Virus record (IMG/VR): IMGVR_UViG_3300045996_003052
Coordinates: 11,743-75,742 of that record
Origin: a virus
DNA length: 64,000 nucleotides
Reading direction: 5' to 3' (one strand)
Shown: positions 1 through 64,000 of the stretch, in pieces
How the letters are laid out: each line of letters opens with the position of its first letter
How positions within the stretch are numbered: position 1 is the stretch's first letter
Translations under genes and position numbers: made by a program
Notes under the pieces: model-generated
The model's input: the letters and a program-made list of their open reading frames with translations, nothing else
Databases searched by the model: none
What the model was told of the DNA's origin: nothing

Positions 1-69
1 CGCCTTAGGCGGTAGCGGAGACCATCACCCCGAGGTATTCGGGGCGACACACGGTAGCCGATTTGACTG

Positions 70-98
70 ACTATATCACGGGCAATTTTGGTTGTACA
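70..98 (-). promoter_or_regulatory. Leftward promoter (TGTACAACC class)
   Basis: The minus strand reads TGTACA-ACCAAAATTGCCCGTGA(17)-TATAGT, with the same TGTACAACC start as the minus-strand promoters at 14447-14475 and 57218-57246. Confidence 0.55.
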
Positions 99-274
99 AT
101 CCGATTATTAAAATTTTTCCCCCCGGGATTCTCTCTGCCCGATTTGGCTTTTTCGTTCCCCTGGGGATGTAGGGGGCAACAGTCCCAAAAGTAAAAATTA
201 GTTGGATGTACAACAAAAATTTAATCATAAATTTATATTATCAAATCATAAAAAACATTTATGAACGATTTTTG

Positions 275-302
275 TTGCAATACATATTGAAAAATGTAGA
301 AT
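275..302 (+). promoter_or_regulatory. Sigma70-type early promoter with AT-rich UP region
   Basis: TTGCAA-16 nt-TAGAAT preceded by long A/T tracts, upstream of the first + strand gene. Confidence 0.55.
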
Positions 303-322
303 AGTCATGTAAGTAAATTGTG

Positions 323-738
323 TTCTTTGAAAATTAAATAAAACCGATATGACTTTTTCCGTGTGGAGAATAACATGGCAAAAGCTAGATTATATGCATA
401 TAACCCTGACGCGGTAAAAAATGGTGACGCAAAATTGCGCCGCTATGTTGGAGAATTAAAGGGTCAAGCAAAAGTAGTGCTTGACGAACTCCGACGAAAT
501 TTGAAACCACGTCTTGCTGTTGAAATTGAAAAAACGACACCGTTTTTCGAAACCCGTCAAGAGCGATTTCGCGTAGTTCTGTATTACATTCTTGTTTTTA
601 AATCAAAGGGGATTATTTCTACGTATGACCCAGACGTAGAAAACGAAGATGAAAATGCGTTCGCAGGTTTGATTCCAACCGACGAAAACTAAAAAATCAA
701 AATCTTTGTCATATCGGTTTTATTTAGTTTTCAAAGAA
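323..738. repeat. 31-bp inverted repeat (323-353 / 708-738) flanking ORF 375-692; the left arm starts with a boxA-like GTTCTTTGAAAA
   Basis: ttctttgaaaattaaataaaaccgatatgac versus the reverse complement of gtcatatcggttttatttagttttcaaagaa: 30/31 identical, and the mismatch is a U-G pair in RNA. Confidence 0.95.
375..692 (+). CDS. Winged-helix-like DNA-binding protein, paralog 1
   Basis: GGAG RBS before ATG 375. Motif KGQAKVVLDEL...RQERFRVVLYYILVFKSKGII is shared with 13419-14015 and 28493-28861. Confidence 0.7.
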   Translation: MAKARLYAYNPDAVKNGDAKLRRYVGELKGQAKVVLDELRRNLKPRLAVEIEKTTPFFETRQERFRVVLYYILVFKSKGIISTYDPDVENEDENAFAGLIPTDEN

Positions 739-749
739 AGGAAAAAAAA

Positions 750-875
750 ATGTTAAAAATTACTGATTTTATTCGTGAGATTTCAATTCAGATTTTTGGT
801 GAAGGAAATCGAATTGATGATTTTCTTTGTCAGTGGCAATCAACCCATTATTTTGGAGGTAAAATTATTTATTAA
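750..875 (+). CDS. Small hypothetical protein (41 aa)
   Basis: AAAGGA RBS; MLKITDFIREISIQIFGEG...KIIY*; below the ORF-track cutoff. Confidence 0.5.
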   Translation: MLKITDFIREISIQIFGEGNRIDDFLCQWQSTHYFGGKIIY

Positions 876-1288
876 AAAATAAAAACATGGCTTAATTTCC
901 CACCAACTAGCCTGCCCCGCACCCCGGGCACCGCGCCCGGGGTCCCACCACCGACCCGTGGGCGGGGGCCGGCCCGGGTACTAGGGTCGAGGTAAGGAGC
1001 GAGGTATGAATCTCACTGTGAACGGCAAGGTCTGGGCCATCGCGTGGATCGAGGTCGGCGGCTACTGGGAGGCCCGCTGCGGGCACAGGGTCCTCGAAAC
1101 GTACACCATCGAGGAACTGTGTTACCTTCTTCCCCGCACGTACGTCGCCACGGAGAACTGAGATGACCGGGACCAAGAAACTGTGGTGTTGGAAATGCCG
1201 CGTGGAGCGCTGGATGGTCTGGCGCGCGGGGCTGGCTCGGTGTTATGAGTGCCTGCATTGCGGGCGGATGACGAGGGGGTAGCCAAGC

Positions 1289-1495
1289 ATGACGGTACGG
1301 TTCGAAATGTACAACGGGTCCGATACAGATAACAGGGGCTGGACGGAGTACGTAATCTACGACGTGCGTTCCCTGTACTACGACCGCAACGACGCCTGGA
1401 CGCTGCGTATTTCGGGCGTCTGGCCTTGGACTGGGAAAGAGGAACAGAGTACGTTCTTCTACAACCCGGTGCGTAACGTGCAAGTCGGGGACTAG
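1289..1495 (+). CDS. Hypothetical early protein
   Basis: GAGGGGG RBS; followed by a strong hairpin. Confidence 0.6.
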   Translation: MTVRFEMYNGSDTDNRGWTEYVIYDVRSLYYDRNDAWTLRISGVWPWTGKEEQSTFFYNPVRNVQVGD

Positions 1496-1512
1496 AGTCC
1501 CCGACTTGCACG
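1477..1512. terminator. Perfect hairpin with 17-bp arms
   Basis: cgtgcaagtcggggact-ag-agtccccgacttgcacg over the stop codon of 1289-1495; no U-tract. Confidence 0.55.
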
Positions 1513-1801
1513 GGGTGGTAACCTAGGTAGATCCGCAGCGCGTAATTTGCGCGGGCCGCGCCCTGAAGTCTGCGTTCTGAAACGCCATACTTCGGAAATT
1601 AACCGGCATGCCCAAGTAAACCTGGTCATGGTTTTCGGAAATTAACTACCACGCCGTTGGGCCCTCGAACGGGATATTGGGAAACGATGTCGGAAACAAT
1701 TTAACCCGCCGTGTCATTTCGATGTTCTCTTCGGGAAATAATGAGTATATAATATTCATGATGAGAAATTTATCTCACTTAATTAATCACGGAGGAAAAA
1801 C

Positions 1802-2005
1802 ATGGCAAACAGAAACGTGGCAGAGATCCTAAAAATGACGATCAGACAACCGCTTGCGCGGTTGTCGGAAAGCGAGGCTGCGGAACGGGCCGAGCGGCTA
1901 CGATTAGCCGGCCACGGGTTCTCGACCGCGAGGCCCCAGAGCGAAACTCCTAAATTTCAGGAGTTCCGCAAAGACTGGCAACGCATGATGGTGCGGGAGG
2001 AATAA
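1802..2005 (+). CDS. Hypothetical early protein
   Basis: TATAAT at 1748-1753 and GGAGG RBS. Confidence 0.7.
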   Translation: MANRNVAEILKMTIRQPLARLSESEAAERAERLRLAGHGFSTARPQSETPKFQEFRKDWQRMMVREE

Positions 2006-2006
2006 C

Positions 2007-2327
2007 ATGGATACCAAGAACCTCGATGATCTTCTAGAAAGCGGGGAACCTATCATGGTCGGCGACATCGAATTCACCTCGGCGGGTTTTCTGGATTACG
2101 GAAACAACGACTGTTGGGAGGTTCTCACCCCGAAGGTCCGGCCAGCTAACGCCGACGGGAACTTCGTTGAGTCCAACTACGACGTCTACTTCATCGAACA
2201 CCAGGACTACCCGCACCAACTGACCGCTCGCGGTCAGTTTCTTGCGCAGGTGCCTGACCAGCACCTCAACACCGTGATCATTCAACTCGGCCAGGTCCTG
2301 GCCGAGTACGACAAGGAAGGTGCCTGA
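2007..2327 (+). CDS. Hypothetical early protein
   Basis: GGAGGA RBS; abuts the previous gene. Confidence 0.7.
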   Translation: MDTKNLDDLLESGEPIMVGDIEFTSAGFLDYGNNDCWEVLTPKVRPANADGNFVESNYDVYFIEHQDYPHQLTARGQFLAQVPDQHLNTVIIQLGQVLAEYDKEGA

Positions 2328-2559
2328 CCATGGACCTCGTCATTGGGTTCGTATTCCTGTTCTGTGGGCTCGGTCTCCTTCTTGGGACCGGGCCCCGCCG
2401 TAAGGGCTGGGGCCGGAAGCGCCGGCGCGGCAGCGGGGGCACTAGCATGAAGATGTCCTCGTACCGAAGCACCAAGTCGCGGGGTAAACCGCGGCCAGGA
2501 AACTAACTAGTGGGTAGGGCCCAAATGCGGGGTATCAGGAAACGCACGCCGGACCAATT

Positions 2560-3222
2560 TCACGTTTCCTGGTGCCCCGGCTCATCATTCGAGGCGTTTT
2601 TATCGCCAAATTCATCGCTTTTGGGCTCGCTGGAGGTCCCTGGGTCGCCATTTTCCGCGGATTGCGGCGCGGGAAACACGGGCCGGGCTACGTCTTTCAC
2701 CGCATTTTCTACGACTTGCCCCTCTAGGACTGCGTCGAACGGTGACCTCTCGAGCAATCTTTTGTCCACAGGGTGGCCTGCGGCGGCCAATCTTTCTAGT
2801 AAGGCGCGTGTCTTTTTATATACCTCGACATCAGGTAGGGCGCGCTTATCGTCGACTTCGACCTTGTGCATCGAGGCCGCGTTCAAACCAAGCAGCTTGG
2901 CCCGGCGCTCACAGAGCCGAATAAACGTGTCAACGTGCTCGAGCGAGCCGGCCTCAGCCTTGTCAGCCACAGCTTGGATCAAGCGATCAAGCCGAGCGAG
3001 CTCAAGTTCTAAAACCTGGCCTGCCTCCGCGGCCCGCAGGCGTGCCATTTTTTCAAGTTCTTGGTTCACGTACTTGTGCGCGGTGCCCAAAGAAACGCCA
3101 AGCGTGTCAGCGATGTCTGAATATGAGTATCCCTTTCGTCGTAACTCCAGCGCCTTTCGTACCACTTGGGGTAATTGCTCAGGGGTCCAAACGCGAATTC
3201 CCGGCTCGTTATGTGCGACCAT
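2560..3222 (-). CDS. terS: HTH protein, probable terminase small subunit
   Basis: N-terminal HTH (ELRRKGYSYSDIADTLGVSLGTAHKY) followed by LELARLD...AGS...VD...ERRAKLLGL, a pattern typical of HTH-type TerS proteins. Confidence 0.6.
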   Translation of the reverse strand: MVAHNEPGIRVWTPEQLPQVVRKALELRRKGYSYSDIADTLGVSLGTAHKYVNQELEKMARLRAAEAGQVLELELARLDRLIQAVADKAEAGSLEHVDTFIRLCERRAKLLGLNAASMHKVEVDDKRALPDVEVYKKTRALLERLAAAGHPVDKRLLERSPFDAVLEGQVVENAVKDVARPVFPAPQSAENGDPGTSSEPKSDEFGDKNASNDEPGHQET

Positions 3223-3299
3223 GGTAAGTCAATCGTACAATGCTTTTCATCAGCAAGTACAATCCTATTATAAGGCACTTTCCAAACAGAGCAAACCAA

Positions 3300-3600
3300 A
3301 GTGGCCAGAGACCAGTGTAACGTCCAGTGGTGTTACGCATAAATTACCAGGTGTAACACGTTACGTTGCGGTGAAACACAACTTATTTCCTGATGTTACG
3401 ACCCAGTATAAAAAGATAGTGTCTTTTTATTCGGGTAACACGTCAAGATATAGCAATGTTACATACTTCGTACCCCTAAGTTATTACAACGAAAGGACTT
3501 ACGTACCAAGATACGTTAAATGTAACAGTAACACTAAGTCCCGAGGAATATGCAGTGTGCGGTGTGCTCCTAAGTTGTTGATTTCATTACGTTTGCAGAA
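3300..3600. repeat. Non-coding GTAAC/GTTAC iteron cluster with an IHF-like site; candidate ori or pac region
   Basis: About 9 GTAAC/GTTAC copies in 3316-3532. The reverse complement of 3571-3583 is AATCAACAACTTA, matching WATCAANNNNTTR. Confidence 0.5.
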
Positions 3601-3804
3601 TAATGAGTGCCCACATAATACTGCGGCGGGACGCACCCCATATGATATGGGGTTATTTAGATGTGCCGTATTTATAGGGAGTATTAACCCGATGACCGTG
3701 GCCGCACACCCCACTTTGGGGCCCCTTAGTATTACAAAATTTCACCGCTTCGGCACTAAACAAAAGAGTTTACAGCTAGATACAACCACATTATAATAGA
3801 GCCT

Positions 3805-4266
3805 ATGATGAAACGCATAGATAAAACGGTTGAACAGATTAACTTAATCAATTATGGTAGGTTTGAACGCCGACTCGGCGCCTTCTTCGTCTCAGGAATC
3901 TCTTTAGATTTCCTGATAAGCGAGGCACTCGAAAAAGGCCGTGAAAGTCGATGCTGGGTGTGGAAGTCCACCCTAGCAAAGCGCGGGAACTACGTGCTTC
4001 CTATGTTGAAGATCATCAACCCATATACTAAGAAGGATGAAAACGTCTATGCTAGACGATTTGCCCGCTTTCTTACCTTCAAAGCCTATCCGCCAGTTGG
4101 GGCGTGGTTGGTACTTACATGCGGTGAGGAGAAGTGCGTTAACCCAGTTCATTGCATTGTAAGTGACGCTGAAAATTGGCACGCCGACAAGATGCAAGCG
4201 GTAATTACCGACCCTGTATTTGCCGCAGAAATTGCTGCCGCCGGAAAGAAGCAGGAGAACAGGTAA
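3805..4266 (+). CDS. HNH-fold protein, probably catalytically degenerate
   Basis: CWVW...YARR...VLTCGEEKCVNPVHC resembles the HNH_3 pattern VLHxCDNxxCVNPxHL but lacks the first His and the final Asn. Leaderless from promoter 3769-3797. Confidence 0.55.
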   Translation: MMKRIDKTVEQINLINYGRFERRLGAFFVSGISLDFLISEALEKGRESRCWVWKSTLAKRGNYVLPMLKIINPYTKKDENVYARRFARFLTFKAYPPVGAWLVLTCGEEKCVNPVHCIVSDAENWHADKMQAVITDPVFAAEIAAAGKKQENR

Positions 4267-4600
4267 TGTTAAAAGTTACTTTGATAACCAGTCCCTTCAT
4301 AGATGAATTTTTAAAAACTCGTTTCTCACGTGCCGGCTACGCTAACATATTCGACAACGTGCTGTCGGTCGAAACCAACGATATCCACATCATATTGACC
4401 GTGCTCAGGGAAGACAAAAAACATATCCCGCCACACCCAGATGAAGTTTCTACCGAAGCTGCCAGACTCACCTACCAGCCAAAATTCATCTCATATGGTT
4501 GGAAGCAGGTAGTCCTTAACCTAGAACGGCGGTTCTTCCTAGACACATTTAAGGTAGAACGTATGGAGTAACAATGTACTCGGCTCGAGGCACATTGTTA

Positions 4601-4630
4601 TTTACTTTCGCACCCCGGATGTTATATAAT
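4601..4630 (+). promoter_or_regulatory. Phage early promoter
   Basis: TTTACT-18-TATAAT; near-identical copy at 8060-8089; preceded by hairpin 4571-4599. Confidence 0.75.
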
Positions 4631-4678
4631 TATCACAATGAGTTTTTTATTCACCAACTGTCACAACGGAGGTAAAAC

Positions 4679-7600
4679 ATGGCAATCGTCTACTTTGAAG
4701 TCGAGCCGGAGAGATTAAAGGAAACCGAGGAGTTCGTAGAGAAACGAGGAGGTAAGCTGTACCACAGCAGCAAGGTCCCGGTGACCCTGGCTACCCAGTC
4801 AGACGAGGCCCTCGAAACCATCCTGTCCGATCTCGGGTTCACCCACGAGGACCTGGAGGACGGTAGGGTCGAGCGGTATAAAACCGGTGAAGAGCGCCTC
4901 CTCGAGGAACTTAACGCCGACGACCCCGACAACGAGGTGTCCTACATGCAGGCCAGGCTCCTGGCCATCAGCCAAAAGCTTGGCGAGTGGCGCGAGTCCG
5001 CCAAGCGCCTCGAGAAGCTCGGTGACCCCCTCTCGCCTAAGGACGTCGCGAAGATCGAGTCCATCGACACACACGCCCTTCAGCTACGCGAGGAGCTTAG
5101 CGGGTTGTTTACTTGGAACGGCAACTTCGCAAGGAGGTAAAGCATGGCAACAGACAAGCAGCGCGAGGTCGCCCGTAAGCTCCTCGAGGAAGACCTCCAG
5201 GATTTTGGCGGGTACATCTGTCTCGATGAAGACTGTGAACGTACCGTTCACGTCACGGTAAGGTGCACGGCCAAGGAGTTCATGGAGTTCTGCGACCAAC
5301 TAATCAAGGGGTTCCCTGAATTTACTGACGAGTTACTTCCCTGTGACGACAACAACTTCTGGGGCTGGACGGTCGAAGACATCTGCGAAAACCTATTCGA
5401 ACTCCACCCCGAACAGGCCGCTAAACTCTATCCCGAAGCACTGTAGAGGAGGAAAACATGGCAAAGCGTATGTTCAACGTAAGCGTCGACATCGAAATCG
5501 ACACGGAGACAGAAAACACGGGAGCGGATCTTGCCGCCAACGTTATCGCGCTCGGGCTCGATAACGCGATAGGCGGTGCCAATGGAGTTCTGGGGTACGA
5601 CCTCGAGGTCATGTGGGTCTACTCAGACCCCCACGGTGAGGATGAGGAAGGCGGCCACGAGCCAGAAAGAGTGGTGACGCGTGTCAGCTACTAACAAGAT
5701 CACCTGGCCAGCCTACAAGATCACCGAGACGCGGTCCGTCAACGTGCCGAGCTACCAAGGGCTCGCGTGCGAGGACTGCGACGGAAACTCGGGCCGCTGG
5801 CGTACCTACAACATCGCGGACCTAATCTTTGACAGTCCTGGTAGAACTTACCGGGTCTGTCAAGAGTGCGCGTGGGTTAACCACGGCGTCCTGGTCGCGC
5901 CGGTCTACAACGAGGAGGTTCTATGACTGCGGAACAAAAGGCGAAGGTTCGAGAACTTGCCGCGCGGCACAACCAACACCCCCAAAAGGGGGTCGGTATT
6001 AATGTCCAGGTAACGTGTCAGGTACACTCCGCCGTCTTATTCTTCGGTCTGTCTGAGGCAGACCTAATGGGTCTGACGGACGAGGAGTTCAACCAACTGT
6101 GCTTTGAGACGGCCCAGGACCCATATACCCAGGTCTGTGAGGGGACGTTGGACATGAAGCACGACGCCGAGTTCGTCAACCGGCGAGATTACGACGAGGA
6201 GGAATATTGATGCTTGAAGTCCCGGATTACCCCAACCAGGTCGACTGCGACGATTGCGGCGACCCCATCATCACCCGGTCGGAGACGGACTCCGACATCT
6301 ACGCCGACGACAGCACAGACACGCTGTGTCGCCGGTGCTACGTTGAAAACTACCTGCAGCGCATCATGGAGGCCGTGTACGTGCTGCGGGAGATTGACGT
6401 CGACACTATCCCGCTGCAGTCAGCGGTCGGGAACGTGCGCGACGAGGAGGACATCCGCTCATGATCACTAGTAAGTCAGTTCGTGTTAGTGGCAAGGGCC
6501 AGACGGTCAACTTCGTGGAAAGTCTTTGGTACCAGGACAGTACCGACGCCGTCCACGTCCTTCGCGTTAAAATCCACAACGACAGCTACCGTGACCAGTC
6601 GTGGGGCAAGGTAGAGCGGTGGGACGGCACGCAGTGGCACGAGGTCGCGTCCATCAACGGCGCGGAATTTAGCATGGAGCTTGGTATCGGTTACAAGCCG
6701 CGAACTATCACCGCCGCCGACTTTTGGCAGGACCGCGACCACCTGCTGCAGCTCGCCCAGGAGGTGCTGCTAGGATGACAGTCACGTTGATTACCAAAGA
6801 CGGTAACGCCGTCGTCTACAACCACGTCGTCGCGATCGAACACGACGATCGGACCATTACAGTAACGCTGCCACGCGGTGTCTTCCACGTAGCGCCGCGT
6901 CAGTTCTATGAGGATACGTACTATGTGGACTAAGGAGGACTTCTAATGGCGAACCTATATAAGGCCGACGGCACGGTGTCCGTCGTGACCCCCTCAAAGG
7001 GGTCGCGATGGACGCTTGGTGAGCTCCAGGGACACGTTGGTGGGTGCATCGAGCTGATGCCCGGCCTGCGAAAAGTCCGCGTCATTATGAACCAGGAGGC
7101 CGCCCTCCGTGGACTGCCGGTCAACCGGCGAGCCACGGACCTCGTTTTGGAGCTCTTAGCCACCACCCCGGCACCGCTGAGGTACGTGCCGGTAATTCGC
7201 GGCGACGTCCTGGTGCTCACGCCAGGGGAGAGGATGTAGGTTCGTGATACAAACAAACCTGCTTGGCCGGTACGTCATCGATGCAGGCGAAAGTGATAGG
7301 GCTCCCAGGCACGAGGTCGTTGGTGTTTTCATCGAGGACGGTGTACCGGTGCTGATACTTATGACTTCTAACGGGTACCTAATGACGGAAATCGCTAGCC
7401 GGAATCGCGTGGTTCCGCTGCGGGAGGTGACGGGTGAAGAGCAGAGATGAAGACCACCCACGTCGCACTGACCTACTTCAGGAAGACCGGCAAGTACTAC
7501 GCCGGTGGCGAAATCGACTTACCGTACAATGTCGATAAGCCGTTGATGTTCCACGAGACGCTTCAGCAGGTCGTAGACCTGCTGAACAGCGGGCAACGCC

Positions 7601-8015
7601 CAGGCCTAGTTGACGGCATGGGCTTCGACGTTTTGGTCACGGTCTATACTGAGTATGGCCCGCTACCGCACCTCTTTGTCCGGGACGTCGACGGGTACGT
7701 CGGCCAGCGGTCGCTACGTGTCAAGGAGGAGGACCCAGGATGAAGACCATCTTCAAATACGAGTTCAATATCACGGACGAGTTTTTCTTGACACTGCCTA
7801 AGGACGCCATAGTATTAACCGTGCAAACGCAACGCAATGTTCCGGTACTTTGGGCGCTGGTCGATCCCGAAGCGCCGACAGAGAACCGGTACTTCGCGCT
7901 TAGAGGGACCGGGCACAATGCGGACGACTTGGAAGAGAACAAGGACGCCCACTACGTGGGTACGTTCCAAATGCAAGGTGGCGCGCTCGTCTTTCACCTA
8001 TTCGAGCGGTATTAA
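4679..8015 (+). CDS. Operon of small hypothetical early genes (4679-5140, 5144-5446, 5458-5694, 5681-5926, 5923-6210, 6207-6464, 6461-6778, 6946-7239 DUF3846-like, 7244-7450, 7447-7743, 7740-8015)
   Basis: Tightly packed co-directional ORFs with GGAGG RBSs and ATGA overlaps; several carry CxxC motifs. Confidence 0.7.
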
Positions 8016-8059
8016 AGTTCCATTGTGTCCCGTCCGTTAGGGGACGGGGCACAATGTTA

Positions 8060-8089
8060 TTTACTTTCGCGCCCCGTATGTTATATAAT
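8060..8089 (+). promoter_or_regulatory. Phage early promoter
   Basis: tttactttcgcgccccgtatgttatataat; preceded by hairpin 8021-8056. Confidence 0.75.
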
Positions 8090-8370
8090 TACTATAGGAG
8101 GTGAAAACGTGGCACAGAAGTGTAGGACCGAAGAGATTACCCGCAGGATGGTCACCGACGACTTCTCCTGGCCGCAGCTCGTCCTGCCGCTAAAGCGGTG
8201 GACCCACGACCGCGTCGTGGAACACGCGTACCTATGTGACCCAGTTCCTTTGGGTCACAAAGTCATGATCTACGTCGGGAACATGTGGGCGCCCAACCCC
8301 AAGAAGGACCCGGCGATCTTGTACGACAGCGTGGACGCCTTCATTGAGGCCGGCTGGGAGGTGGACTGAC

Positions 8371-9219
8371 ATGCCGGCTCACTGGCTCCCACAGCCGGAA
8401 ACCTCGGCGCAGCTCCTCGCCCGACTCGTCCACCATGGTGGGCGTGTACTAGTCGTCGGCGGCGGCACGGAGAACTTGCCCGACGTCTACACCCGCCACC
8501 CGCAACTCGTCTTTTGGGATGATGAGTCCCAGACTCATCATCACAAAGAGGTACCGGCTAACGTCAAGGCGATCCTCTGGAACCGCTGGATTTCGCACTC
8601 GACCGTCGCGCGCCTCAATGACGTCGTCAACAGGCGCCGCCTGTTGAAGTTCCCAATGCTTCGGACCGCGGAAATCAAGGAACTACTTAAGGAAATCGTC
8701 TACTTACAGCCGACGGTGTCGGCTGCAAAGGAGGTACGCGTGGTAGAACAAGAACATGAGGTCGTGGAACGTCCGGCACCAAAACAGCGGCTCGGGTCGC
8801 TAAAGGACTTCGTCCGCCAAAACTACGACAGATCGCGCGACTACTCGCAGGTTGGTGAGAAGACGAAGGAGTCTGACCGCCTACTTCCCCTCGTAGCGGC
8901 CGCGGGGCTCACGACCACGCCAGCTTCCCTGGCTGAATGCGTCCGGATGGTCATCAAAGAGTCCGGCGCGCCGCTGCCTCGGTCCTCGTCAACCCCTAAG
9001 GCGCCAGCGACGGTCGCTAAGCGAGTTGTTCGGACACGCCAGACACCGTCGCCCAAGGCGGCGGGGTCTGACGACTTCGAGCAGCTTGATAAGCTCATCG
9101 ACGACGCCATCACAGCGCTCAAGCTGGTGCAGGAACACATGCCGCGCGTTCGGTTGGAAACCGAACGCTTACGGGACCTCAAGACCAAGGTCATCGCGAT
9201 GTTGCAGGGAGGTGGCTAA
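8371..9219 (+). CDS. Hypothetical protein (N-terminal Rossmann-like domain, coiled-coil C-terminus)
   Basis: GGAGGTG RBS; VLVVGG motif. Confidence 0.6.
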   Translation: MPAHWLPQPETSAQLLARLVHHGGRVLVVGGGTENLPDVYTRHPQLVFWDDESQTHHHKEVPANVKAILWNRWISHSTVARLNDVVNRRRLLKFPMLRTAEIKELLKEIVYLQPTVSAAKEVRVVEQEHEVVERPAPKQRLGSLKDFVRQNYDRSRDYSQVGEKTKESDRLLPLVAAAGLTTTPASLAECVRMVIKESGAPLPRSSSTPKAPATVAKRVVRTRQTPSPKAAGSDDFEQLDKLIDDAITALKLVQEHMPRVRLETERLRDLKTKVIAMLQGGG

Positions 9220-10096
9220 TGCGGCTACAGCTAAGGCGTCGGGAGTTTACGACCGCGTCCTCAGACCCCACGGTCGTCGTCGAGTACGAGGACAGAGCCG
9301 TCCACGTCAAAATCACCGAGTTCCAAAACGTGTACCGCACCGAGCCTACGGACCCACGGGCACCTGGTTGTGGCGAACTTGTTCAAGCACTCGGCGAGAC
9401 GCTGCACCGGACGCTGGAGGAGCTGCACTGTAGCCATTTCGATGAATCTCATCGAAATGACTACGTGGAGCACCTAGAGCAACAGCTCCGTGAAATTCGC
9501 CACCGCGCGGTCTGCGAACTCCTAGCTGACCGCGGCCTAGTCGCGAGCTACGAGTACCCCGGGTACGTCCACGTGTCCAAAGACACGGGGGCGTACTGGG
9601 CGTTTGGTATCAACCAGGAAGGCCAGGACGCCAGCGTCTGGACCGGGCAGCTGCACGACTCGATGGGTGACGTCGTGGGGCTATTTGAGCGTCAGTTTCC
9701 TGACGCCAACGACGTTAAGGCGATCGCCGACGCCCTCGCGGAGGAGGTGAGAAAGTCATGAAGCTCTGGACCTACGAAGTAAGGGCGGTGAATCCAGAAG
9801 AGCGGGATGACGACGGGCTGTGGTGGCCGCGTAAGGTGTGGGGTACGAAGGAGGAGGCTCGGGCTGCCGCTGACCAATACTCACGGTCGGAGTGGGAGGG
9901 GAATCGAGACCTAGAGGGGGAGCTTCCAGGTCTCGAGGACTTTAAGCCGCTAGTTTGGTCTTTAGCTATTAATGAACCAAATGGTGATGAATTTGCGGAA
10001 GACGAATACAACGGCGACGAGTTCACGCTAGTCGTCGTTGCCTGGGAGCCCCAGGCAATTATCGTAAAGGGGTACAATGATCACGAAAATGCGTAG
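9219..10096 (+). CDS. Two hypothetical genes (9219-9761, 9758-10096)
   Basis: Coupled ORFs with RBSs. Confidence 0.65.
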
Positions 10097-10283
10097 TGTC
10101 TCCGTGCCCGCTGCCAGGGACACTCTCTGGCAGCAGGCGCAAGTCCTCGCGCGTCGGCGCGGGATCTCTATGTCTAAGTTCGTCCTCGACTGCGTCGAGA
10201 AAGAAGTAAAGCGCGCGGAAATCCCCGACGCCTACCTACTAGAGCCGGACGACGAGGACTTGGAGCCGGAAAGTGTCGACTGA
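10077..10283 (+). CDS. Ribbon-helix-helix DNA-binding protein
   Basis: RSVSVP...LWQQAQVLARRRGISMSKFVLDCVEKE fits the RHH pattern. Confidence 0.55.
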   Translation: MITKMRSVSVPAARDTLWQQAQVLARRRGISMSKFVLDCVEKEVKRAEIPDAYLLEPDDEDLEPESVD

Positions 10284-10314
10284 AACAATGCGCCACGTTC
10301 GCGTTAAAAAGTAG

Positions 10315-10344
10315 TGTACTTCCGTGCCCCGGGAGTTATATAAT
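10315..10344 (+). promoter_or_regulatory. Phage early promoter
   Basis: TTAAAAA...TGTACT-18-TATAAT. Confidence 0.75.
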
Positions 10345-10366
10345 AGCTATAGGAGGTAAAAATCGG

Positions 10367-13291
10367 ATGTCCATCAATGAAAAGCGGTTGACTGAGGTGC
10401 TTGATGCGTGGCAACGTCTACGCGATAAGGCCCATGATCGTAACCTCAACCTAATAGTTGGGGAGGTGGCGCTTCTCGTGTTGGCCGCGGCGGTACACGA
10501 GCTCGATGACTCATTGTCAGTATATTTACCGAATGCCGGCCGTGGCGATTAACGAGGAGGTTCCCAAGTCACCGGCCCACGATGAAGAGGCCGAAGGCCA
10601 GCCGGCGTGGCCGGCGGACTTCGACCAGTACGAGGTACCATACAACTACGACAACGAGCTACCTGATGGCGAGGAGCTCATCGAACGGCGGAAAGAGTGG
10701 GAGGGGGAGTAACATGGCAAATCAGGTAGAAGCGCTCCGGCAGGCTACGGCCTGCCTGGACGAGTACGAGCAAGAGCTTCGAAAGCGAATCGAGCGGCTA
10801 AAGGACTTCAAGGCACTTCAGCAGATCGTCGTCGAGCTACTTCAGCGGTTCCCAGAGCCAATGGCAGGGGACGAGTTCTACAACTCACCTGAGGTACGTA
10901 CGAGTTTTAACCTGGATGCCGGTACCCACCAGGCACTTATGGTGAACCGCGACTGCAAGTCGATCCAAGAGGTCATAGAACCGCTACGCTTTCTACGAAA
11001 GCGGCTGGGAAAGTACGAGGTCACGGACGACCCCGACTTTAAGCGGCGGATCTACAAATTCAACGTCGACGGCTGTGCCTTGGTCTTCCAGGCATTCTTT
11101 TGGGCTAGTGAGGACCAGCTTTGCAAGTACGTCCAGATCGGCGTCAAGGAGGAGCCGGTGTTTAAGCTGCGGTGTGCCGGCCAGGAGGTGACGGATGAGG
11201 TTTCCTGACGGCTCAGCCGTGCGGCGAGGTGCTGGGCTACGACAACGGGGTCTACCTAGTCAGCATCTTTGAGGAGTACCGCGAGGCGGATGACGTGGAC
11301 GGCCTCGTGGAGGTGCCGCCTGAACAGCTTGAACTGCTTGACGAGGAAGACTTCGCAGACTGGAGTGAATGATGAAACCAACTCGTGAACAAGTACAACA
11401 GTTCGTCGACGACGCGGCGGCCGACGGCTGGCAGGTTAAGGCGATATACCGTAACGATTTGGGTGACATAAAGCTGTCGAGGGATGGCTTCATCGTACAC
11501 GCGTATCTCGATCCAAATCGTTTGGATTCTCGCACACCGCAGCTCTCGGCCTGGGGCCCGGACGGCCTGGCGATTTCCCCCGTGCCGATGCCATACAGCA
11601 TGACAAGGTTTCTAGAAACCTTGACGTATTGCAGCCACTGTGGTGCCAAAGGCGTCGAGACCTTCAGGTACAGTTTCGCCGGCCGGGCTTGCTCTCAATG
11701 TTTACCGGCACTGAAGGCGGAGCACGAGAAGCCGGGGTGGACTAACTAATTATGAAACCAATAAATGAGTGCAAGACCGTCCGCGAGCTGCTCGCTGGCG
11801 AATCTCGCTGGACGACTCGGTACTACGCGCGGGACAACGGCGGCTACGGTATCTTTCCAAAAAGCACACACGCCGTATGTTTCTGCCTCTCTGGGGCAGT
11901 CCTTCGAATTTATGGTGAAGGCGAGGCGGCCTACGCCGTTAACGACCGTTTACTGGTGGCCATCCACAAACGTACACGTGAGGCTATAGGGGTCGCGACG
12001 TTTAATGATGTACACGGCTACAAGGCCGTCATGGCGGTGGTCAAGGAGGCCGGCGTTTAATGGCCACGCCTATGTTCCTTAGGTATGCCTAGGGATCCCT
12101 AGGCATAACCAAGTGAATACAAAGGCATGGTACGTGATAGTAACGATAACGTACCCGCTTAATTTCAAAGGGGAGGTGTAGGGCATATGGGCTGTGACAT
12201 CCACATTGCGATTCAACGCCAAGAAGGCGACGGTACGTGGCGCGAGGTCATCTACCAAGACGAACTGTATGATTTTCAGAAAGAGCAGGGAGATAAGCCA
12301 GTTGACGGAATTCCCGTCGCGCCTCGGGTATTCCACGGGCGTAACTACGACCTGTTTGCTATCCTCGCCAATGTCCGCAACGGTCGAGGTTTTGCCGGCA
12401 TTAAGACGGGCGACGGTTGGCCGTCTATCGCGTCGGACCGGGGCTGGCCAAGCGACTTCATCGAGCCGGCGCCCAACCCAGCGTACCTAGAGGACGGGCC
12501 GCGGTACATGGGCGACCACTCGTTCACTTGGATCTCCCTTGACGAACTGAAGGCGTTTGACTGGGACGGGAACACGTCAACGCTTTGTGGCGTCGTTTCA
12601 GCAAAAGAGTATGAAAAGTTGAAGGGGGAGCCGCCAGAGTCGTATTGTGCCGGGGTCGATGGTCCTGGAATCTTTACGTACACTGAAAGTCAGTACCTTA
12701 ACGCGAAGCTACACGGTGCGCTAGCTCCCAAGCCGCACGTTAGGGTCGAGTGGCAAGAGTCGGCACGGTCAGCGACGTACGACTGGCCTGGCAAGGTTAT
12801 CCCGTGGCTTGAACAGCTCGCCGGCGGCCGTCCGCTCCGGCTTATCCTGGGGTTTGACAGCTAATGGTAAAGAAAGAATCAATTAGGGTACCACGAATGC
12901 TTCGGGTAGAGAGCATTATCTTTAAGCGTTCTCAAAAAAGCCCGGAGGAGGCCGGCCTCCTGATTAATGAGGGAGAGGGTCCGATCATCGACATGTTGGG
13001 GAAGGTGGTTCCTGCGCCAATTTGGAGCTGGAATCCTGACCACGAATTTACCTTCATCTACCGCCCACAGGACAGGAGGTTCAAATGACTACAAATGAAG
13101 TGAATAGGCCCACGGTGAAGCTCATCGGTGCCGACGGCAACGTCTTCAACATCCTCGGCCTCTGTATGAGGGCCGCCAGGAAGGCTGGGTGGCCAAAAAA
13201 GCGGGTCGACGAGTTCGTCGGCCGCTGTACCAGCTCCGGCAGCTACGACGCGGTCCTCGGCATCGTCATGGAAGAATTCGAGGTCGAGTAA
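10367..13291 (+). CDS. Cluster of hypothetical genes (10367-10552, 10714-11208, 11369-11749, 11752-12060, 12187-12864 MGCDIH-type phage protein, 12864-13088, 13085-13291)
   Basis: Co-directional ORFs with RBSs. MGCDIH...RNYDLFAILANVRN...FDS and LIGADGNVFNILG are recurrent phage hypothetical motifs. Confidence 0.65.
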
Positions 13292-13329
13292 GCGTCGAAA
13301 CAATGTGCAGCGATCAGGACAAAAAGTAT

Positions 13330-13358
13330 TGTACATCAGAGCAAATTTAAGATACAAT
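13330..13358 (+). promoter_or_regulatory. Phage promoter
   Basis: TGTACA-17-TACAAT. Confidence 0.7.
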
Positions 13359-13418
13359 AGTTCTTGAAGATTGAGCTTGACCACAATTTTTGTGGTCAAC
13401 AACAAGGAGGGTAGAAAA

Positions 13419-14015
13419 ATGGCAACAGTAAGACGGTACAGCGTTCACAAGGTGCCCGAAGACAAGGTGTTCAAGGGGCAGCCGAAGGTCATCATGGACC
13501 ACCTGGCGAAGCACCCGCGGTCAACCGTGGCCGAGATGGCGAAGGTCCTAACCTTCGAGGGGTCGCGGCAGGCGCCGGAACGTGTCATCGCGTTCTACAT
13601 GACGACCTTCAAGAAGACCGGCCTCGTCAAGGCCGAGGAAGAGGTCGTCGAGGACACAGCCGGTAAGGCCGCGGAGGCCGACTCTGGCGAGGAGGACGAG
13701 GCCGACGAGGACGAACAGGATGAAAACGGCGAGATCAACGAAGAGAGGCTACCCGTTGAGGAACGGGTAGCCTACCACGAGGAACTCTCTGCCGCCGAGC
13801 CGTCGCCTGGGGGCAAGTACGACGGCCTCAAGATGACCGAGGCAGTTTTACGGGTCCTTAAGTCCCGGAAAACTGCCAACGCGGAGGACATCGCCAAGTA
13901 CCTAGTAGAAAACGGGTACCAGGCGCAGCCGAAGCAGGTCACCGGCGCGCTCATCAACCTCATCAAGCAGGGGGTCGCGAAGAAAGGCGATCTCAATACC
14001 TACTCCCTCAAGTAG
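13419..14015 (+). CDS. Double winged-helix protein with acidic linker, paralog 2
   Basis: AAGGAGG RBS; KGQPKVIMDHL...RQAPERVIAFYMTTFKKTGLV; D/E-rich linker; second wHTH (EAVLRVLK...AEDIAKYL...VTGALINLIKQG). Confidence 0.75.
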   Translation: MATVRRYSVHKVPEDKVFKGQPKVIMDHLAKHPRSTVAEMAKVLTFEGSRQAPERVIAFYMTTFKKTGLVKAEEEVVEDTAGKAAEADSGEEDEADEDEQDENGEINEERLPVEERVAYHEELSAAEPSPGGKYDGLKMTEAVLRVLKSRKTANAEDIAKYLVENGYQAQPKQVTGALINLIKQGVAKKGDLNTYSLK

Positions 14016-14258
14016 GTAGCCATGGCGAGGCGCTCTTGGCGAAATTTTTTGGAGCCGGCGGCTCCAAAGAAGCCCGAAAAACACGGACCGTATTCCGTTC
14101 TTCCGGCGCATCCCGGAAGGACGGAACGCGCTGCGGACATCTACGCAAACCACGCGAGGCTGGAGGAGGCCGCAGCTCAACTGCGGCTCTCCTCCGACCT
14201 CTATTGTCTCCAAGCGGCTACCCTGGTCGAAGCGGCCCTCGAGGTCTTGCAAGAGGGT

Positions 14259-14438
14259 CTAGTTAACTTGTGCGGCAAAAAGCCGAAAAACAAGCCAAAT
14301 GACCCAACAGACTAACGCAAAGACGAGAATGTTGGCTGCGCAAACGAGTTGGTATAACGCCTCGAGCATGAGCCGCTCGTTGGGGTACTTGTTGCCAGCA
14401 ATTGCGGTGCGGAGGCGAGACGTTAGCGGGTCCTTCAT
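14259..14438 (-). CDS. Counter-oriented small membrane protein (59 aa)
   Basis: MKDPLTS...LVCAANILVFALVCWVIWLVFRLF (TM helix), immediately downstream of the minus-strand promoter at 14447-14475. Confidence 0.5.
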   Translation of the reverse strand: MKDPLTSRLRTAIAGNKYPNERLMLEALYQLVCAANILVFALVCWVIWLVFRLFAAQVN

Positions 14439-14446
14439 GATAACGG

Positions 14447-14475
14447 ATAGTACTACGAATAATTCGGGTTGTACA
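14447..14475 (-). promoter_or_regulatory. Leftward promoter (TGTACAACC class)
   Basis: TGTACA-ACCCGAATTATTCGTAG(17)-TACTAT; adjacent 15-bp hairpin at 14479-14513. Confidence 0.6.
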
Positions 14476-14825
14476 CCTTCGTTGACTAATGTCTTAGGGA
14501 CATTAGTCAACGATGCTCCTAAGCGCAACGCAAAGCCATCGGGCGCAAGCGGGCCGTGGGTGTCTAATGGTAGCCTATGGTCAAAATTACCTTCGTTGCC
14601 TAGCGCCAGCGGCTCTGCTTTAAGTCGGTCGAGGCCCAATGTATGAGACATTGTGCCTCGAGCGGGTTAAAAAGAGGTATACTTCTGGGCAAAACGGGTG
14701 TTATAATTATTTTTGTGGGTGAATATCTGCTATCGGTTGACCGTGCTTGGGTTTCCGCCATGTTATCCTTGGAGCGCGTTGACCTTTTGTGGGGTTCACC
14801 CACCCTTTTTTCTAAAAGGAGACAG

Positions 14826-15065
14826 ATGAGATTTCAAAATGGCGATCGGGTATTTGTCAAAGAGTGCGTTACGAAGGATAAAATCTGCCCTGCGCTTATC
14901 GGCACCGTCGTTCATGACTATGGGGAATGCGTTGAAGTCCGGTTAGACAGAGTGGTAACGGATGTGCCGGGTGTTGGGGACGTTGTCCAATGGACGGACC
15001 CAGAAGATAAAGTTCAAGACTTTTTGCACGAATTCCTCGTGCCTATTGTTGGGGAGTCGAAGTGA
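14826..15065 (+). CDS. SH3/KOW-like small protein
   Basis: AAAGGAG RBS; MRFQNGDRVFV...GTVV. Confidence 0.55.
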   Translation: MRFQNGDRVFVKECVTKDKICPALIGTVVHDYGECVEVRLDRVVTDVPGVGDVVQWTDPEDKVQDFLHEFLVPIVGESK

Positions 15066-15499
15066 ACTGCGCGAATTGCGGTAACTCCATCCCTGAAGCC
15101 CGGCAGCTAGCGCTGCCTGGCGAGACTTGGTGCCGCGACTGTGTCGAGGCAGATGGGGACGTGGAGCGCGTCCGCGGTGCCATGACGTGGGAACACAAGA
15201 CGGCACCGACGCTAGTCCTTGGCCACGCGGCGGACATCATCCGCGGGTATGACCGCCGCGGGTTCCACGCGGCGCTGCCCATGAACTCGCCCAACAACCC
15301 GCGCATGCAAGCCTCAGCTGCGAAGCAGCAAGACTTGAAGGATTTGCGGAGTATTATGCGGGAAGAAGAAACTCCCGCAAAGACTTATGACGACGTCCCT
15401 CGTGCCCGGTGCCACCCAGATCGTCCAAAAGTTGGGACTAGCGGCAAGTGCTACGAGTGCGCGGTCAAGTGGTATGAGGAGCGAGCTCGTGTCCGGTAA
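15062..15499 (+). CDS. DksA/TraR-type C4 zinc-finger protein
   Basis: CANCGNSIPEARQLALPGETWCRDC. Confidence 0.7.
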   Translation: MNCANCGNSIPEARQLALPGETWCRDCVEADGDVERVRGAMTWEHKTAPTLVLGHAADIIRGYDRRGFHAALPMNSPNNPRMQASAAKQQDLKDLRSIMREEETPAKTYDDVPRARCHPDRPKVGTSGKCYECAVKWYEERARVR

Positions 15500-16388
15500 C
15501 CTACACTATACTGACGTGTGTCGGTGCAATCACTATCGTGCAGTACATCTCAACGGACGATGCATAGGATGGACATCACCATATGTCAGTGGATGTACCT
15601 GTATTGAATTCCAAATTGTCAATCCCACGCCCGCCCTCCGGGAGCAGATCGAACAAGAGATTGAGGATACTGAAAGCTTGCCCGAACTCGGGGCGACATC
15701 ACAACAGCAGTATTTCGAACAGTGCGGGCGTATGGCTGGCCTTCGATGGGTGCTAGATCTACTGGCGTCCTCCGGCCCCGTCGTCGCCGCGCCGCCAAAA
15801 CAGGGAGAGGTGCTCCTACATCTCTCGCCAGAGAATGACCGCTGGAACAAGATGGCGCTCGGGATTCGTGACGCCGATGTGCCCGCCGCGGTCGTCGTGC
15901 CGTCCCGAGAGACGCCGCCGCAGGGGTTTGCAGCGTTACGTGGGGCGATTCCGGCTGAGGAATCAGACGAGGATTTTAATGCCGCCTGTGCGTCGCTGCG
16001 GGACACCACGTCTCCCGCGTCCTCCCTGTCACGAGCGGCGCTGGAACGCCCGAAGATTATTTGCCTCTGCGGTTCGACAAAATTCATCGACCATTTCGCG
16101 ATCCAGACATGGGAACTGGAACTAACAGGCGCGATTGTGCTTGGCTGCACGTTGCTGCCGTCATGGTATTGCCCGGTGCGCGATCACTTTGCAGAACTGC
16201 AAGGCGTGAAGGGGCAGCGAGACGAGCATCACCTGCGCAAGATCGATCTTGCCGACGAAGTGCTCGTGCTGAACATTGGCGGCTACATCGGTGAATCGAC
16301 GCGGAATGAAATCGCCTACGCCACGAAAACCGGCAAGCCCGTGCGCTATTTGGAACCACTGGCGGCTCCAGAGAGACGAGACGAGTAG
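15489..16388 (+). CDS. Mosaic protein with a C-terminal nucleoside deoxyribosyltransferase/TIR-like domain
   Basis: KIICLCGSTKF...HLRKIDLADEVLVLNIGGYIGESTRNEIAYA; GTG start after GAGGAG. Confidence 0.6.
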   Translation: MSGNLHYTDVCRCNHYRAVHLNGRCIGWTSPYVSGCTCIEFQIVNPTPALREQIEQEIEDTESLPELGATSQQQYFEQCGRMAGLRWVLDLLASSGPVVAAPPKQGEVLLHLSPENDRWNKMALGIRDADVPAAVVVPSRETPPQGFAALRGAIPAEESDEDFNAACASLRDTTSPASSLSRAALERPKIICLCGSTKFIDHFAIQTWELELTGAIVLGCTLLPSWYCPVRDHFAELQGVKGQRDEHHLRKIDLADEVLVLNIGGYIGESTRNEIAYATKTGKPVRYLEPLAAPERRDE

Positions 16389-16698
16389 TGAAGTGAGTAA
16401 CCTGAGTTATGGCGATCTCGTCACCATTATACGGGCGTTTGAACGACTCTACCCAACGCCTCCACGGTTCAGGATACGTCCAAGTGAGTACGTATCCGAA
16501 GACACTTGTTACCGGCTACAGATCCCGGCCGAGTTTGCTGAGTTTGATAAATGCGACGTTCTGTATGTGCTTCATCCCGATACATTGTTCGATTTACGTC
16601 AGCGCGGATTTACTGACGAAGAACTCAGTGTGGCGTTAGAGGAATTGTCAAAGCGGACGTCAGAAGGGTCTAGCGCGCGGCTGCGCGGGTAAAGGACA

Positions 16699-17118
16699 TT
16701 GAGTCGAATCAAGATCACTAAAACGCCGATCTACCTTTACGTCGTCACCTGCGAATCTCCAAACCATTACTATGTGGGGATTTCGGCCGACGTGAAGCAT
16801 CGGTTTCGTAAGCATCGCATGGGAAAGGGGTCGGCTTTCACCGCTAAGTGCGGGGCGAAATCGGTCGAGGTGGTAGGAACGTATCAGACACAAGAAGAAG
16901 CGGAAGCGGCTGAGAAGGCCTACACCTTGTCACTGCGAGAGAGGACAGGCGGTGTCGTCGCCGGCGGAGGGCGCTGTTGGGCAAAGTGGGGCATTGAGGA
17001 AGGCAGGGCGAGGGGTATGAGTCCGGTGGTGAAGACCGCATGGGTCTGTATCGACGGCCAGTGGAAAGCGATTGCAACGTGCGCGGACGGTTCTTACTTC
17101 ACGCTGTGGCCAAAGTAG
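16699..17118 (+). CDS. GIY-YIG endonuclease
   Basis: YLYVV...YYVGIS...RFRKH...GSAFT...AEAAEK. Confidence 0.8.
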   Translation: MSRIKITKTPIYLYVVTCESPNHYYVGISADVKHRFRKHRMGKGSAFTAKCGAKSVEVVGTYQTQEEAEAAEKAYTLSLRERTGGVVAGGGRCWAKWGIEEGRARGMSPVVKTAWVCIDGQWKAIATCADGSYFTLWPK

Positions 17119-17162
17119 AGCAGTCTTCAGGCCCACAGGCCCAGAAGGAAGGTTAGTGAAAG

Positions 17163-17278
17163 ATCGCGGGAAGCTCCGGAGCTCCAAATGGTCCTTCAGC
17201 TCGGACCTAGACTAGAGCCAGGGCGTCCAACGAGCTGCGCCGTGTGAGGTGAGAAACACTCACCGGGGCTTCCCCGAT
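17163..17278 (+). ncRNA. Candidate structured RNA
   Basis: Closing stem atcg-c-gggaagctccgg / ccggggcttccc-cgat encloses three internal hairpins; intergenic. Confidence 0.35.
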
Positions 17279-17310
17279 GCAAGGAGCAGAGCAGGAGTCA
17301 CGAATTATTT

Positions 17311-19411
17311 ATGCCTAACCAATTTACTTTTAATGTCGAATTTGAGTTCGATACGTCCGCAGCGTGTCTAAGTCTGCAAAATGTATTTAATGACGCGATG
17401 GACAAAGCGATGAAGCTAGAAGGGGTTACGTCTAAAGGAGCGACGACCGGAGCCACTGGATGGGACGATGGCACTCGGCCGAGTAACTATCGCGAAGGTC
17501 CAAAGTGGGAAGTTATTCCAGAGACGGGCGCGCGTGGAGCGCACCCATGAGCCTACTGTTAACCGACCACGAGCGTGAACGCTTCGCCGCCTACCTTGAA
17601 GCCGAGGCGGAATCGGCGGACGGGATTGCGGCGCAGATGGAAACCATCCGCACCCATGAAGCGATCATTAAACGGTTTCGCCTTGAAGCGATTGCTGCGA
17701 GGATTATCGCCGCAAAACTTCGCGCGACAGAATCATTTACCTGTGGCGCCCGAAAGGACACCCTAACGCATGAGCCGCGAACCTGAACCTGAAATGGAAA
17801 TTATCCTGCGGTTGTTGCCGTGGACGCATTGGGACGTCAAGCAGCAGTCGCGCGTCTGCCTGTTTTGCAATCGCGTCGATACCATCTGTGTCGCTGAACC
17901 GTGCCTCGGTCGCATGCGCGAGATCAAACGGAAAGGCCAGCCATGATCCCCGAGTCACCCGCTATTGCGGAACGCCTGAAAGAACTCGCGCAGGAATATT
18001 GGGGTGAGGACGAGAACGGTGAATGTGCTCATAAGAAGCCGGAAGCCGAGCAACATAAACTCGACACGCTTTGGGCTGAGAACCCGGTGGAATGCCTCAC
18101 GCGATTAGCCGCCTATGCCTATCAACTCGGACTCGCTGCCGCCGAGGCCCGCCTCGTGACCCTCGAACGGGAACGGGAAGAGTTGAAAGATGGACCGCCA
18201 AATCCTGTCGAATTATTGCGCGGCGATTCTAGTCTGCGGCAGCTAAATTGGGATAGCTATGGCGCGCCGTCGGTCACCAATGAAGCATTAGACGCCGCTG
18301 CGCGGTTGATAAGTCGATTGGCAGCCGTTCCCACAGTGCTCGGCGGCGTGCAATTAGAAGTTCACAGCGATGGCTGGGATATAGAGATCGAAATCGGCCC
18401 GAACGGGTTACCAGAAAGCGCCTACGTTAAGGGGCCGAAAGAAGAAGAAGAATCACAACTCACCGAGGCCCAGGACACGATCGCCCGACTCCAGCAGGAA
18501 CTTGAAGAATGGCGGGAGGCGCTAGCGCGACAGAAATCCAATGGGGAGTGGGAAACTCCAACGGAAGTGGCGAACAGTTTAGCGGCATCGCATAAGACAA
18601 TAGGCCGGACACTTAGAACTGCCGAAGCCACCCTCCGTGTGGCCGAGGCACGGCTGCGCGAGTACGGGCAACATAAAAGAGGCTGTGCCGTGTGGATTTG
18701 CGGTAACTGCGGCGCTCGCGGCATTTATTTTGGCGGCAAACTATGCTGTACAAGTTGTGAGAAATTCAGCGAACAGTCCTGCACCTGCGGATTCGTCATC
18801 GAGGGGCGCACGACGGAGCCGCGAGGATGACTTTGCAAATGCATTTGCTCTTGTTGCTGGCCGAAGCCCTGATCGATCACCTCGAAGGCAACGACGGCTT
18901 CTCGCACGGCGCTTACGGGATCGGCACCCCGGCGTATCATACCCGGCACGAACGCGTCACAGAATTGCGGTGGATGGTCGAAGAACTTAAAAAACTAGGG
19001 TCGGCGTAAAAAGGTGTGTACAGCGAGAACTTCGCAAATTATAATAGGGGTATGGAAATACTAACCCCCGTTGACGAGGTAAGCGAGAGCCTCGCGTTGC
19101 TGGCCCCTAAGTTAGATGGGGAATCCGCGCAGCCACAGGAGCTTGACGATGAGCCACAACAAATCGCGCGTTTGCTAGAGCGACAGAACGTCACGTATGA
19201 CCCAGTCTGGGAAGCCACGGAACGCTGTTACCCGCAATGGTTGCCAGTGCGCTGTAACTCCCTTCGCCGGGCCATTCTTCTAGCGAGCTCCGCGACGCAA
19301 CACCGCACCCGGGCATTTACGGTGCAACGGAGGGGGCGACTGGTATGTCTACGACTAATTCCGAAGGAAATCTCATCCAGCGAGGGGCACGAGCTTGTGC
19401 ATACTGCTTGA
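17311..19411 (+). CDS. Hypothetical genes (17311-17550, 17547-17786, 17943-18830, 18827-19009, 19052-19411)
   Basis: Coupled ORFs; 19052 follows the promoter TGTACA-17-TATAAT at 19017-19045. Confidence 0.55.
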
Positions 19412-19519
19412 CACTAATCAAGCAGTATTATTGCCATCACCACGACGCTATTTGGGTTACGCGTAAGAACGGCGACTTCTTTATGCGGTGTATGGATTGT
19501 CTGTACGAAAGCCCCGACG

Positions 19520-21019
19520 TTGTTATCAGTCGATCCCGCCAAGTTTAAGACTCCGGCGTACCAGCACCAAATAGAGGGCGTTGAGTTCTTAGTCAACCGC
19601 CCCTACGCGGCGTTATTTGACCAGCCAGGCGTCGGCAAATCAAAGCAGGTCGTTGACGCCGCTTGTCTCTTGTTCATAGAACAAGAGATAAGCGGCGTCG
19701 TCGTGGTTTGTCCCGCTGGAGCAAAGCGGGTATGGACCAACCTCCGCATCGGCGAGGTCGCGAAGCACGTCTGGGTTGATTCCGTGATGAACGAGTGGGA
19801 CTCAAGTTCTGATGAAATCAGAACTAAAGTCGGTAAGCTTACCTGGACCGTGGTCAGTTACGAGTGCCTGCGGGTAGCTAACAACGTTACGCGCCTGATG
19901 AAGGCCCTTAAGGGTCGACAGGTTCTAATCGTCGCGGACGAAAGCATCAAGATTAAGGGCCATAAATCGCAACAGACGGTCGGAGCGCTTAGGCTCCGAC
20001 AGGCTTGTAACCGTGCCTATATCTTGAACGGGACGCCAACGGGTGGAAATCCGTTAGATTTGTACTGCCAGATGGAGTTCCTCTCGCCCCAGATCCTTCG
20101 GTGCGACAGCTTCTACCAATTCCGTAACAGACACGCTATCATCCAGCAGGCTAGGACAAAGGCTGGAAAAAAGTACCCAACGATCATCGGGTATACTCGC
20201 CTCGAGGTCCTTAAGAACCAAATCAAGCCCTACGCCATCAGGCGGTTGAGGAAGAACTGTCTCGATTTGCCGCAGAAAATCTACTACATCCGTGAAGTAC
20301 CGTTTACTGAGTCCAGTTGGGCTCAGTATAAGGAAATGCGCGACCGGATGATCGTGGAGCTAAGCGGCCCCGACGTCGTCGTGGCGCGGCAAGCCATCGT
20401 CAAGAACATCCGGCTGCGCCAGCTTACGTCAGGCTTTATTGGTGGCCTGGAATCAACTGGTGGCGAAGCGGTTACAAGTTCGGAAAAGATGGACTTTGTG
20501 CTCGATCAGATCGATGACCTGATTGAGCAGGAGATTAACCCCGCTATCATTATTTGGGTTTACTTCACGTTTGAGTCGGAGCAGTATTACGCGCGTCTGA
20601 AGGATAAATACCCAACCGTGAGAATTCGCGGTGGCATTAAGCAGGAGGAGCGGAACTTTGCCGAGGAGGCCTTCAACGCCGATAGCGGGGATATGACTAG
20701 TGGGAGGCCAGTCATATTGCTTGGGCAGCCGCAGGCGGGTGGCCTAGGGCTGACCCTAACCCGCAGCCACCACGTCTTTTACAGTTCCCAAGACTATAAC
20801 CTGGTCACTCGCATTCAGTCAGAAGACCGCGTTGATCGCCCAGGACAACTTGCTAGTCCGAATATCTACGACGTGCTCGTTACAGGGCCGCAGGGCCAAC
20901 GGACCATCGACCACGTTATCTATAAGGCCTTAAAGACGAAAGACGACATGGCGACGTGGACGGCAGCTGATTGGGTGCGGGCCATTGGCGACGAGTCGCC
21001 GGAGGAGTTTTTGTTTTGA
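19520..21019 (+). CDS. SNF2-family (SF2) helicase
   Basis: YQHQ, DQPGVGKS, ADES, NGTP, GGLGLTL, QSEDRVDRPGQ. Confidence 0.9.
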   Translation: MLSVDPAKFKTPAYQHQIEGVEFLVNRPYAALFDQPGVGKSKQVVDAACLLFIEQEISGVVVVCPAGAKRVWTNLRIGEVAKHVWVDSVMNEWDSSSDEIRTKVGKLTWTVVSYECLRVANNVTRLMKALKGRQVLIVADESIKIKGHKSQQTVGALRLRQACNRAYILNGTPTGGNPLDLYCQMEFLSPQILRCDSFYQFRNRHAIIQQARTKAGKKYPTIIGYTRLEVLKNQIKPYAIRRLRKNCLDLPQKIYYIREVPFTESSWAQYKEMRDRMIVELSGPDVVVARQAIVKNIRLRQLTSGFIGGLESTGGEAVTSSEKMDFVLDQIDDLIEQEINPAIIIWVYFTFESEQYYARLKDKYPTVRIRGGIKQEERNFAEEAFNADSGDMTSGRPVILLGQPQAGGLGLTLTRSHHVFYSSQDYNLVTRIQSEDRVDRPGQLASPNIYDVLVTGPQGQRTIDHVIYKALKTKDDMATWTAADWVRAIGDESPEEFLF

Positions 21020-21029
21020 GGGCACTAAC

Positions 21030-21105
21030 TAACCTGAACGAGGTAAATAATTACCTCGTTCAGGTTAAAAAGTGGTGTACAACTTGTGGTTTCGGGGACT
21101 ATAAT
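21030..21105 (+). promoter_or_regulatory. 17-bp hairpin followed by promoter TGTACA-18-TATAAT
   Basis: taacctgaacgaggtaa-ataa-ttacctcgttcaggtta, then the promoter at 21076-21105; leaderless ATG at 21113. Confidence 0.7.
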
Positions 21106-21434
21106 AATACCAATGGAAACGCTTGACTTTAGCGGTGAAACGATTCGCGTTACCAATAAATCGGGCTTTAGGTACGACAAGTTGCCAATGCTGTCGTATG
21201 CCCCGGTAGTCTACGACCGCCTCGCCGACGCTTATAATCGGCGAGATTGGCGCGAGATGAACCGCCTCGGGGCGCGGTGGTGGGACCCCTACGGCGAGCG
21301 CTGGCACAAATTTGGACCAAATTTTTGGGATGCCTAAGTCATTGAATATCAAGGACTTAGGCCCGTTAAAAAAGAGTGTACTGATAGAAATTCGGGGAAT
21401 ATAATGGTTAATTTGCCATTTAGAAGGGAGAGCC

Positions 21435-21920
21435 GTGCCTGGACAGTTCACACCGTTTAGGGGGAAGCTGGAGAAGGTTCAAGAAGACCCAGAACGTCAA
21501 GAGAAGCTAAATGCCATCAAGGCGGACCTTGATAGCAAGAAGATGGGCGAGGTGGCGGAAGAGTACCGCGCGTACTACGACCGCAAGGAGAAGCTGAAGG
21601 AGGAGGAGTCTGAAGTCCAACTTCAGCTAGACGCGCGGATCCAGCTGCTCGTCGCTAACCTAGAAGCGGCTGGGCTGGAGCAAGTTCGAACTAACGACGG
21701 CGGCACCACCCTCTTCATTAAGGACGACGTCTACTGCTCCCAGGAAAACCGCGAGGTGTTCCTCAATTGGATCAGGGAGACCAACAAGGAGGAAATGTTG
21801 ACGGTGCACTACTCGACGATGAGCGCGATGGCGAAGGACGCGCTCCAGAAAGGCAGGCCGCTGCCTCCTGGCCTCAAGGCGTACTTTAAGCAGACAATCG
21901 GCATCCGGCGGAATAAGTAA
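21435..21920 (+). CDS. Conserved phage replication-module protein (coiled-coil N-terminus)
   Basis: Lies between the helicase and the SSB-like gene; own promoter at 21377-21405. Confidence 0.7.
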   Translation: MPGQFTPFRGKLEKVQEDPERQEKLNAIKADLDSKKMGEVAEEYRAYYDRKEKLKEEESEVQLQLDARIQLLVANLEAAGLEQVRTNDGGTTLFIKDDVYCSQENREVFLNWIRETNKEEMLTVHYSTMSAMAKDALQKGRPLPPGLKAYFKQTIGIRRNK

Positions 21921-21930
21921 AGGAGACGGC

Positions 21931-22725
21931 ATGGCGAAGACCGACCTAGAAAAACCTGGCACCACGGCAATCGACATTCAAAAATCACGGCCCGAGTTTC
22001 TAAAGGAGCGCGAGGGGAAAGAGATTCGGGGACTCGAGGAGGTTGGCTCCGACGAGATGGTGCTGCCGCGGCTGACCCTGACGCAGGGAACGACGCCGCA
22101 GCGGCAAGAGGCGAACGCAAGCTTCATCCCCAACCTCAAGGAAGGCGACTTCTTCAACTCCCTCACGAAACAAATCTATGGGCGGCGCGTTGTGGTGATG
22201 CCGCTACTCTTCAGAAAGTCGCGCATCTACTTTAAAGACATCAACGAGGGCGGTGGCTTGATCTGCCGCGCACCCCACGGCAATGACTGCCAGCTAAATG
22301 CGGGCGGCCTGTGCCTCCACTCCCGCTGGCAGGCTGATGGCACGCCGCCGGCGTGCACGGAGTTCTACAACTACGCGTGCCTGCTGTATCCTAGCAACGA
22401 GCCCATCGTAGTGAGCTTGAAGGTGACCGGCATTCGTGCCGGTAAGGAGTGGAACAGCAAGATGCGGATGCGTGGTGCCGACCCGTTCGCTGGACTTTAT
22501 GAGATTAAGTCCATCCAAGTGCCCAACAAAACCCGCCAGCTGTATTGGACGTATCAAATCGACAACGCGGTCGAGGACGGTGGTTGGGTGAGCAACGACC
22601 AGTTCCAATACAACGAGAAGCAGTACATGCTTTGGTCAGAGAACCTTGATACTGGCAAGGCGAAGGTCGACGAGTCAACGCTTTCAGAAGAACAATTTGC
22701 GATGCGTGACGCTGCTGAAATGTAA
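21931..22725 (+). CDS. Probable ssDNA-binding/recombination protein
   Basis: GLEEVGSDEMVLPRLTLTQGTTPQ...GDFFNSLT; acidic tail; position in the replication module. Confidence 0.55.
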   Translation: MAKTDLEKPGTTAIDIQKSRPEFLKEREGKEIRGLEEVGSDEMVLPRLTLTQGTTPQRQEANASFIPNLKEGDFFNSLTKQIYGRRVVVMPLLFRKSRIYFKDINEGGGLICRAPHGNDCQLNAGGLCLHSRWQADGTPPACTEFYNYACLLYPSNEPIVVSLKVTGIRAGKEWNSKMRMRGADPFAGLYEIKSIQVPNKTRQLYWTYQIDNAVEDGGWVSNDQFQYNEKQYMLWSENLDTGKAKVDESTLSEEQFAMRDAAEM

Positions 22726-22754
22726 GGCAAATACATTTGTAAAATGTTAATGTA

Positions 22755-24254
22755 ATGCGTGAAGACCTACTTGAAAAGTTCAAGGAACTTTTTAAGGGGG
22801 AAAATCGCGCCTACGGGCAGTGGCACCCAACGGACGGTCCCAGTACAAAACATGGGGCCGTCCCTACTTCAGCATATGAAGCGCACCTAACAGGCAGGGT
22901 AGGCTTAGGTATTGTTCCGGTCAATGAAAGCGGGCTATGTCGTTTCGGAGCAATTGACATTGACGTCGACACCATTGACCACAGCGAGTTGTACCGAAAG
23001 ATTGAGGGGCGAAAGATGCCCCTTAACGTGTGCCGCAGTAAATCTGGGGCGGCGCACGTTTACCTATTTACGAAAGAACCTGGGTTGCCGGCGGCGGCAA
23101 TCCAGCAGGTGTTGCAGAAGTGGGCGGGGGTGCTCGGTTACCCGACGGCGGAGATTTTTCCTAAACAGACACGCCTAGGCGCAAAAAACATCGGGAGCTG
23201 GATTAACCTGCCGTATTTCGGCGGGGACGATACGACCCGATACGCCGTAGGTCCCACTGGGGCGAGAAGTCTTGAAGACTTCTTGGATACCGTAGTCTAT
23301 TACGATGCCGTTAACGGCGTCGTAATAGACGAAGCATCAACAACCCTGAAAGGCATGCCACCGTGTCTCACCGCATTGTGTGAACAGGGAATTGGGCAGG
23401 GGTTTAGGAACCAGGCGCTGTTCAACTTCGCAATCTTCTATAGGAAATCGGACCCAGGTAACTGGGCGGAGGCAACCCAGAAATTGAATAAGGAGTACTT
23501 TAGCCCGCCACTCGACTACCGCGAGGTGTCAGGTATCGTGGACTCTATCGGCAGGACGAAGTACCAATACCTTTGCGAGCAGTCACCCATTAGGGAACAT
23601 TGCAACCGCGCAGTTTGCGAGACGCTGGTCTTTGGCGTGGGCAACAAGCCGTGGCATGAGGACGGGAGCTTCGACGACTTCGTCACGAGCAATTGTCGCA
23701 AGTTCTTATCAGACCCACCGCGCTACCTGGTCGAGGTTAACGGCCAAGACGTGACGCTAGAGTGGGATGACCTGTTTAATTTCCGGAACTTCAAAAGTAG
23801 CGTCGGTCAGAAGCTGAATATCATCATCCCAAACCTTAAGCAGCCTCAGTGGGAGCAGCAACTTCGCGAGCTGCTGTCGAAGAAGGTCGACATCGAGGCG
23901 CCTGAGGACGCCAGCACGATGGGCATCGTGCTTGAGAAGTTCGGCGAGTTCCTGACCCTCCGCGAACGTGCGTCGGAAAAGGAAGACCTACTTAAGGGGT
24001 TACCGATCCAAGTGGGCGAGGAGGTCATGTTCCGCGCCTCAGACTTTAAGCGGTACCTCCAGACCTATAAGCTGGACAAGGAAAACCTCCAAGACGTCTT
24101 CCTCGTACTGCGCCGCCAGGGCTGCCGCCACCACACGATGCGCGTCAAGGGCAAGGTTACCCGGGTTTGGGCGTACCCGCTCAACCAGACAAACGAGCAG
24201 ACTGAGGTCTTCTCGGCCGTCGACTTTAAGAACGATTTCGGCGAGGAGATGTGA
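22755..24254 (+). CDS. Primase (AEP/PrimPol-like with PriCT-like domain)
   Basis: FGAIDID, RSKSGAAHVYLF, EIFPKQ, INLPY, PPCL...RNQALF. Confidence 0.8.
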   Translation: MREDLLEKFKELFKGENRAYGQWHPTDGPSTKHGAVPTSAYEAHLTGRVGLGIVPVNESGLCRFGAIDIDVDTIDHSELYRKIEGRKMPLNVCRSKSGAAHVYLFTKEPGLPAAAIQQVLQKWAGVLGYPTAEIFPKQTRLGAKNIGSWINLPYFGGDDTTRYAVGPTGARSLEDFLDTVVYYDAVNGVVIDEASTTLKGMPPCLTALCEQGIGQGFRNQALFNFAIFYRKSDPGNWAEATQKLNKEYFSPPLDYREVSGIVDSIGRTKYQYLCEQSPIREHCNRAVCETLVFGVGNKPWHEDGSFDDFVTSNCRKFLSDPPRYLVEVNGQDVTLEWDDLFNFRNFKSSVGQKLNIIIPNLKQPQWEQQLRELLSKKVDIEAPEDASTMGIVLEKFGEFLTLRERASEKEDLLKGLPIQVGEEVMFRASDFKRYLQTYKLDKENLQDVFLVLRRQGCRHHTMRVKGKVTRVWAYPLNQTNEQTEVFSAVDFKNDFGEEM

Positions 24255-24427
24255 TGGTCTTTATGCCACAGCAGCCGTTTTTCTTAATTTGCCCACATTG
24301 CACAAATAACGACCCTACGATGTTTTCGTTACTAGGTTACCTAATGAGTAGCAAGGGACGGATGTACCTCTGCGAGGTTTGTTCGCGCGCATTTAAGGTG
24401 CTGGACGATGATACAGCTAACAGATAG
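24254..24427 (+). CDS. Small zinc-ribbon protein (57 aa)
   Basis: CPHC...CEVC; TGATG overlap with the primase gene. Confidence 0.55.
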   Translation: MVFMPQQPFFLICPHCTNNDPTMFSLLGYLMSSKGRMYLCEVCSRAFKVLDDDTANR

Positions 24428-24851
24428 GCAAATAGAACGTTTTTGGTCCCGTGTTAATAAAACAGAAAGTTGTTGGCTTTGGACCCATACATTATTAGAA
24501 AATAGATACGGAATGTTTGGTGGCAAACCAGCACACCGAGTAGCATGGATGATTACCAATGGAGAAATTATTAACGGTCTGCACGTGCTTCACAAGTGCG
24601 ATGTAGGAATATGTGTTAGACCAGATCACTTGTTTTTAGGTACGCATACAGATAATATGCAAGACATGATCAAGAAAGATCGTGCCCACTATTTAAGTGG
24701 TGAAAGTAATCGTGCAAGTAAATTAACAAGGTTACAAGTAGACGAAATAAGAAGAATTCGTAATCATACTACTTTAGACCAGTTATCGCGCCAATTTAAT
24801 GTTTCAGTATCTACCGTAATGAATGTTATTCATTTCAGAACATGGCGATAG
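24408..24851 (+). mobile_element. Free-standing HNH homing endonuclease with C-terminal HTH
   Basis: RFWSRV..TESCWLW, AHRVAW, VLHKCDVGICVRPDHLFLGTHTDNMQD; AT-rich. Confidence 0.9.
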
Positions 24852-26344
24852 AAACCTTGAAAGTGTTTGGGGCACCTGGTTGCGGGAAAACCTTTAAGCT
24901 CCTAGAACTGTTTGAGAAAGAATTAAAAGAAACTGCACCTGATCGCATTGCCTTTGTAACATTTACAAGGGCAGCCAGGGCCGAAGTACTTAGTCGTACA
25001 AGTTTAGTAGAAGATGAGTTGCCTTATATTCGTACGCTTCATTCATTATGTTACCGACTACTCAAAGTCCATCATGAAGACTTGGTTTCGCCAAAAGACT
25101 TAAAGGAATTCGGTAAAAAGATTGGGGTAGTGTTAACTGGGTACATGCCTGAATTAACTAGCTTAGACATCATTGATGGTGGCGCTTTCAAACAGCCTAC
25201 AAAAGCAGACCGATTATTACAGCTAAATCATTTAGGTCGGCACCGTGGTTTGAAATTAAGGGAAACATTGCGGGATGCGCCTGTTGAACTTGATTTTGCG
25301 TTTGCTAAATGGTTTACTGAGGCGTATCGTGATTGGAAGACGCAGAAAGGATTATTGGACTATACCGATTTGCTAACTGAATACTTAAACCGCGGTCCAG
25401 AACTTGATGCTGATATTTTATTTGTAGATGAGAGCCAAGATTTAAGCTGGCTACAATGGGCCGTAGTAAGAAAGCTAGGACGCAATGTTAAGCGTCGGTA
25501 CCTTTCGGGGGATGATGATCAGACAATTTTTTCGTGGTGCGGTGCCTCGGCTGAACTTTTTCTAACGGAGCCATGCGATGACTACTTGGTCCTTCCCCAG
25601 TCTTACCGCATTCCTGAGACGGTGCACCGGCTTTCTCAAAGCATTATCAGGAGAGTCAGGGTCCGACAACCTAAGGAATTTAGGTCCCGCGACGTCCCCG
25701 GCTTCGTCAAGCCCACCGGAAATCTTTCTCCAAAGCTCCTGAACCAAGGTGGGACGAGTCTGGTACTGTTCCGAAACCATCATCGCGGCGCCGAATTATC
25801 TAAGGTACTCCAGGATGACGGGGTTCCCTTTCTCGGCAACTATTCACCCCTTAGTAAGCGAGATGTTGTTCTCGCCCTCGAAGGATGGTGGCGGATTTCC
25901 AAAGATAACCCAGTTACCACCGAACAAGCACGAGCCATGGTCTCGTTTGCCAGCGACCGCTACCTGCAGCCTGGTGCGCGGACGCGCACCAGTGGACACG
26001 GTGGAGAATTTGCCGCGTCTGCTTTCTTTACTGTTGACGCCTTAGCTCTTCCCTGGTACCAGCTAATGCCGCGGATTCCACAGCTCGGATACCTAGAACG
26101 CGCAGTCCAACGGTATGGTTGGAAGGATACCTTGGCACCTCGAACCCAGTTAATGTCGATTCACCAGAGCAAGGGCCGGGAGGCCGACACGGTTATTCTA
26201 GACCTAGAGTTCGCGCGCCGGACCTACGACGCGTACCTCAACAACCCGGACGACGAACACCGCGTCTTGTATGTGGCGGTTACACGTACAAGAGAGCGTT
26301 TGTATACTTTATTACCAAGCGGACCGATGCATTATCAGCTATGA
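24842..26344 (+). CDS. UvrD/Rep-like SF1 helicase
   Basis: GAPGCGKT, VDESQD, GDDDQTI, QSYR, SIHQSKGREAD, YVAVTR. Confidence 0.9.
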   Translation: MAIETLKVFGAPGCGKTFKLLELFEKELKETAPDRIAFVTFTRAARAEVLSRTSLVEDELPYIRTLHSLCYRLLKVHHEDLVSPKDLKEFGKKIGVVLTGYMPELTSLDIIDGGAFKQPTKADRLLQLNHLGRHRGLKLRETLRDAPVELDFAFAKWFTEAYRDWKTQKGLLDYTDLLTEYLNRGPELDADILFVDESQDLSWLQWAVVRKLGRNVKRRYLSGDDDQTIFSWCGASAELFLTEPCDDYLVLPQSYRIPETVHRLSQSIIRRVRVRQPKEFRSRDVPGFVKPTGNLSPKLLNQGGTSLVLFRNHHRGAELSKVLQDDGVPFLGNYSPLSKRDVVLALEGWWRISKDNPVTTEQARAMVSFASDRYLQPGARTRTSGHGGEFAASAFFTVDALALPWYQLMPRIPQLGYLERAVQRYGWKDTLAPRTQLMSIHQSKGREADTVILDLEFARRTYDAYLNNPDDEHRVLYVAVTRTRERLYTLLPSGPMHYQL

Positions 26345-26787
26345 CGAAAAAAGAAATCATAAATCGAGTTCAAGAAATATTACACGGCATAGACAAAGAT
26401 GAGGTGGAAGAACCAGACGGGTGGTGGGAGACAGGCGCTGGGGCTGAATTTGGCAAGGAACGCCTTAACTTGATAATAGAACTTCTTCAACGTGAATTAC
26501 CATGACTAAAATCATTAAACAGATAAGGGCTTACGAGGACGAAACTGTCGTAATTGTCTGGACGCTTAACGACAGGAGCGTATACGAACAGACGGTAACC
26601 CCTCCGCCTAAACCGACGAGGGAAGCGCGCGTCGCGAAGGAGGACTTACCAGATCCTCGACCGATTAACCCAGGTTGGTAACTTTATGTTGCGAACGGGA
26701 CAATAAAGTATTTACAAAATAAATTTTTTATTGTAAAATTATCCTAATGTAAAAATAATTTTTACATTTTTATATTAGGAGGACAGA

Positions 26788-27102
26788 ATGGCTGATCAAG
26801 GGTTTGAGGTCGTACAGCGGCCACGTGGCGGAGGAAACGTACCAGACGCGCTGATGAAGGCACTAATCGAGACGGTAAATACCGACAAGGCGGTACGTGT
26901 CAAGCTAGACGGACACGCGGCGTTCACGAACTGGCAGGCGACGATTCGCGCGCGATTGCGCACAGATCACCAGCTGCGGTTGCGGACGAAGTTCAACAAG
27001 GCGAACAACGTGGTCACAGCGTGGGTTGAGAAGTTCGACCCCCGGGAAACGGGAGAGGGCATGACAGATGAGGACCTTGGCGTATCCGAAGATAAGTCCT
27101 AA
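26788..27102 (+). CDS. Hypothetical protein
   Basis: AGGAGG RBS; promoter TTTACA-17-TAAAAT at 26711-26739. Confidence 0.7.
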   Translation: MADQGFEVVQRPRGGGNVPDALMKALIETVNTDKAVRVKLDGHAAFTNWQATIRARLRTDHQLRLRTKFNKANNVVTAWVEKFDPRETGEGMTDEDLGVSEDKS

Positions 27103-27916
27103 GTTCGATCCGCACGCGCCGAGTCCCAGGATGTTCTGGGAGTTCTGCGCAATTCGGATGGACGAGTGGTGGAACCGACACGAGGGGCTAGGGCCGCCGT
27201 ATACGGCGGACCCAGCCCTCCAACGCTACGTAGGAGATATACCAAATGTCTTTAGGGAACTCGACGAGCCGAACATCTACCTCCATAACTGCATCAACGG
27301 CCAAGGTACGGGGGTGGCGTTATTTGGGGCCGTGGCCTTTAGACTCACTAATAAAATTGGTATACATCAAGGTTTTGGCGGGGTCCCACGTCCAGATCAA
27401 TATCCAGCTTGGCGGGAATATTTCCTTGATGCACGTAGTCGAGGCGTCACAGCTTATACGCGAATATTTCAAACTCCAACAACGACGCAGTACCTTGAGA
27501 CGCTTGGCGAGCTTGCAGAAGGAATGCCTGCCATCGCTGCTCAAATTGATGCGTGTACAACGCTCCACGACGCGTACCACGTCATTAACAAGATTAACCG
27601 CGTCCGGAATTTCTTCGCGTGGCAAGTCTGCGCGGACATGCTCGAGGCCAAGGCGCTGAACTACGACGAGAACTCTTGGTGCTACCTCGGGCCGGGACCG
27701 CTTCACTGCTTCCACTTGATCTTTGGGCGGCGGTTTTCGCAGAGCGAGGCGCTGGGGATCGCTCGCCGAATGCATGAGGTTCAGCACAGGGCCTTGGCGA
27801 ATACCCTTGTACCTTGGCGGTTACCTCCAGGGTACAAGGAGCTTACGCTAAAGAACATCGAGCACGCCGCCTGTGAATATTATAGATGGGTCAAAGCGCA
27901 CTGGAGGATACTATAA
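27068..27916 (+). CDS. 5-hmdU DNA kinase-like (aGPT-Pplase1/HMUDK family) protein, divergent
   Basis: FWEF..IR...R..G.GPPYTADPALQRY...NVFRELD, FFAWQVCADM, LGPG and LKNIEHAACEYYRW match the family layout. Confidence 0.7.
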   Translation: MRTLAYPKISPKFDPHAPSPRMFWEFCAIRMDEWWNRHEGLGPPYTADPALQRYVGDIPNVFRELDEPNIYLHNCINGQGTGVALFGAVAFRLTNKIGIHQGFGGVPRPDQYPAWREYFLDARSRGVTAYTRIFQTPTTTQYLETLGELAEGMPAIAAQIDACTTLHDAYHVINKINRVRNFFAWQVCADMLEAKALNYDENSWCYLGPGPLHCFHLIFGRRFSQSEALGIARRMHEVQHRALANTLVPWRLPPGYKELTLKNIEHAACEYYRWVKAHWRIL

Positions 27917-27917
27917 A

Positions 27918-28175
27918 ATGCAAAATCTTCGGATGAAAGAGTACCTAGAGAACGGAAGCTGCCTGGACGTTAATGCTGTGGGCGTACCGGTGGAGGGGTT
28001 TGAGGGGGTTGCCTGGGAGCTCAAGAAATTCTTGGACGGCTACGACTACTGCGACGCGAAGAATGAGCGGTGGATGTGGAGCATCGGACAGCGCGTCACT
28101 GATAGCCGTATTTTTGCGGCTACAGACACGAGGTTCTACGCGAACCCGATGTTCAAATGCCTGTGGTTGCGGTAA
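27918..28175 (+). CDS. Hypothetical protein
   Basis: Abuts the HMUDK-like gene. Confidence 0.6.
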   Translation: MQNLRMKEYLENGSCLDVNAVGVPVEGFEGVAWELKKFLDGYDYCDAKNERWMWSIGQRVTDSRIFAATDTRFYANPMFKCLWLR

Positions 28176-28228
28176 GTAAAAAAAGATGAGTCTACGGCGC
28201 ATTATTTTGTGTACAAGCGGAGGGTAAC

Positions 28229-28861
28229 ATGATAGAGTTACCTACATTGAGAGAGGGAATGTTGGTACGCTACCCAAATAATTCCATTTGGTATGTGGAC
28301 TACATCAGCCCCTCAGGCGCCTACGTCATACCCATCACTGGGTACGAGACGGAGATCGTCACATCTGCTCGCAAGGGACGAAAGCGAGCAGCTGTAGTGA
28401 AATATCCTGCTCCGCAGGTAATTTCACTACACTCCGTACTCGAGGTGCTTGACCCAACTTCCTTCAACGTGAAGGACATCATGAGGAGAGTTATGGCGAG
28501 AAAAGCAGCAAACGAAGGTGGCGTGGCGGAGATGGATCCGGGAGCAACGGTAGAAGGCGCGAAGGCGGAGCGGGCGCCACGCACCACGCAGAAGTACGTG
28601 CGCACGACAAAAGAAGCCAAGGAGATGCGCGGCCAGGGCCGCGTGGTCCTCGACTTCCTGAACGCGACGACTGAACCGAAGTCGGTCGCCGAGGTGACCG
28701 AAGCGGTCAAGGGCGCGATTGGCGGCAAGCAGGCGCCGGAGCGGGTGGTTGGCTACTACCTGACACGCTTCAAGCGCGATGGCCTGGTCAATGTCGTGAA
28801 GTCCGACGGCACGTCCACCCCAGGAGCTGGGGTGGAGGGCCTCGAGTCAGTAAACGCGTAA
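28229..28861 (+). CDS. Protein with C-terminal winged-helix paralog 3; internal in-frame start at 28493
   Basis: RGQGRVVLDFL...KQAPERVVGYYLTRFKRDGLV; GAGGAG RBS before ATG 28493. Confidence 0.7.
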   Translation: MIELPTLREGMLVRYPNNSIWYVDYISPSGAYVIPITGYETEIVTSARKGRKRAAVVKYPAPQVISLHSVLEVLDPTSFNVKDIMRRVMARKAANEGGVAEMDPGATVEGAKAERAPRTTQKYVRTTKEAKEMRGQGRVVLDFLNATTEPKSVAEVTEAVKGAIGGKQAPERVVGYYLTRFKRDGLVNVVKSDGTSTPGAGVEGLESVNA

Positions 28862-28886
28862 ATCCCGCACAGGGAGGTACGCAATT

Positions 28887-28918
28887 CGGGAGGGGGAAAC
28901 CCCTCCCGATTTTCGTTT
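28887..28918 (+). terminator. Intrinsic terminator
   Basis: cgggagggg-gaaa-cccctcccg followed by attttcgttt. Confidence 0.7.
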
Positions 28919-29132
28919 AAGGAGGACCACGTGGCAAAGTGCTTAAAGTGCGACCAATGTGGTCTTGTTTCAGGCGCAACTTTCGACAGCAAGGCGTGGG
29001 GGTTTCTCAAGGTAAGTTTTGACGATAACTTTGTTCAAACATATAATGAAAATGGAACCCCGTTGGATTTTTGCAGCCTTCGCTGCCTTTCGAATTGGGC
29101 TAATTCTAAGGTTGCCCATGAGGAGAACAAAG

Positions 29133-29351
29133 ATGGCGTTAAAGATCAAGTGCTACAAAGACGCCCGGGGCGAGTTCCGTTGGACGGCGCTTGACGGCAA
29201 CAACAAGGTCATCGCGGACGGGAGCGAAGGGTACAGCACAGAACGTAATTTGGTGTTGGCGCTCAAGAACACGCTGGCCGAGTTTCGCGAACCCGTGAAA
29301 TTTGTCGGCTTTCAAATTCCGCTTCAAGCGAAGCGGACACCGGAGCTATGA
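29133..29351 (+). CDS. YegP/DUF1508-like protein
   Basis: YKDARGEFRWTALDGNNKVIADGSEGYS. Confidence 0.75.
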   Translation: MALKIKCYKDARGEFRWTALDGNNKVIADGSEGYSTERNLVLALKNTLAEFREPVKFVGFQIPLQAKRTPEL

Positions 29352-29505
29352 CAATGACCACAGTCATTGTCATTGCCACGTTTATCGCCGTCTTCCTGGT
29401 CGTGTACTTCGTCGGCCGAAGGCTTGCGGGTTAAAAAAAGATGTACATCACGATAATCTCGTGATATAATCTTCTTATGAATCTTAGGCGTTCAGAACCA
29501 ACAAG

Positions 29506-30786
29506 ATGTTAAACGAACAACCACAGCGAAGTAAGCGTGTCAGGGAAGACCGACGCTTCGACAAGACGCAGCTCAAGGCCGCTGGACACGGGAGGACTGT
29601 GAACCGAGATTACGGATCCCATGCCTTGCGGTGGAACTTTGTTGTTAATGAGGTAAACAAGCCTATGGAAGAAGCGTTAGGATTCTGGGCAGCTGGCCTT
29701 ATTGACGGCGAAGGCTGCTTCGACATCAGGGTCTCTCGAGAAGGTCGAAATTCACTACAGTTTATTTTTCAGCTAGGGTTACGAGCTGACGATGAAGAAA
29801 CTATAGAGCTTTTGCGCAACCTCCTGAAGGTTGGTAAGATTAGCGACCAACAAAACGAACGTATTACCAACGCCAAACCGATTAAAATGCTAACGGTTTG
29901 TAGTCTTGAAGATTGTCTTGTTCTCAGAGACTTCTTTCTCGACGCGCCGTTGCGTTCTAAGAAACGTTTCGACTTTGCAGTATGGGCTGAAGCGTTAACA
30001 GCCTTTGAAGTCCACAAGAAAACCAATTATCAGCTTACTGACGAGCTGATGTCGAAGATGGAAAACTACCAGAAGGAGTTAAGAGAAGGCAGAAAATTTC
30101 CATCAACCGCTCTTCCACCCAGGAAAGACTACATTAAGGATACTTTTCTACGTTGGGGCTGGGCAGCCCGACAAATCAAGCAGGGAGAGTCCATTCTCGA
30201 CGTAGGTTGTGGGCAAGATCAGCCGCTACTGTACGTTCTCGCTTCACGGAAACAAACCGTCCCCGACGTGTACGTTGGGGTCGATTTAAACCGGATCGTG
30301 AAGAAATCGGCCTGCAGGTGGGCCGACATTTACGACGAGTTCGACTTCGTTAACAACGGCAGGTGGCTGATCGACAACGAGAAGGGCTACACGCCCTTCG
30401 ACAAGGCGGTGTGCTTTGAGGTTATTGAACACATGGCTCCCGAAGACGGAATTAAGTTATTGGAAACCCTTCACTACTGCCTACGTCAAGGGGGTATTCT
30501 CTTCCTATCCACACCCGTGTTTGATGGTTATCGTGCCGCTAACCACATCCATGAGTACACCATCCCAGAACTCAGCGCTACGATTCAAAATTCAGGTTTT
30601 CGAGTTCAACGTCGAATTGGTACGTTTGCTTCTAAGCCTGAAATTCGACCGGTCTTAGATGAGCACGAGAGGGCTGTCTACGAACGGCTAGAGGAGTGGT
30701 TCGGCGGCGACGTCCTGTCGACGATCTTCGCATCCCTCCACCCTGACCAGAGCAGGAATAACCTCTGGGTTTGCGAGCGCGTATGA
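29506..30786 (+). CDS. Class I SAM methyltransferase with an in-frame LAGLIDADG endonuclease insert
   Basis: LAGLIDADG motif WAAGLIDGEGCF (insert ~29635-30145). MTase motifs ILDVGCG, CFEVIEHM, LRQGGILFLSTP. Promoter at 29442-29470. Confidence 0.85.
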   Translation: MLNEQPQRSKRVREDRRFDKTQLKAAGHGRTVNRDYGSHALRWNFVVNEVNKPMEEALGFWAAGLIDGEGCFDIRVSREGRNSLQFIFQLGLRADDEETIELLRNLLKVGKISDQQNERITNAKPIKMLTVCSLEDCLVLRDFFLDAPLRSKKRFDFAVWAEALTAFEVHKKTNYQLTDELMSKMENYQKELREGRKFPSTALPPRKDYIKDTFLRWGWAARQIKQGESILDVGCGQDQPLLYVLASRKQTVPDVYVGVDLNRIVKKSACRWADIYDEFDFVNNGRWLIDNEKGYTPFDKAVCFEVIEHMAPEDGIKLLETLHYCLRQGGILFLSTPVFDGYRAANHIHEYTIPELSATIQNSGFRVQRRIGTFASKPEIRPVLDEHERAVYERLEEWFGGDVLSTIFASLHPDQSRNNLWVCERV

Positions 30787-31235
30787 GGTTCTGTACACCG
30801 CATTGGACAAAGCTGCGTGAGGCTATCGACAGCCGTGGCCTGACACCGTTCATCGCTAAGGACGGGAAGGTCGCTACAAAGCAGCTCATCAAACAGCTTG
30901 AGGACCAAGACGTCACGAAAGCCACGTTCGACCCACTAATGTCGGCGCACTGGGCCATTGCGGGAAATACTATGAGCCTAATTGACCAGACTGGCAACAA
31001 CCCGCTGTACTTGCTGGCGGGTGAAGAGGCGCCGGAAGACCCGGTTAAAGGTTATCCTGGCTTTGAAAGCCGAACGTGGCCCCGGTGCCCGCTGTGTTAC
31101 ATCAACCTGGCACATGAGGTCTCGTGCACGAACCCTAAGTGTATGCTAGACAAACAGCACGGTTACGATTGGATGATCGAACGCGCGGCGGACGACGCAC
31201 TCGCACGGGCGCGCGAATTTGGACTGATAGCTTAA
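30783..31235 (+). CDS. Hypothetical Cys-containing protein
   Basis: ATGA overlap; CPLC...C...C. Confidence 0.65.
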   Translation: MRFCTPHWTKLREAIDSRGLTPFIAKDGKVATKQLIKQLEDQDVTKATFDPLMSAHWAIAGNTMSLIDQTGNNPLYLLAGEEAPEDPVKGYPGFESRTWPRCPLCYINLAHEVSCTNPKCMLDKQHGYDWMIERAADDALARAREFGLIA

Positions 31236-31247
31236 CGGAGGGGATTC

Positions 31248-31448
31248 ATGAATGGAAAAATCGCGCGGCTCGTCAAGGACAAAGGGTTCGGGTTTATTAA
31301 GGCAGGTGGGTCAGACTACTTCTTCCATCGGTCATCGGTCAAAGGCGTCGCCTTTGAGGACCTGAAGGAAGGTGCTGAGGTAACGTTCGAGGAAGCGGAA
31401 GGTGCGAAAGGGCCGCGGGCCGAGGACGTCTACCTCCGGGACAACTAG
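31248..31448 (+). CDS. csp: Cold-shock domain protein
   Basis: KGFGFI (RNP1), YFFH (RNP2), KGPRAEDV. Confidence 0.9.
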   Translation: MNGKIARLVKDKGFGFIKAGGSDYFFHRSSVKGVAFEDLKEGAEVTFEEAEGAKGPRAEDVYLRDN

Positions 31449-31452
31449 GGCT

Positions 31453-32382
31453 ATGATTTGCATTTTGGAGGGACCGGACGGAAGCGGCAAGACCACGCTA
31501 GCGAGGCACCTTGAAAAAAACTATAGCTTTCAATACCGACATATGGGGCCGCCAAGCGGCATACCGCCGCTTCAAGAGTATGGACGCGCTCTTTACGACG
31601 CTGCTTGCGGAGGTGGAGACGTCGTCTTCGACCGCCTACACGTTGGCGAGCGGGTTTACGGACCAACACTTAGAGGTGTTGATTTACTTGGGCGAGGGGG
31701 TGAGGTTCTCATTCACCGTTTGCTCACCGCCTATGGGGCCCGACTTGTCTTCTGCCTTCCACCGTACAGTGTCGCGTTTGAAAACTGGCTCGAGCGCCAC
31801 CAAGGTGGCGCCGAACTCATCAAGAAAAGTCAAACCTACGAGCAAGTCTACTACGCGTACAAGGCGCTGAGCAACGACTTATTCTATGCCGACTCCGTCT
31901 GGTGGGACTATACGCTACAGCCTATGGAGCTCGCGGCAAAGACGTTGTTAACCTTCGACGCGAAACGCCCGCGGTGTCCCGAGGGCGTGGTGGGAAGTCC
32001 AAACCCACAATTTTTATTCGTGGGGGAACAGGCAAACCAGGAGTACCTAGACATTCCGTTCTTCGCGCTTGACAACTCCAGCCACTTCCTAAACTCCTGC
32101 ATCAAAGATGCAGGATTTCAGGAAAGAGACATTGCTCTTGTTAACGCTAAGGCTTTGGATGGCGCTAAAGCACCCCTAGGCGCAATTTATATGGCCCTTA
32201 GGGAACCGAAAGTTATAGCTCTAGGGTCACATGCATCTCACGCGTTAAAAGCCCAAGGGGTCACGCACCATAAACTCCCGCATCCAAGTTATTGGAAGCG
32301 CTTTCACAGCTCGAGGCCCGACGAGTATGTCCGACAGCTCCGAGAAATTCGTATCAACTCCTACCACGTTCAGCGCGCGTGA
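31453..32382 (+). CDS. dNMP kinase fused to a UDG-superfamily domain
   Basis: ILEGPDGSGKTT and FDR; C-terminal FLFVGEQ, VIALG, LPHPSY. Confidence 0.8.
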   Translation: MICILEGPDGSGKTTLARHLEKNYSFQYRHMGPPSGIPPLQEYGRALYDAACGGGDVVFDRLHVGERVYGPTLRGVDLLGRGGEVLIHRLLTAYGARLVFCLPPYSVAFENWLERHQGGAELIKKSQTYEQVYYAYKALSNDLFYADSVWWDYTLQPMELAAKTLLTFDAKRPRCPEGVVGSPNPQFLFVGEQANQEYLDIPFFALDNSSHFLNSCIKDAGFQERDIALVNAKALDGAKAPLGAIYMALREPKVIALGSHASHALKAQGVTHHKLPHPSYWKRFHSSRPDEYVRQLREIRINSYHVQRA

Positions 32383-33226
32383 ATTTCACACGGCCTGGGA
32401 TGAACTGCTACGTTACCTGTTTTACCATGGCCAGACCGCGAGTCCTCGCGGGCTGACCATCAAAGAACAGCTAAACGTCACAATTCATGTCAGAGACGCG
32501 TACCGAAACATCCTAGTCAACCCGTCGCGCAATATCGGTTACCGCGCAATGGTGGCCGAGTGGCTGTGGATTGCCGGCGGTTTCAACGACCTTGAATCGC
32601 TGGCCCAGTACAACGCAAACTACCGTAAGTTTAGCGACGACGGTGAGACGTTATACGGCGCATACGGCCCCAGGATTAGACTGAACTGGGGCGTTGTGCG
32701 CGATCAGTTGAATACTGATCGCGACACACGGCAGGCCTACCTGCCAATCTGGGGACCGGACACCAGGCGCAACACGAAGGACACGCCTTGCACGTTGGGG
32801 ATGCAATTTCTAATTCGAGGCGGACAACTGCACCTGACGGTAGGGATGCGAAGTTCTGACGCGTGGCTAGGCTTACCGAACGATTTCTACGTGTTCTCAC
32901 AGCTGCAGAACGAGATGGCTGCGGCGTTAACGGTTCCAATAGGCTCACTGACGTTGAACCTAGGATCATCGCACCTCTACGAAACTAACTTTAACCTAGT
33001 TGAACAGTCGTTCGAACACGAAAGCCGCACAATCAGAACCCCAAGTTTTAGCTATGCTATTGAATTTTTGCCTGAACTATATCGACGTTTTCAGACAATG
33101 TCGGGTACACAGATGTCGGTTGGAGGAGAAACGATATGGGACCTCTACGCGAAGATCTTAGTGACCCCCAGTCGGGTGGACGCCTTAGCCTTGTTGAAGA
33201 AGATCGAAAAAATGACGGACGACTAG
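32327..33226 (+). CDS. Thymidylate-synthase-fold enzyme, dCMP hydroxymethylase/methylase type
   Basis: AEWLW, GAYGPR, DTPCT, MRSSDAWLGLPND (Asp at the ThyA Asn177 position), GSSHLY. Confidence 0.8.
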   Translation: MSDSSEKFVSTPTTFSAREFHTAWDELLRYLFYHGQTASPRGLTIKEQLNVTIHVRDAYRNILVNPSRNIGYRAMVAEWLWIAGGFNDLESLAQYNANYRKFSDDGETLYGAYGPRIRLNWGVVRDQLNTDRDTRQAYLPIWGPDTRRNTKDTPCTLGMQFLIRGGQLHLTVGMRSSDAWLGLPNDFYVFSQLQNEMAAALTVPIGSLTLNLGSSHLYETNFNLVEQSFEHESRTIRTPSFSYAIEFLPELYRRFQTMSGTQMSVGGETIWDLYAKILVTPSRVDALALLKKIEKMTDD

Positions 33227-33645
33227 ACATCCACGAGTACTACCTACAAATGCTCTCCTTGGTCGCGTCGCGGTCCACCTGCCGACGACGTGCCGTCGCC
33301 GCCATCATTACGGACCACAAGGGCATGGTCCTGTCAACCGGCTACAACGGTGTGCCGCGAGGTATTGCGCACTGCCTCGTGAACCCGTGTCCCGGTGTCA
33401 GCGACCGTCCAGGCGACTCATCGCGGTGTGAAGCGGTTCACGCCGAAGTCAACAGCATCGTCCAGTGCGCGGACCTTAGCCGCGCGACGATCATGTATGT
33501 CTCTTGCACGCCTTGTTTTAGCTGCGCGAAGATGATTCTCAACACGCCGATAAAAGTAGTTAGGTGCGTAGAGGCGTACGCTGACAGGTCGGGCATTGAG
33601 ATGCTAAGTCGTGGTGGTATTCAAGTTTTCGTAGGCCGTGGCTAA
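33136..33645 (+). CDS. dCMP deaminase
   Basis: RSTC.RR, GYNG, HAE, PCFSC; GGAGGAG RBS inside the TS gene. Confidence 0.9.
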   Translation: MGPLREDLSDPQSGGRLSLVEEDRKNDGRLDIHEYYLQMLSLVASRSTCRRRAVAAIITDHKGMVLSTGYNGVPRGIAHCLVNPCPGVSDRPGDSSRCEAVHAEVNSIVQCADLSRATIMYVSCTPCFSCAKMILNTPIKVVRCVEAYADRSGIEMLSRGGIQVFVGRG

Positions 33646-33781
33646 GGAAACGGATCTTGCTTGGGCCGCTGGCTTTTTTGACGGAGAAGGTTGCACTCTG
33701 TTTAGAATAACCAAGTACAATGGTCGCTTTCTTTCAGTGCAAATTACGCAAAAATATGTTTTAAACATCAAATTAATTTAA
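33638..33781 (+). pseudogene. Truncated LAGLIDADG homing endonuclease remnant (47 codons)
   Basis: VAKETDLAWAAGFFDGEGCTLF...SVQITQK then an early stop; not in the ORF track. Confidence 0.75.
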
Positions 33782-33820
33782 AACCGAATTGTAAACGTAG
33801 ACAGATACCGGAATTTTTAA

Positions 33821-35662
33821 GTGAAGCCATCAGCTAATCAAGGATCGCTTTTTGTTCGAGAATCAATTTCTGGGTGGCGTGCGCCTGAAGTATTTCCTGA
33901 AATAGACTCAAGGTACACGCGTATTGGATTTGATACAGAAACTTCCCACAAAGGGTGGCGTGACCCAAAAAATAAAGTCGTCGGAGTTTCTTTAGCTTTA
34001 GAAGATGGCCGGGATTTCTATTTCCCGTGGGGACATCTTGGAGGTGGTAACTTAGATAAAAGTAGAGTTCTAAACTTCCTGAGCAAGACCCTCAAAGGTA
34101 AGACCTTAGTTTGCGCAGAAGCGAAGCACGAGATCCAGATGATGCGCCGGGAGGGCGTAGACTTCGAGGCTATGGGGTGTGCCATCCGAGAGGTTCAATA
34201 CCCGCCCGCTCTATTATCTGACGCGCGGCGTTCTTTTCAGCTTAACGACTTAGCCAAGGACTTCCTTGGCCGCGAAAAGATCGACCTAGACGCGGCAAAG
34301 ATCTGGGAAATGCCAGCTAGCGAAGTTGGCCCGTACGCCGAACTCGATGCCCGCCTAAACCTAGACCTAGACACCGTATACGCACCGCTTATTCAAGAGC
34401 AAGACCTTGGAAAGGTTCTACAACTAGAATACGACCTGATCTACTGCGTTTGTGAGATGGAGCGGAACGGAGTCCCGCTCGACGTACCTAAGCTAGCGCG
34501 TTGGCGCCGAGAGGCAGGGCAGCGGTGGGACCAGGCAGTCTACCAAGTCCACCGCGACAGCGGGCTGAAACTCAACTTTAACTCGCCGCTCCAAGTAGCG
34601 CAGCTCTTTGACAAGCTCGGTCTTGAGTATCCCAAGACAGCGGGTACGAAGCAGCACCCTGAAGGTTTTCCAAGCTTCACCGACGCCTTCTTGTCGGACA
34701 TCGACCACCCCCTGGTGCAGTCAGTGCGCCGGGCTAAAGCCGTCGATTCGTTGCGAACCAAATACCTTGACAAGTACTGGGACGCACTAGTTGACGGCTA
34801 CCTCCACTACAACCTTCACCAGCTGAAGGCAAACGAGTATGGTACTATCTCGGGAAGATTCTCTTCAAGTAGCGTTAATATTCAACAGGTGTTTGATCCA
34901 GAACGACAAGAAGATAAGCTGGGCTTCATGGAGTGGCTCATCCGCGAACTTTTCTTGCCAGTACCTCCCAGGACACCTGGGAGATACTGGTGGGTTAAGC
35001 TCGACGCGTCCCAAATTGAATTTCGACTCTTTGTGCACTACTCGCGGTCTGCGCGGCTTATTAAGCGATTTTGTGAAGACCGTGGGGTCGACTTCCATCA
35101 AATGGTCGCCGACCTTTGCCGTATCAAGCGTAAGCCCGCCAAGAATATCAATTTCGGAAAACTATTTGGCATGGGCCGAGAAAAAATGGCGCGTCAGCTT
35201 GGACTACCGCAAGATGAAGCTGACAGTCTATTTGATCAGTACAACGCGATGTTTCCCGAAACCCAGGAGCTGATGAACGCCACAATGTCCCTGGCTAAGG
35301 CGCGCGGCTATGTGAAAACGAGACTCGGACGCCGAGCTCGTTTTCCCGACGGGGAGCGCCTGCATTCTGCCTTAAATAGGGTGATTCAAGGCAGTGCGGC
35401 AGACGTACTGAAGCTAAAGCTGTTGGAGGTCTACAACAACCGCAAGTTCTTCGACATCCATAAGCTGCTGTTCACAGTCCACGACGACATCAACATCGCG
35501 ACCCAGAACCTACGACGGGTTCGAGACATTAAAGAATGTCTCGAAGCCCCCATACCCAACCTGCCGTTTCGCGTCCCCATCCTGTGGGACGCGGACGTTG
35601 GTCCTAATTGGGCGGTTAACTACCGCGAGAAGCAGCAGACCAAACTAAGGAGGGCTGCGTGA
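33821..35662 (+). CDS. polA: Family A DNA polymerase with 3'-5' exonuclease domain
   Basis: FDTET, SGRFSS, DASQIEFR, KNINFGKLFGMG, IQGSAAD, TVHDD. Confidence 0.95.
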   Translation: MKPSANQGSLFVRESISGWRAPEVFPEIDSRYTRIGFDTETSHKGWRDPKNKVVGVSLALEDGRDFYFPWGHLGGGNLDKSRVLNFLSKTLKGKTLVCAEAKHEIQMMRREGVDFEAMGCAIREVQYPPALLSDARRSFQLNDLAKDFLGREKIDLDAAKIWEMPASEVGPYAELDARLNLDLDTVYAPLIQEQDLGKVLQLEYDLIYCVCEMERNGVPLDVPKLARWRREAGQRWDQAVYQVHRDSGLKLNFNSPLQVAQLFDKLGLEYPKTAGTKQHPEGFPSFTDAFLSDIDHPLVQSVRRAKAVDSLRTKYLDKYWDALVDGYLHYNLHQLKANEYGTISGRFSSSSVNIQQVFDPERQEDKLGFMEWLIRELFLPVPPRTPGRYWWVKLDASQIEFRLFVHYSRSARLIKRFCEDRGVDFHQMVADLCRIKRKPAKNINFGKLFGMGREKMARQLGLPQDEADSLFDQYNAMFPETQELMNATMSLAKARGYVKTRLGRRARFPDGERLHSALNRVIQGSAADVLKLKLLEVYNNRKFFDIHKLLFTVHDDINIATQNLRRVRDIKECLEAPIPNLPFRVPILWDADVGPNWAVNYREKQQTKLRRAA

Positions 35663-35822
35663 CAGCAACAGAAGAACAAGAAATGCATGAACTTGCATTA
35701 CAGCTAGCAAACCTAACTTTTGGTTCAGGGTGGGAGGCAATGCGATATATGGCGATTGCCCAAGTAATGGAAAAGCTTGCTGAATACTGCGCGGTACGGT
35801 GTAAAAAGTGTGAAGGATCAAA

Positions 35823-36284
35823 ATGACGAAGCTAGCGTACAACGAGAGCTATTGGACGCGCCAGCTAATGGCGTACCTAGCTGAGAAACACCGCGACTGG
35901 CTCTGTTATAAGCTCGCCGACACGTTTACGTCGGGTATTCCTGACGTCCACGTAGCGGCAGAAGGGATGGCAACGTGGCTAGAGCTAAAGGTACTGCGGC
36001 CAAAGCAAAGTGTATCTGACCGCATTAAGATGCGGTCCGACAGGCACGCGAAGCTTCAACTGCACGATATGTGTAAGATTGAAGATAATGGCGTCAACGC
36101 TGCGTACCTCTTCTTTTTTCCGCTTGGCGACCTTCACTACGTCGTGCTTAAACCGAGTACCGTAAAGGAATGGGTCGACGTTGGAGATAGTCTAAGCTAT
36201 CAGGAACTTTATCGTGATTCGTACGACGACTTCGTAAAGGTATCGAATTTCTGCGGAGGTGAGTACAGTGCGCTTCAATTTTGA
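35823..36284 (+). CDS. VRR-NUC/PD-(D/E)XK nuclease
   Basis: NES...GIPD...WLELK...LQ. Confidence 0.75.
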   Translation: MTKLAYNESYWTRQLMAYLAEKHRDWLCYKLADTFTSGIPDVHVAAEGMATWLELKVLRPKQSVSDRIKMRSDRHAKLQLHDMCKIEDNGVNAAYLFFFPLGDLHYVVLKPSTVKEWVDVGDSLSYQELYRDSYDDFVKVSNFCGGEYSALQF

Positions 36285-36819
36285 CGACGTCGGCGATTTT
36301 CACCGAAAGTTTGGGCTTCACAACGTAACATACACCGCCGCAGAACCGGTAGAGTACACTGATGACCTGATTAAATTCAGGCTTAAATTCCTACTGGAGG
36401 AGCTCCAGGAGATCGTGGAGGGCTGCGGCTACTGCGTCGCGCACGTCAGTGAACCTCAGGGCGGTTCCCACCTTGAGGCTGTCAAGAAACCCAACGGTAG
36501 CATGAAACACGAGGCCGTCTTCGACGGCCTCTTGGACCTGGCGTACGTGACCTTTGGCATGGCGCACGTCCTCGGGTACCCGTGGCAGGACGGTTGGGAC
36601 GAGGTGCAACGCGCCAACATTACGAAGGAACGCTGCGGCATCAACCACACGTACATAGATTCAGGACACCAAGACTATGAAGGATGCGTTTCTTGCGGTA
36701 AACCACGCGAACAACATTCACTGCGCGGCTCAGCCTACGACGTCATTAAGCCGCGAGGTTGGCATGCGCCGGACATCAAGAGCATCCTAAAGCGCGTCGG
36801 ATTTATCTTGGGTGGCTAG
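36259..36819 (+). CDS. MazG-like NTP pyrophosphohydrolase with a Cys/His insert
   Basis: FHRKFG, EELQE, DGLLDLAYV, EVQRANITK, KP.GW..PD. Confidence 0.8.
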   Translation: MSTVRFNFDDVGDFHRKFGLHNVTYTAAEPVEYTDDLIKFRLKFLLEELQEIVEGCGYCVAHVSEPQGGSHLEAVKKPNGSMKHEAVFDGLLDLAYVTFGMAHVLGYPWQDGWDEVQRANITKERCGINHTYIDSGHQDYEGCVSCGKPREQHSLRGSAYDVIKPRGWHAPDIKSILKRVGFILGG

Positions 36820-36862
36820 AAAAAATAGGGGTACAATGACACTATTGTCATTTTACCCCTAT
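36820..36862. terminator. Convergent terminator hairpin at the junction of the two arms
   Basis: ataggggta.aatgaca...tgtcatt.tacccctat with an A-tract on the left (a U-tract for the minus strand). Confidence 0.7.
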
Positions 36863-36877
36863 GCGTTCCACAAGGGT

Positions 36878-37108
36878 TTACCCAGGAATCATCTCGCGCA
36901 TGCGCGCGATGTCCTCGTCCAGGGCCGACGCGTTGGCCCTGAGCTTCGCTTCCAGCATATCCGCCAGTTCCGTTCCAGACGGCCCTGAGCCGGTGACTCC
37001 CTTTATGATCGCCGCAATGGCGACTACTGTTGACACGACGAGCGGAATTGCCGTGTTAGCGTTGATGAGCGTTTCAGTAAGGTCAGTAAGAACCCTGTTG
37101 ATGTTCAT
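36878..37108 (-). CDS. Small membrane protein (lysis region)
   Basis: Hydrophobic IPLVVSTVVAIAAII segment. Confidence 0.6.
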   Translation of the reverse strand: MNINRVLTDLTETLINANTAIPLVVSTVVAIAAIIKGVTGSGPSGTELADMLEAKLRANASALDEDIARMREMIPG

Positions 37109-37109
37109 G

Positions 37110-37571
37110 TTAGGCGCTCTCCTTTAACTTGGCAATCTCGACCAGGGTGGTAGTGATGGTTTTTTGGGCCGCGCGAATTAAGTCAACAAGCTGTTGCGCG
37201 GAACCGCTTATCGGTACGCCGGCGATGACCACCGACATGTCCTGGCTAACGTTCTCCAAGATGACCAAAGCCTTGTCGACCAGGGAGAGGTCGGGGTTAT
37301 TGACGTCGATCAAGCGCAAGATCCCCGGTAACGGTTCCAAGGCCGCGTTTACGGCCTTGAGGCGTTCAAGAACAGCAATCCCCTGCTCCGGCGTCAAGGC
37401 CTTCTGGTCGACCAGCGCCGTCGTCGCCTTCCTGACCTCGTCTACCGACTGCGCCACGGCTAGGCCAGTCTGCCCAGTCAATGTCACGACCCGGTTTCCA
37501 TCGCAACTTGCCCCCATGGCCGCGTAAGCGGCCATGGCTATCAACACGAAACTGGCAATTCTTTTTCTCAT
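37110..37571 (-). CDS. Lipoprotein (lysis region)
   Basis: Signal peptide MRKRIASFVLIAMAAYAAMGAS-C lipobox. Confidence 0.7.
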   Translation of the reverse strand: MRKRIASFVLIAMAAYAAMGASCDGNRVVTLTGQTGLAVAQSVDEVRKATTALVDQKALTPEQGIAVLERLKAVNAALEPLPGILRLIDVNNPDLSLVDKALVILENVSQDMSVVIAGVPISGSAQQLVDLIRAAQKTITTTLVEIAKLKESA

Positions 37572-37582
37572 TCCGTCCTCCT

Positions 37583-37969
37583 TTAGGTAATTTTCTTCGA
37601 CGCCTTGACGTCGTGTGTCGGCATCTCCTGCGGCTTCCTGGTACCTTCGTACACGAGCTGCTGAAGTCCAAAGATACTAGCCCAGTCGAACGTTGTGAAT
37701 CCAGCCCACATAGTGTTAACGTTAGGAAACGCGATGTTTAGGTCCCAACCTCCGGTGGTGGGGTTTGCTGCGAACGCCCAGTTAATACCTACTGCGGTAA
37801 CCAAGGAAAGAAACGCGGCAACAAGCCGGTACGCCCAGACGTCAGCGGCTGGAAAGTTCTTAACCGAGTTTCGGTACCATTCCTGGCGCTTCAACCACTT
37901 CATAAGAAAGTACACGACCGCTGCCGCCGCCGACATCTGCTGAAACGTAAGTCCCGGTACTGTATCCAT
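37583..37969 (-). CDS. Putative holin
   Basis: Two or three hydrophobic segments and a basic C-terminus, in the lysis cluster. Confidence 0.5.
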   Translation of the reverse strand: MDTVPGLTFQQMSAAAAVVYFLMKWLKRQEWYRNSVKNFPAADVWAYRLVAAFLSLVTAVGINWAFAANPTTGGWDLNIAFPNVNTMWAGFTTFDWASIFGLQQLVYEGTRKPQEMPTHDVKASKKIT

Positions 37970-37982
37970 GCTGTCCTCCTAG

Positions 37983-39269
37983 TTAACGTACAAGCCGCAC
38001 AAGTGAATTGCTAGGTCCCCAAACTTCTTCTTTGCGCCAGCCATTCATGGCCTTTGGCTCTAACGGGCCGCACCGAACACTTACCGCTCGGTTGTCGTGA
38101 AGAGACGTGTAGGTCCAAATAGGCTGGCCGTTGATGTCCACATCATCAACCGGACTGTCGTGGTTCTCGCTGTGGTTGTATTCACCCGTTTGCCACTCTG
38201 GTCCTATCTTGTTCCACACGTGTTCAACAATGGCGTCAAGACAGGTGGACTGTAATCCCGCTGGGATGCGTCCCCACTTTCCATCCTCGCAGTGGTAGGT
38301 GCTTCCCGGGGTCCAGAGCGCGCAAACACCGTGGTGCCACACGCTTTCCCGCGGCGCGGTGTTCGGGTCATTCTTGCCACCGGGGTAGTTGAAACCCGGC
38401 TCAACGATCTTGGCTGGCTCGTCAGAAATCGTAGGGCGCTTGAACTTTTCCTGAAACTCCTGCGCGTGTCGCGCCTTTCTGTGCCAGGCGCTGTCTCGTA
38501 GTGTGTGAATTGTACAGTATTTACCCTGTGGAGCGTTTTGGCTTCGCGCGTCGTTGTAGAAGAAGCCGTAGTCCCCACAGGACCAAAGCACGTCGTAACG
38601 GTTCACTGAACCAATGCCTAATAGGTCAATCCGGTTCACGTGAGGTTCGTTTGCATCTTCAATGAAGACGTTGTCGTGGTCCTTAGCAATATCGTACGCA
38701 GCTTGAAGAGACTGCCGCGCTCCGTCAAACGCCATGCATAGCGGCACAAATTCGCAATAGATACCGAACCCAGCGAGTGTCTTAAAGAACTCTCCCAGCC
38801 GGTTGTATGAAAACCCAGCGTTGTAGTCTGGCGTTTCAAGCCAGGGAAGCCGTCCAAAAACACGCACGACATTTATGCCCTTCTGTTGAAAGAAAGTCAG
38901 ATCGAAACGGATGTCCTCACCACGAAGAAACTTGCGATACCCTAAGAACCAAGAGTAACCGTGCCAGGAGAAGAGCGAACCGTCCGGCTTCCTAAATGTC
39001 TTTTCCGACACAGACAGCTTGGCAATTTGACCTGGCGCGGGAGGACCCGGCTCACCATAATCTACAGGGTCGACGCCGATTTCTTCCAGCACCCGCCTCA
39101 CCGGTTTCTTGTCGACCAGGCGCCGCCACGCCATGTCCCCGATTTTTTCAAACAGATGCTCTACCTGGTCGTCGCTGAGTTCCTTTGGAAACGACTCAGG
39201 GTTCTTGTGGCGCCACGCTCGACCGATGCGGCGAATTTCGTCGAACACAAATTTACCGTAGTCCACCAA
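37983..39269 (-). CDS. Clan GH-A (GH5-like) TIM-barrel glycoside hydrolase
   Basis: GINVVRVF, ANEP (acid/base Glu), ISDEP (candidate nucleophile). Confidence 0.6.
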   Translation of the reverse strand: MVDYGKFVFDEIRRIGRAWRHKNPESFPKELSDDQVEHLFEKIGDMAWRRLVDKKPVRRVLEEIGVDPVDYGEPGPPAPGQIAKLSVSEKTFRKPDGSLFSWHGYSWFLGYRKFLRGEDIRFDLTFFQQKGINVVRVFGRLPWLETPDYNAGFSYNRLGEFFKTLAGFGIYCEFVPLCMAFDGARQSLQAAYDIAKDHDNVFIEDANEPHVNRIDLLGIGSVNRYDVLWSCGDYGFFYNDARSQNAPQGKYCTIHTLRDSAWHRKARHAQEFQEKFKRPTISDEPAKIVEPGFNYPGGKNDPNTAPRESVWHHGVCALWTPGSTYHCEDGKWGRIPAGLQSTCLDAIVEHVWNKIGPEWQTGEYNHSENHDSPVDDVDINGQPIWTYTSLHDNRAVSVRCGPLEPKAMNGWRKEEVWGPSNSLVRLVR

Positions 39270-39306
39270 TCACCTCCTTTCGTAACCTCCCACCTAAAGC
39301 GGGAAG

Positions 39307-39852
39307 TTACGAACAGATAATGCGCTGTAGCTTAGTTGTGCGGTTCCACCAACCCAGGGTCCAGATACGTTGTGACGGTTTCTTAGCAATTAGCCGCTGC
39401 ATAAATTCCTCGCGGTACGTCATGAGCCTGAACGCCAGCAGCAGCTTGTCGTCAAACAGGTTATACGTGCCTAATGTAATCGGACCAATTACGCCGTCAC
39501 GGTTGTCCATCCCCATCGCCGCCTGTAAGTCGGAGATCGCCGTCACCTGGCCGCTGTGGAAACCGTAGTCGTAGGTCACCAACTGGACCTTCCAGTTGGT
39601 GATGTCCGAAATCCGCGGCTCCTTCATAAACACTCTAACGCCGCAAGACACCGCCTCATCAATTGTCAGATTCTTTACGTCCGCCTTAGTGACTACCAAA
39701 TTGGGATTGCCGGAAACGAGTCGGCGGTAATACTGGATCGTGCGTAACGTAAAGCCAAATTTCGTCGCTCCCCCGGTATCTAGGGGGTGGTCAGTGTAAA
39801 GTTTCCCTTCAAACGTGTCGATAACAAACCTAACGATGGCAGTGGGGGTCAC
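39307..39852 (-). CDS. Endolysin, GH108 lysozyme
   Basis: FEG..YTDHPLDTGGATKFG, DGVIGPIT, GWWNR. Confidence 0.85.
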   Translation of the reverse strand: MTPTAIVRFVIDTFEGKLYTDHPLDTGGATKFGFTLRTIQYYRRLVSGNPNLVVTKADVKNLTIDEAVSCGVRVFMKEPRISDITNWKVQLVTYDYGFHSGQVTAISDLQAAMGMDNRDGVIGPITLGTYNLFDDKLLLAFRLMTYREEFMQRLIAKKPSQRIWTLGWWNRTTKLQRIICS

Positions 39853-39989
39853 CGCAGTAGCCTTATAACGATCAGGATCAGCGCTAGTACCACTAGCACG
39901 TGGACCAGGGAACCGCCTACGGGCACAACGAACGCCCCCGCAAGCCAGAGGATGAACAGAATCAGCGCGATAAGTAGTAGTGGGTCCAT
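39849..39989 (-). CDS. Small two-TM membrane protein (lmo0937/DUF5670-like; possible holin)
   Basis: MDPLLLIALILFILWLAGAFVVPVGGSLVHVLVVLALILIVIRLLR; AGGAGAG RBS; GTGA overlap with the endolysin gene. Confidence 0.7.
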   Translation of the reverse strand: MDPLLLIALILFILWLAGAFVVPVGGSLVHVLVVLALILIVIRLLR

Positions 39990-40011
39990 GTCAGCTCTCC
40001 TTTTCCTACTG

Positions 40012-40506
40012 TCAATGTTGCTGTCTTAGAAGGTAGGTGTTCATCGCTTCAATTAAGCGGTCAATCTTTCGATCCTGTGCGCGCAGCCGTGCGCTCATCT
40101 CCGAGGTTTGTTTCACCGAGACAGCCGAGAGATCCTTCGTTTCCTCGACCGCGACCGCGCGATCGTAATTCGTGGTTGCATTTAATTCTTGCCACGCTTC
40201 AATATTCTGAAGCCTATTATGGATGTCTTCATGCTGCTTACGCATGAGTTCGGTCCGCTTTGCAAATTCGGCTAGGTCTGCAGTTGTCTGTTGGAACCGG
40301 CCTCCTGCGAGAAAAATCATGAGAATGACCCATAAGATGCGGTCAAGCGTAATATTTCGAGAAAGCCATTCAGTTAACGTTGACCCATTCTTCTTTAGTG
40401 CCTGAAGGCCGATGTTATGTCGAATGGCGTCGTCAACAACAGCGTGCAGCCAACGCTCCTGCTCTTCTTGGTTACGTCGATCTGGATTGTCGGGTTTCTC
40501 AGTCAA
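40012..40506 (-). CDS. Single-TM coiled-coil protein
   Basis: ILWVILMIFLAGG followed by a coiled coil. Confidence 0.6.
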   Translation of the reverse strand: MTEKPDNPDRRNQEEQERWLHAVVDDAIRHNIGLQALKKNGSTLTEWLSRNITLDRILWVILMIFLAGGRFQQTTADLAEFAKRTELMRKQHEDIHNRLQNIEAWQELNATTNYDRAVAVEETKDLSAVSVKQTSEMSARLRAQDRKIDRLIEAMNTYLLRQQH

Positions 40507-40530
40507 GACAACCTCGCGAAATATTTCTAT

Positions 40531-43500
40531 TCATGTCGCAACCCTTACCATGTCCCAGGCCGTCAAAATTATCTGCTCCTCACCAAGGTTTGGGTTGATG
40601 AGGTGCCGCAGAATGAGAACTTGTGACTCCGACGCAGGGCGCAAACTGTTCCAATGGTCTACAAGTATCCGATCGCCAAGTTCATCATGCAGCGCCGTTA
40701 AATCTTGAGACGGCATTGGTATAGAGTAATGAATAGGCGCTTTTCGGTAACAGCTAATAAAGTTTGACATCGCGGCTAGCGCTGTTGCAGGGTCCCTCGT
40801 ACAATACAGCTGTAACGTCTCCGTCGGTTCATAAACTCTTCGTTGACCTTGAGTTCCATGAGCTTGCTGCGACGGAATGTCCTCAACAGGCCCTTGGTCT
40901 AATACCCTAAACTGCCGTAGGTCTGTGTCCCAATCAAAGTCGTAATATAGCCGATTTACGCGTTGTGAAGGAACCGGTGTTCCTTGCGGTAACGATTCTA
41001 GGTTATAAGGGAACTTATAGAGTCGCCCGGTGGTTAACGAAGCAGTCGTATACGGTAGTACAGGGAATGGTTGACCGAAATGATTTACCCCCATCAATGC
41101 GCCAAACGTTGAAAAGAATCGGCGAATAAATTCGCGAAGCGTCATAGGCTCGTCAATGCACCAGGCGCCTAAAAAGCCAATATCGTTACCTATTAAAGTT
41201 TTAGAAATTTGTTGCGCGCGTTCGTACATTGTAGTTTGGAGCACTGGTCGACTATCTACGTATGTTTCAAGGGTGTGCATGTCCCCGCGCCGATAACCCT
41301 TGCCCCTATCCTTAAAAACGAACTCGTTAAAAAACAGTTGGAGCTGGTAGAAAGCTTGCGTAACTACCAAATTGTTCGTGCCGCGATAACCGCAAACGTT
41401 AAACGCAATCGTGACGGTTTCATCAATGTGGTGCTGCAGCCTAGGTCCCCGGATTAAAGCTGCGGTAAACCGAAACACCTCCCCATCCGAGTTTGCCTTC
41501 TCAATCCATGGGTTGGGAAACGGCCACTGCGGACTAGTCGGTAAAATGTACTCTACGCCTTCAAGGGACGGGTCCATTGGCGCCCGCGTCGGTTGTGCCT
41601 CAGGTGCCAGGTTTGAGGCATATGGGGTATCCTTAATCGTAACTTCACCAATGGACACCACGATCATCCCCCAATAATCATCAACGGTACCAGAAACGGC
41701 CGTTGACTCAATCGGCGGGCTATAGCTCTTCGCGTGGTCTACGTCTGTAGTAGTCGGCGTTGGCGCTGGTTTCGCGCCATCGTTATAGTACGCGCGGTCG
41801 GGTTGCGTAGTACCTTGTCCGTATCCGTAATACGATTCATCTAGCCAGCTGGTAGGTGGACTTGTGTATCGCCCCCACCAGCGAACTTTGTTTTCGTCAT
41901 TGGGTCCGGCGTCAAAATCGCACCGCATCTTTACGTAGTTACTCAAACCCAACGCAGCGTCTGTTGGGGCGTTCCGCACGACTAAAACGTCAGAAACGCG
42001 CGACTCGCCGTAAGGCGTAATGACGGACGCAAAAAAATACCTTGTTTGATCGCCTTCAGGGCCTACAAGTTCGTATTGAAGGTTACTGGGTGGTGGAACC
42101 ATGGGCGGTGGTGTTGGGTCAATCTCACCGCCACCACCGATGCGATACATCCCAGTATATTTCCCTGGAATCAAACCCTTATCTGCTCGCAAACCATCAG
42201 CTGACTTAGACCCTACGTCGTTATGTTCGCCTAAAACAATAGGGTAATATAGCACTGAATCTTCAGGTAAATTTTCGTGCTCGTCACCAATCGGGATCGC
42301 CAAGTCCCGCTCCAAGTTAAACGCGGAGAACTCAGAACCTATAATGTCGATGACCTCGAACGACACGATGCGTTCGTCGAGCAGCTGCGGGTGACCCGCT
42401 AAAATTCCCCTGAAGACCGTCCACGGTTCTAGGCCAGCCTCCAAGCCCTCGTCCGACAGCAGTAGGATGTCGCCCTCCCAGCCATCCCAGTACGACGTCT
42501 CCTCATCAGTCAGGAGTCCTCTGATAAGGCCGTCTTCGTCTGATACTACCACGGTTATCCTGGTGACCTCGAACGCGCCGTTCGGCGTGGAGAGCGCCCG
42601 ATCAATTTGCGAAATACTAATCAGGCGATCTTCCTTCCAGGAACCCGGCAGTGACTTGGGCTGGTACGACCACTCGAAAATGTCGGTACCAGCCGACATA
42701 GGGTTACGTTCAGCCCGTAATCTAAACCAGAAATTCGGACGTTTGGGGGTGGGCGGCGCTGATGGCGACGGTGAAGTGCTAGCTGATGGTGACACCGACG
42801 CAGATGGTGTTGGTGACGGCGACGGGGACCTTGACGGCGAAGCGCTAGCTGAGGGTGAGATCGACTGCGATGGCGAGACCGAGGGTGAAAGGCTAGGCGA
42901 TAACGAAGCGGAAGGCGACCTCGAGGGCGATGGTGACTCGGAGGCAGACGGCGACTGTGATGCTGAAGGTGAAGGAGTCGGCGATGGCGAAGCCGAGGGC
43001 GACAGGGAGGCTGACTGGGAGATGCTCGCGCTTGGCGATTGTGACGGCGACTGTGACGCTGAGGGCGACTTTGAGGCGCTTGGTGACTCAGACGCCGATG
43101 GCGATTCAGAGGCCGACGGAGAAAGAGACGGAGACGGCGTTGGCGATGGCGACGCAGAGGGCGATAAGGACGCCGAGGGTGAAGTAGACTTTGACGCAGA
43201 CGGCGACTTAGACGCCGAGGGCGACTTCGACGCGCTAGGAGACTTTGACGCCGACGTTGAAGGAGACTTTGACGCCGACGGTGACTTAGACGCGCTAGGA
43301 GAAATCGAGGGGGAAGAACTAGCTGACGGCGAAATTGATGCCGATGGTGAGCTACCAGAAATACCAGCTGCTACGTAGCCAACAAAGGCCGCGACACCAT
43401 CAGCGGTATCCGCTACTATAGTAAATCCGCCGCTATCAAACGATTGAAGGTCGTGTTCTGCGACAATTGCCGTAGCATCGTTTTGGTCAAGAAAGACAAC

Positions 43501-44562
43501 TACCTGGTCGTGCGATACGGCCGTTCCAGCCGTTACGTCGGCGGTGGCGTCGGCGTCAGAAGTAGCGTGGGCACCGCGTTGTGTCGTAGAACTAGCGGCC
43601 CCCATGCTCCATTCGTCAGTGGATGACGGCGTATCGCTAGCAGATTCCGCTCGGTGTGCGGAAACACAAAGCAATGCGTTAGGTTGAAACCCAAACCCCG
43701 AGGGTGCCGTCGTACCTCCGCCAGTAGTTGGAGTTGTAAAGTTACCAACTTTCCAATTTCCGCCTTTAATGGCAAGGTAAAGATACGGTCTATTTGTAAG
43801 CGTGCGTTCAGCGTAGTTTAGACGGAATCCGTTAACTAGCATCGACGTAATCGATGCCCGTACGTTTATTACGGAAACCGTTGAATTATGCATCGCGATC
43901 ACGCCGCCGGAGCGCATATACGATGCTGTATTCGCCGCCGCTACGTTGCCACCTTGGCTACCGCTCGCACAAACCCATTGGTTAAGTGCCCCGTCACAGG
44001 CACCTATCATCAACAGACCTGTACCTGTGGGGGCTGGAAGCGTGGCACTTGCAACGTTACCAGCTCCGAGTAGCAGCACTAAGTCGGGTTGAAAACCTGG
44101 GGCGGTAACGTCAACGTCACCAGTTGCCGCAGGTTCGAGGGTAATTCCGACAGCTAAGTTAGTGATGGCACCGGCTAAGGCGAGGTAGTGGATTCGCTGG
44201 TCCCTAGGAAACGCGTCGATAACTTCTAAGGTAAAGCCACCGGCATCAAACGATTTTAGGCGCGCGGAACCATCGATGGTAGTCGTGAAACTAACAGAAA
44301 CAACGCACCCTTCATCGGTCTGCGCGGCGTTTGAATCGGTAGCGGTATTGCCGTCATCAGAGTTTGAACAAATCGCGTAATTAGACCCAACCCCGATAGT
44401 CCAGCCGATATGTCGAAATATATCCTCACCGCCGACGGCGTCAGACGTTTCGGTACGGCCGGAAGACCAAAAAATTACGCAAGTCGGCTGAAATCCTAGA
44501 CCCGCGACGACAATGTCGCTTGTACCAGTGCCTGTATTGAACGACCCAACGCGGCTACTCAT
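40531..44562 (-). CDS. Tail tip/hub protein with an N-terminal adhesin-like domain and a ~200-aa Ser/Pro linker
   Basis: Three GFQP-containing repeats at the N-terminus; SPSAS tract at ~42758-43360; position downstream of the TMP. Confidence 0.75.
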   Translation of the reverse strand: MSSRVGSFNTGTGTSDIVVAGLGFQPTCVIFWSSGRTETSDAVGGEDIFRHIGWTIGVGSNYAICSNSDDGNTATDSNAAQTDEGCVVSVSFTTTIDGSARLKSFDAGGFTLEVIDAFPRDQRIHYLALAGAITNLAVGITLEPAATGDVDVTAPGFQPDLVLLLGAGNVASATLPAPTGTGLLMIGACDGALNQWVCASGSQGGNVAAANTASYMRSGGVIAMHNSTVSVINVRASITSMLVNGFRLNYAERTLTNRPYLYLAIKGGNWKVGNFTTPTTGGGTTAPSGFGFQPNALLCVSAHRAESASDTPSSTDEWSMGAASSTTQRGAHATSDADATADVTAGTAVSHDQVVVFLDQNDATAIVAEHDLQSFDSGGFTIVADTADGVAAFVGYVAAGISGSSPSASISPSASSSPSISPSASKSPSASKSPSTSASKSPSASKSPSASKSPSASKSTSPSASLSPSASPSPTPSPSLSPSASESPSASESPSASKSPSASQSPSQSPSASISQSASLSPSASPSPTPSPSASQSPSASESPSPSRSPSASLSPSLSPSVSPSQSISPSASASPSRSPSPSPTPSASVSPSASTSPSPSAPPTPKRPNFWFRLRAERNPMSAGTDIFEWSYQPKSLPGSWKEDRLISISQIDRALSTPNGAFEVTRITVVVSDEDGLIRGLLTDEETSYWDGWEGDILLLSDEGLEAGLEPWTVFRGILAGHPQLLDERIVSFEVIDIIGSEFSAFNLERDLAIPIGDEHENLPEDSVLYYPIVLGEHNDVGSKSADGLRADKGLIPGKYTGMYRIGGGGEIDPTPPPMVPPPSNLQYELVGPEGDQTRYFFASVITPYGESRVSDVLVVRNAPTDAALGLSNYVKMRCDFDAGPNDENKVRWWGRYTSPPTSWLDESYYGYGQGTTQPDRAYYNDGAKPAPTPTTTDVDHAKSYSPPIESTAVSGTVDDYWGMIVVSIGEVTIKDTPYASNLAPEAQPTRAPMDPSLEGVEYILPTSPQWPFPNPWIEKANSDGEVFRFTAALIRGPRLQHHIDETVTIAFNVCGYRGTNNLVVTQAFYQLQLFFNEFVFKDRGKGYRRGDMHTLETYVDSRPVLQTTMYERAQQISKTLIGNDIGFLGAWCIDEPMTLREFIRRFFSTFGALMGVNHFGQPFPVLPYTTASLTTGRLYKFPYNLESLPQGTPVPSQRVNRLYYDFDWDTDLRQFRVLDQGPVEDIPSQQAHGTQGQRRVYEPTETLQLYCTRDPATALAAMSNFISCYRKAPIHYSIPMPSQDLTALHDELGDRILVDHWNSLRPASESQVLILRHLINPNLGEEQIILTAWDMVRVAT

Positions 44563-45425
44563 GATATCCAGGACTCGGGATCAATGAGGTCGGGAGCCAT
44601 TGGTACTGTGCCCAGACCGTCACAAGTAGGGTACCAAGTAGGGTCGGTAGCGATTGGCAAATTTCCAACAACTCCGGTAGTATCATCGTCGCGTTTCGCT
44701 GCGTTCGTACCGTCGCTACAGCACTCCGTAGAACTAACTACCGTAGATTCAGGCAAGCTTGTAGTTGGAGCCGCTGAGGGTGACGCCGAGGACGACGGTG
44801 ACTTTGACGCTGACGGTGACTTTGACGCTGACGGTGATTTTGACGCCGAAGGGGACCGCGTTGGGGAAGGGGACGCCGACGGCGAACCTGATGCGGATGG
44901 CGACTTTGACGGCGATCCGCCAATCGACGCATACTCCCACTGCACGCGAACAGTAAACCCCTGAATTTGAAATGTTCGGTGGCTGCTGGAAAACAAGACG
45001 TTCCCGTTTATTACCTTTACGACGGTACCCCAACGGTAAGAAAAAACTTCTGCCCTAGTAAACGGTACTCCCGACCATGGGTTATAGTGCTGATACGGCG
45101 GCACCCATAGATAATTTAGGCGTCCGTAATCCTGACAAGAAATTTCATTATCGCCGTAACCCTCTCCCGCAACATCGACGCTTTCTGCGTCAACAGACAC
45201 CGTCGGTGCGAGGCAAAAGTTAGAAAAATTTACAGGAATGTACCCGGGAACAAAGGAGCCTGCGCAGAGCGTCATGCCAAGACCCGTAATAATGGCGTCG
45301 ACAGGAACGTCTCCGTAGTCAGGCAACGTATAGGTGACGTAGTCCCAGGTCTTGATCTCTTCCGGCGCCATTGTTTGCGAAGGAACTTCTACGCCAACGG
45401 CAACGGGGATGTCGGTAAAAGGCAT
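44559..45425 (-). CDS. Tail protein with Ser/Pro linker
   Basis: SPSASK repeats at ~44770-44920. Confidence 0.65.
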   Translation of the reverse strand: MPFTDIPVAVGVEVPSQTMAPEEIKTWDYVTYTLPDYGDVPVDAIITGLGMTLCAGSFVPGYIPVNFSNFCLAPTVSVDAESVDVAGEGYGDNEISCQDYGRLNYLWVPPYQHYNPWSGVPFTRAEVFSYRWGTVVKVINGNVLFSSSHRTFQIQGFTVRVQWEYASIGGSPSKSPSASGSPSASPSPTRSPSASKSPSASKSPSASKSPSSSASPSAAPTTSLPESTVVSSTECCSDGTNAAKRDDDTTGVVGNLPIATDPTWYPTCDGLGTVPMAPDLIDPESWIS

Positions 45426-46162
45426 TAGGCGTTATTCCACTCGATGCGGGCAAATTCTAGAAAGTTTAAGGTTATATCATAAGTTTCAGGATTCTGCTTC
45501 ACAAAGTCGAACCCAAGAAACTTAACAACGAAGCAGTCGTTTATCTCCAGGTCTGGCACAATGACTGAAGGTTTAACGCCGTTATAGGTCTGTTCCTCCC
45601 AAAGCTGAATAGCTTCATACTGCGCCTTAGTGACGGTAACGTCAAAGCTGTGGCGCCAACGGTTTTGTCGCGGGCTATAACCCGGCACGCTGCTCCAGCC
45701 CTGGGGAGAAGTCACGTGGTATTCTTTCACGCGACGGCCACCGGGCTTCGTACCACGCGTTAGTTCAAGCGCTTGGCCAGCAAACACCTCGCCAATAGTT
45801 ACGGGGTTGGAGTTTGCTGTGACTGAAAATACTAAGCTTGAAACTGCCGCCAGGGAGACTGATGTCCAAGGGTTTTTACAAATATTGTCTCCTCGCCGAT
45901 TAACTACGAGGTTAGCTGACACACCGCCGCTAACCGCGATAGTCTGGCCATTGTCAAGGTTACAGTTAGAAACTGCCACAAAATTAACGTTACCAGAACC
46001 GGTAACCGTCCACGCGTTAGTGCCGCTGGTCGCTCGCGCGGGTCGCCCGGGACGTCCGTCGGTTAACCAAGAGCGTTGGTGCTTTGGGTCAATGGTTCCG
46101 CCAGAAACTGTGGCATAAAGAGTAACCATGTTACCCGGTGGAAGGTACAGAAAGAGTGCCAT
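45425..46162 (-). CDS. Distal-tail-like protein
   Basis: Immediately after the TMP; ends YDITLNFLE. Confidence 0.55.
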   Translation of the reverse strand: MALFLYLPPGNMVTLYATVSGGTIDPKHQRSWLTDGRPGRPARATSGTNAWTVTGSGNVNFVAVSNCNLDNGQTIAVSGGVSANLVVNRRGDNICKNPWTSVSLAAVSSLVFSVTANSNPVTIGEVFAGQALELTRGTKPGGRRVKEYHVTSPQGWSSVPGYSPRQNRWRHSFDVTVTKAQYEAIQLWEEQTYNGVKPSVIVPDLEINDCFVVKFLGFDFVKQNPETYDITLNFLEFARIEWNNA

Positions 46163-49100
46163 TACCGCCGTACCCCGCGAACAAGCGACTCGAAGTGTTC
46201 GTAGGTTTTACCACCGTCATGCACCGCGCCAAGTACCCCAGGCGCAAGTTTCTTCTTAATCATCTCGATTTCTTCGCCCAGGGTAAAGGTCTTAATATTC
46301 ATATCACCGTTCCAAACCATCCCAGCGCCTTGAATTGCAGTCTGCCGCGCGATGCTGTCAGATTGTTCAAGTACCCTGTTAATACCTAGCTTATCCGCCG
46401 TAAACTCAGGGGCAAGTTCGGGCACGAGCTTCATGCGATTGATGAGGGAGTCCATGGCCAAGGAGCCATCCCTCGCGAACGCCAGCATATCTTTGCGTGA
46501 CTTATTTAACAGGGGTGACCATTCCTTTAGTCCACCTGGAGAGCTCCCAAAGGAAACCCCGTCAACCGCTGCCTGAGCATCCCTAGCGGCATCAACGGCG
46601 GCGTCTCCCCAGTCCTGCCACTGCCCCTCGGCACGGTCGAGGGCACCAGAGACATCCTTAACTTTGCGGTGCGCCTCCTCAGCGGCCTGGGCCGCTCTCT
46701 TGGCCTGAATCTCTGCCTCATTACCCATCTTCTTCCAAGCTTCAGGAAGATCGCCGCCAACCGCCTTAATAATGGCTCCAAGACCCTCCATCAGGATGTC
46801 GTTGGTCGTAATCTGCTTATCCTTTATGATGCCCTCCTCGCGGGCTTGGGCGATAAGCTTCGCGGTCTCGTCGTCGATCACCTCACCGCGTTCCTCGTGG
46901 GCGAGGATAACGGACTCAAGGAAGCCCTTCATCTGTTGGAGCGACTCACTCTCGGTAAAGCCGGCGGCCTTCAGCTTCGCGTAAGTCTCCAGGCCCTGGG
47001 CTTGGAGGTCAGCAAACCCTTCCGCGTCAAGCGCGCGGAGGTTAATGGACGCCACCAAGATGTCATTCAGGCCCTGGGCCTGCTCAAGCAGCGGGCGATT
47101 AATCTCAACCAGCTCACGCCAACGCTTCAGCTTATCAAATGCCTTGCTGCCATTCAGCCCGAGAATTTCCTGTACTTTTGCAAGCTTGTCAACCGAGGCA
47201 CCAATCGCGTCGATGGCCTCAACGGGAGATTTTCCTTCAGCGACCATCGCGTTGAAAGTGCGTAATGTGATTCGGTTAAGCCTGTCGAACTCAACTTGGC
47301 CCTCCTTAGCGATCTTATCAAGTTGCTCAGCCGCCTCTTTTTGCGTCTGCGACAAACCCTTAAATTGGTGTTGAAGGGTCTTAAGCTTCTCCTCAAGTTG
47401 AGAAAGATTCTCACGCTGCTTTCGCGTCAGCTCCCCGAGCTTGTCCTTATCTTTCAGGTCCTTTATCTCGGCCTCAAGCAGGAAGATTTCCTTCGTAAGC
47501 CCCTTAACGTAGTTTCCACCAGTCTTAAAGGCGTCTTCCCCGGCCTTACCAAACAAGCCACCCTCTAGGTTAGCATTGGCGGAGTTAGCCGCCTCGCCAA
47601 GCTTAATAATCTTATCAGCAAAACCGTCAATAACCTTAGTTGTGCCCCCAGCAAGTTTCGTCACCTGGGCATCGAGCAGGTCGGTAACCGCTTGGATCTC
47701 TAGGCCCTCGCGCTTTGTAAGGTCAATAAGCTCGCGGAACTGGCTGTTCCACATTCCGCCGGCCTTCTCAAAGGTCTTAGCGAGGTCAGGGATAACCTCG
47801 TTAAGGGACTTCGCCGCCTCCTCGGAGGTAATGATGCCGCGTTCAAGGAAAACAAATAGGTCGCGTGTTTTCGCAATCCACTTATTGACGTTGGCCGTAG
47901 TGACGCCGCCAGCTTCTTCAATAACCGCCTTAAGGTGTAACCCGGTAGCAGCCATTCGGTCGCCGAGACGTTTCGCGTCGGCTGTAATCTTATCGATCAA
48001 TCCATCGGAGAACGCTTGCCCGTACTCGCGGCCAAGGTCCGCGGCGACCTTCTTCTCCATCGACGGCCCAGTAAACAACCTCTTAATGCCCTTGGCAATG
48101 GGTCCAGCAAGCATACCAATGATGGGCCCAATAAGTGGAATCATGTTAAGCACGCCTCTAGCAATTCCACCTAGCAGTCCTGCTTTTGAAGCAATTCCAC
48201 CGCCCGCGGAGCCGCCTGTTAAGGCGTCGCTCATTTTCTTACCAAGGCCACCGCCCTCCATGCTAAATAATTTTGGTCCAAGAACGTTACCAATAGCCGC
48301 GCTGATGGTGTTCATTACGTTGCCGCCGCCGGAAAACGCACTGAGTAGCGCTTGCGGTAACGTTTTAGTGAGTTCCGTAATAGTAGAACCCCACGTACTT
48401 TTAACCTTATCAGTAGCAGCGACGTGGGCTCTACCAATTGCTGAAGCCGCCTCCATCCACTCTGTTTCAAAACCCTGAACCATAGGGCCAAGCTTAGCCA
48501 TGGCCTCTTCGTATTCAGTGTCAAGCAGCGCTAGCCGGTCTTCTCGGCCATTATCCATCAGCTTAAAGTACTTTTTATCAAATTCAGTCTTTAAGCTAAG
48601 CATTCTTTCCTGAACTTCACCCATCTTTGTGATATGGGCCTCGAGGTCCTCGTTGCCCTGCTTGATGTTCGCCAAAGTCTCGCGGTACGCGCGGAACGAG
48701 TCAGACCAAGACGCCACCATCGCCGGTACCTTCAAATTAAACGCGTGGGACCGGTCATTGGCGTCTTGGATGGCCGCACCGAATTCGCGCAGTACTTCTT
48801 CAAACGGAATATCCTTAGGTAAAAGTTGTAAAACGCGTTCAAGATTTTCAACGTTCTTAATGAACTTATCGCGTACAGGTAACGCCTTCTCCATGGCGTC
48901 AACCCAGCGGTTAATTGAGTCAGGAACAGCAGTACCAAATACCTGGGACCGATTGCTAACGTCGGTAATTGCGGCGCCGTATTCCTTAATAACGGTGGCA
49001 GCAGGTACCCCATTCTTTTCCGCCATTTCCAAGGCGGCGGCAAGTTCTGCAGTTTTCTTAAGCAGCGCGTCCCGCTGCTTGCTACCGGCCTCAAGCGTCT

Positions 49101-51216
49101 GGTTAAGCTCGTCTTCCGTGCTCTCCCACTTATGGAGCCCGGTTATGGTACCGTCTACCACGGTACTGTAGTCGGCCTGTTCCTTCTTAGCGCGCTCCAT
49201 GTTCTCACGAAGCTGCTTAAGGAACTGCCCAGTCTGATCAAGCGCATTAAACAACTTGCCTTGACCGTTAGCCCAGTCGATTGAAGTCTTTAGCGCCTGC
49301 TTATTCCGCTCAATGAGCCCGTCTTGGGTCATGATGAACAGCTCGGCGTCCGTCCTCATGTCCCGCCACATTCGGCGAGCGTTGCCAAATGAAAGTACTT
49401 CTCGCGCCGCGGCAAAGTCGCGGACGACTGCCGCCAACCCCTTAGACGTTTGCGAAAGAAGTAAGCTGAATTCGTTCCAGCCTTTCAGGACCCCCGCCAG
49501 CACTTGGAGGCTTACGCGGCCAAACGGAACTAAAGCCTCCGCGGCACGCACGGTAAAGATTGCTACATCCTCAATTAAGCCCACTATGCGGCTAATGTTA
49601 TCAGCGCTCGTCTTACCGAACGTCTGGGAAAATAAAGTACCGATGTGGAACAGTGCCTCGCGAAGCACAGGAGAAAGGTTAACGGCAAGCGCGAGTTTAT
49701 TTACCCAGTTCGTCCAGTGGACCTGCATGATTTGCATGCGGTCAGACAACGTGAGCGTAAAGTCGCCGAGGTTCTTAAGATGTTCCTCAATCTTCTTGAG
49801 CGACATCTCATAAAAGGCTTGCACGCGGTTTGCCGCGGTCATCGCCTCAACGGTCGTGTGGTGGGCCTTCGCCCACTCGCGGTTAGCCTCACCGACCTTA
49901 ACGATGATGCCGAGGTTGTCCAAGATGCGCGGAGACACACGGCCAAGGGCCAGGACGAGGTCGTCCATCGCACGCGGTGCCTCAATGCCCATGGCGCGGC
50001 CAAGCTTGATGGCCGCCTCACCAAGGAGTCCGAATTTCTCCGGCGTCACCTCGAGACCGAACAACATCGCGCGGTTGGCCTGCCGCATTAAGTCGAAGTC
50101 GGTAATAAGGCCGCGTGTCTTTTCCCGAGCAACCTCAATGGTACGGCCACCAAGCTGACCAATGGCGTTTTGGAGGCGGAAGAAGCCCTCGGAAATCATC
50201 TGCACCTTAGAGCCTTGGGCACCAAGCTCAATAACTGTGCTAATAATTCCGGTGACGCTATCCTTAATAAATCCGAGAGTCTTAACAACAGCCTGGGCGG
50301 CTAGGTCGGCTAGGGTAATTGCCCCAGTAAGCCTAAAGAAGGCCCGGTCAAAGAAGGCACCAGTTTTCGTAGCCTCCGTACCTATCTTACTTGTTTCAAC
50401 GGCTAGCTTCTTCGTCTCATCCGCAAGCTTTTGAAGTGCGGCTGGAGCTTGCTGTCCAAGAGCCTGATACTTCGCGACGGCTTCAGTAACGACCTGATTG
50501 ACTCGGCGCTGCTCGCTCTCGGTAAGTTTTGCCGCACTACCTACCCTAGCGACAGCCGCCGCCATGTTATTGGCAGCACTAATCGTTTTAGAACCGCTAA
50601 ACTCAGCGTAAAGTCTGTTAATTTCGCGTTGCGTCGCTGAAAGGCCTTGGGTCGCTTTCTGTAGCGCGATGAGCTGAGTAGGAGCGGTTCTTCCAAGCGC
50701 TTGGTACTTGGCAATTGCCTCGTTAACGGCGGCACTAACTGCGCGAGTATCAGCAGCGGTAAGCTTAGACGCGCCGCCGATCTCCCGAACAGCCTTGACG
50801 TAATTGAGAGCGTGGGTAATGGTCTTTGTACCACTTACCTGCTCAAGTTCCTTTGCATAGCTCTTAGTAGCGGCAGTAACCTGCCTTGTCGCCTCAAAAA
50901 GTTCCCTTAGCGCTTTTGGAGCCCGTTGACCTAGGGCGGCGTACTTAGCGAGTGCCTCTTCAAGAACGCGGTTGGCCTGGCGGGACTCGTCGGCGGTAAG
51001 CTTAGAGGCTCCGCCAACTTCTCGAATGGCCTGGATGATGGCTTGGGATTGCCGAATAATCCGGTCGCCAGAAAACTGGTTGTAGGCTTTATTGACGTTG
51101 GCGAAGGCCTGGGTAAACTCCGAAGCTACCTTAAGGTACTCATTACGAAGTTTGACAACTTCGCGAAGAGCCTGGGTAACTTCAGCAGTTATCCGGAGTG
51201 TAACTTCATCAGCCAA
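46162..51216 (-). CDS. Tape measure protein
   Basis: 1684 aa, helical and Ala-rich; LGRVSPRILDNLGI; follows the tail chaperones. Confidence 0.9.
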   Translation of the reverse strand: MADEVTLRITAEVTQALREVVKLRNEYLKVASEFTQAFANVNKAYNQFSGDRIIRQSQAIIQAIREVGGASKLTADESRQANRVLEEALAKYAALGQRAPKALRELFEATRQVTAATKSYAKELEQVSGTKTITHALNYVKAVREIGGASKLTAADTRAVSAAVNEAIAKYQALGRTAPTQLIALQKATQGLSATQREINRLYAEFSGSKTISAANNMAAAVARVGSAAKLTESEQRRVNQVVTEAVAKYQALGQQAPAALQKLADETKKLAVETSKIGTEATKTGAFFDRAFFRLTGAITLADLAAQAVVKTLGFIKDSVTGIISTVIELGAQGSKVQMISEGFFRLQNAIGQLGGRTIEVAREKTRGLITDFDLMRQANRAMLFGLEVTPEKFGLLGEAAIKLGRAMGIEAPRAMDDLVLALGRVSPRILDNLGIIVKVGEANREWAKAHHTTVEAMTAANRVQAFYEMSLKKIEEHLKNLGDFTLTLSDRMQIMQVHWTNWVNKLALAVNLSPVLREALFHIGTLFSQTFGKTSADNISRIVGLIEDVAIFTVRAAEALVPFGRVSLQVLAGVLKGWNEFSLLLSQTSKGLAAVVRDFAAAREVLSFGNARRMWRDMRTDAELFIMTQDGLIERNKQALKTSIDWANGQGKLFNALDQTGQFLKQLRENMERAKKEQADYSTVVDGTITGLHKWESTEDELNQTLEAGSKQRDALLKKTAELAAALEMAEKNGVPAATVIKEYGAAITDVSNRSQVFGTAVPDSINRWVDAMEKALPVRDKFIKNVENLERVLQLLPKDIPFEEVLREFGAAIQDANDRSHAFNLKVPAMVASWSDSFRAYRETLANIKQGNEDLEAHITKMGEVQERMLSLKTEFDKKYFKLMDNGREDRLALLDTEYEEAMAKLGPMVQGFETEWMEAASAIGRAHVAATDKVKSTWGSTITELTKTLPQALLSAFSGGGNVMNTISAAIGNVLGPKLFSMEGGGLGKKMSDALTGGSAGGGIASKAGLLGGIARGVLNMIPLIGPIIGMLAGPIAKGIKRLFTGPSMEKKVAADLGREYGQAFSDGLIDKITADAKRLGDRMAATGLHLKAVIEEAGGVTTANVNKWIAKTRDLFVFLERGIITSEEAAKSLNEVIPDLAKTFEKAGGMWNSQFRELIDLTKREGLEIQAVTDLLDAQVTKLAGGTTKVIDGFADKIIKLGEAANSANANLEGGLFGKAGEDAFKTGGNYVKGLTKEIFLLEAEIKDLKDKDKLGELTRKQRENLSQLEEKLKTLQHQFKGLSQTQKEAAEQLDKIAKEGQVEFDRLNRITLRTFNAMVAEGKSPVEAIDAIGASVDKLAKVQEILGLNGSKAFDKLKRWRELVEINRPLLEQAQGLNDILVASINLRALDAEGFADLQAQGLETYAKLKAAGFTESESLQQMKGFLESVILAHEERGEVIDDETAKLIAQAREEGIIKDKQITTNDILMEGLGAIIKAVGGDLPEAWKKMGNEAEIQAKRAAQAAEEAHRKVKDVSGALDRAEGQWQDWGDAAVDAARDAQAAVDGVSFGSSPGGLKEWSPLLNKSRKDMLAFARDGSLAMDSLINRMKLVPELAPEFTADKLGINRVLEQSDSIARQTAIQGAGMVWNGDMNIKTFTLGEEIEMIKKKLAPGVLGAVHDGGKTYEHFESLVRGVRR

Positions 51217-51234
51217 CTAAGGGGTCTGGGTACG

Positions 51235-51898
51235 CTATTTTCCGTGTAGCTTGGCAACCTGGCGTCCCCAGTCCTCCCCTATCCTTTCACAGGCTGCGTC
51301 CAAATCAATGGCAAACATCTTCTCACGCAGAGATAGCTTTTCGTTCGGGTAAATCCAAGAGCTCGGCTTCTGGCCGTACCGGCGCCCCAACCGGTCGAGC
51401 ATGAGCAGCAGCAAGCGGCTGCGGCCCACGAAATTCGGTAGCCTCGTCCTTATTAATGACTGGGGCCTCCTTCTCCTCACCCTCGGGTGAAGCGTAGAAA
51501 ATCCCCAGGAGCTGATCGGACGTCAACATTGTTACCGGAATATGCTCGGGGTTACCGTCATCCTCCTGCACGATGACAGGTTTCACGACGTGGATTATGG
51601 CATACTGGCGCATCGCGTCCAGCATGTCCCTCATCAAGGTTTTATCCACCTGGGCATACTGCTCTAATTGAGTTTGCGGCGGCAATCCATCCGCCTTACG
51701 TTTCTCCGCGTTGGCCGCCAGCTGGGCCTCAAAATTCATCGCGGAGTCCAGCATAGGTAACGGCATCGCATTGTTCAGGAGCATAGTCATCATGTCCATG
51801 CGACGCAACTCGACGGTTAAAGTGCTGTCGATTTTGACGGTGAAAGTGAACCTACGCCGGAAATCTGCCGCCGACGTAGGTTTAAGCTGCTCTGCCAT
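51235..51898 (-). CDS. Tail assembly chaperone (51323-51898) with a +1 frameshift extension (to 51235)
   Basis: Between the major tail and TMP genes; overlapping +1 ORF; in-frame TTT_CGT at 51428-51433. Confidence 0.7.
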
Positions 51899-51925
51899 GG
51901 TCTCGCCTCCAAGGCCTGTTTGAGT

Positions 51926-52621
51926 TTACGCCGACGGCGACACTGAAGCCGAAGGTGACTGGGACCCAGATGGTGATTGTGTTGCCGAGGATGAAGCTGA
52001 CGGCGACGGCGATGACACGCCAAACGTAGCCGCCGCCTTCTCACGACTTAGCTGAAAGATCTGATCGCCTCGGGTACGCGTCGTATCCGGCAGGCACTGG
52101 AACATGACGGCGTAGGTGCTGGGCGCGGTACGACTATAGGTCAGCGGCATCGCGTTAATGGAGATGCACTTGTACGCCACAAGAATCTCGTAGGCGCCGG
52201 CGATGTCGCGTCGAGCCGACGATAAGAAAATCGTCGTATAGAGAGGCGCGATGATGCTCCCGCCACCGCCACCAGTGAAGCCCAGGCGCGTCGCGTTGTT
52301 AACGCTCATGATGTTGTCGAACGTGTGCTTCATGAGGCTGTAATTCCGCTCCTCGGCAACAAACGCGAGGGTCGCGTTCTGTTGGGAAATGAACTTGTCA
52401 AGGATGCCCATGACCTGCTCGGCGAGAATGTCAGTTTTTTCCGACACCCAGGTAAAGGTCGACTCCCCCAGAGTCGCGCCAACGTGGACGCCGGAACTAG
52501 GGACGCCGTTAAGGTGCGGCATCCAAGTAGGTTCACCGCCTTCCACTACGGCGGTAGCCGGCGCGTCAACGTCCATGTAGATGTCTGCTGGACCAACGTG
52601 GATTTCATTGGGTTGTAACAT
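51926..52621 (-). CDS. Major tail tube protein with a Ser/Pro C-terminal tail
   Basis: IHVGPADIY...VGATLG; ends [29 protein letters not shown]. Confidence 0.75.
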   Translation of the reverse strand: MLQPNEIHVGPADIYMDVDAPATAVVEGGEPTWMPHLNGVPSSGVHVGATLGESTFTWVSEKTDILAEQVMGILDKFISQQNATLAFVAEERNYSLMKHTFDNIMSVNNATRLGFTGGGGGSIIAPLYTTIFLSSARRDIAGAYEILVAYKCISINAMPLTYSRTAPSTYAVMFQCLPDTTRTRGDQIFQLSREKAAATFGVSSPSPSASSSATQSPSGSQSPSASVSPSA

Positions 52622-53100
52622 TATCGTTGCATCCTTAGAAAGAAGGTGACCGCCCCCGCCTGGATAAACGGTTTTCCATCACCTTGATTGATCAACGGCG
52701 AGTAATCCTCGTCCCCGGTCCAAAGCGAACAATTTATCTGCTCTACCAAGAGGTTTGGCCTCACCTTATAAAAGTCTTGCACCGCCCTGACGTAACGTTC
52801 TACGATGCGTTGAAGCCGCTCTTCGTCAGTATCCGTAACTTCAACGTAAACGGTAAATTCGTACTCGAGATCACACATTCCGTAACCCTCAGGGTTCCTG
52901 TTAACCCCGCGGGCCGGTCCCATCTGAGCGTTCGGATAATTCTGAGGCGACCACTTTAAAACGGTATAAACCTCGTTAAAAATTTCAGTGGGCGCTTCTT
53001 CTTGTTTCTCCTCAAAAATTCCGATTAAAGTATCCGCGAACTCATGGCTCAGAAGTTGCGTCTTTATCGCGTCCTTCGCGCCCTCAAGGTCGACGGCCAT
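52621..53100 (-). CDS. Tail terminator-like protein
   Basis: Position and size. Confidence 0.5.
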   Translation of the reverse strand: MAVDLEGAKDAIKTQLLSHEFADTLIGIFEEKQEEAPTEIFNEVYTVLKWSPQNYPNAQMGPARGVNRNPEGYGMCDLEYEFTVYVEVTDTDEERLQRIVERYVRAVQDFYKVRPNLLVEQINCSLWTGDEDYSPLINQGDGKPFIQAGAVTFFLRMQR

Positions 53101-53572
53101 CGTGTTCCAACATCCAGTCCCTAATTACTTTTCGGTAATCAGCTACCCTTACCCTCAGCAAAAATGGCCGAGAATCAGCGTGCCAACGCGCGTACGGCAC
53201 CCTAGTGCCGATAACTAATTCACGGGGCCTAACCTGAAGCACCGTATCAGACCCGGCTCCCGACGTTCCGGAGACGCCCGGCATTAGCGAACGCCGAAGT
53301 CGTCGGGTGAGCTCAAGAATCTTACGACCGGGAAAGTGGCGAGCCTTCCAGGCGGCGTACGTAGGATTCAGGTCAGGCCACCCTCCGACTAGTTCCCCCT
53401 CGGTAATAAAGTTTTGCTGAACGGTCTCAAGATAACGTGGCAGGAAAACCCTAACCCAAAATTCCTTCCAGTTACCGAGTCGTTCGGTCAGCTGAAATAA
53501 TGTTCGAGGAAACCTGATGCCTGGGTTCGTCCTCGAATCAATTACTTCTAACTTTAACCTAGGAACCAGCAT
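53084..53572 (-). CDS. Virion morphogenesis protein (Mu gpG-like)
   Basis: NF..EG...W..L.P.Y...K...ILE.T..LRRS...IGT.VPYA..H...RPFL. Confidence 0.75.
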   Translation of the reverse strand: MLVPRLKLEVIDSRTNPGIRFPRTLFQLTERLGNWKEFWVRVFLPRYLETVQQNFITEGELVGGWPDLNPTYAAWKARHFPGRKILELTRRLRRSLMPGVSGTSGAGSDTVLQVRPRELVIGTRVPYARWHADSRPFLLRVRVADYRKVIRDWMLEHDGRRP

Positions 53573-53589
53573 ACCTAAAATCTTATAGC

Positions 53590-54054
53590 TTAAAACACTT
53601 GGTCGCGCGTTGGACGAAACATCTCATCTTCTAAAACAAAATCGGAGATGTTTGAATCCAACTCAGCAACCGCATGAACCGCAACCCCCGTCAATACCGC
53701 GTCCTCTAACACCATCGGGTCGCTTTGGTTACTTAGCTGCGCCAACTTTAACTTAAACTCGTTGAACGCGTCGTTTGCGCCAACGTCATTTGGGTTACGT
53801 ACACCGTAAAACATCGCCTTCAGAATCCGCGCGATTGAACCCTGAATAATAATGTCTTTAACGATTCCCACCGCCTTTGGCGACGTTGTGCCATCTAGAG
53901 GCGTCACGTAGCCTAGACCCTTTAGCACCGAGTTGACGTACGCCTCAACGGCGGCTACAATTTCAGCCGCCTCTTGGGTATTCGGCTTCGACGTCGCGCT
54001 AATCTTTACCTGCGGCGCCTGCCTAAGTACCTGTTCTAGCGTGACGTACGCCAC
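53590..54054 (-). CDS. Head-tail adaptor (Mu gp36-like)
   Basis: MAYVTLEQV...VNSVL...GYVTPL. Confidence 0.65.
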   Translation of the reverse strand: MAYVTLEQVLRQAPQVKISATSKPNTQEAAEIVAAVEAYVNSVLKGLGYVTPLDGTTSPKAVGIVKDIIIQGSIARILKAMFYGVRNPNDVGANDAFNEFKLKLAQLSNQSDPMVLEDAVLTGVAVHAVAELDSNISDFVLEDEMFRPTRDQVF

Positions 54055-54059
54055 CTACC

Positions 54060-54509
54060 CTACTTCTTAGTCGTGGCCGCCGGCGCCGGTCGCGTCGTTG
54101 GTGGCACGACTGGTGCTGCTGGAGGCGCGACAATCCGCTCCGGTGCCTTCTTAACGGCCGCGGCCTTCGTCTCAGCCAGCGCCTTCTGACGCTTCGGCTC
54201 CGCGGCCTTTTCCGCCGGCGTTTTGTTAGCCTCGGTTCGGATAAACGCGTCAGGCTGCGTCTTCCAAAACAACTCGACGCCTGACTCTGGGTTCTCTGGG
54301 TTATTCCGAATAGACTCCAACGCCTTGGCGGTACTCGCGTCGCTGCCGGGTGCCTGTTTCGGCGGATTCTCAAGCGCGTGCCGAACGTCCCAAGCCTCTT
54401 GTTCAGACAGATTAACTGAGTCCCCGGCCTTCAATTCCTTTGAAACGAGGTGGCCACGGCCGTCAGGGTTACCTGCTTTGATTGGCGACTTTACCTTGTA
54501 GCTTCCCAC
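54060..54509 (-). CDS. Head-associated protein with an Ala/Pro/Thr-rich tail
   Basis: Follows the capsid gene; YKVKSPI...LKAGDSVNLSE. Confidence 0.6.
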   Translation of the reverse strand: MGSYKVKSPIKAGNPDGRGHLVSKELKAGDSVNLSEQEAWDVRHALENPPKQAPGSDASTAKALESIRNNPENPESGVELFWKTQPDAFIRTEANKTPAEKAAEPKRQKALAETKAAAVKKAPERIVAPPAAPVVPPTTRPAPAATTKK

Positions 54510-54518
54510 GCTTACCTC

Positions 54519-55439
54519 CTACGAAACCGCAGTTTTGATAAGGTACGCCAGCGTCGGCGCGACAAGCTTCTCCGCCGCAATTTCACGGACACGGAACACG
54601 TCGCAGTTTACCGGGACGTGCCTCCAACGGAAGGTGGCAAGGTCCTCGACGCGAAGCTGGTAGCCGAAGCTTGGCCTCTGGTCAGCGGGCCGTGGGTTGA
54701 TGTACGCCAGGATGACGTCCGTCCCCCACATATCGGCCATGACTTCCGTCTGACCAAGAGCTGCGCTATTGTAGAGCGATGCGCCGATGATCACCCGGTC
54801 GACGCTAAAGAGCGCTGCCAGACGCTGTGGTGTAAGCTGTTCACCATCAAGAAGCTCTGCTCGGATCACTGGGTTACGCCGAAGCGCCGCCCAAACGTCC
54901 CAGCCCATAACCACCGCATTTGGCGTGTAGCCAAACGACGCTTGGATAACAGCGTGCCCAGCGTCGATGTCACCAATCGGATCGCCGCCCGCGGCATCGT
55001 CCCAACGGTTTGCACCGGCAAGCGTGGTGTTTTGGGTGATGTTGGCCGTACTGCGAACAAGGTCAGCGACGCGTTTTTCACGAACGTTGAGCAGATTCTC
55101 CGTCAGGATCTCGACGGTCGTTGTGTCGAGGTTGACGTTGCTCGGTGCCGCCCGACGCTCGCGGTCGTCAATGCGCATCTCCAAGCCGTATTCTTCAGCG
55201 TGGTAGCTCGCCTTGGTGAGCGTCCAGTCGATTTCCTTGTACTGCTTCTTTGGGCGGCGGTGGGCGTCAGGAATATTGAACGCCTCCTTGCCGAAGACAG
55301 AGTACTGCCCATCTTCTTGTGACACCGACAACGCCGGCATGACAAGGTCAGCGATCCTATTTTCTACCCTGAAGGCCAAGGCGATGCTGGTAAGCAGCTG
55401 GTCTTGGCGTACTGACGCGAGATCTTGAAGCTGAGGCAT
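54519..55439 (-). CDS. Major capsid protein (gpE-like)
   Basis: DQLLTSIA...IADLVMP, REKRVADL, W.D...DPIGDI...PN, PSFGY, AYLIKTAV. Confidence 0.85.
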   Translation of the reverse strand: MPQLQDLASVRQDQLLTSIALAFRVENRIADLVMPALSVSQEDGQYSVFGKEAFNIPDAHRRPKKQYKEIDWTLTKASYHAEEYGLEMRIDDRERRAAPSNVNLDTTTVEILTENLLNVREKRVADLVRSTANITQNTTLAGANRWDDAAGGDPIGDIDAGHAVIQASFGYTPNAVVMGWDVWAALRRNPVIRAELLDGEQLTPQRLAALFSVDRVIIGASLYNSAALGQTEVMADMWGTDVILAYINPRPADQRPSFGYQLRVEDLATFRWRHVPVNCDVFRVREIAAEKLVAPTLAYLIKTAVS

Positions 55440-55465
55440 TGACGCCCCTCCTTAAATGTAAAGTT

Positions 55466-55852
55466 CTACGGAACGACGCCCTGCTCCATCGTGACTGCAA
55501 CGAGATCGCCAGCATTCAAACCCGCCTTCGTCGCGATGGCGGAGTACTTTTCTCCAGTCGAGGCAGTTACCCCTCGGCCTACGCCGTCCGGTTTAAGATA
55601 CGCGCCAGCGGAAAATGCCGCGCCAGCCTCGAGCAGCGCCGGCCCCGCGAGGTGTCGAAAGCCAACCTGCGCGCCCGCCGCGGCAAACGGCTTATCGTCT
55701 TGGATGCCGATAATTTGATCTGTTGGTCCAGTTGCCCGGATAACAGTATGGTCGGCAGAAATTGCTAGAAATCGATGATTAGCCGCTGAAAGATCCTCAC
55801 CCGCAAGAAGCGTGTCAGGTGCAACGGCCGCTGGAACTGCTGACTGTCCCAT
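55466..55852 (-). CDS. Capsid decoration/cement protein
   Basis: Small and Ala/Gly-rich (EAGAAFSAGAYL...GRGV); between the protease and MCP genes. Confidence 0.7.
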   Translation of the reverse strand: MGQSAVPAAVAPDTLLAGEDLSAANHRFLAISADHTVIRATGPTDQIIGIQDDKPFAAAGAQVGFRHLAGPALLEAGAAFSAGAYLKPDGVGRGVTASTGEKYSAIATKAGLNAGDLVAVTMEQGVVP

Positions 55853-55878
55853 TGTATCCCTCTCTTTTTAGAATGAAC

Positions 55879-57210
55879 CTATTGCACCGAGCCGCCGTCC
55901 CCGACCGCCGTCTTTGACGCGTAGGCCAAACGACGCTTTTCGTACAGCCCGGGGTTTTCCTTGTCGACGGCCGCAATCGCCTTGTTGATGTCGGCGTCCT
56001 TGTTTTCTTTCTGATACGCCGCCACCTTGTCATCGAACAGCTTGATGGGGTCGCCGTCCGAATCGTTGGTGAATTGCGCGGCGTTCTCGTCGCCATCGTT
56101 GGTCCCATGCTGCGCGTTAAGCTTTACAACGACAGGCATGTCCTTGGTCATCTCCTCGAAGAGGAGCGGGTCGCTCAACGCGAGCTTGATCAGGCTGTCC
56201 TTCTGCTTCGGCACGATTTTGCCGGCTCGAAGCAGCGTGGTAACCTGTGCATCGGCACGATTCTTGTTAAGCTCATCGCGAAGTTTTTTGTTCTCTTCCT
56301 TCTCCGCTGTCAGCTCAGTGGACAGCGCGACGACCTTCGCGTTCGTTTCGGTAAACTTTGTATTGCTCTCGACGAACTGCGCCTGAAGCGCGGCGAAGTC
56401 ACTCTGGAGCTTCACGACGTCGGCGTTCGGCTTGGGATCTTCGGACATTTTCTTCTTGCCTCCATCGGCTGAAAGTGAAACGTACTGAGGAACAACTTCT
56501 TCAGGGTCGCCCGTAAAAGTTACCTCAAACTTACCGTTTACCGAGTACCCAAGCTTGTACAGCTTTGAGTCGAGCTCGTACACAACGTAATCATCAAAAA
56601 CGTCGCGAATCCAAGTATACTGGCCTGAATTTTTGTAGTAGGTATGAAGTGCGTCGGAAATTCGCAAGCGCTGCTGGTCAACTGAGAGGTCAGCTAGAAC
56701 GATGCCCTGCGCCTGTAACTCTGAAAGTTCGACCGCAGCCATTCCCTTAAGAAATGGATAGTTGGTTAAAGCCGCAGACGCCATTACTGTGCCAAGCTGC
56801 TCGCCGCTTTCTGACTGTGCGTCGTAAAAAATGTATGGACTAATGTACTTGAACTCACCGTCCTGAATGTGTTTCGCGGCCTTAGGGGTCCACTCAACGG
56901 TACCCCACAAAGTTTTATCGTCGCGTTTTTCAAGCGACTTAAACCAACCGGCGGCGATCGCTTGGTCAGGAGTCTTAGCGCCAATACTTAGGTGGTGATA
57001 GTCAATAGGAGGTGGGGTACCAAGCTTCGCGTGGTTGGCGATGATCTCGTCGACGTGCTTCTCAGTAATGCTGAACTTACCGTACCGCGAGCTCTTGAAG
57101 AAACCAAGCTTTGCTACCTGGATAGTAGAAACTGGCTTATCGTCAGCTAGGCTAACGGAGTCAGCCTTGAGTTCAATCGAGCTAAGCAGGAGGCCCTTGC
57201 TGGGGTGCAC
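55879..57210 (-). CDS. Mu gpI-like prohead protease/scaffold
   Basis: IDYHH, AAGW, VEWT, FKYISP, ALTNYPFL; coiled-coil C-terminus. Confidence 0.85.
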   Translation of the reverse strand: MHPSKGLLLSSIELKADSVSLADDKPVSTIQVAKLGFFKSSRYGKFSITEKHVDEIIANHAKLGTPPPIDYHHLSIGAKTPDQAIAAGWFKSLEKRDDKTLWGTVEWTPKAAKHIQDGEFKYISPYIFYDAQSESGEQLGTVMASAALTNYPFLKGMAAVELSELQAQGIVLADLSVDQQRLRISDALHTYYKNSGQYTWIRDVFDDYVVYELDSKLYKLGYSVNGKFEVTFTGDPEEVVPQYVSLSADGGKKKMSEDPKPNADVVKLQSDFAALQAQFVESNTKFTETNAKVVALSTELTAEKEENKKLRDELNKNRADAQVTTLLRAGKIVPKQKDSLIKLALSDPLLFEEMTKDMPVVVKLNAQHGTNDGDENAAQFTNDSDGDPIKLFDDKVAAYQKENKDADINKAIAAVDKENPGLYEKRRLAYASKTAVGDGGSVQ

Positions 57211-57217
57211 GTTCTAC

Positions 57218-57246
57218 ATAGTAGGGCCTAGTAGCTAGGTTGTACA
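57218..57246 (-). promoter_or_regulatory. Late promoter (TGTACAACC class), leaderless to the protease GTG
   Basis: TGTACA-17-TACTAT with GTG 7 nt downstream. Confidence 0.65.
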
Positions 57247-57257
57247 GTCGTAAAATA

Positions 57258-57482
57258 TTACGGCTTGTCTTTTTTTAGCTTTTCAGCTTGCGGCGTACCT
57301 TTAAGGTAGCGCTCGAGACTCTCTTCAGTTACTCGACGCATCCCGCCTATCTTTACGGTTTCAAGCGCACCTAAGGCCATGTGGTTACGCACGGTCACGA
57401 TAGAACATTCAGCATAAGCTGCCACATCGTACAATGTGTACAGCTTGCCAAAGCGCCGTTCTAGCTCAGCTTTTCGCGACAT
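57258..57482 (-). CDS. Excisionase-like HTH DNA-binding protein
   Basis: LYTLYDVAAYAECSIVTVRN...GALETVKIGGMRRV...L..YL. Confidence 0.8.
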   Translation of the reverse strand: MSRKAELERRFGKLYTLYDVAAYAECSIVTVRNHMALGALETVKIGGMRRVTEESLERYLKGTPQAEKLKKDKP

Positions 57483-57732
57483 AGATACTTGGTGCCTCTA
57501 CGTTAAGTAAAACTTTAGGGAACGTATCGCCTACCTGCCACTGAAACGCCCCAAGAAAAATTTTACTTTGGCACTGCGGGCATGTTGCCAGCCCCTTCAT
57601 CCCCGGAATGTACGGCAAAGATATTGGGTGAGGGTTACCACAACCGCACATAAATACGACGTGGGCCAAGAAGCCGTAGATTGTCGACTCCTTGGCAACT
57701 CCAACTTTTGGAAATTCTTTAAGGTCAGCCAT
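57466..57732 (-). CDS. Zinc-finger protein
   Basis: CGCG...CPQC. Confidence 0.6.
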   Translation of the reverse strand: MADLKEFPKVGVAKESTIYGFLAHVVFMCGCGNPHPISLPYIPGMKGLATCPQCQSKIFLGAFQWQVGDTFPKVLLNVEAPSIYVAKS

Positions 57733-58448
57733 TAGACCGGCACCACCTTCTGCTCAACCGCCGCGCAGGCCTCGCCCTGCTCCATTATAAGGCGTTCCAG
57801 GTCATCGCGACGAATGCGAAAACGCCCTTTTACGCCCCAATCTTCATCCCAAGAATTTTGGCCATAGACAACACCACCAGGACGCGCTGTATCATTCCAA
57901 CCAGTCGTCTTTACGCAGTGACCGCCTTCCACGATGCCGCTGACCTTAATATACCCCTCGGAATCCGGTTCAAACATACCGGTATACCAATTAACTCCTA
58001 GTACCACCGTACCAAAATTAGAAAGATGCCACGCTCGAACATCTTCAACCCCCTCAGCCCAGAGGTAACTCTTAACGCGGCCGGTCTTCTGAAGATGCTT
58101 AGCGCCCGCCCGTACCGAGGTACCAAATTGGCGTTCGGTATCGTTATCGTTTTCAGACCACTCGTCGTCCTTTATAAATTGGTCATACAGGTACATCGGG
58201 TCCATGTCGGCTGTAGGCTTAATCATCAAGGGGGCTCCCTGTGACCAAGCCGCCCACCCATGACCCACGCAAGTACCAGTATTACCTTGGTCGAGGACTG
58301 GACCGGACCTGTAATGGCGAGTTCCTGGCGGCAAACCACGCGGAAAAAATTGTTCCCTCAGCGGATCCAACATTAACCGCATCGGAAAATTCTTATCACG
58401 CGCGTCAGGAGCAAACCGTCGACCTAAACCTTTACCTTCGAATGACAT
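57732..58448 (-). CDS. Papain-like (C1) cysteine protease
   Basis: LDQGNTGTCVG, GGHCV, QNSWDEDWG. Confidence 0.85.
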   Translation of the reverse strand: MSFEGKGLGRRFAPDARDKNFPMRLMLDPLREQFFPRGLPPGTRHYRSGPVLDQGNTGTCVGHGWAAWSQGAPLMIKPTADMDPMYLYDQFIKDDEWSENDNDTERQFGTSVRAGAKHLQKTGRVKSYLWAEGVEDVRAWHLSNFGTVVLGVNWYTGMFEPDSEGYIKVSGIVEGGHCVKTTGWNDTARPGGVVYGQNSWDEDWGVKGRFRIRRDDLERLIMEQGEACAAVEQKVVPV

Positions 58449-58450
58449 GT

Positions 58451-59917
58451 TTATTCCACCTTTGGTTGGTTAACGTTACGGTTTCCCTCAGAACCTGGGC
58501 TAGTAATTCGGCCACTTTCGCCCGGTTTCGCCTGGACTTGCGCCTTAGCCTTAAGCATCTCATCAGGATACAGCTTATTAGTAACGCGAGAAAAGCGTTC
58601 AGGTAGCTTTGGAAACCCGCCGAGCTTCCTAATGAACGACTCGAGGTCATCATCGGGGGTGATGAGCTTACCTGACGTAAGTCGGGCAAGCGCCTCAGCA
58701 AGCTCCTTAACGTTTATTTTCTGTACGTCGGCAAACCGTAACCTTGGATAAGGCCGCATTTTGCCGTTGGGGAGCTCCATGTTAAAGTTAAAGTCACAGA
58801 ACGGTCGAATAATTTGTCGCGAAAACTCTTCTTCAATAAAGTTGGCTGCCGCTTGTTCAGCGTACAAAAATAAATCGGAATAGTTCTTTACCGACCCGTA
58901 ATTTCCAAACGCCTGATTTCCGGCAGAAATGAACTGGGTTAGCACGGCCCTGAAGATCATCGTGTCGTGGTGGTTCACCGAGTCCATCAGGCCTAGGGCA
59001 CCACCCTGGCCAGCGGGCGCTAAGATACCAAATTCAATTTCCTCAGGGTGGTACAACCAACTCTGTGTGTTAGACCGAAGGTTCGCAAGAATGCGTTTCG
59101 TCATCGATTCTTCGGAAGGCTTTACCCCGTACCCTGACTTTACCATCGCCTTGGGTACGCCAACACCCCACCTATCAAGTCTTAGGGCATCAATGTGGTA
59201 TAAGGCTTCCTTGTACCACCAGTGCTTGTACATCGCGCGATAAATTGATTGTCCGAAATAGTTGTCACCCTCCCGCTCCCAAGAAAAAATCGCACCATAC
59301 GTGGGGCACGGAATTCGGAGGGTAGTCTTCGTACCACCGGGTCTCACGGCGTTTTGAATAATGTAGGTAGGTATACCTTCAGAATTTACCTTGAAACCTT
59401 CAATAGTTTTAGGGAGACGAACTGCGAGTCTCCGATAATGCAGCAACCCATCCTCGTCAACCTCCCAGACCTTTTCGAACGTCGAAAAGCCAAAGTCAAA
59501 CATCAGCAACAGATGGCGCAGTGTCTGCTGCCAAGTCTCTGTCATGGCCATCGGGCCGAGAATCTTTTCGTGGGCTGTTTCAGCAATTAAAAGGTTTTGA
59601 GCATCCTGCTCATCTTCTGATTGGGCGACGATTTGGCAGGTAGTACGAAGAAGTGGAAGCTTAATAAGCAGAGAGGCGCACTTAACGGAACCATCCGCCT
59701 TACGCATCATATCGACGTTGTTAAAAAATTGCTCCCCCTGCATTGCCGGATTATAGTCGGTAAAGTTAATGACGTCGCCACCTAATCGTTCAGTACCTGA
59801 CGTACCACGTTCACGCTCAAGTGCGACTTGAGCCTTCTTCGTTTGGTCAGAATCGTGAGTCAGCCCCAGACCACGCCGCAAAAGTCCGTCTTGCTTAAAG
59901 ATTTGCCACCAAGCCAT
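58451..59917 (-). CDS. Portal protein (Mu gp29/DUF935-like)
   Basis: FGFSTFEKVW, YFGQSIYRAMY.HW, RWGVGVP; follows TerL. Confidence 0.85.
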   Translation of the reverse strand: MAWWQIFKQDGLLRRGLGLTHDSDQTKKAQVALERERGTSGTERLGGDVINFTDYNPAMQGEQFFNNVDMMRKADGSVKCASLLIKLPLLRTTCQIVAQSEDEQDAQNLLIAETAHEKILGPMAMTETWQQTLRHLLLMFDFGFSTFEKVWEVDEDGLLHYRRLAVRLPKTIEGFKVNSEGIPTYIIQNAVRPGGTKTTLRIPCPTYGAIFSWEREGDNYFGQSIYRAMYKHWWYKEALYHIDALRLDRWGVGVPKAMVKSGYGVKPSEESMTKRILANLRSNTQSWLYHPEEIEFGILAPAGQGGALGLMDSVNHHDTMIFRAVLTQFISAGNQAFGNYGSVKNYSDLFLYAEQAAANFIEEEFSRQIIRPFCDFNFNMELPNGKMRPYPRLRFADVQKINVKELAEALARLTSGKLITPDDDLESFIRKLGGFPKLPERFSRVTNKLYPDEMLKAKAQVQAKPGESGRITSPGSEGNRNVNQPKVE

Positions 59918-59925
59918 TTAGCTCC

Positions 59926-61551
59926 TTAAAAGACCCAGCCATGTGCGTCGGGACCGCGCATCTCACCGCCCGACATCATACTAGTAAAGTCTACGACGGC
60001 ACTAGGCCGCTCATGAAACCATAGAAGCCCTTGGCTCAAAGCATCGACCTGGTCCTTAAATTCGCCGCGTGGGAAAGAATCATGCTCGGCAATCAGCTCC
60101 TCTACCCACGGGTAGGCAGGCACCAGGTCACCGTTACTATTCAATTTACCCGGTAGCTTAACGTTTCCAGCTGCTATCAGGTAAGACGTCGCGGCGGCCT
60201 TCGACTCCTTACCGCCGTCAGATTTCCTGGCAATGATGCCCGAAATTTCGCGCTGCAGCGTCTGGATGACGGCAATACCGTTTGCCTTATCCTCGATTAG
60301 GATCGCGCCAACCCATGGAAACAACTCGCGAGTCATGCGGATTGCTTGAAGCGTTTCAGGGAACTGCATACGTTTTCGGTAACGGTGAATGACGTAGATG
60401 TCTGGACCTAGGCGCGCGAGAACGAACCCGACAACGTAGGAACTCGTCGTCAGGTCCTTAAACGCGCAGTCCCAGGTTTGACATGAGTCTCCCTGAGTCT
60501 GAATCTCCGAAGGCAATTCTGTATAAAATCGCCACCAGGAAGAGTCAAAGAGCCCGCCGTCTTTTGGCATCGGCCGCTGCTGCTGCTGGCCGGCGTATAC
60601 GTACGGACCGTTGCGTAACTTGATGACTTCAACCTGCTCGGGTCCAAACCGGTTAGGCGCGAGAAGCTCGCCCTCAACTACCCGCGGGTCCTCGAAAACC
60701 TTCTCTACCTTCTCCACCTTGAATTCCACCTGGCCAGTCTCAGGGTCCTCAACGTAGCGGTACTCATTTTTGAAGAAGAACGTACGGCATTTTCTAACTT
60801 CTTCAAATTCAGTAGGTAGGTAGAGGTGCACCCAGCCGGCGTCGCCAGCGTGGCGTGCCACGCCTTCCTTGCGTAGCAGGTGGCCGGAGAGGTCAAGCTC
60901 GTTAAGCCGTTGCATGATAACGACCCGGACGCCAGTTTTGGGATCGTTAACGCGGCTCGCCAACACATCGTCCCAAAAATCTCGAACTGTCTCTAAGGCG
61001 TTTTGGTTGTCAGCATCTTCTAGTTTCGTAGGATCGTCGACGACCAATCGGTCGCCACCCTCACCCGTGATGCCCGCCTGAGGGGTGCCGGTCATTCGGC
61101 AACCACCCTCCGTATTTTCATAATATGACTTGACGTTTTGGTCGGTTGAGAACTTAAACTTATGGCCCCAATTTTGTTGAAACCAATCCGACATAATGAT
61201 GCGTCTGGCCTTAACAGCCTGGGAGGTGACGAGAGCCTTACCATAGCTTACAAACAAACCCCTTAGGTGGGGGCTGGTCAACCACTCCCAGGTAGGCCAA
61301 AAGACGCTGACTGTCAGCGACTTCATATGCCTAGGGGGAATATTAATTAGAAGGTTCTGAATGTGCCCCTCACTGCACGCCATCAAGTGGTCGGCGATTG
61401 CGTCGATATGCCACCCAGAGACAAATGGAACGTTAGGCACCGCGTACGGCCACGCTAGCGGAATAAACTTTCTAAGGTTACGCTCAACTTCGCGAGTCTC
61501 AACTTCGCGGGTCAAGCGCTCTAGTTCTTGTAGGCTGGCAAGGTCTACCAT
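59926..61551 (-). CDS. terL: Terminase large subunit
   Basis: INIPPRHMKS, VVDDP, IMQRL...D, WDCAFK, IEDKANG, DQVDA. Confidence 0.95.
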   Translation of the reverse strand: MVDLASLQELERLTREVETREVERNLRKFIPLAWPYAVPNVPFVSGWHIDAIADHLMACSEGHIQNLLINIPPRHMKSLTVSVFWPTWEWLTSPHLRGLFVSYGKALVTSQAVKARRIIMSDWFQQNWGHKFKFSTDQNVKSYYENTEGGCRMTGTPQAGITGEGGDRLVVDDPTKLEDADNQNALETVRDFWDDVLASRVNDPKTGVRVVIMQRLNELDLSGHLLRKEGVARHAGDAGWVHLYLPTEFEEVRKCRTFFFKNEYRYVEDPETGQVEFKVEKVEKVFEDPRVVEGELLAPNRFGPEQVEVIKLRNGPYVYAGQQQQRPMPKDGGLFDSSWWRFYTELPSEIQTQGDSCQTWDCAFKDLTTSSYVVGFVLARLGPDIYVIHRYRKRMQFPETLQAIRMTRELFPWVGAILIEDKANGIAVIQTLQREISGIIARKSDGGKESKAAATSYLIAAGNVKLPGKLNSNGDLVPAYPWVEELIAEHDSFPRGEFKDQVDALSQGLLWFHERPSAVVDFTSMMSGGEMRGPDAHGWVF

Positions 61552-61552
61552 A

Positions 61553-61717
61553 CTAGAACTTCTTCTTATACACTTCGGGTTGAGGGCGCGGTTTTGGCAC
61601 TGGCCCCTTGATGTGCTTCAGCGGCTGCTCGCGTCGCTCATCGGGTTTTTTCATCTCGCCGATGTCTTCCTTGTCCCGCTCTTCTTCCAACGGATAACCG
61701 TAGTAATTTTCAGTCAT
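61553..61717 (-). CDS. Small charged hypothetical protein (54 aa)
   Basis: ATGA overlap with the upstream gene; ends 2 nt before terL. Confidence 0.5.
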   Translation of the reverse strand: MTENYYGYPLEEERDKEDIGEMKKPDERREQPLKHIKGPVPKPRPQPEVYKKKF

Positions 61718-62001
61718 TGATGTGCCATGATAATTTCAATAGTCGCGTCTTGAATTTGTCCAGCAGACGTCGTAATCCGGTTGATGACGTCATACCTCGC
61801 GCCGTCAGTTCCACTAGTCAACCAAATAGTCGTCTTGTAACTAGTAGCCCCCGCGTCTAGCTGGGTTAACCCCGTTGGCACCACCCACACGCTATTACTA
61901 ATTACCTCACCGGGACTCTGGCTAGCTAGCCACCTAGTCCAGTCAATGGTATACTTTCGTTTTGAGTCTGGATCTTTGTACCGTGTCCCAACCGCCATCA
62001 A
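61714..62001 (-). CDS. Fibre-adaptor-like small virion protein
   Basis: KDPD...YTIDW..WL...ISNSVW...T.IWL.SGT.G..Y.V.NRITT. Confidence 0.65.
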
Positions 62002-64000
62002 TGCTCCTTGCCGTAACCAACCGGCACGACAATTTCACCTAATTCAGCTGCGACATAGAAAAGCAGTTGGTCTGGAGGCATTATAAACTCAAGGCTGTCT
62101 GCTTGTACAACAAAAATTTCACCGAAACCTCCAGGCTCTAAGTCAAGTTCTGGTGACGGGCTGACCGAGGCAGACGGAGAAATTGACCCTGATACTGACG
62201 CGGATGGTGAAACAGACGCCGACTCACTTGCAGATGGGCTAATTGAGGCCGAAACGCTCGCCGAGGGGCTAAACGATGGTGATTCTGACGCAGATGGTGA
62301 GATAGATGCTGAGGGCGAAACGCTTGGCGACTCACTGGCACTCGGTGAAACGCTTGGAGATTCACTCTCGCTAGGTGAGATTGATGGCGATTCAGACGCT
62401 GAAGGTGAAGCTGAAGCGCTAGGTGAAACGCTTGGCGATTCAGACGCTGAAGGTGAAGCTGAAGCTGACGGACTAACTGATGGCGACACCGAGGCGCTAG
62501 GTGATTCACTAGCGCTTGGACTGACTGATGGTGAAACGGAGGCGCTTGGCGAAACGCTAGCTGACGGACTTACTGATGGGGATGGCGATGACGATGGCGA
62601 AACGCTAGCTGATGGACTTACCGATGGCGAAACGGAGGCGCTTGGCGAAACGCTAGCTGACGGACTTACTGATGGTGATACTGACGCCGACGGACTCTTA
62701 GAGGCCGACGGACTTACTGATGCTGAAACTGACGCCGAAGGCGATTTAGACGCCGAAGGCGACTTAGACGCTGACGGCGATTTAGACGCTGACGGCGAAA
62801 CTGACGGTGATGGCGAGGCTGACGGAGACTTTGATGCCGAGGGCGACTTCGATGGCGATTCGCCAGCAGACGGCGACAGGCTAGAGCTAGGACTTTTAGA
62901 AGCAGATGGACTTATAGAAGGCGACTCAGAGCTAGACGGTGACTTACTAGCTGAGGGAGAAATTGAAGGGGACTCCGAAGAACTTGGCGATAGCGAGGCC
63001 GACGGGCTAATCGACGGCGACTCAGAACTAGACGGCGAGACTGAAGCACTCGGGGAAATTGAAGGAGATTCTGAAGAACTTGGCGAAACGCTTGCCGACG
63101 GTGACACAGACGGGCTGACGCTCGCTGACGGACTAATCGACGCCGAGGGTGAAACGCTGGGCGACGCCGAGCTACTCGGACTAACTGAAGCGCTAGGTGA
63201 TTTTGAAGCGCTCGGGCTGACTGAAGGTGATTCGCTCGCGCTCGGGGAGACACTCGCACTCGGCGACACACTCGGGCTGACAGAGGCCGACGGCGACACA
63301 CTTGCGCTGGGGCTAACGCTCGGCGACTCTGATGCTGACGGCGATTTCGAGGCCGATGGGCTGACGCTGGGCGACTCACTACTACTTGGCGAGACGCTCG
63401 CGCTCGGACTAACTGAGGGCGAGACAGAGGCTGACGGGCTAACCGAAGCACTTGGCGACTTGCTAGCCGACGGCGACACGCTCGGAGACTCGCTACTCGA
63501 TGGCGATTTGCTCGCCGATGGGCTAACGCTCGGCGACTCGCTCGCGGATGGCGAGACTGACGCCGACGGCGATGTGCTGGCGCTCGGACTGACAGACGGT
63601 GATTCACTCGACGACGGCGACACGCTGGCGGACGGCGACACCGACGGGCTAACGGAACTGCTCGGCGAGACGCTGGCGCTGGGGCTGACGCTCGGCGATT
63701 CCGAACTCGATGGCGAGACCGAGGCGCTTGGACTGACGCTGGGCGACTCACTACTGCTCGGCGAAACGCTCGCGCTGGGGCTAATCGACGGCGACTCCGA
63801 TGTCGAGGGACTAACGCTGGCACTCGGCGAGACGCTCGCCGATGGCGACACAGAGGGCGACTCGCTACTCGACGGCGATTTGCTGGCGCTCGGACTAACA
63901 CTCGGAGACTCGCTTGCGGATGGCGACACGGACGCCGACGGCGATTTGCTAGCCGACGGGCTAATACTCGGCGACTCCGATGCCGACGGACTGACTGACG
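61998..64000 (-). CDS. Giant Ser/Pro-repeat (mucin-like) virion fibre protein; 5' end lies beyond the window
   Basis: The frame stays open to position 64000; more than 600 aa of SPS[ASV]S[VEK] repeats, then a short hydrophobic/acidic C-terminal domain next to the adaptor gene. Confidence 0.8.

Follow-up and report, generated by a model that had tools for sequence, protein, structure and literature searches.

The head of the rightward arm in an uncultured soil phage reads as a miniature imitation of a bacterial rRNA operon, in which the first gene would be expressed as a pseudo-16S precursor; the probability that we assign to this reading is roughly 0.6. At the level of sequence, the layout of the gene is equivalent to that of a 16S rRNA precursor, because a co-varying helix brackets the gene and a boxA is kept in five lineages, as in rrn operons. 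The phage thereby probably borrows the rRNA transcription and processing machinery of its host for its first message. The elements that make up this layout are as follows, with coordinates that refer to the window, i.e., the whole stretch of 64,000 nucleotides that was analysed.

201-274, plus strand: A/T-rich stretch, a putative UP element (20% G+C in 201-300, in 100-nt windows)
275-302, plus strand: sigma70-type promoter-like site, TTGCAA-16 nt-TAGAAT, from a consensus scan (-35 at 275-280, -10 at 297-302)
321-333, plus strand: boxA-like element with core 322-333, GTTCTTTGAAAA, an exact pattern match about 12 nt into the predicted transcript
323-353, plus strand: 5' arm (leader strand) of the helix, from inverted repeat, fold and covariation
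365-692, plus strand: RBS GGAG (365-368) and ORF 375-692, 105 aa with an acidic tail, from homologues, model and structural matches
708-738, plus strand: 3' arm (trailer strand) of the helix, from inverted repeat, fold and covariation
739-875, plus strand: AGGA (739-742) and a 41-aa ORF (750-875), A/T-rich and lineage-specific, from the ORF list; a doubtful gene
841-958, plus strand: C-rich, G-poor stretch (C/G 2.2-2.6, composition only), extending into the untranslated gap before the next genes

Genomic setting

The IMG/VR genome comprises 75,742 bp, of which the window covers bases 11,743-75,742; it has 127-bp direct terminal repeats and a G+C content of 54%. The phage codes for a family-A DNA polymerase, a primase, helicases, a large terminase and a Mu-type portal and protease. 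Its closest cultured terminase is only 37% identical, and it has no near cultured relative: among 50,697 cultured phage records there was neither a near or distant DNA match nor a protein match to ORF 375-692. Relatives of this ORF are likewise absent from IMG/VR and from 185,579 species genomes, and the loci described below came from a metagenome scan alone.

A leftward operon lies upstream of the window, and a divergent promoter region separates it from ORF 375-692. From there (~375) to ~36.8 kb of the window, all clearly assigned genes but one run rightward. The first-pass annotation spoke of the first early gene, which holds in so far as the gene is the first of the rightward arm, beside the divergent leftward operon, though not the first of the genome, since the window starts at base 11,743. 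The leader of the leftward operon has no boxA-like site. Many more promoter-like sites are distributed along the rightward arm, together with only two strong terminator-like hairpins. The 75.7-kb genome has a single large low-GC island, at 109-908, where the G+C content falls as low as 24% in 200-nt windows.

Several other elements of the region deserve mention. A 47-nt block in the divergent intergenic region (137-183) is ~76-79% identical in loci L005-L010, within surroundings that cannot be aligned, and may be a clade-wide regulatory site or a small RNA. A search of positions 1-3000 against Rfam revealed no real family; the only weak Rfam-like match of the region is a perfect 17-bp palindrome with a 2-nt spacer (1477-1512), which overlaps the end of ORF 1289-1495 and is not followed by a T-run. 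On the minus strand, 2560-3222 codes for a 220-aa protein with an N-terminal sigma70 region-4-type HTH, found at the same place in L017 and L018; it matches PHROG 645, labelled 'RNase E', a label which is probably unreliable. An HNH endonuclease gene is located at 3805-4266, and in ORF 29506-30786 a LAGLIDADG endonuclease domain (residues 63-163) is joined to a class I methyltransferase domain (223-356).

Promoter-like site, boxA-like motif and long-range helix

The putative promoter with its 16-nt spacer and A/T-rich upstream DNA, as well as the 13-mer at 321-333, were described in the first-pass annotation and are present as described (consensus scan, G+C count), and a comparable promoter occupies the same place in the relatives. 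The promoter-like site and the boxA core are 19 nt apart, the latter in the sense orientation. The core is one position off the gammaproteobacterial consensus GYTCTTTAANA (PMC5725501). The window phage has no boxB-like hairpin at the boxA, no recognisable boxC and no second boxA past the helix, and two other boxA-like sites in its genome (14854 on the minus strand; 34603 inside the DNA polymerase gene) are at the level expected by chance.

The 5' arm begins ~20 nt past the promoter, within the boxA 12-mer. The two arms are 31 nt long and 354 nt apart, with 30 of 31 positions complementary, and the lone mismatch (U334.G727) forms a wobble pair in plus-strand RNA. They constitute the top long-range inverted repeat of the whole window, with a local-alignment score of 57 compared to a maximum of 26 in 30 shuffles. 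When the RNA of 309-770 is folded, the helix appears as the closing stem (MFE -131 kcal/mol, z = -6.5), and ORF 375-692 lies wholly in the loop together with its RBS. The earlier description of near-perfect 31-nt arms (within 321-738) whose loop is the entire winged-helix gene is thus borne out, as is the statement that the right arm reaches the RBS of the next gene: the arm ends at 738, directly followed by AGGA at 739-742 and an ATG at 750. The proposal that cleavage unmasks this RBS finds no support, since the RBS lies beyond the helix and ORF 750-875 is not conserved at the nucleotide level. A blastn comparison revealed no nucleotide-level counterpart in the relatives for the region 739-1010, which includes the 41-aa ORF, and this ORF has no family match.

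A helix of 31 bp which joins the 5' and 3' flanks of a product falls within the range of ~25-40 bp that marks the leader-trailer helix of rRNA precursors. It is an imitation of such a helix and not a true member of the class, because its loop codes for a protein and contains no Rfam family (positions 1-3000).

The position of the motif raises the alternative of a boxA of the suhB 5' UTR type, whereby Nus factors near the start codon repress translation and promote Rho termination as a feedback. The end of the boxA is 41 nt before the ATG of ORF 375-692, inside the 50-nt range used for such sites (PMC5725501). Such a feedback would leave the conserved long-range helix unexplained, as well as the boxA of L013 and L017, located 128-162 nt before the start codon, and the first early gene behind a strong promoter would be an odd target for repression. 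This alternative is thus considered very improbable.

The enclosed gene and its putative winged-helix product

The gene within the loop is 318 nt long, and its GGAG lies 6 nt before the ATG. Homologues of its product (n = 15) share 47-69% identity with a strongly conserved core, and a profile search of 1.84 billion proteins retrieved 126 cluster representatives, most of ~100 aa and some forming a domain of ~200-aa proteins; by its sequence conservation, the ORF qualifies as a real gene. The AlphaFold model of the 105-aa protein (pLDDT 85) points tentatively to a winged-helix fold: its top structural matches are all winged-helix domains (Fur, ORC/Cdc6, MecI, ArsR, RRE), at Z scores of only 6-7 and Foldseek E-values of 0.2 or higher. 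The C-terminal tail is acidic and disordered, and includes a conserved short motif. No family or function was assigned to the protein by Pfam, PHROGs, NCBIfam, a PDB sequence search or the ESM Atlas.

Distant copies of the winged-helix domain were observed at 13476-13655 and 28622-28843, inside ORFs 13371-14015 and 28229-28861, which have neither flanking repeats nor a family annotation. In addition, a TATATAAT box and, after it, ATGAGAAAT lie within 1740-2005, an arrangement shared with the promoter of L007's second winged-helix copy, and ORF 1802-2005 has an RBS/start block that repeats the one of ORF 375-692 (direct repeat D1). This region may be a remnant or a replacement of a second cassette, here devoid of helix and boxA.

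Conservation of helix and motif among relatives

Relatives of the 105-aa protein are encoded in 16 metagenome loci, often as two to three paralogues per contig. Two of these loci, L007 and L017, are syntenic with the window phage: the proteins of the leftward operon share 60-80% identity, and the gene is again the first in the rightward direction. The gene family is bracketed by long helices of 25-45 nt, which differ in sequence from lineage to lineage.

L005-L010, copy 1: perfect helix of 34 nt (34/34); two subgroups differ at one position, which is altered on both arms
L007, copy 2: helix of ~35 nt
L009, copy 2: helix of 28-37 nt
L013: helix of 25 nt
L017: helix of ~45 nt
L018: G+C-rich helix of 31 nt
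L012, two copies: weaker repeats

Since the four more distant loci L011, L015, L016 and L019 yielded no helix, the helix is common in the family and not universal. Where it is present, the arms are always outside the ORF, in the untranslated regions, and leave 14-61 nt for a free RBS. RNAalifold recovered the same closing helix unaided from an alignment of 12 sequences. The cells of the helix are paired in 90.3% of cases, versus 32-46% when the partner is slid along the alignment, double changes are seen in 26 of the 31 pairs, and none of 500 shuffles reached the observed pairing. The covariation in related phages which had been suggested as a check is therefore in evidence.

A boxA-like motif, with at most one mismatch to the phage core, is found in 13 of 22 leaders, belonging to five lineages, against a background of 0.018 per 250 nt. 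It forms the start of the 5' arm in the window phage, in copy 1 of L005-L010 (where it is degenerate, with a C to A change at a conserved position) and in copy 2 of L007 and L009. In L013 and L017, the motif is located upstream of the arm and outside the helix (70-160 nt before the gene), and in L017 the intervening sequence contains a local hairpin. Motif and helix are thus two separately conserved features, because the motif is inside the arm in some lineages and upstream of it in these two. The more distant L011, L012, L015, L016, L018 and L019 lack the motif. In the copy-2 leader of L007, a perfect small 5' hairpin directly precedes the boxA, in the boxB-boxA order of rrn leaders (PMC13753749). 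A further observation concerns L017, where a motif containing TATATAAGACG forms a 23-nt inverted repeat (87%; 4582-4604 / 5050-5072) around ~445 nt; the second copies of L007 and L009 have a similar motif upstream.

These data also bear on a simpler explanation, whereby the helix stabilises or insulates the first message by pairing its 5' and 3' ends, or serves only as an RNase III site, while the likeness to boxA involves no role for Nus factors. Helix and covariation alike are strong, L018 and L012 possess helices but no boxA-like motif, and the terminator-like hairpin or T-run that closely follows the 3' arm in several relatives would fit a self-contained monocistronic unit. Yet the boxA-like motif persists despite divergence elsewhere in the arm, its position outside the helix in L013 and L017 argues for a function of its own, and it matches an 18-mer typical of rrn leaders. 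This explanation without a role for Nus factors is judged unlikely.

Comparison with bacterial rrn operons

Species genomes of many phyla yielded at least 120 exact matches to the 18-mer family common to the phage lineages. Among 82 genomic matches (80 loci), 25 are located in the sense orientation upstream of the 16S 5' end, at a distance of no more than 600 nt, 14 in the spacer before the 23S gene and six at contig ends; many of the remaining matches represent one repeated streptococcal element. By this distribution, the 18-mer family is a true rrn element, in line with the first-pass annotation, which recognised the motif as the boxA form of many bacterial rrn leaders. A near-identical stretch of ~57 nt that includes the boxA 18-mer was also observed away from rRNA genes in Streptococcus, Veillonella and Peptoniphilus genomes (loci L028, L034, L039, L043, L049, L053, L057, L083, L091, L092 and L095), and looks like part of a shared mobile element carrying a boxA-like signal.

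Leader-trailer pairing was searched in 13 rrn operons with a complete 16S gene. The boxA is inside the 16S leader-trailer helix in five of them (two from Acidobacteriota, two from Ca. Multivorans and one from Mycoplasmataceae), while the helix of the remaining eight begins beside the boxA or within ~20 nt after it (~20 nt in Mesorhizobium and Asaia). Compared at the sequence level, the two rrn layouts, with the boxA inside or before the helix, are the two layouts of the phage family.

The phage locus resembles an rrn operon in its strong promoter with an A/T-rich upstream region, and in a boxA variant that is the same as in many phyla. Its 31-bp helix is within the 25-40 bp of 16S leader-trailer helices, which co-vary (PMC10250234) as do the phage arms, and includes the boxA as in the operons examined from Acidobacteriota, Ca. 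Multivorans and Mycoplasmataceae. It differs from an rrn operon in that the loop is a translated gene with its own RBS and not rRNA, and in that neither boxB nor boxC was recognised, and no second boxA follows the helix, in the window phage. The earlier proposal that the phage mimics an rrn leader is supported in its core (the motif in real rrn leaders and spacers, the matching layouts, and the motif and co-varying helix kept in relatives); Nus-dependent antitermination and RNase III excision would be its putative consequences, and its RBS-unmasking part finds no support. The flank of the boxA gave no host assignment, as its best look-alikes come from several phyla; a match to the rrn boxA of the host itself is likely, because the variant is widespread across phyla.

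Other viral contigs and cultured phages

At least 118 IMG/VR contigs contain this 18-mer, which in none of them adjoins an rRNA gene. When a partner for the boxA region was sought with G.U-aware scoring, scores of at least 34 were reached downstream in 19 of 75 cases versus 4 of 55 upstream, and scores of at least 38 in 8 of 75 versus 0 of 55. Contig L195 combines a consensus promoter with a boxA inside a 26-bp helix and two small ORFs in the loop. Contigs L144 (3100-3146, minus strand) and L202 (boxA at 11193, reverse strand), both A/T-rich, have common boxA-containing arms and a common trailer flank around different cargo, a 67-aa zinc-ribbon-like ORF and a 159-aa ORF, and every mismatch in their helices is a sense-strand G.U. 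It is as if the helix were the border marker of an exchangeable cassette. To judge from these contigs, the boxA-helix architecture is present with other cargo in unrelated viruses.

The motif could also be viewed as an operator, whereby the winged-helix protein would bind the partly palindromic TTCnnnGAA core that flanks its own gene and thus regulate itself. The predicted fold, a winged helix, is one that many repressors share, and the repeat places the motif on both sides of the gene. However, unrelated cargo proteins are found with the same motif and layout, L013 and L017 have a single copy of the motif, outside the repeat, and arms of 31-45 nt are far longer than an operator. Autoregulation of this kind is accordingly given the slightest credence.

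Among cultured phages, the same design was observed in SP6, which carries two exact copies of the host-type boxA, at 656-667 and 926-937. Two nucleotides past the second copy, a 30-nt arm (940-969) pairs with 1491-1520 (97%, the sole mismatch being a sense-strand G.U) and encloses gp2-gp4. SP6 thus shares a boxA followed by a long-range helix around early genes; it differs in its enterobacterial boxA variant, which lies just before the arm and not inside it, and in its cargo. The first boxA copy of SP6 adjoins another long-range repeat, 656-689 / 905-934, around early genes. In a Streptococcus agalactiae phage, a Firmicutes-type motif is followed by a 15-nt arm with a partner ~350 nt downstream.

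T7 is likewise a virulent-type phage with early promoters (A1-A3) for the host polymerase and an rrn-type boxA before its first early gene: T7 813-824 is the exact enterobacterial boxA 12-mer, between promoter A3 and gene 0.3. RNase III processes the early messages of T7. Its RNase III sites, among them R0.3 in the early leader, are local hairpins between genes, whereas in the window phage a long-range helix encloses a gene and includes the boxA; judged from the sequences, the design is only partly present in T7. The nut sites of lambdoid phages also place a boxA in an early phage leader, where it recruits host Nus factors. In contrast to these, the window phage has no boxB hairpin at its boxA, no N-like protein was recognised in it, and its motif has the rrn consensus form, that of lambda being weaker.

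A search of the full-text literature, the scope of which did not extend to the SP6 genome papers, found no published description of a leader-trailer mimic in a phage. As far as has been searched, two kinds of leader are known already, that of rrn antitermination and processing and the early leader of the T7 type, and what is new is the layout in an uncultured soil-phage clade with a non-enterobacterial boxA.

A signal in RNA or in DNA

Long inverted repeats around a short segment may also act at the DNA level, as the boundary of cassette-exchange recombination, as an invertible switch or as the ends of a small mobile element. An inverted repeat would be expected to co-vary just as well if it acted in DNA, the locus is an A/T-rich island in a genome of 54% G+C, and L144 and L202 combine common arms with different cargo. 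Among the transition mismatches within the helix in this gene family, three are G.U and three are A.C, and an alignment-based count in the same family gave 6 versus 3 for the two kinds. The wobble evidence is therefore neutral within the family, which leaves some room for a role of the DNA. Across all loci pooled, however, the mismatches lean to sense-strand G.U (24 vs 11, p = 0.04).

Several further observations speak against the action of the repeat in DNA. The ORFs tested within 5 kb include no recombinase or transposase family, as had been remarked in the first-pass annotation, and the inversion and MITE alternatives raised there thus find no support. The flanks contain no target-site duplication, the arms have no match in the 75.7-kb genome apart from each other, and two paralogous copies in one phage have diverged, not identical, arms. 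All six contigs with the first copy and all three with the second show a single orientation, although this is a weak test. The segment resembles the Gin/Hin/Cin invertible segments and MITE-like elements in having ~30-nt inverted repeats on either side of a short segment; it differs from them by the lack of a recombinase, a target duplication or a second copy, by its one orientation and by the differing arms of its paralogues. A DNA-level role is accordingly held to be rather improbable. The sequence evidence favours the RNA level: the boxA is always in the sense orientation closely past a promoter, the motif is kept outside the repeat in two lineages, the arms are in untranslated regions, and real rrn operons offer an exact parallel.

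A model for expression of the first gene

Returning to the imitation of an rRNA operon as the preferred reading, the following course of events may be envisaged. A host-type promoter with its A/T-rich upstream region would start a transcript with an rrn-type boxA in its first ~25 nt. The same boxA would open the 31-bp leader-trailer helix, which closes around the 318-nt gene as the 16S stalk does around 16S rRNA. NusB-NusE would bind the nascent boxA and promote the assembly of an rrn-type antitermination complex (NusA, NusG, SuhB, S4) on the host RNA polymerase. By holding the 5' arm near the RNA exit, this complex may allow fast, Rho-resistant transcription and favour the pairing of the 3' arm upon its emergence. 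The duplex would then either be cut by RNase III or protect both ends, yielding a stable monocistronic mRNA that codes for the winged-helix protein and whose RBS stays free in the loop. The polymerase would continue through the C-rich untranslated gap (841-958), a possible Rho loader, into the next early genes; the view of this stretch as a candidate Rho loading zone is speculation based on its composition. Transcription from the promoter at 275-302, Nus binding, antitermination and RNase III cleavage are all candidate functions, which we infer from the arrangement of these elements.

The antitermination part of the model faces several objections. Once paired, the boxA would be sequestered, such that Nus binding could end after one gene, and this consideration, together with the lack of a second boxA, the many further promoter-like sites downstream and the presence there of only two strong terminator-like hairpins, weakens the case for it. 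Antitermination over a long range is not obviously needed, because the rightward arm has these additional promoter-like sites.

Implications

The rRNA antitermination complex is viewed as dedicated to rRNA, with few other clients, such as suhB and CRISPR arrays, and the leader-trailer helix is seen as a device for ribosome assembly. The boxA is described as acting outside rrn operons as well (PMC5725501). If the reading of the locus as a pseudo-rRNA precursor is true, promoter style, boxA and closing helix would be portable as one package, and phages would use it for a quick and stable first product. The soil-phage clade would then extend the module beyond enterobacterial phages to a host with a GTTCTTTGAAAA-type boxA. 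A broader generalisation, which we advance tentatively and at somewhat less than even odds, is that phages infecting hosts of many phyla express their first genes as pseudo-rRNA precursors by means of an exchangeable cassette of host-matched boxA and helix, which would hijack both the rRNA antitermination complex, for fast and Rho-proof RNA folding, and RNase III, for excision.

Because the layout is also present in SP6, the idea is directly testable in Salmonella or E. coli. A boxA followed by a helix arm with its partner a few hundred nucleotides downstream would provide a signature for early genes in uncultured phages, and the variant of the boxA may serve as a handle on their host range.

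Follow-up and report, generated by a model that had tools for sequence, protein, structure and literature searches.

The window, a 64,000-nucleotide stretch of the complete 75,742-bp (75.7 kb) genome of an uncultured phage, contained a block of genes for nucleotide metabolism and replication (Table 1). All sequence features described in a sequence-only reading of this DNA were found where that reading had placed them, including the MazG-like enzyme, which matched PF01503, and the class I SAM methyltransferase, which matched Methyltransf_23. The gene for the thymidylate synthase (TS) homolog overlapped the 3' end of the kinase gene and the earliest candidate start of the deaminase ORF, as had been described.

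Table 1. Genes and open reading frames of the region, with positions in the window.
Position	Strand	Feature	Support
26788..27102	+	Small ORF, 104 aa, upstream of and overlapping the start of the PF18723 gene	No Pfam, PHROG or NCBIfam match
27068..27916	+	PF18723 (HMUDK_hel / aGPT-Pplase clade 1) protein, predicted HhH DNA-glycosylase fold	E 3.6e-31; AF2 model
27873..28175	+	Small ORF, 100 aa, overlapping the end of the PF18723 gene	No family match
28229..28861	+	ORF, 210 aa, conserved in the block	No family match
29019..29351	+	DUF1508-domain protein	PF07411 E 3.8e-6
29506..30786	+	Virus-specific class I SAM methyltransferase (Methyltransf_23)	E 1e-13; LAGLIDADG insert
30771..31235	+	ORF, 154 aa, outside the conserved block	No family match
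31402..32382	+	TMK-like P-loop dNMP kinase fused to a family-4-like UDG-fold domain	AF2 and Foldseek; phrog_761
32327..33226	+	TS-family enzyme, predicted dCMP C5-hydroxymethylase	PF00303 E 8e-17; residues; tree
33136..33645	+	dCMP/dCTP-family zinc deaminase	PF00383 E 1e-16; phrog_174 dCMP deaminase E 7e-37
33821..35662	+	Family A DNA polymerase (PolA) with 3'-5' exonuclease domain	PF00476 E 1.4e-55
36259..36819	+	MazG/PRA-PH nucleoside triphosphate pyrophosphohydrolase	PF01503 PRA-PH E 6e-8; phrog_671 (nucleotide pyrophosphohydrolase) E 2e-18

The neighbourhood of the PF18723 gene was syntenic in five metagenome contigs. The small ORF upstream of it was retained in position and sequence (52-65% identity) in relatives L022, L023, L024 and L026, whereas the 100-aa and 210-aa ORFs were syntenic in L022-L025 (55-72% and 63-71% identity, respectively). 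The DUF1508-domain gene was also syntenic in relatives, and PolA was 81% identical in L025. The methyltransferase carried an in-frame LAGLIDADG endonuclease domain (about aa 53-174, nt 29662-30027); in L022, L023 and L025, residues 1-52 were joined straight to residues 175-425. The 154-aa ORF had no counterpart in L023 or L025, in which the methyltransferase gene was followed directly by the o66 homolog.

The translation of the TS homolog contained KDTPCTLGMQF and GMRSSDAWLGLPNDFYVF, with Cys155 as the catalytic residue. Asp was aligned with Asn177 of E. coli ThyA (EcTS) and with site 143, and Thr with site 147, which bears out the Asp at the Asn177 site and the PCT motif noted earlier. The combination D/T/D at EcTS sites 143/147/177 was shared by six aligned relatives and T4 gp42, compared with D/N/N in the dUMP hydroxymethylases of SPO1, SP10, M6, PaMx11, ViI and PhiW-14, N/P/D in the dCMP methylases of Xp12 and PaMx74, and L/H/N in ThyA. 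The six dUMP-type partners all combined Cys-Asn with Asn177, consistent with the earlier statement that characterised 5-hmdU DNA kinases work with dUMP hydroxymethylases. Cys-Thr with Asp177 occurred in 117 of the 120 top homologs, the motif of the remaining three not being matched by the pattern search. The nearest solved structure was the CMP hydroxymethylase MilA (E 4e-20; ThyA, 2e-11). A maximum-likelihood tree, which had long branches (T4 gp42, ThyA) and numerous unresolved forks, placed the window clade with the dUMP hydroxymethylases (90/88), separate from ThyA, Xp12 and T4. Asp177 supports a cytosine-type enzyme, as had been proposed, and these sequence features predict 5-hydroxymethyl-dCMP as its product, with a methylated product as the main alternative.

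Eighty IMG/VR loci with an Asp-type TS were compared with 80 HMUDK_hel (Asn-type) loci. The Asp-type loci encoded the kinase (61), the deaminase (60), PolA (57), MazG (39) and the methyltransferase (37, at a median distance of 2.1 kb from the TS); the methyltransferase occurred at none of the 80 Asn-type loci. The block thus recurs in many IMG/VR phages, and also in the cultured phages AXL3 and PW916, whose TS enzymes were about 40% identical to that of the window and which share the methyltransferase, MazG, a kinase of TMK-UDG size, the Asp-type TS and the deaminase. Five block genes were homologous and contiguous in PW916 (39% identity for the methyltransferase), and the same five are annotated in AXL3 (PMC7504290). 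Both phages differ from the window phage in apparently lacking a close copy of its PF18723 protein. A neighbourhood of TS, deaminase, MazG and PolA is a published signature of cytosine-modified phage DNA (PMC8670742), and Asp177 TS with PRA-PH and dCMP deaminase has been tied to such DNA in 2021 (PMC8670742) and 2024 (bioRxiv 10.1101/2024.12.05.627091). The cytosine-modification gene set is therefore of an already known kind.

Genes such as these are usually annotated as thymidylate supply, for example in AXL3 (PMC7504290), in which case the TS homolog would make dTMP from deaminase-derived dUMP and the DNA would be unmodified. We consider this extremely unlikely. Cytosine-modified phage contigs are distinguished from unmodified ones best by two residues, Asp177 and a non-His residue at site 147 (PMC8670742), and the TS homolog scored 57 bits, far below the NCBIfam thymidylate synthase cut-offs (174 at best). 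Moreover, the DNA of AXL3, with the same block, was refractory to 35 of 37 restriction enzymes, resisting those with G/C in their sites; the two that cut it both have A/T-only sites (PMC7504290). No identification of the modified base of AXL3 was found in the published literature searched.

The modified base could instead be 5-methylcytosine, as in Xp12 and PaMx74. The TS homolog would then make 5-methyl-dCMP and the deaminase would yield dT nucleotides, the PF18723 protein and the methyltransferase being unrelated. Since part of the 5-methyl-dC pool would be deaminated to dT, no separate thymidylate synthase would be needed. Xp12, PaMx74 and the mSCD-B5 contig indeed have an Asp177 TS adjoined by a deaminase, with PolA and MazG in the neighbourhood. 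Of seven assayed Asp177 TS enzymes, whether or not of the window clade, five made 5-methyl-dCMP (bioRxiv 10.1101/2024.12.05.627091). The window phage might also profit from such a route: its genome encoded a single TS-family gene and no ThyX in a whole-genome search, leaving it without a ThyA-type dTMP synthase. However, the window TS shared only about 30% identity with the enzymes of Xp12 and PaMx74, had Y/D/T rather than W/N/P at sites 80/143/147, and grouped with dUMP hydroxymethylases in the tree. Asp143 is common to every known hydroxymethylase; the equivalent Asp145 of the T4 enzyme (dCH) is a polar residue beside candidate hydrating waters (PMC6400193). In two records, with TS enzymes 47% identical to that of the window, a gene of the TET-associated (5hmC) glycosyltransferase (TAGT) family lay less than 4.5 kb away; because these enzymes require a hydroxyl group, they indirectly support a hydroxymethyl product in this clade. 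A search of the genome found no DHFR of the phage's own, a weak point against methylation, as the host enzyme could serve. Methylation is thus a possible account, although we doubt it, and the most likely modification, judged from sequence, is 5-hydroxymethylcytosine.

The kinase-UDG fusion proposed earlier was supported by fold, although its UDG Pfam match was marginal (23.2 bits against a cut-off of 24.3 bits). The protein, which likely starts at the ATG at 31453, contained a GPDGSGKT P-loop and a DR motif and matched phrog_761 thymidylate kinase (E 4e-14). In the AF2 model (pLDDT 93.5), the N-terminal half resembled YorR, deoxynucleoside kinases and thymidylate kinases and the C-terminal half UdgX and the Tth and S. 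tokodaii family-4 UDGs (Foldseek E 7e-7 to 1e-4 for both halves), and the predicted fold confirms the fusion. Its kinase homologs at the Asp-type loci included 47 full fusions and 12 kinases without the UDG domain, and the UDG-fold domain occurred at none of the 80 Asn-type loci.

The gene at 27068-27916 matched PF18723 with 109 bits (cut-off 25 bits), which places it in the HMUDK family as the sequence-only reading had suggested. The protein likely starts at Met22 (27131), matching the recorded 261-aa product, and consisted only of the PF18723 helical domain, as does M6 gp55. Its earlier label "kinase-like" is misleading, since PF18723 corresponds to the helical part of the 5-hmdU kinase system and not to the kinase itself. 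The motif departures noted before were present, but at positions that vary within the family; the invariant residues N60, R63, D66, the GPG turn and C269-E270 were all retained. The AF2 model (pLDDT 88.8) had the two-helical-bundle HhH fold of QNG1/DUF2419 (VIA Z 10.2, rmsd 4.8 Å, 220 aligned), the 5-PmdU glycinyltransferase PaMx11 gp46 (PUGT/ADDT, PDB 8Z2N; Z 10.0, 4.9 Å, 222 aligned) and MjOgg (Z 9.6, 3.9 Å, 180 aligned), a Z of about 10 being a value that chance similarity between helical proteins can produce. The sequence relation to gp46 and HhH glycosylases was at the detection limit (hhalign with ADDT, E 0.089), and a PDB profile search gave no match. The motif around the invariant Cys (NIEHAaCEY) resembled EVETiLCKW of gp46, which contains the catalytic Cys247; this proposed link to the ADDT catalytic Cys rests on the fold similarity and the weak profile alignment. 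As modelled, the protein is an HhH base-flipping enzyme related to amino-acid:DNA transferases, not a kinase. We know of no activity for any PF18723 protein.

These features bear on the suggestion that a DNA-base kinase, either the PF18723 protein or the kinase-UDG fusion, phosphorylates 5hmC and that the methyltransferase or another enzyme completes the base. As first written, with the PF18723 protein as the kinase activating 5hmC, it has no basis, given the HhH fold, the lack of a P-loop or other nucleotide-binding motif in this protein, and the absence from the whole genome of PF18748 and PF18747, the families of true P-loop 5-hmdU DNA kinases. M6 gp55, with the same domain, is likewise dispensable in vitro for both the kinase and the transferase steps (PMC8989533). 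For the variant with the fusion, there is a formal precedent in SP10, whose P-loop 5-hmdU DNA kinase carries a base-flipping PF18723 domain in the same polypeptide; the window fusion similarly joins a P-loop kinase to a base-flipping UDG fold, and full fusions were confined to Asp-type modules. However, the TMK-like domain is the sole candidate dNMP kinase for modified dCMP, which the phage needs, the nearest folds of the kinase were nucleoside and nucleotide kinases, and the 12 loci with the kinase alone dispense with the UDG domain. Taken together, phosphorylation of the base in DNA appears very unlikely. No amino-acid:DNA transferase (PF18724) was found across the complete genome either, in agreement with the absence noted earlier, although the same search detected those of M6, PaMx11, ViI and PhiW-14, and PF18748 was also detected in known phages. 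An unrecognised kinase or transferase may be present among the early genes, because the majority of these match no family.

The pairing of a PF18723 protein with a cytosine-type TS was unusual in the gene-neighbourhood survey, in line with the sequence-only reading. The TS neighbours at sampled HMUDK_hel loci were of the Asn type in 51 of 52 cases, and PF18723 occurred in 5 of the 50 Asp-type TS records (about a tenth), all five without PF18748 or PF18724. A search of a phage protein collection with the window protein matched only PhiJL001. The 51 uracil-type partners fit action of PF18723 proteins on hmU at least as well as on hmC and make 5hmU the simplest assumed substrate of the family. 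The 5-hydroxymethyl-dC nucleotides made by the TS homolog might be partly deaminated, giving 5hmU in DNA with or without 5hmC, on which the PF18723 protein would act. A dCMP-family deaminase is encoded not only by the window phage but also in the L043 record, a second lineage in which the pairing occurs, and of 90 deaminases adjoining Asp177 TS genes, 7 produced 5hmdU in DNA in vivo if given 5hm-dC nucleotides (bioRxiv 10.1101/2024.12.05.627091). On the other hand, deaminases are common with or without PF18723 (60 of the 80 Asp-type modules), so their presence is not discriminating; the genome lacks the kinase and the transferase by which known systems process 5hmU; and no dTTPase or dUTPase was identified that could clear competing dTTP. 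We regard this route as rather unlikely, but it is compatible with replacement of cytosine and the two can hold together. Neither this deamination nor the dTMP route through methyl-dCMP, both put forward earlier as options for a new pathway, is a new idea: deamination of 5-hydroxymethyl- or 5-methyl-dC nucleotides was proposed for Xp12 (Wang & Ehrlich 1982 and Kuo 1982, as cited in PMC11946847) and for metagenomic phages with an Asp177 TS beside deaminases (bioRxiv 10.1101/2024.12.05.627091). What stands of the earlier interpretation is the cytosine-type TS and its unusual pairing, while the kinase label and the phosphorylation scheme built on it do not.

The logic and enzyme classes of the block are those of the T4 hmC pathway (gp42, the dCTPase gp56, the dNMP kinase gp1 and the dCMP deaminase cd), with a pyrophosphatase, a dNMP kinase and a dCMP-family deaminase all present. 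Equivalents of the catalytic Cys, Glu58, Asp143, Thr147 and Asp177 are found in both gp42 and the window TS. The window enzymes are not orthologous to those of T4, however: the TS belongs with the siphophage dUMP hydroxymethylases rather than the gp42 branch, the pyrophosphatase is of the MazG/PRA-PH type, and the kinase is TMK-like with a UDG fold. We identified no T4-type glucosyltransferase in the window phage, and the methyltransferase and PF18723 protein are additional. The thymine-hypermodification systems of M6, PaMx11, ViI, SP10 and PhiW-14 share with it the PF18723 protein and a hydroxymethylase of the same broad TS clade, but theirs is uracil-type, and the window phage differs in having neither their PF18748/PF18747 kinase nor their PF18724 transferase. 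Family searches revealed no PLP, radical-SAM or flavin tailoring genes in the window phage. We found no mention of PF18723, the class I methyltransferase or the kinase-UDG fusion in the two studies of Asp177 TS modules (PMC8670742; bioRxiv 10.1101/2024.12.05.627091).

We hypothesize, and hold it to be fairly probable, that the block encodes T4-like, pre-replicative replacement of cytosine by a C5-modified cytosine, to which a stand-alone PF18723 protein has been added. For MazG, the kinase, the deaminase and the methyltransferase, substrates are assumed by analogy. MazG would act as a dCTPase, converting dCTP to dCMP, and the TS homolog, as predicted from Asp177, Thr147, Asp143 and its clade, would convert dCMP to 5-hydroxymethyl-dCMP. 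The TMK-like domain would phosphorylate the modified dCMP as an analogue of T4 gp1, and the phage PolA would incorporate the modified nucleotide. The deaminase may supply the U/T branch from dCMP or C5-modified dC nucleotides, the fused UDG-fold domain probably excludes uracil from DNA, and the methyltransferase probably has the modified nucleotide or base as its target. The new element is the PF18723 domain alone, beside a cytosine-type hydroxymethylase and without the usual kinase and transferase; we infer that its substrate is a 5-hydroxymethyl-pyrimidine in already replicated phage DNA and that its route would involve neither phosphorylation nor amino-acid transfer.

The source record (75,742 bp) has direct terminal repeats and a completeness rating of 100%. 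Up to ~37 kb of the window, the + strand carries early and replication genes (SNF2 helicase, Pam3 gp33/gp34-like genes, AEP primase, HNH endonuclease, UvrD helicase and PolA), and lysis and structural genes lie on the − strand beyond this point. Compared by megablast with 50,697 phage records, the region showed no relatives at the DNA level. The sequence-only reading had described a thymidylate synthase (TS) homolog of cytosine type embedded in a candidate new pyrimidine hypermodification pathway. Its observations were confirmed; of its interpretation, the cytosine-type TS was supported, whereas the kinase role given to a neighbouring gene and the novelty of the pathway were not. The translated TS gene contained KDTPCTLG and RSSDAWLGLPND and belonged to PF00303. 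It overlapped the 3’ end of the kinase-UDG fusion gene as well as the earliest potential start of the deaminase ORF. The deaminase, PolA, MazG and class I methyltransferase genes all gave clear family matches.

Features of the window discussed in the text
Feature	Position	Strand	Evidence
Pam3 gp33 and gp34 homologs	21435-22725		PF23984, PF23977
HNH endonuclease	24408-24851		
PF18723 (HMUDK_hel) protein	27068-27916		PF18723, 109 bits
Class I methyltransferase with inserted LAGLIDADG domain	29506-30786	+	clear family match
LAGLIDADG domain	29662-30027		in-frame insertion
154-aa ORF	30771-31235		
Kinase-UDG fusion	31402-32382		marginal by Pfam; AF2 model
TS homolog	32327-33226		PF00303, E 8e-17
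Deaminase	33136-33645	+	PF00383, phrog_174
MazG/PRA-PH	36259-36819	+	clear family match

The homologs of cyanophage Pam3 gp33 and gp34 were located just upstream of the primase, and PF23984 was also found near the TS gene in two related IMG/VR loci. The HNH endonuclease gene lay between primase and helicase and occupied a different position in a related metagenome contig (L022). The 154-aa ORF 3’ of the methyltransferase had no counterpart in two other such contigs (L023 and L025). Both appear to have entered the replication block as mobile insertions.

All six residues equivalent to the catalytic Cys146, Glu58, Arg166, Asp169, His207 and Tyr209 of E. coli ThyA (EcTS) were kept in the TS homolog, as determined by alignment with EcThyA and T4 gp42. 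The final Asp of RSSDAWLGLPND aligned with EcTS Asn177, T4 Asp179 and the corresponding Asp of MilA. Site 177 is known to govern the choice between uracil and cytosine; here, Asp in place of Asn recognizes N3 and N4 of cytosine. Asp152 of the KDTPC motif (EcTS site 143) was invariant in 39 relatives; an Asp at this site was common to T4 gp42 and six dUMP hydroxymethylases, but not present in ThyA, Xp12 or PaMx74. The equivalent T4 residue, Asp145, is polar and lies beside waters that have been suggested as the source of hydration of the methylene intermediate (PMC6400193). Sites 177 and 147 were the best separators of modified and unmodified phage contigs in an earlier study (PMC8670742).

Residues at three EcTS sites in an alignment with enzymes of known product
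Enzyme	143	147	177
ThyA	L	H	N
Xp12 and PaMx74 dCMP methylases	N	P	D
T4 gp42 dCMP hydroxymethylase	D	T	D
dUMP hydroxymethylases (SPO1, SP10, M6, PaMx11, ViI, PhiW-14)	D	N	N
Window enzyme and relatives	D	T	D

The best solved relative of the TS homolog was the CMP 5-hydroxymethylase MilA (E 4e-20), with true thymidylate synthases at 2e-11. In a search of 5.8 billion proteins, the Cys-Thr pair and the Asp were present in 117 of the 120 best homologs, and pattern search recovered no motif in the other three. An apparent ‘PCP’ type of two IMG/VR TS genes was rejected, as the motif was an upstream Pro-Cys-Pro. In a maximum-likelihood tree, the clade of the window enzyme grouped with the dUMP hydroxymethylases (90/88), apart from ThyA, Xp12 and T4, although branches were long. 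Two phage records with a TS 47% identical to that of the window encoded a gene of the TET-associated glycosyltransferase family within 4.5 kb of it; such glycosyltransferases need a hydroxyl acceptor. The only TS-family gene of the genome was of the Asp177 type, and neither ThyX nor DHFR was found in the genome. Based on the site residues, the tree, the relation to MilA, the glycosyltransferase neighbours and the single TS in a genome lacking ThyX and DHFR, the window enzyme is probably a dCMP hydroxymethylase, with 5-hydroxymethyl-dCMP as its predicted product and tetrahydrofolate, instead of dihydrofolate, as the folate expected to be released. Since five of seven Asp177 enzymes tested made 5-methyl-dCMP (bioRxiv 10.1101/2024.12.05.627091), the main alternative is that it is a dCMP methylase. 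The Xp12-type module resembles the window in having an Asp177 TS adjoining a dCMP-family deaminase, together with a MazG. In contrast, the Xp12 and PaMx74 enzymes carry Trp80, Asn143 and Pro147 where the window enzyme has Tyr, Asp and Thr, share only ~30% identity with it and form a separate clade in the tree.

Genes within 10 kb of the TS were counted in 80 IMG/VR loci with an Asp-type (Asp177) TS. A kinase was present in 61 loci, a deaminase in 60, PolA in 57, MazG in 39 and the class I methyltransferase in 37, the latter at a median distance of 2.1 kb from the TS. The block also occurs in cultured phages: Pseudoxanthomonas phage PW916 contained contiguous homologs of five block genes of the window, namely the methyltransferase, MazG, kinase, TS and deaminase genes, and the same five genes are annotated in Stenotrophomonas phage AXL3. 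Only two of 37 restriction enzymes digested AXL3 DNA, and the recognition sites of these two consist of A/T alone (PMC7504290). No identification of the modified base of cultured phages of the AXL3/PW916 type was found in the literature searched. In the Asp-type loci that lack the class I methyltransferase, the additional neighbour seen most often was a member of the PF00145 C5-cytosine DNA methylase family (10 of 113 ORFs), which in one locus (L043) lay directly 3’ of a PF18723 gene and was fused to a Mu F-like domain. A TAGT glycosyltransferase, sugar-nucleotide enzymes and a radical-SAM/SPASM protein also occurred among these loci.

The association of TS (Asp177), PRA-PH and dCMP deaminase with cytosine-modified phage DNA was described by MetaGPA (PMC8670742), in the supplements of which we found no Pfam accessions. 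The TS-deaminase-MazG core of the window thus belongs to a class already described, the pre-replicative cytosine-replacement modules, and is not the new pathway that had been suggested. Two of the three routes put forward for it, deamination of hydroxymethyl-dCMP leading to 5-hydroxymethyluracil DNA and deamination of methyl-dCMP as a ThyA-independent source of dTMP, are already in print. Deaminases encoded beside such TS genes can accept 5-methyl- and 5-hydroxymethyl-dC nucleotides as substrates, and a ThyA-independent route to T has been proposed (bioRxiv 10.1101/2024.12.05.627091). A deamination route to T has been known for Xp12 since 1982 (Wang & Ehrlich 1982 and Kuo 1982, as cited in PMC11946847). 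As a variant within this class the window is new, on account of its orphan PF18723 protein and of the module's uncharacterised methyltransferase.

The LAGLIDADG domain interrupts the methyltransferase in frame. In three related contigs (L022, L023 and L025) methyltransferase residues 1-52 were joined straight to residues 175-425, and a fourth (L024) had a different LAGLIDADG at the same site, 30% identical. The motif flanking the insertion appears to be duplicated (RDYGSHALRW and KDYIKDTFLRW). The methyltransferase was absent from all 80 Asn-type (HMUDK_hel) loci, against its 37 occurrences in the Asp-type loci. The kinase-UDG fusion, marginal in Pfam searches, was borne out by an AF2 model (pLDDT 93.5). 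Foldseek matched its N-terminal half to YorR, deoxynucleoside kinases (deoxyadenosine kinase) and the TMK of S. aureus and T. thermophilus. This half contained the P-loop GPDGSGKT and an invariant D60-R61 (consensus GxxGxGK[ST] and DR motif), while scoring below the Pfam and NCBIfam cut-offs. The C-terminal half matched UdgX and the family-4 UDGs of Tth and S. tokodaii. Of the family-4 UDG hallmarks, motif A (GEAPG) reads VGEQAN in the window protein and motif B (HPS) reads HPSY; the acidic residue of motif A was Glu or Asp across relatives. In place of the four 4Fe-4S cysteines, the UDG-fold domain (residues 184-326) has only two cysteines. The full fusion was encoded in 47 of the 80 Asp-type loci and the UDG-fold domain in none of the 80 Asn-type loci; across these loci, a TMK-like kinase with a UDG-fold domain devoid of Fe-S cysteines was confined to cytosine-type modules. 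Because these associations were specific to Asp-type loci, we infer that the methyltransferase and the kinase-UDG fusion belong to the cytosine pathway.

Membership of the gene at 27068-27916 in the HMUDK family had been named beforehand as a test, and the protein matched PF18723 well above the cut-off of 25 bits, covering profile positions 6-274 of 281. It consisted of the PF18723 domain only and contained no Walker A motif. Six-frame profile searches of the complete genome recovered no PF18748 or PF18747 (E ≤ 10) and no PF18724; the rest of the genome was thus also devoid of a recognizable amino acid:DNA transferase, in line with its reported absence from the window. The same searches found PF18748 in M6, PaMx11, ViI and SP10, and PF18724 in known phages. 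Three kinase queries in phmmer recovered a kinase from no more than 28 of the 80 HMUDK_hel loci, and these counts were set aside in favour of Pfam profiles with positive controls. M6 and PaMx11 encode their 5-hmdU DNA kinase as a P-loop protein of its own with 190 aa (gp54 and gp49; PF18748), and the PF18723 protein is encoded by the next gene (gp55 and gp50). M6 gp55 was dispensable for 5hmU DNA phosphorylation and glycine transfer in lysate reconstitutions (PMC8989533), the only ones on record. In the control searches, SP10 (AB605730) had a PF18748 kinase fused to PF18723 and no PF18724, whereas PhiW-14 (NC_013697) had PF18723 and PF18724 and no PF18748; the classical thymine systems thus also differ in the family members used. 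Characterised 5-HMUDKs work with an Asn177 dUMP hydroxymethylase and usually a PF18724 transferase, in contrast to the window, which has neither. The protein is therefore not an HMUDK-like kinase but a helical PF18723 protein with a predicted glycosylase fold, and the third proposed route, in which it would activate 5hmC in DNA for completion by the methyltransferase, found no support as written. No literature was found under the name PF18723, nor any on methoxymethylcytosine.

The AF2 model of the PF18723 protein (pLDDT 88.8) had the two-bundle fold of helix-hairpin-helix (HhH) glycosylases. VIA aligned it with the queuosine glycosylase QNG1 (Z 10.2, rmsd 4.8 Å, 220 aligned residues), the PaMx11 5-PmdU glycinyltransferase gp46 (Z 10.0, 4.9 Å, 222 residues) and MjOgg (Z 9.6, 3.9 Å, 180 residues), with unrelated rows at Z < 3. 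The HhH relation was visible by VIA only: plain Foldseek gave no match at E ≤ 0.001 and singled out gp46 at a TM of 0.48, and no PDB entry was matched by a profile built from the PF18723 alignment. All family-invariant residues were kept, including the C-terminal C269-E270. This pair lies in a motif that resembles EVETxLCKW of gp46, which holds the catalytic Cys247. Since hhalign paired the two motifs weakly (E 0.089), we do not claim homology between PF18723 and the amino acid:DNA transferases at the sequence level.

PF18723 is rarely paired with a cytosine-type TS. Of 80 IMG/VR loci selected by their PF18723 gene, 52 had a TS within 10 kb, 51 of uracil type and one of cytosine type. Conversely, five of 50 records chosen for a cytosine-type TS contained a PF18723 gene anywhere (4 of the 27 that were at least 90% complete), and none of the five contained PF18748 or PF18724. 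The gene order of the window lineage (UvrD, two small ORFs, PF18723, two ORFs, DUF1508, methyltransferase, kinase-UDG, TS, deaminase, PolA) was shared by five soil-type metagenome contigs over the parts they spanned, with 46–81% protein identity. Given this co-occurrence and the conserved order, PF18723 with a cytosine-type TS is a recurrent minority variant and not a chance neighbourhood. Neither a single-protein query nor an alignment query recovered relatives of the window PF18723 protein from IMG/VR, and none were recovered from genome contigs. A tblastn against the phage collection yielded PhiJL001 only (24% identity), and a scan of JGI metagenomes yielded five short contigs.

By analogy with T4 and Xp12, MazG would return dCTP to dCMP, which the TS homolog would convert to 5-hydroxymethyl-dCMP. 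The TMK-like domain would phosphorylate this nucleotide for incorporation of the product by PolA, and the deaminase would supply the U/T branch. More speculatively, the PF18723 protein may flip a 5-hydroxymethyl-pyrimidine out of DNA and attack its C6 via Cys269; the target would be 5hmC or, should hydroxymethyl-dC nucleotides be substrates of the deaminase, 5hmU. A partner enzyme of an unrecognised kind is possible among the early genes, most of which match no family. Before the window, genome bases 1-11900 contained a leftward operon of two GT2 glycosyltransferases, a Methyltransf_24 protein, a CxxCxxCC protein and a BACON/Ig protein, adjoining long Ser-rich proteins. The GT2 genes, all within the first 11.7 kb, are surrounded by structural genes of the BACON/Ig and Ser-rich kinds and were not counted as DNA-modifying; that they encode DNA glycosyltransferases is possible.

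Base modifications of phage DNA decide which host defences are escaped, and have yielded tools for epigenetic sequencing. PF18723 is named for a kinase activity foreign to it, and cytosine-type genomes without kinase or transferase offer a clean setting in which to learn its role. Across many phages, the methyltransferase and kinase-UDG fusion show a tight and specific association with Asp-type TS modules, and cultured phages whose DNA resists restriction enzymes with G/C sites are among these. A cytosine pathway is probably masked by the labels ‘thymidylate synthase’, ‘thymidylate kinase’ and ‘5-hmdU DNA kinase’ routinely given to these genes. An idea that we consider unlikely, if worth stating, is that PF18723 proteins are enzymes in their own right, which flip 5-hydroxymethyl-pyrimidines, attack them via the conserved Cys-Glu pair and, where the phage has a cytosine-type hydroxymethylase, found a branch of cytosine hypermodification that does without P-loop kinase and amino acid:DNA transferase, and that, separately or jointly, the virus-specific class I methyltransferase of the block makes an undescribed base, such as O-methylated 5-hydroxymethylcytosine. 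If this were true, the base made by this methyltransferase would also occur in cultured phages, AXL3 and PW916 among them.

Follow-up and report, generated by a model that had tools for sequence, protein, structure and literature searches.

Serine-rich tracts in the proteins of an uncultivated tailed phage

We analyzed a 64-kb stretch of DNA (hereafter, the window) from an uncultivated tailed phage, whose circularly assembled genome of 75,615 bp is complete. The window spans positions 11743-75742 of the contig, a record of 75,742 bp with a terminal overlap of 127 bp. Genes outside the window are given in coordinates of the phage's contig, L001. We found no relatives of its capsid protein in IMG/VR, and neither the head region (megablast) nor the tail tube core (tblastn) matched any GenBank phage. 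The genome encodes six proteins with serine-rich tracts, which are listed here with the structural genes needed to place them.

40531..44562, minus strand: g080, tail-tip (central-fibre-like) protein, 1343 aa (synteny, homologue family and Atlas clusters)
42727..43377, minus strand: Ser/Pro tract of g080, aa 396-612, 217 aa with 99 Ser (translation)
44559..45425, minus strand: g081, 288 aa, between the distal-tail-position gene and the tail-tip gene (translation)
44730..44936, minus strand: Ser/Pro tract of g081, aa 164-232 (translation)
46162..51216, minus strand: g083, presumed tape-measure protein, 1684 aa (size and position)
51926..52621, minus strand: g085, tail tube (major tail) protein, 231 aa (fold and gene position)
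51929..52027, minus strand: C-terminal Ser tail of g085, aa 199-231, 15 Ser (tract)
54519..55439, minus strand: g090, major capsid protein, 306 aa (phrog_1005, E = 7e-74)
61714..62001, minus strand: g099, 95 aa, directly downstream of g100 (translation)
61998..64000 and on to L001:3-1100, minus strand: g100, fibre-like protein, 991 aa, of which the C-terminal 666 aa are in the window (in-frame ORF across the contig junction)
62145..64000, minus strand: in-window part of the main Ser/Pro tract of g100 (translation)
L001:1923-3617, minus strand: further tract protein, 564 aa, just outside the window; putative virion protein
L001:11435-11716, minus strand: further tract protein, a mini-protein of 93 aa, just outside the window; putative virion protein

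The first-pass annotation, made from the window alone, had reported four virion proteins with tracts of an SPSxSx repeat grammar. All four tracts lie on minus-strand ORFs within about 30 nt of the reported positions, but the genome's total is six, as two more are encoded outside the window. Their description as virion proteins is firm for the tail tube and tail-tip proteins, whereas the 288-aa and 991-aa proteins are placed by position and architecture. The 564-aa and 93-aa proteins are likewise presumed to be part of the virion.

Together, the six tracts comprise 1336 residues, of which 48% are Ser, 19% Pro, 11% Ala, 7% Val and 1.6% Thr. In each of the four tracts of the window, Ser occupies every second residue, and Ser at positions i and i+2 persists nearly throughout (364 of 383 Ser in g100). 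With its Ser-x pattern and near absence of Thr, this grammar is closer to the bacterial serine-rich-repeat type than to Thr-rich mucin repeats. The reported diversity of Ser codons and the absence of recent slippage were borne out. All six Ser codons are used, with an entropy of 2.40 bits in the tracts versus 2.56 bits in the rest of the genome, and the repeat patches detected by TRF are short, with periods of 18, 48 or 96 nt and 70-95% match.

All six tract proteins are encoded on the late, structural strand, and a scan of the genome's ORFs found no tract on the early strand. In g090, the major capsid protein, there is no (S-x)n run. The capsid subunit therefore lacks a C-terminal acceptor extension, and any coat would be found mainly on the tail and fibres.

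Structural contexts of the tracts

The assignment of g085 as the tail tube protein, and hence as part of the virion, is well supported by its predicted structure and gene position. The best PDB matches that Foldseek returned for the AF2 model (pLDDT 72.6) are siphophage tail tube proteins, with E-values down to 6e-7, and the gene sits between connector genes and the chaperone and tape-measure genes. The Ser tail (aa 199-231) has a pLDDT below 50, i.e., it is predicted to be disordered. Members of the tube family occur in three alternative C-terminal states: an end at ...QFSREK without a tail, a Ser tail of about 20-40 aa, or a globular domain of ~70 aa. A profile scan with the tube alignment found one IMG/VR locus and five short metagenome loci. 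The presumed tape-measure protein, g083, is homologous in the syntenic loci L156 and L157 and has no tract. It would set the length of the tail and therefore the number of tube subunits that bear Ser tails.

The tail-tip protein g080 consists of an N-terminal region (aa 1-395, three repeats of ~130 aa), the tract, and a core (aa 613-1343). Its assignment as a virion protein is well supported by synteny (the gene is two genes after that of the tape measure), by its homologue family and by its nearest Atlas clusters, which are viral and in part carry Phage-tail_3. An exhaustive HMMER search with the core found 277 homologues, mostly of 714-790 aa, while a word-indexed search returned none, probably because relatives were crowded out by other candidates. 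The homologues align from their residue ~10, which indicates that the N-terminal region and the tract are an add-on. Ser tracts are rare in the rest of the core family: they are present in 2 of 150 other representatives, in both cases at the C terminus. The neighboring protein g081 has an N-domain, a tract and a 56-aa C-domain, and matched nothing in Pfam or PHROG; its virion role is suggested by gene position.

The fibre-like protein g100 is made up of an N-domain (aa 1-165), a first tract (166-240), a basic insert (241-281), the main tract (282-943) and a C-terminal segment of 48 aa. The tract totals 737 aa, with a longest single run of 662 aa. Its DNA is not a near-perfect array according to TRF, and few k-mers recur. 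We considered whether the 41-aa basic insert reflects a double frameshift and rejected this idea, as the Ser tract is not continued in any other frame. The N-domain is a predicted jelly-roll (pLDDT 83), and its homologues head proteins of 798-1598 aa, all without a Ser tract. A profile scan with the N-domain alignment for encoding loci found none. Homologues of the small protein g099 also occur downstream of a large tract protein in the phage loci L043 and L010.

By sequence comparison, the tracts are thus add-ons at termini or domain junctions: homologues of the tube, of the tail-tip core and of the fibre N-domain all exist without tracts.

Glycosyltransferases encoded beyond the window

The first-pass annotation had proposed that the virion might be O-glycosylated, and had noted the lack of a glycosyltransferase in the window. 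Exactly two genes of the genome match PF00535, and both lie just past the end of the window, across the contig junction, 4-10 kb beyond position 64000.

L001:5603-7252, same (late) strand as the tracts: g107, putative GT2-family, ppGalNAc-T-like transferase, 549 aa (PF00535)
L001:10240-11217, same (late) strand as the tracts: g115, putative GT2-family, ppGalNAc-T-like transferase, 325 aa (PF00535)

These genes share a late-strand block with a Methyltransf_24 gene, which is also 4-10 kb past the window, and three of the tract proteins, and the block is directly upstream of the terminase and head-tail genes. Neither transferase has a hydrophobic segment (maximum KD(19) of 0.97 in g107 and 0.78 in g115) or a Pfam ricin-type lectin domain. 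The PDB entries matching them in sequence are exclusively polypeptide GalNAc-transferases, although these matches are weak (E = 1e-4 and 2e-3) and cover part of the catalytic domain. Within them, the DxH metal motif of the phage enzymes (LDAHCS and LDAHCM) aligns to LDSHCE and LDCHCE of GalNAc-T2 and T4, and the Gal/GalNAc-T motif region (WGGENxE...) aligns in degenerate form (WGQMGVEIS in g107).

The genome has no match to PF00534, the family of GtfA/GtfB-type GT-B enzymes. The protein g111 was considered as a GT-B enzyme and dismissed, as its match is not significant (E = 0.022). A tblastn search with g107 against 50,697 GenBank phage records, including mycobacteriophages, gave no match at E ≤ 1e-3.

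Co-occurrence of transferases and tracts

Relatives of g107 occur in 63 viral loci of IMG/VR. In 57 of these, Ser tracts are present on the same strand, and in 50 a tract of 60 aa or longer lies within 10 kb of the transferase. No tract was found in the remaining 6 loci within the DNA examined. By comparison, such a tract or transferase occurs in 0 of 59 control loci that contain terminase relatives (Fisher p = 2.7e-22). The predicted link between SPSAS-like tracts and glycosyltransferases across phages is seen. As the controls were not matched by host or lineage of the phages, shared ancestry or habitat could account for part of the association. Of 32 metagenome-assembled genome (MAG) loci with the transferase, 16 also carry such tracts, and the transferase-bearing MAG contigs are assigned to bins of Patescibacteria and other bacteria. 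In viral and MAG loci pooled, the nearest tract of at least 60 aa is a median of 1.8 kb from a transferase.

Only g107, g115, the methyltransferase and the tract grammar are widely common to our phage and these loci; the structural genes are not. When all flanking domains of the tract proteins were compared by phmmer with ORFs from the transferase loci, none turned out to be shared, and homologues of our phage's DNA-metabolism genes are near the transferase in none of 95 loci. In other phages, the proteins that bear tracts belong, among others, to PHROGs of baseplate wedge, tail fibre and virion structural proteins, and 13 of 65 have ConA-like lectin domains. [quoted passage not shown] PHROG and hhalign did not confirm this 393-aa protein as a tube protein; the tract alone aligned.

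A proposed glycosylation module

Two soluble sugar-adding enzymes travel with the tracts in dozens of unrelated phages, which suggests that the phage probably sugar-coats its own tail. The candidate O-glycosylation of the virion is thereby supported both by the phage's own transferases and by their co-occurrence with tracts. We propose, with a probability of roughly 0.65, that the phage encodes a cytoplasmic O-glycosylation module and that the tracts serve as its acceptor tags. That sugars are attached, which sugars these might be and what the coat would be for are points that we infer.

In the proposed mechanism, g107 and g115, as soluble GT-A enzymes, would be made late in infection together with the SAM methyltransferase and alongside the proteins that bear (Ser-x)n / SPSxSx tracts. 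The enzymes would recognise the tract itself rather than the attached folded domain. They would draw on the host's nucleotide-sugar pools to glycosylate the tract serines before or during assembly, and capping of the added sugars may be the task of the methyltransferase. The virion would then have a tail tube from which many short, glycosylated C-terminal tails project, a 217-aa glyco-tether on the tail-tip protein that holds the 395-aa domain, and fibre-like proteins with a glycosylated Ser/Pro thread as their shaft. Such a coat might stiffen the tethers and protect them from proteases, provide shielding or serve in adhesion.

A broader claim, to which we give slightly less than an even chance, is that the (Ser-x)n tract, the paired GT-A transferases and the methyltransferase form a portable glyco-tag system that has been passed horizontally between numerous unrelated, uncultivated phages, some of which may infect Patescibacteria. 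Such a system would represent a widespread, so far undescribed route to virion glycosylation. Among proteins of prokaryotic viruses, its enzymes would be the closest relatives of the transferases that initiate mucin glycosylation in animals. Because the enzymes would read the tract alone, any virion protein could be made a glycoprotein by appending a tract.

Alternatively, the tracts could be unmodified flexible spacers, i.e., domain tethers or entropic bristles, and the transferases could act on something else, for instance glycans of the host envelope or hydroxymethylated phage DNA. Domains of bacterial carbohydrate-active enzymes are indeed separated by polyserine linkers that have no known modification (Teredinibacter, PMC2699552), and the tracts of our phage are similarly located at domain junctions and termini. 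However, a tract adjoins the transferase in 50 of 63 viral loci whose genes are otherwise unrelated, and in none of the 59 controls. Modification of DNA fits poorly with the position of the transferases in the late structural block instead of the early DNA block, and with the lack of the phage's DNA-metabolism homologues near transferases elsewhere. Moreover, the sole solved relatives of the transferases glycosylate polypeptides. We regard this explanation as unlikely.

Ser/Pro-rich low-complexity regions are acceptors in several bacterial general O-glycosylation systems, namely those of the PglL/PilO and Pmt types. Host enzymes might therefore glycosylate the tracts, with the phage transferases extending or decorating the host-initiated glycan, or being irrelevant. 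The presence of transferase relatives in MAG bins of Patescibacteria and other bacteria is compatible with this possibility. Yet known general O-glycosylation in bacteria is extracytoplasmic, whereas the particles of tailed phages assemble inside the cytoplasm. The phage also has two soluble transferases of its own, and the pairing of transferase and tract moves with the phage module across varied backbones. A host origin of the glycosylation thus seems quite improbable.

Finally, there is very little chance that mis-assembly produced the tract of more than 600 aa or set its length: both ends of the contig and the 127-nt overlap that closes the circle do fall within the g100 tract, and short-read assemblers can mis-join repeats, but no other 127-mer is repeated, only ~20 further 31-mers recur in the whole contig, the junction is in frame and yields a single 991-aa ORF with distinct N- and C-terminal domains, CheckV estimates the record as 100% complete, and comparable tracts of 300-1000 aa occur in independent assemblies (e.g., L003, L011, L030 and L130).

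Comparison with known systems

The serine-rich repeat glycoproteins of Gram-positive bacteria (GspB, Fap1, SraP) are glycosylated by the soluble, cytoplasmic enzymes GtfA and GtfB before they reach their final location. As in the phage tracts, every second residue is Ser over stretches that are hundreds of residues long. The phage carriers differ in being tail proteins that lack a signal peptide, an LPXTG anchor and accessory Sec, in their frequent Pro and in the lack of a GT-B enzyme.

In phage lambda, the tail tube protein gpV displays a C-terminal Ig-like domain. The C terminus of the tube subunit would also be an outward display site in g085's family, in which a globular domain of ~70 aa is an alternative to the Ser tail. 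However, the element displayed by g085 is a disordered tract and not a folded domain.

With the polypeptide GalNAc-transferases of eukaryotic mucin-type O-glycosylation (CAZy GT27; PDB 2FFU, 2D7I, 5NQA), the phage enzymes share the PF00535 GT-A domain, the DxH motif and putative acceptors that are Ser/Pro-rich and of low complexity. Unlike GT27 enzymes, they have no ricin-type lectin domain or membrane anchor, and their putative acceptors are almost free of Thr.

Carbohydrate-active enzymes of Saccharophagus and Teredinibacter have long polyserine linkers with mixed Ser codons between folded domains (PMC2699552). The phage tracts are also long Ser-rich spacers with mixed codons. While polyserine linkers mostly consist of consecutive Ser, belong to secreted enzymes and have no dedicated transferase nearby, the phage tracts have Ser in alternation with Pro, Ala or Val and co-occur with a pair of transferases. 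We found no phage case in the literature on polyserine linkers, and nothing relevant in searches for SPSAS tracts or GT27 in phages.

In the mycobacteriophages Che8, Corndog and Myrna, the subunits of the capsid and of the tail tube are described as bearing glycans at their C termini (Freeman 2023, as cited in PMC12619734). The structural operon of Cluster O phages contains an O-methyltransferase and glycosyltransferases (PMC4351075). Our phage resembles these in having transferases and a methyltransferase next to its structural genes (on the late strand, upstream of terminase; cf. Corndog, PMC4351075), and in the putative C-terminal acceptor extension of its tail tube subunit, the 33-aa disordered Ser tail of g085. 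The location of the L002 cassette between portal and capsid-protease genes is also like that in Corndog. Unlike in the mycobacteriophages, the capsid protein has no extension, the putative acceptors are long (Ser-x)n tracts that also occur on tail-tip and fibre-like proteins, and the hosts are uncultivated. Further, the GenBank phages in which g107 has no tblastn match include those of the Che8 and Corndog type.

Implications

To our knowledge, glycosylation of phage virions has been documented experimentally for only a few mycobacteriophages. The system proposed here involves a different enzyme family and a far more extreme putative acceptor, and recurs in at least 63 viral and 32 MAG contigs whose structural genes are unrelated. 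It would also be simple, made up of a 93-aa mini-substrate and two soluble enzymes, or of the tail tube protein with or without its tail. The transferases could serve in making mucin-like glycopolymers in bacteria, and may bear on the origin of GT27-type polypeptide transferases. If our interpretation is correct, virion glycosylation would be a common, modular trait of environmental phages, and a glycan brush along a tail of ~250 nm would affect adsorption, stability and recognition by immune systems or predators.

Genome layout and Ser/Pro tracts

The source is a single record of 75,742 bp, classed as having direct terminal repeats, with a CheckV completeness of 100%; the window covers its positions 11743-75742. 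Its two ends share 127 identical nucleotides, which form the only 127-mer occurring twice in the whole contig; the assembly is therefore closed into a circle of 75,615 bp. Early genes occupy window ~360-36800 on the plus strand. From ~37100 onwards, the minus strand carries the lysis, tail, head and packaging genes; this late block fills the remainder of the window and crosses the contig junction to reach contig position 11716.

All four Ser/Pro tracts reported in the first-pass annotation are found in the ORF translations at the places it gave. The open ORF from 61998 becomes a protein of 991 aa (g100) once joined over the junction, and a further two proteins with tracts are encoded beyond the window. 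No (Ser-x)n run was found in the early-strand ORFs of the genome.

Tract proteins (window coordinates, or L001 for positions on the phage's own contig)
40531-44562, minus strand: g080, putative tail-tip protein, 1343 aa; tract at aa 396-612
44559-45425, minus strand: g081, 288 aa; tract at aa 164-232
51926-52621, minus strand: g085, predicted tail tube protein, 231 aa; C-terminal Ser tail of 33 aa
61998 to window end, minus strand: g100, fibre-like protein; Ser/Pro repeat from 62145 to window end; N-domain (aa 1-165), tract (166-240), 41-aa basic insert, tract (282-943), 48-aa C-terminal segment
L001:1923-3617, minus strand: 564-aa protein
L001:11435-11716, minus strand: 93-aa protein, a short helix plus tract

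Together the six tracts contain 1336 residues (Ser 48%, Pro 19%, Ala 11%, Val 7%, Thr 1.6%), and every second position is Ser. It had been claimed that Ser codons are diverse under a constant peptide grammar, and this held: Ser codon entropy is 2.40 bits in the tracts versus 2.56 bits elsewhere in the genome. TRF detects only short, imperfect patches in the tract DNA, and about 20 31-mers are repeated in the contig, excluding the terminal overlap. Therefore, either the repeats are old, or their DNA is kept diverse while the peptide grammar is held. Given this diversity, assembly collapse of the tracts is unlikely, with their exact length subject to a long-read check.

The g100 insert (aa 241-281, L001:~258-380, minus strand) is basic, rich in aromatic residues and in frame within the Ser tract; it may serve for docking or as an anchor. 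We rejected a frameshift artefact as its origin, since the repeat continues in no other frame there.

Two other regions of the late strand deserve mention. A probable lysis block spans window 37110-40506 (minus strand), in which proteins of 428 aa and 181 aa lack a family match; its other members are:
37110-37571, minus strand: protein with a lipoprotein signal
37583-37969 and 39849-39989, minus strand: small membrane proteins

A 238-aa protein (window 57732-58448, minus strand) has a match to the papain family Peptidase_C1 (E = 2.4e-5, above the cut-off). Its gene is flanked by those for the portal and the Mu-like protease/scaffold. It is an odd member of a head module, and is missing from the syntenic locus L156.

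Transferases past the window end

The first-pass annotation correctly stated that the window lacks a glycosyltransferase, and proposed searching the rest of the genome. Exactly two PF00535 matches occur in the whole genome. Both are on the same strand, beyond the contig junction and shortly after window position 64000.

Enzymes of the cassette
L001:5603-7252, minus strand: g107, PF00535 transferase, 549 aa
L001:7998-8648, minus strand: Methyltransf_24 enzyme, between g107 and g115
L001:10240-11217, minus strand: g115, PF00535 transferase, 325 aa

No hydrophobic segment was found in g107 or g115. When searched against the PDB, the two sequences match only polypeptide GalNAc-transferases (E = 1e-4 and 2e-3), and the DxH motif is aligned in these matches. 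NCBIfam gives only sub-threshold GT2 matches. The phage enzymes are similar to GT27, but have neither lectin domain nor membrane anchor, and are therefore no more than possible GT27 members.

Among GenBank phages, the methyltransferase best matches an O-methyltransferase of Lokiarchaeota virus WyrdV1 (40% identity), followed by Synechococcus phage genes. A 296-aa cassette protein (L001:8641-9531, minus strand) is common to the transferase loci L019, L132 and L137. It has a non-significant hint of a GT-B glycosyltransferase (E = 0.022), and is possibly a third transferase. The protein encoded directly downstream of g107 (339 aa; L001:4587-5606, minus strand) combines BACON and Big_13 domains, and its N-terminal segment resembles a signal peptide; in contrast to its neighbours, it looks secreted.

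Co-occurrence of transferases and tracts

Scanning IMG/VR with g107 yielded 63 loci. Ser tracts occur in 57 of these, and tracts of at least 60 aa in 50; the latter nearly always lie on the same strand as the transferase and follow an SPSxS or SxSxS grammar. Neither such a tract nor a transferase homologue occurs in any of 59 control loci (781 kb) fetched with this phage's terminase. For the association suggested for checking by the first-pass annotation, Fisher p = 2.7e-22, with the reservation that the controls are not lineage-matched. Long tracts are also present in 16/32 metagenome-assembled genome (MAG) contigs with a transferase, many of whose bins are Patescibacteria lineages. Over all 95 viral and MAG loci, 71 have at least two transferase catalytic domains, and the median distance to the nearest long tract is 1.8 kb.

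Many of the MAG loci (L124-L155) come from bins assigned to Patescibacteria (Woesebacteria, Paceibacterota, Saccharibacteria, Levybacteria) or to "uncultured Gammaproteobacteria"; their GC content is 38-48%, versus 54% in this phage.

In a whole-proteome comparison, only g107, g115 and the methyltransferase (43/63 viral and 24/32 MAG loci) are widely common to this phage and the transferase loci. No such sharing is seen for head and tail genes, or for the folded parts of the tract proteins. In other loci, tracts are carried by proteins of several kinds, among them baseplate wedge, tail fibre and virion structural PHROGs, a Phage-tail_3 protein and a beta-helix protein, and 13 of 65 carriers have ConA-like lectin domains. 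The locus L002 is from a distant relative, with only 30% identity between its capsid protein and that of this phage. It has the cassette between its portal and capsid genes, and a putative tube protein, judged by its position, has a terminal Ser tail; neither PHROG nor hhalign confirmed a tube fold for it. The L002 cassette (L002:5349-11635, plus strand) holds two copies of the methyltransferase, and a separate upstream ORF encodes the C-terminal domain of its large transferase.

It is possible that the tracts are unmodified linkers, and that the transferases act in modifying DNA or the envelope. The lack of lineage matching in the terminase controls leaves room for this explanation. However, the linkage of tract to transferase is tight and independent of the phage backbone, and the transferases lie in the late operon. 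Glycosylation by host enzymes is unlikely, given that phage particles are assembled in the cytoplasm. That the long tract is an assembly artefact is likewise unlikely in view of the k-mer evidence and the many independent assemblies holding comparable tracts.

Tract carriers

The AF2 model of g085 (pLDDT 72.6) matches siphophage tube proteins in Foldseek (E down to 6e-7), so its predicted fold identifies it as the tail tube protein; its Ser tail is disordered in the model. In all homologues (57-85% identical) the core stops at ...QFSREK. Beyond this point, the homologues have no extension (177-193 aa in total), a globular domain of ~70 aa (261-265 aa) or a Ser tail (212-234 aa). These three states mark the tube C-terminus as a display site, with the Ser tail as one interchangeable cargo. 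The globular domain, which replaces the Ser tail in P0009, P0021, P0028 and P0033, has a conserved W..GQ..VL.D...HW pattern.

A search of 1.84 billion representatives with the g080 core (aa 613-1343) gave 277 homologues, mostly of 714-790 aa. Given that they align from their residue ~10, the 395-aa N-domain and tract of g080 are an add-on. Only 2 of 150 other representatives of this family have a Ser tract, at the opposite protein end. In the Atlas, the core is nearest to viral clusters, some with Phage-tail_3; this is a lead to tail-tip identity, and agrees with the location of the gene behind that for the tape measure. The N-domain (aa 1-395) consists of three tandem repeats of ~130 aa, each with a GFQP motif; its Atlas neighbours are viral hypothetical proteins, with DUF7483 at low score.

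The g100 N-domain is a predicted jelly-roll (pLDDT 83) with fold matches only to generic beta-sandwiches. Its homologues head proteins of 798-1598 aa; these contain a ConA-like domain or repeats of other kinds, but lack a Ser tract. Therefore, g100 resembles a fibre in which a tract has taken the place of the shaft. Directly downstream is a 95-aa protein (window 61714-62001, minus strand), whose homologues likewise follow a large tract protein in L043 and L010, two otherwise unrelated phage loci. Virion roles for g081, g100 and the 564-aa and 93-aa proteins are presumptive. The capsid protein has no tract.

Comparison with known systems

C-terminal glycans are documented on mycobacteriophage capsid and tail tube subunits (Freeman 2023, as cited in PMC12619734), and Cluster O phages have an O-methyltransferase and glycosyltransferases inside the structural operon (PMC4351075). 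The logic in our phage, known here from sequence, is the same. However, the enzyme family differs (tblastn of g107 against 50,697 GenBank phages gave no match), a capsid tag is absent, acceptor length and grammar differ, and the acceptors extend to tail-tip and fibre proteins. The tract grammar is similar to that of Gram-positive serine-rich repeat glycoproteins, but no GtfA/B-type enzyme of those systems was found in the phage genome. We found no description of the pairing of tract and transferase in the literature searched.

Proposed mechanism

A portable module of enzyme and tag would explain these observations most economically. In this reading, soluble transferases of the phage would O-glycosylate serines of the (Ser-x)n tracts in the cytoplasm, and these tracts would have been added to tail and fibre proteins at exposed termini or junctions. 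We infer the attachment of the sugar, its identity and its purpose.

Tail length usually follows a rule of ~0.15 nm per tape-measure residue, by which the 1684-aa tape measure would give a tail of roughly 250 nm and therefore some hundreds of tube subunits. With 15 serines in each Ser tail, a single tail may thus offer thousands of potential glycosylation sites. The glycosylated virion originally proposed is supported as a candidate.
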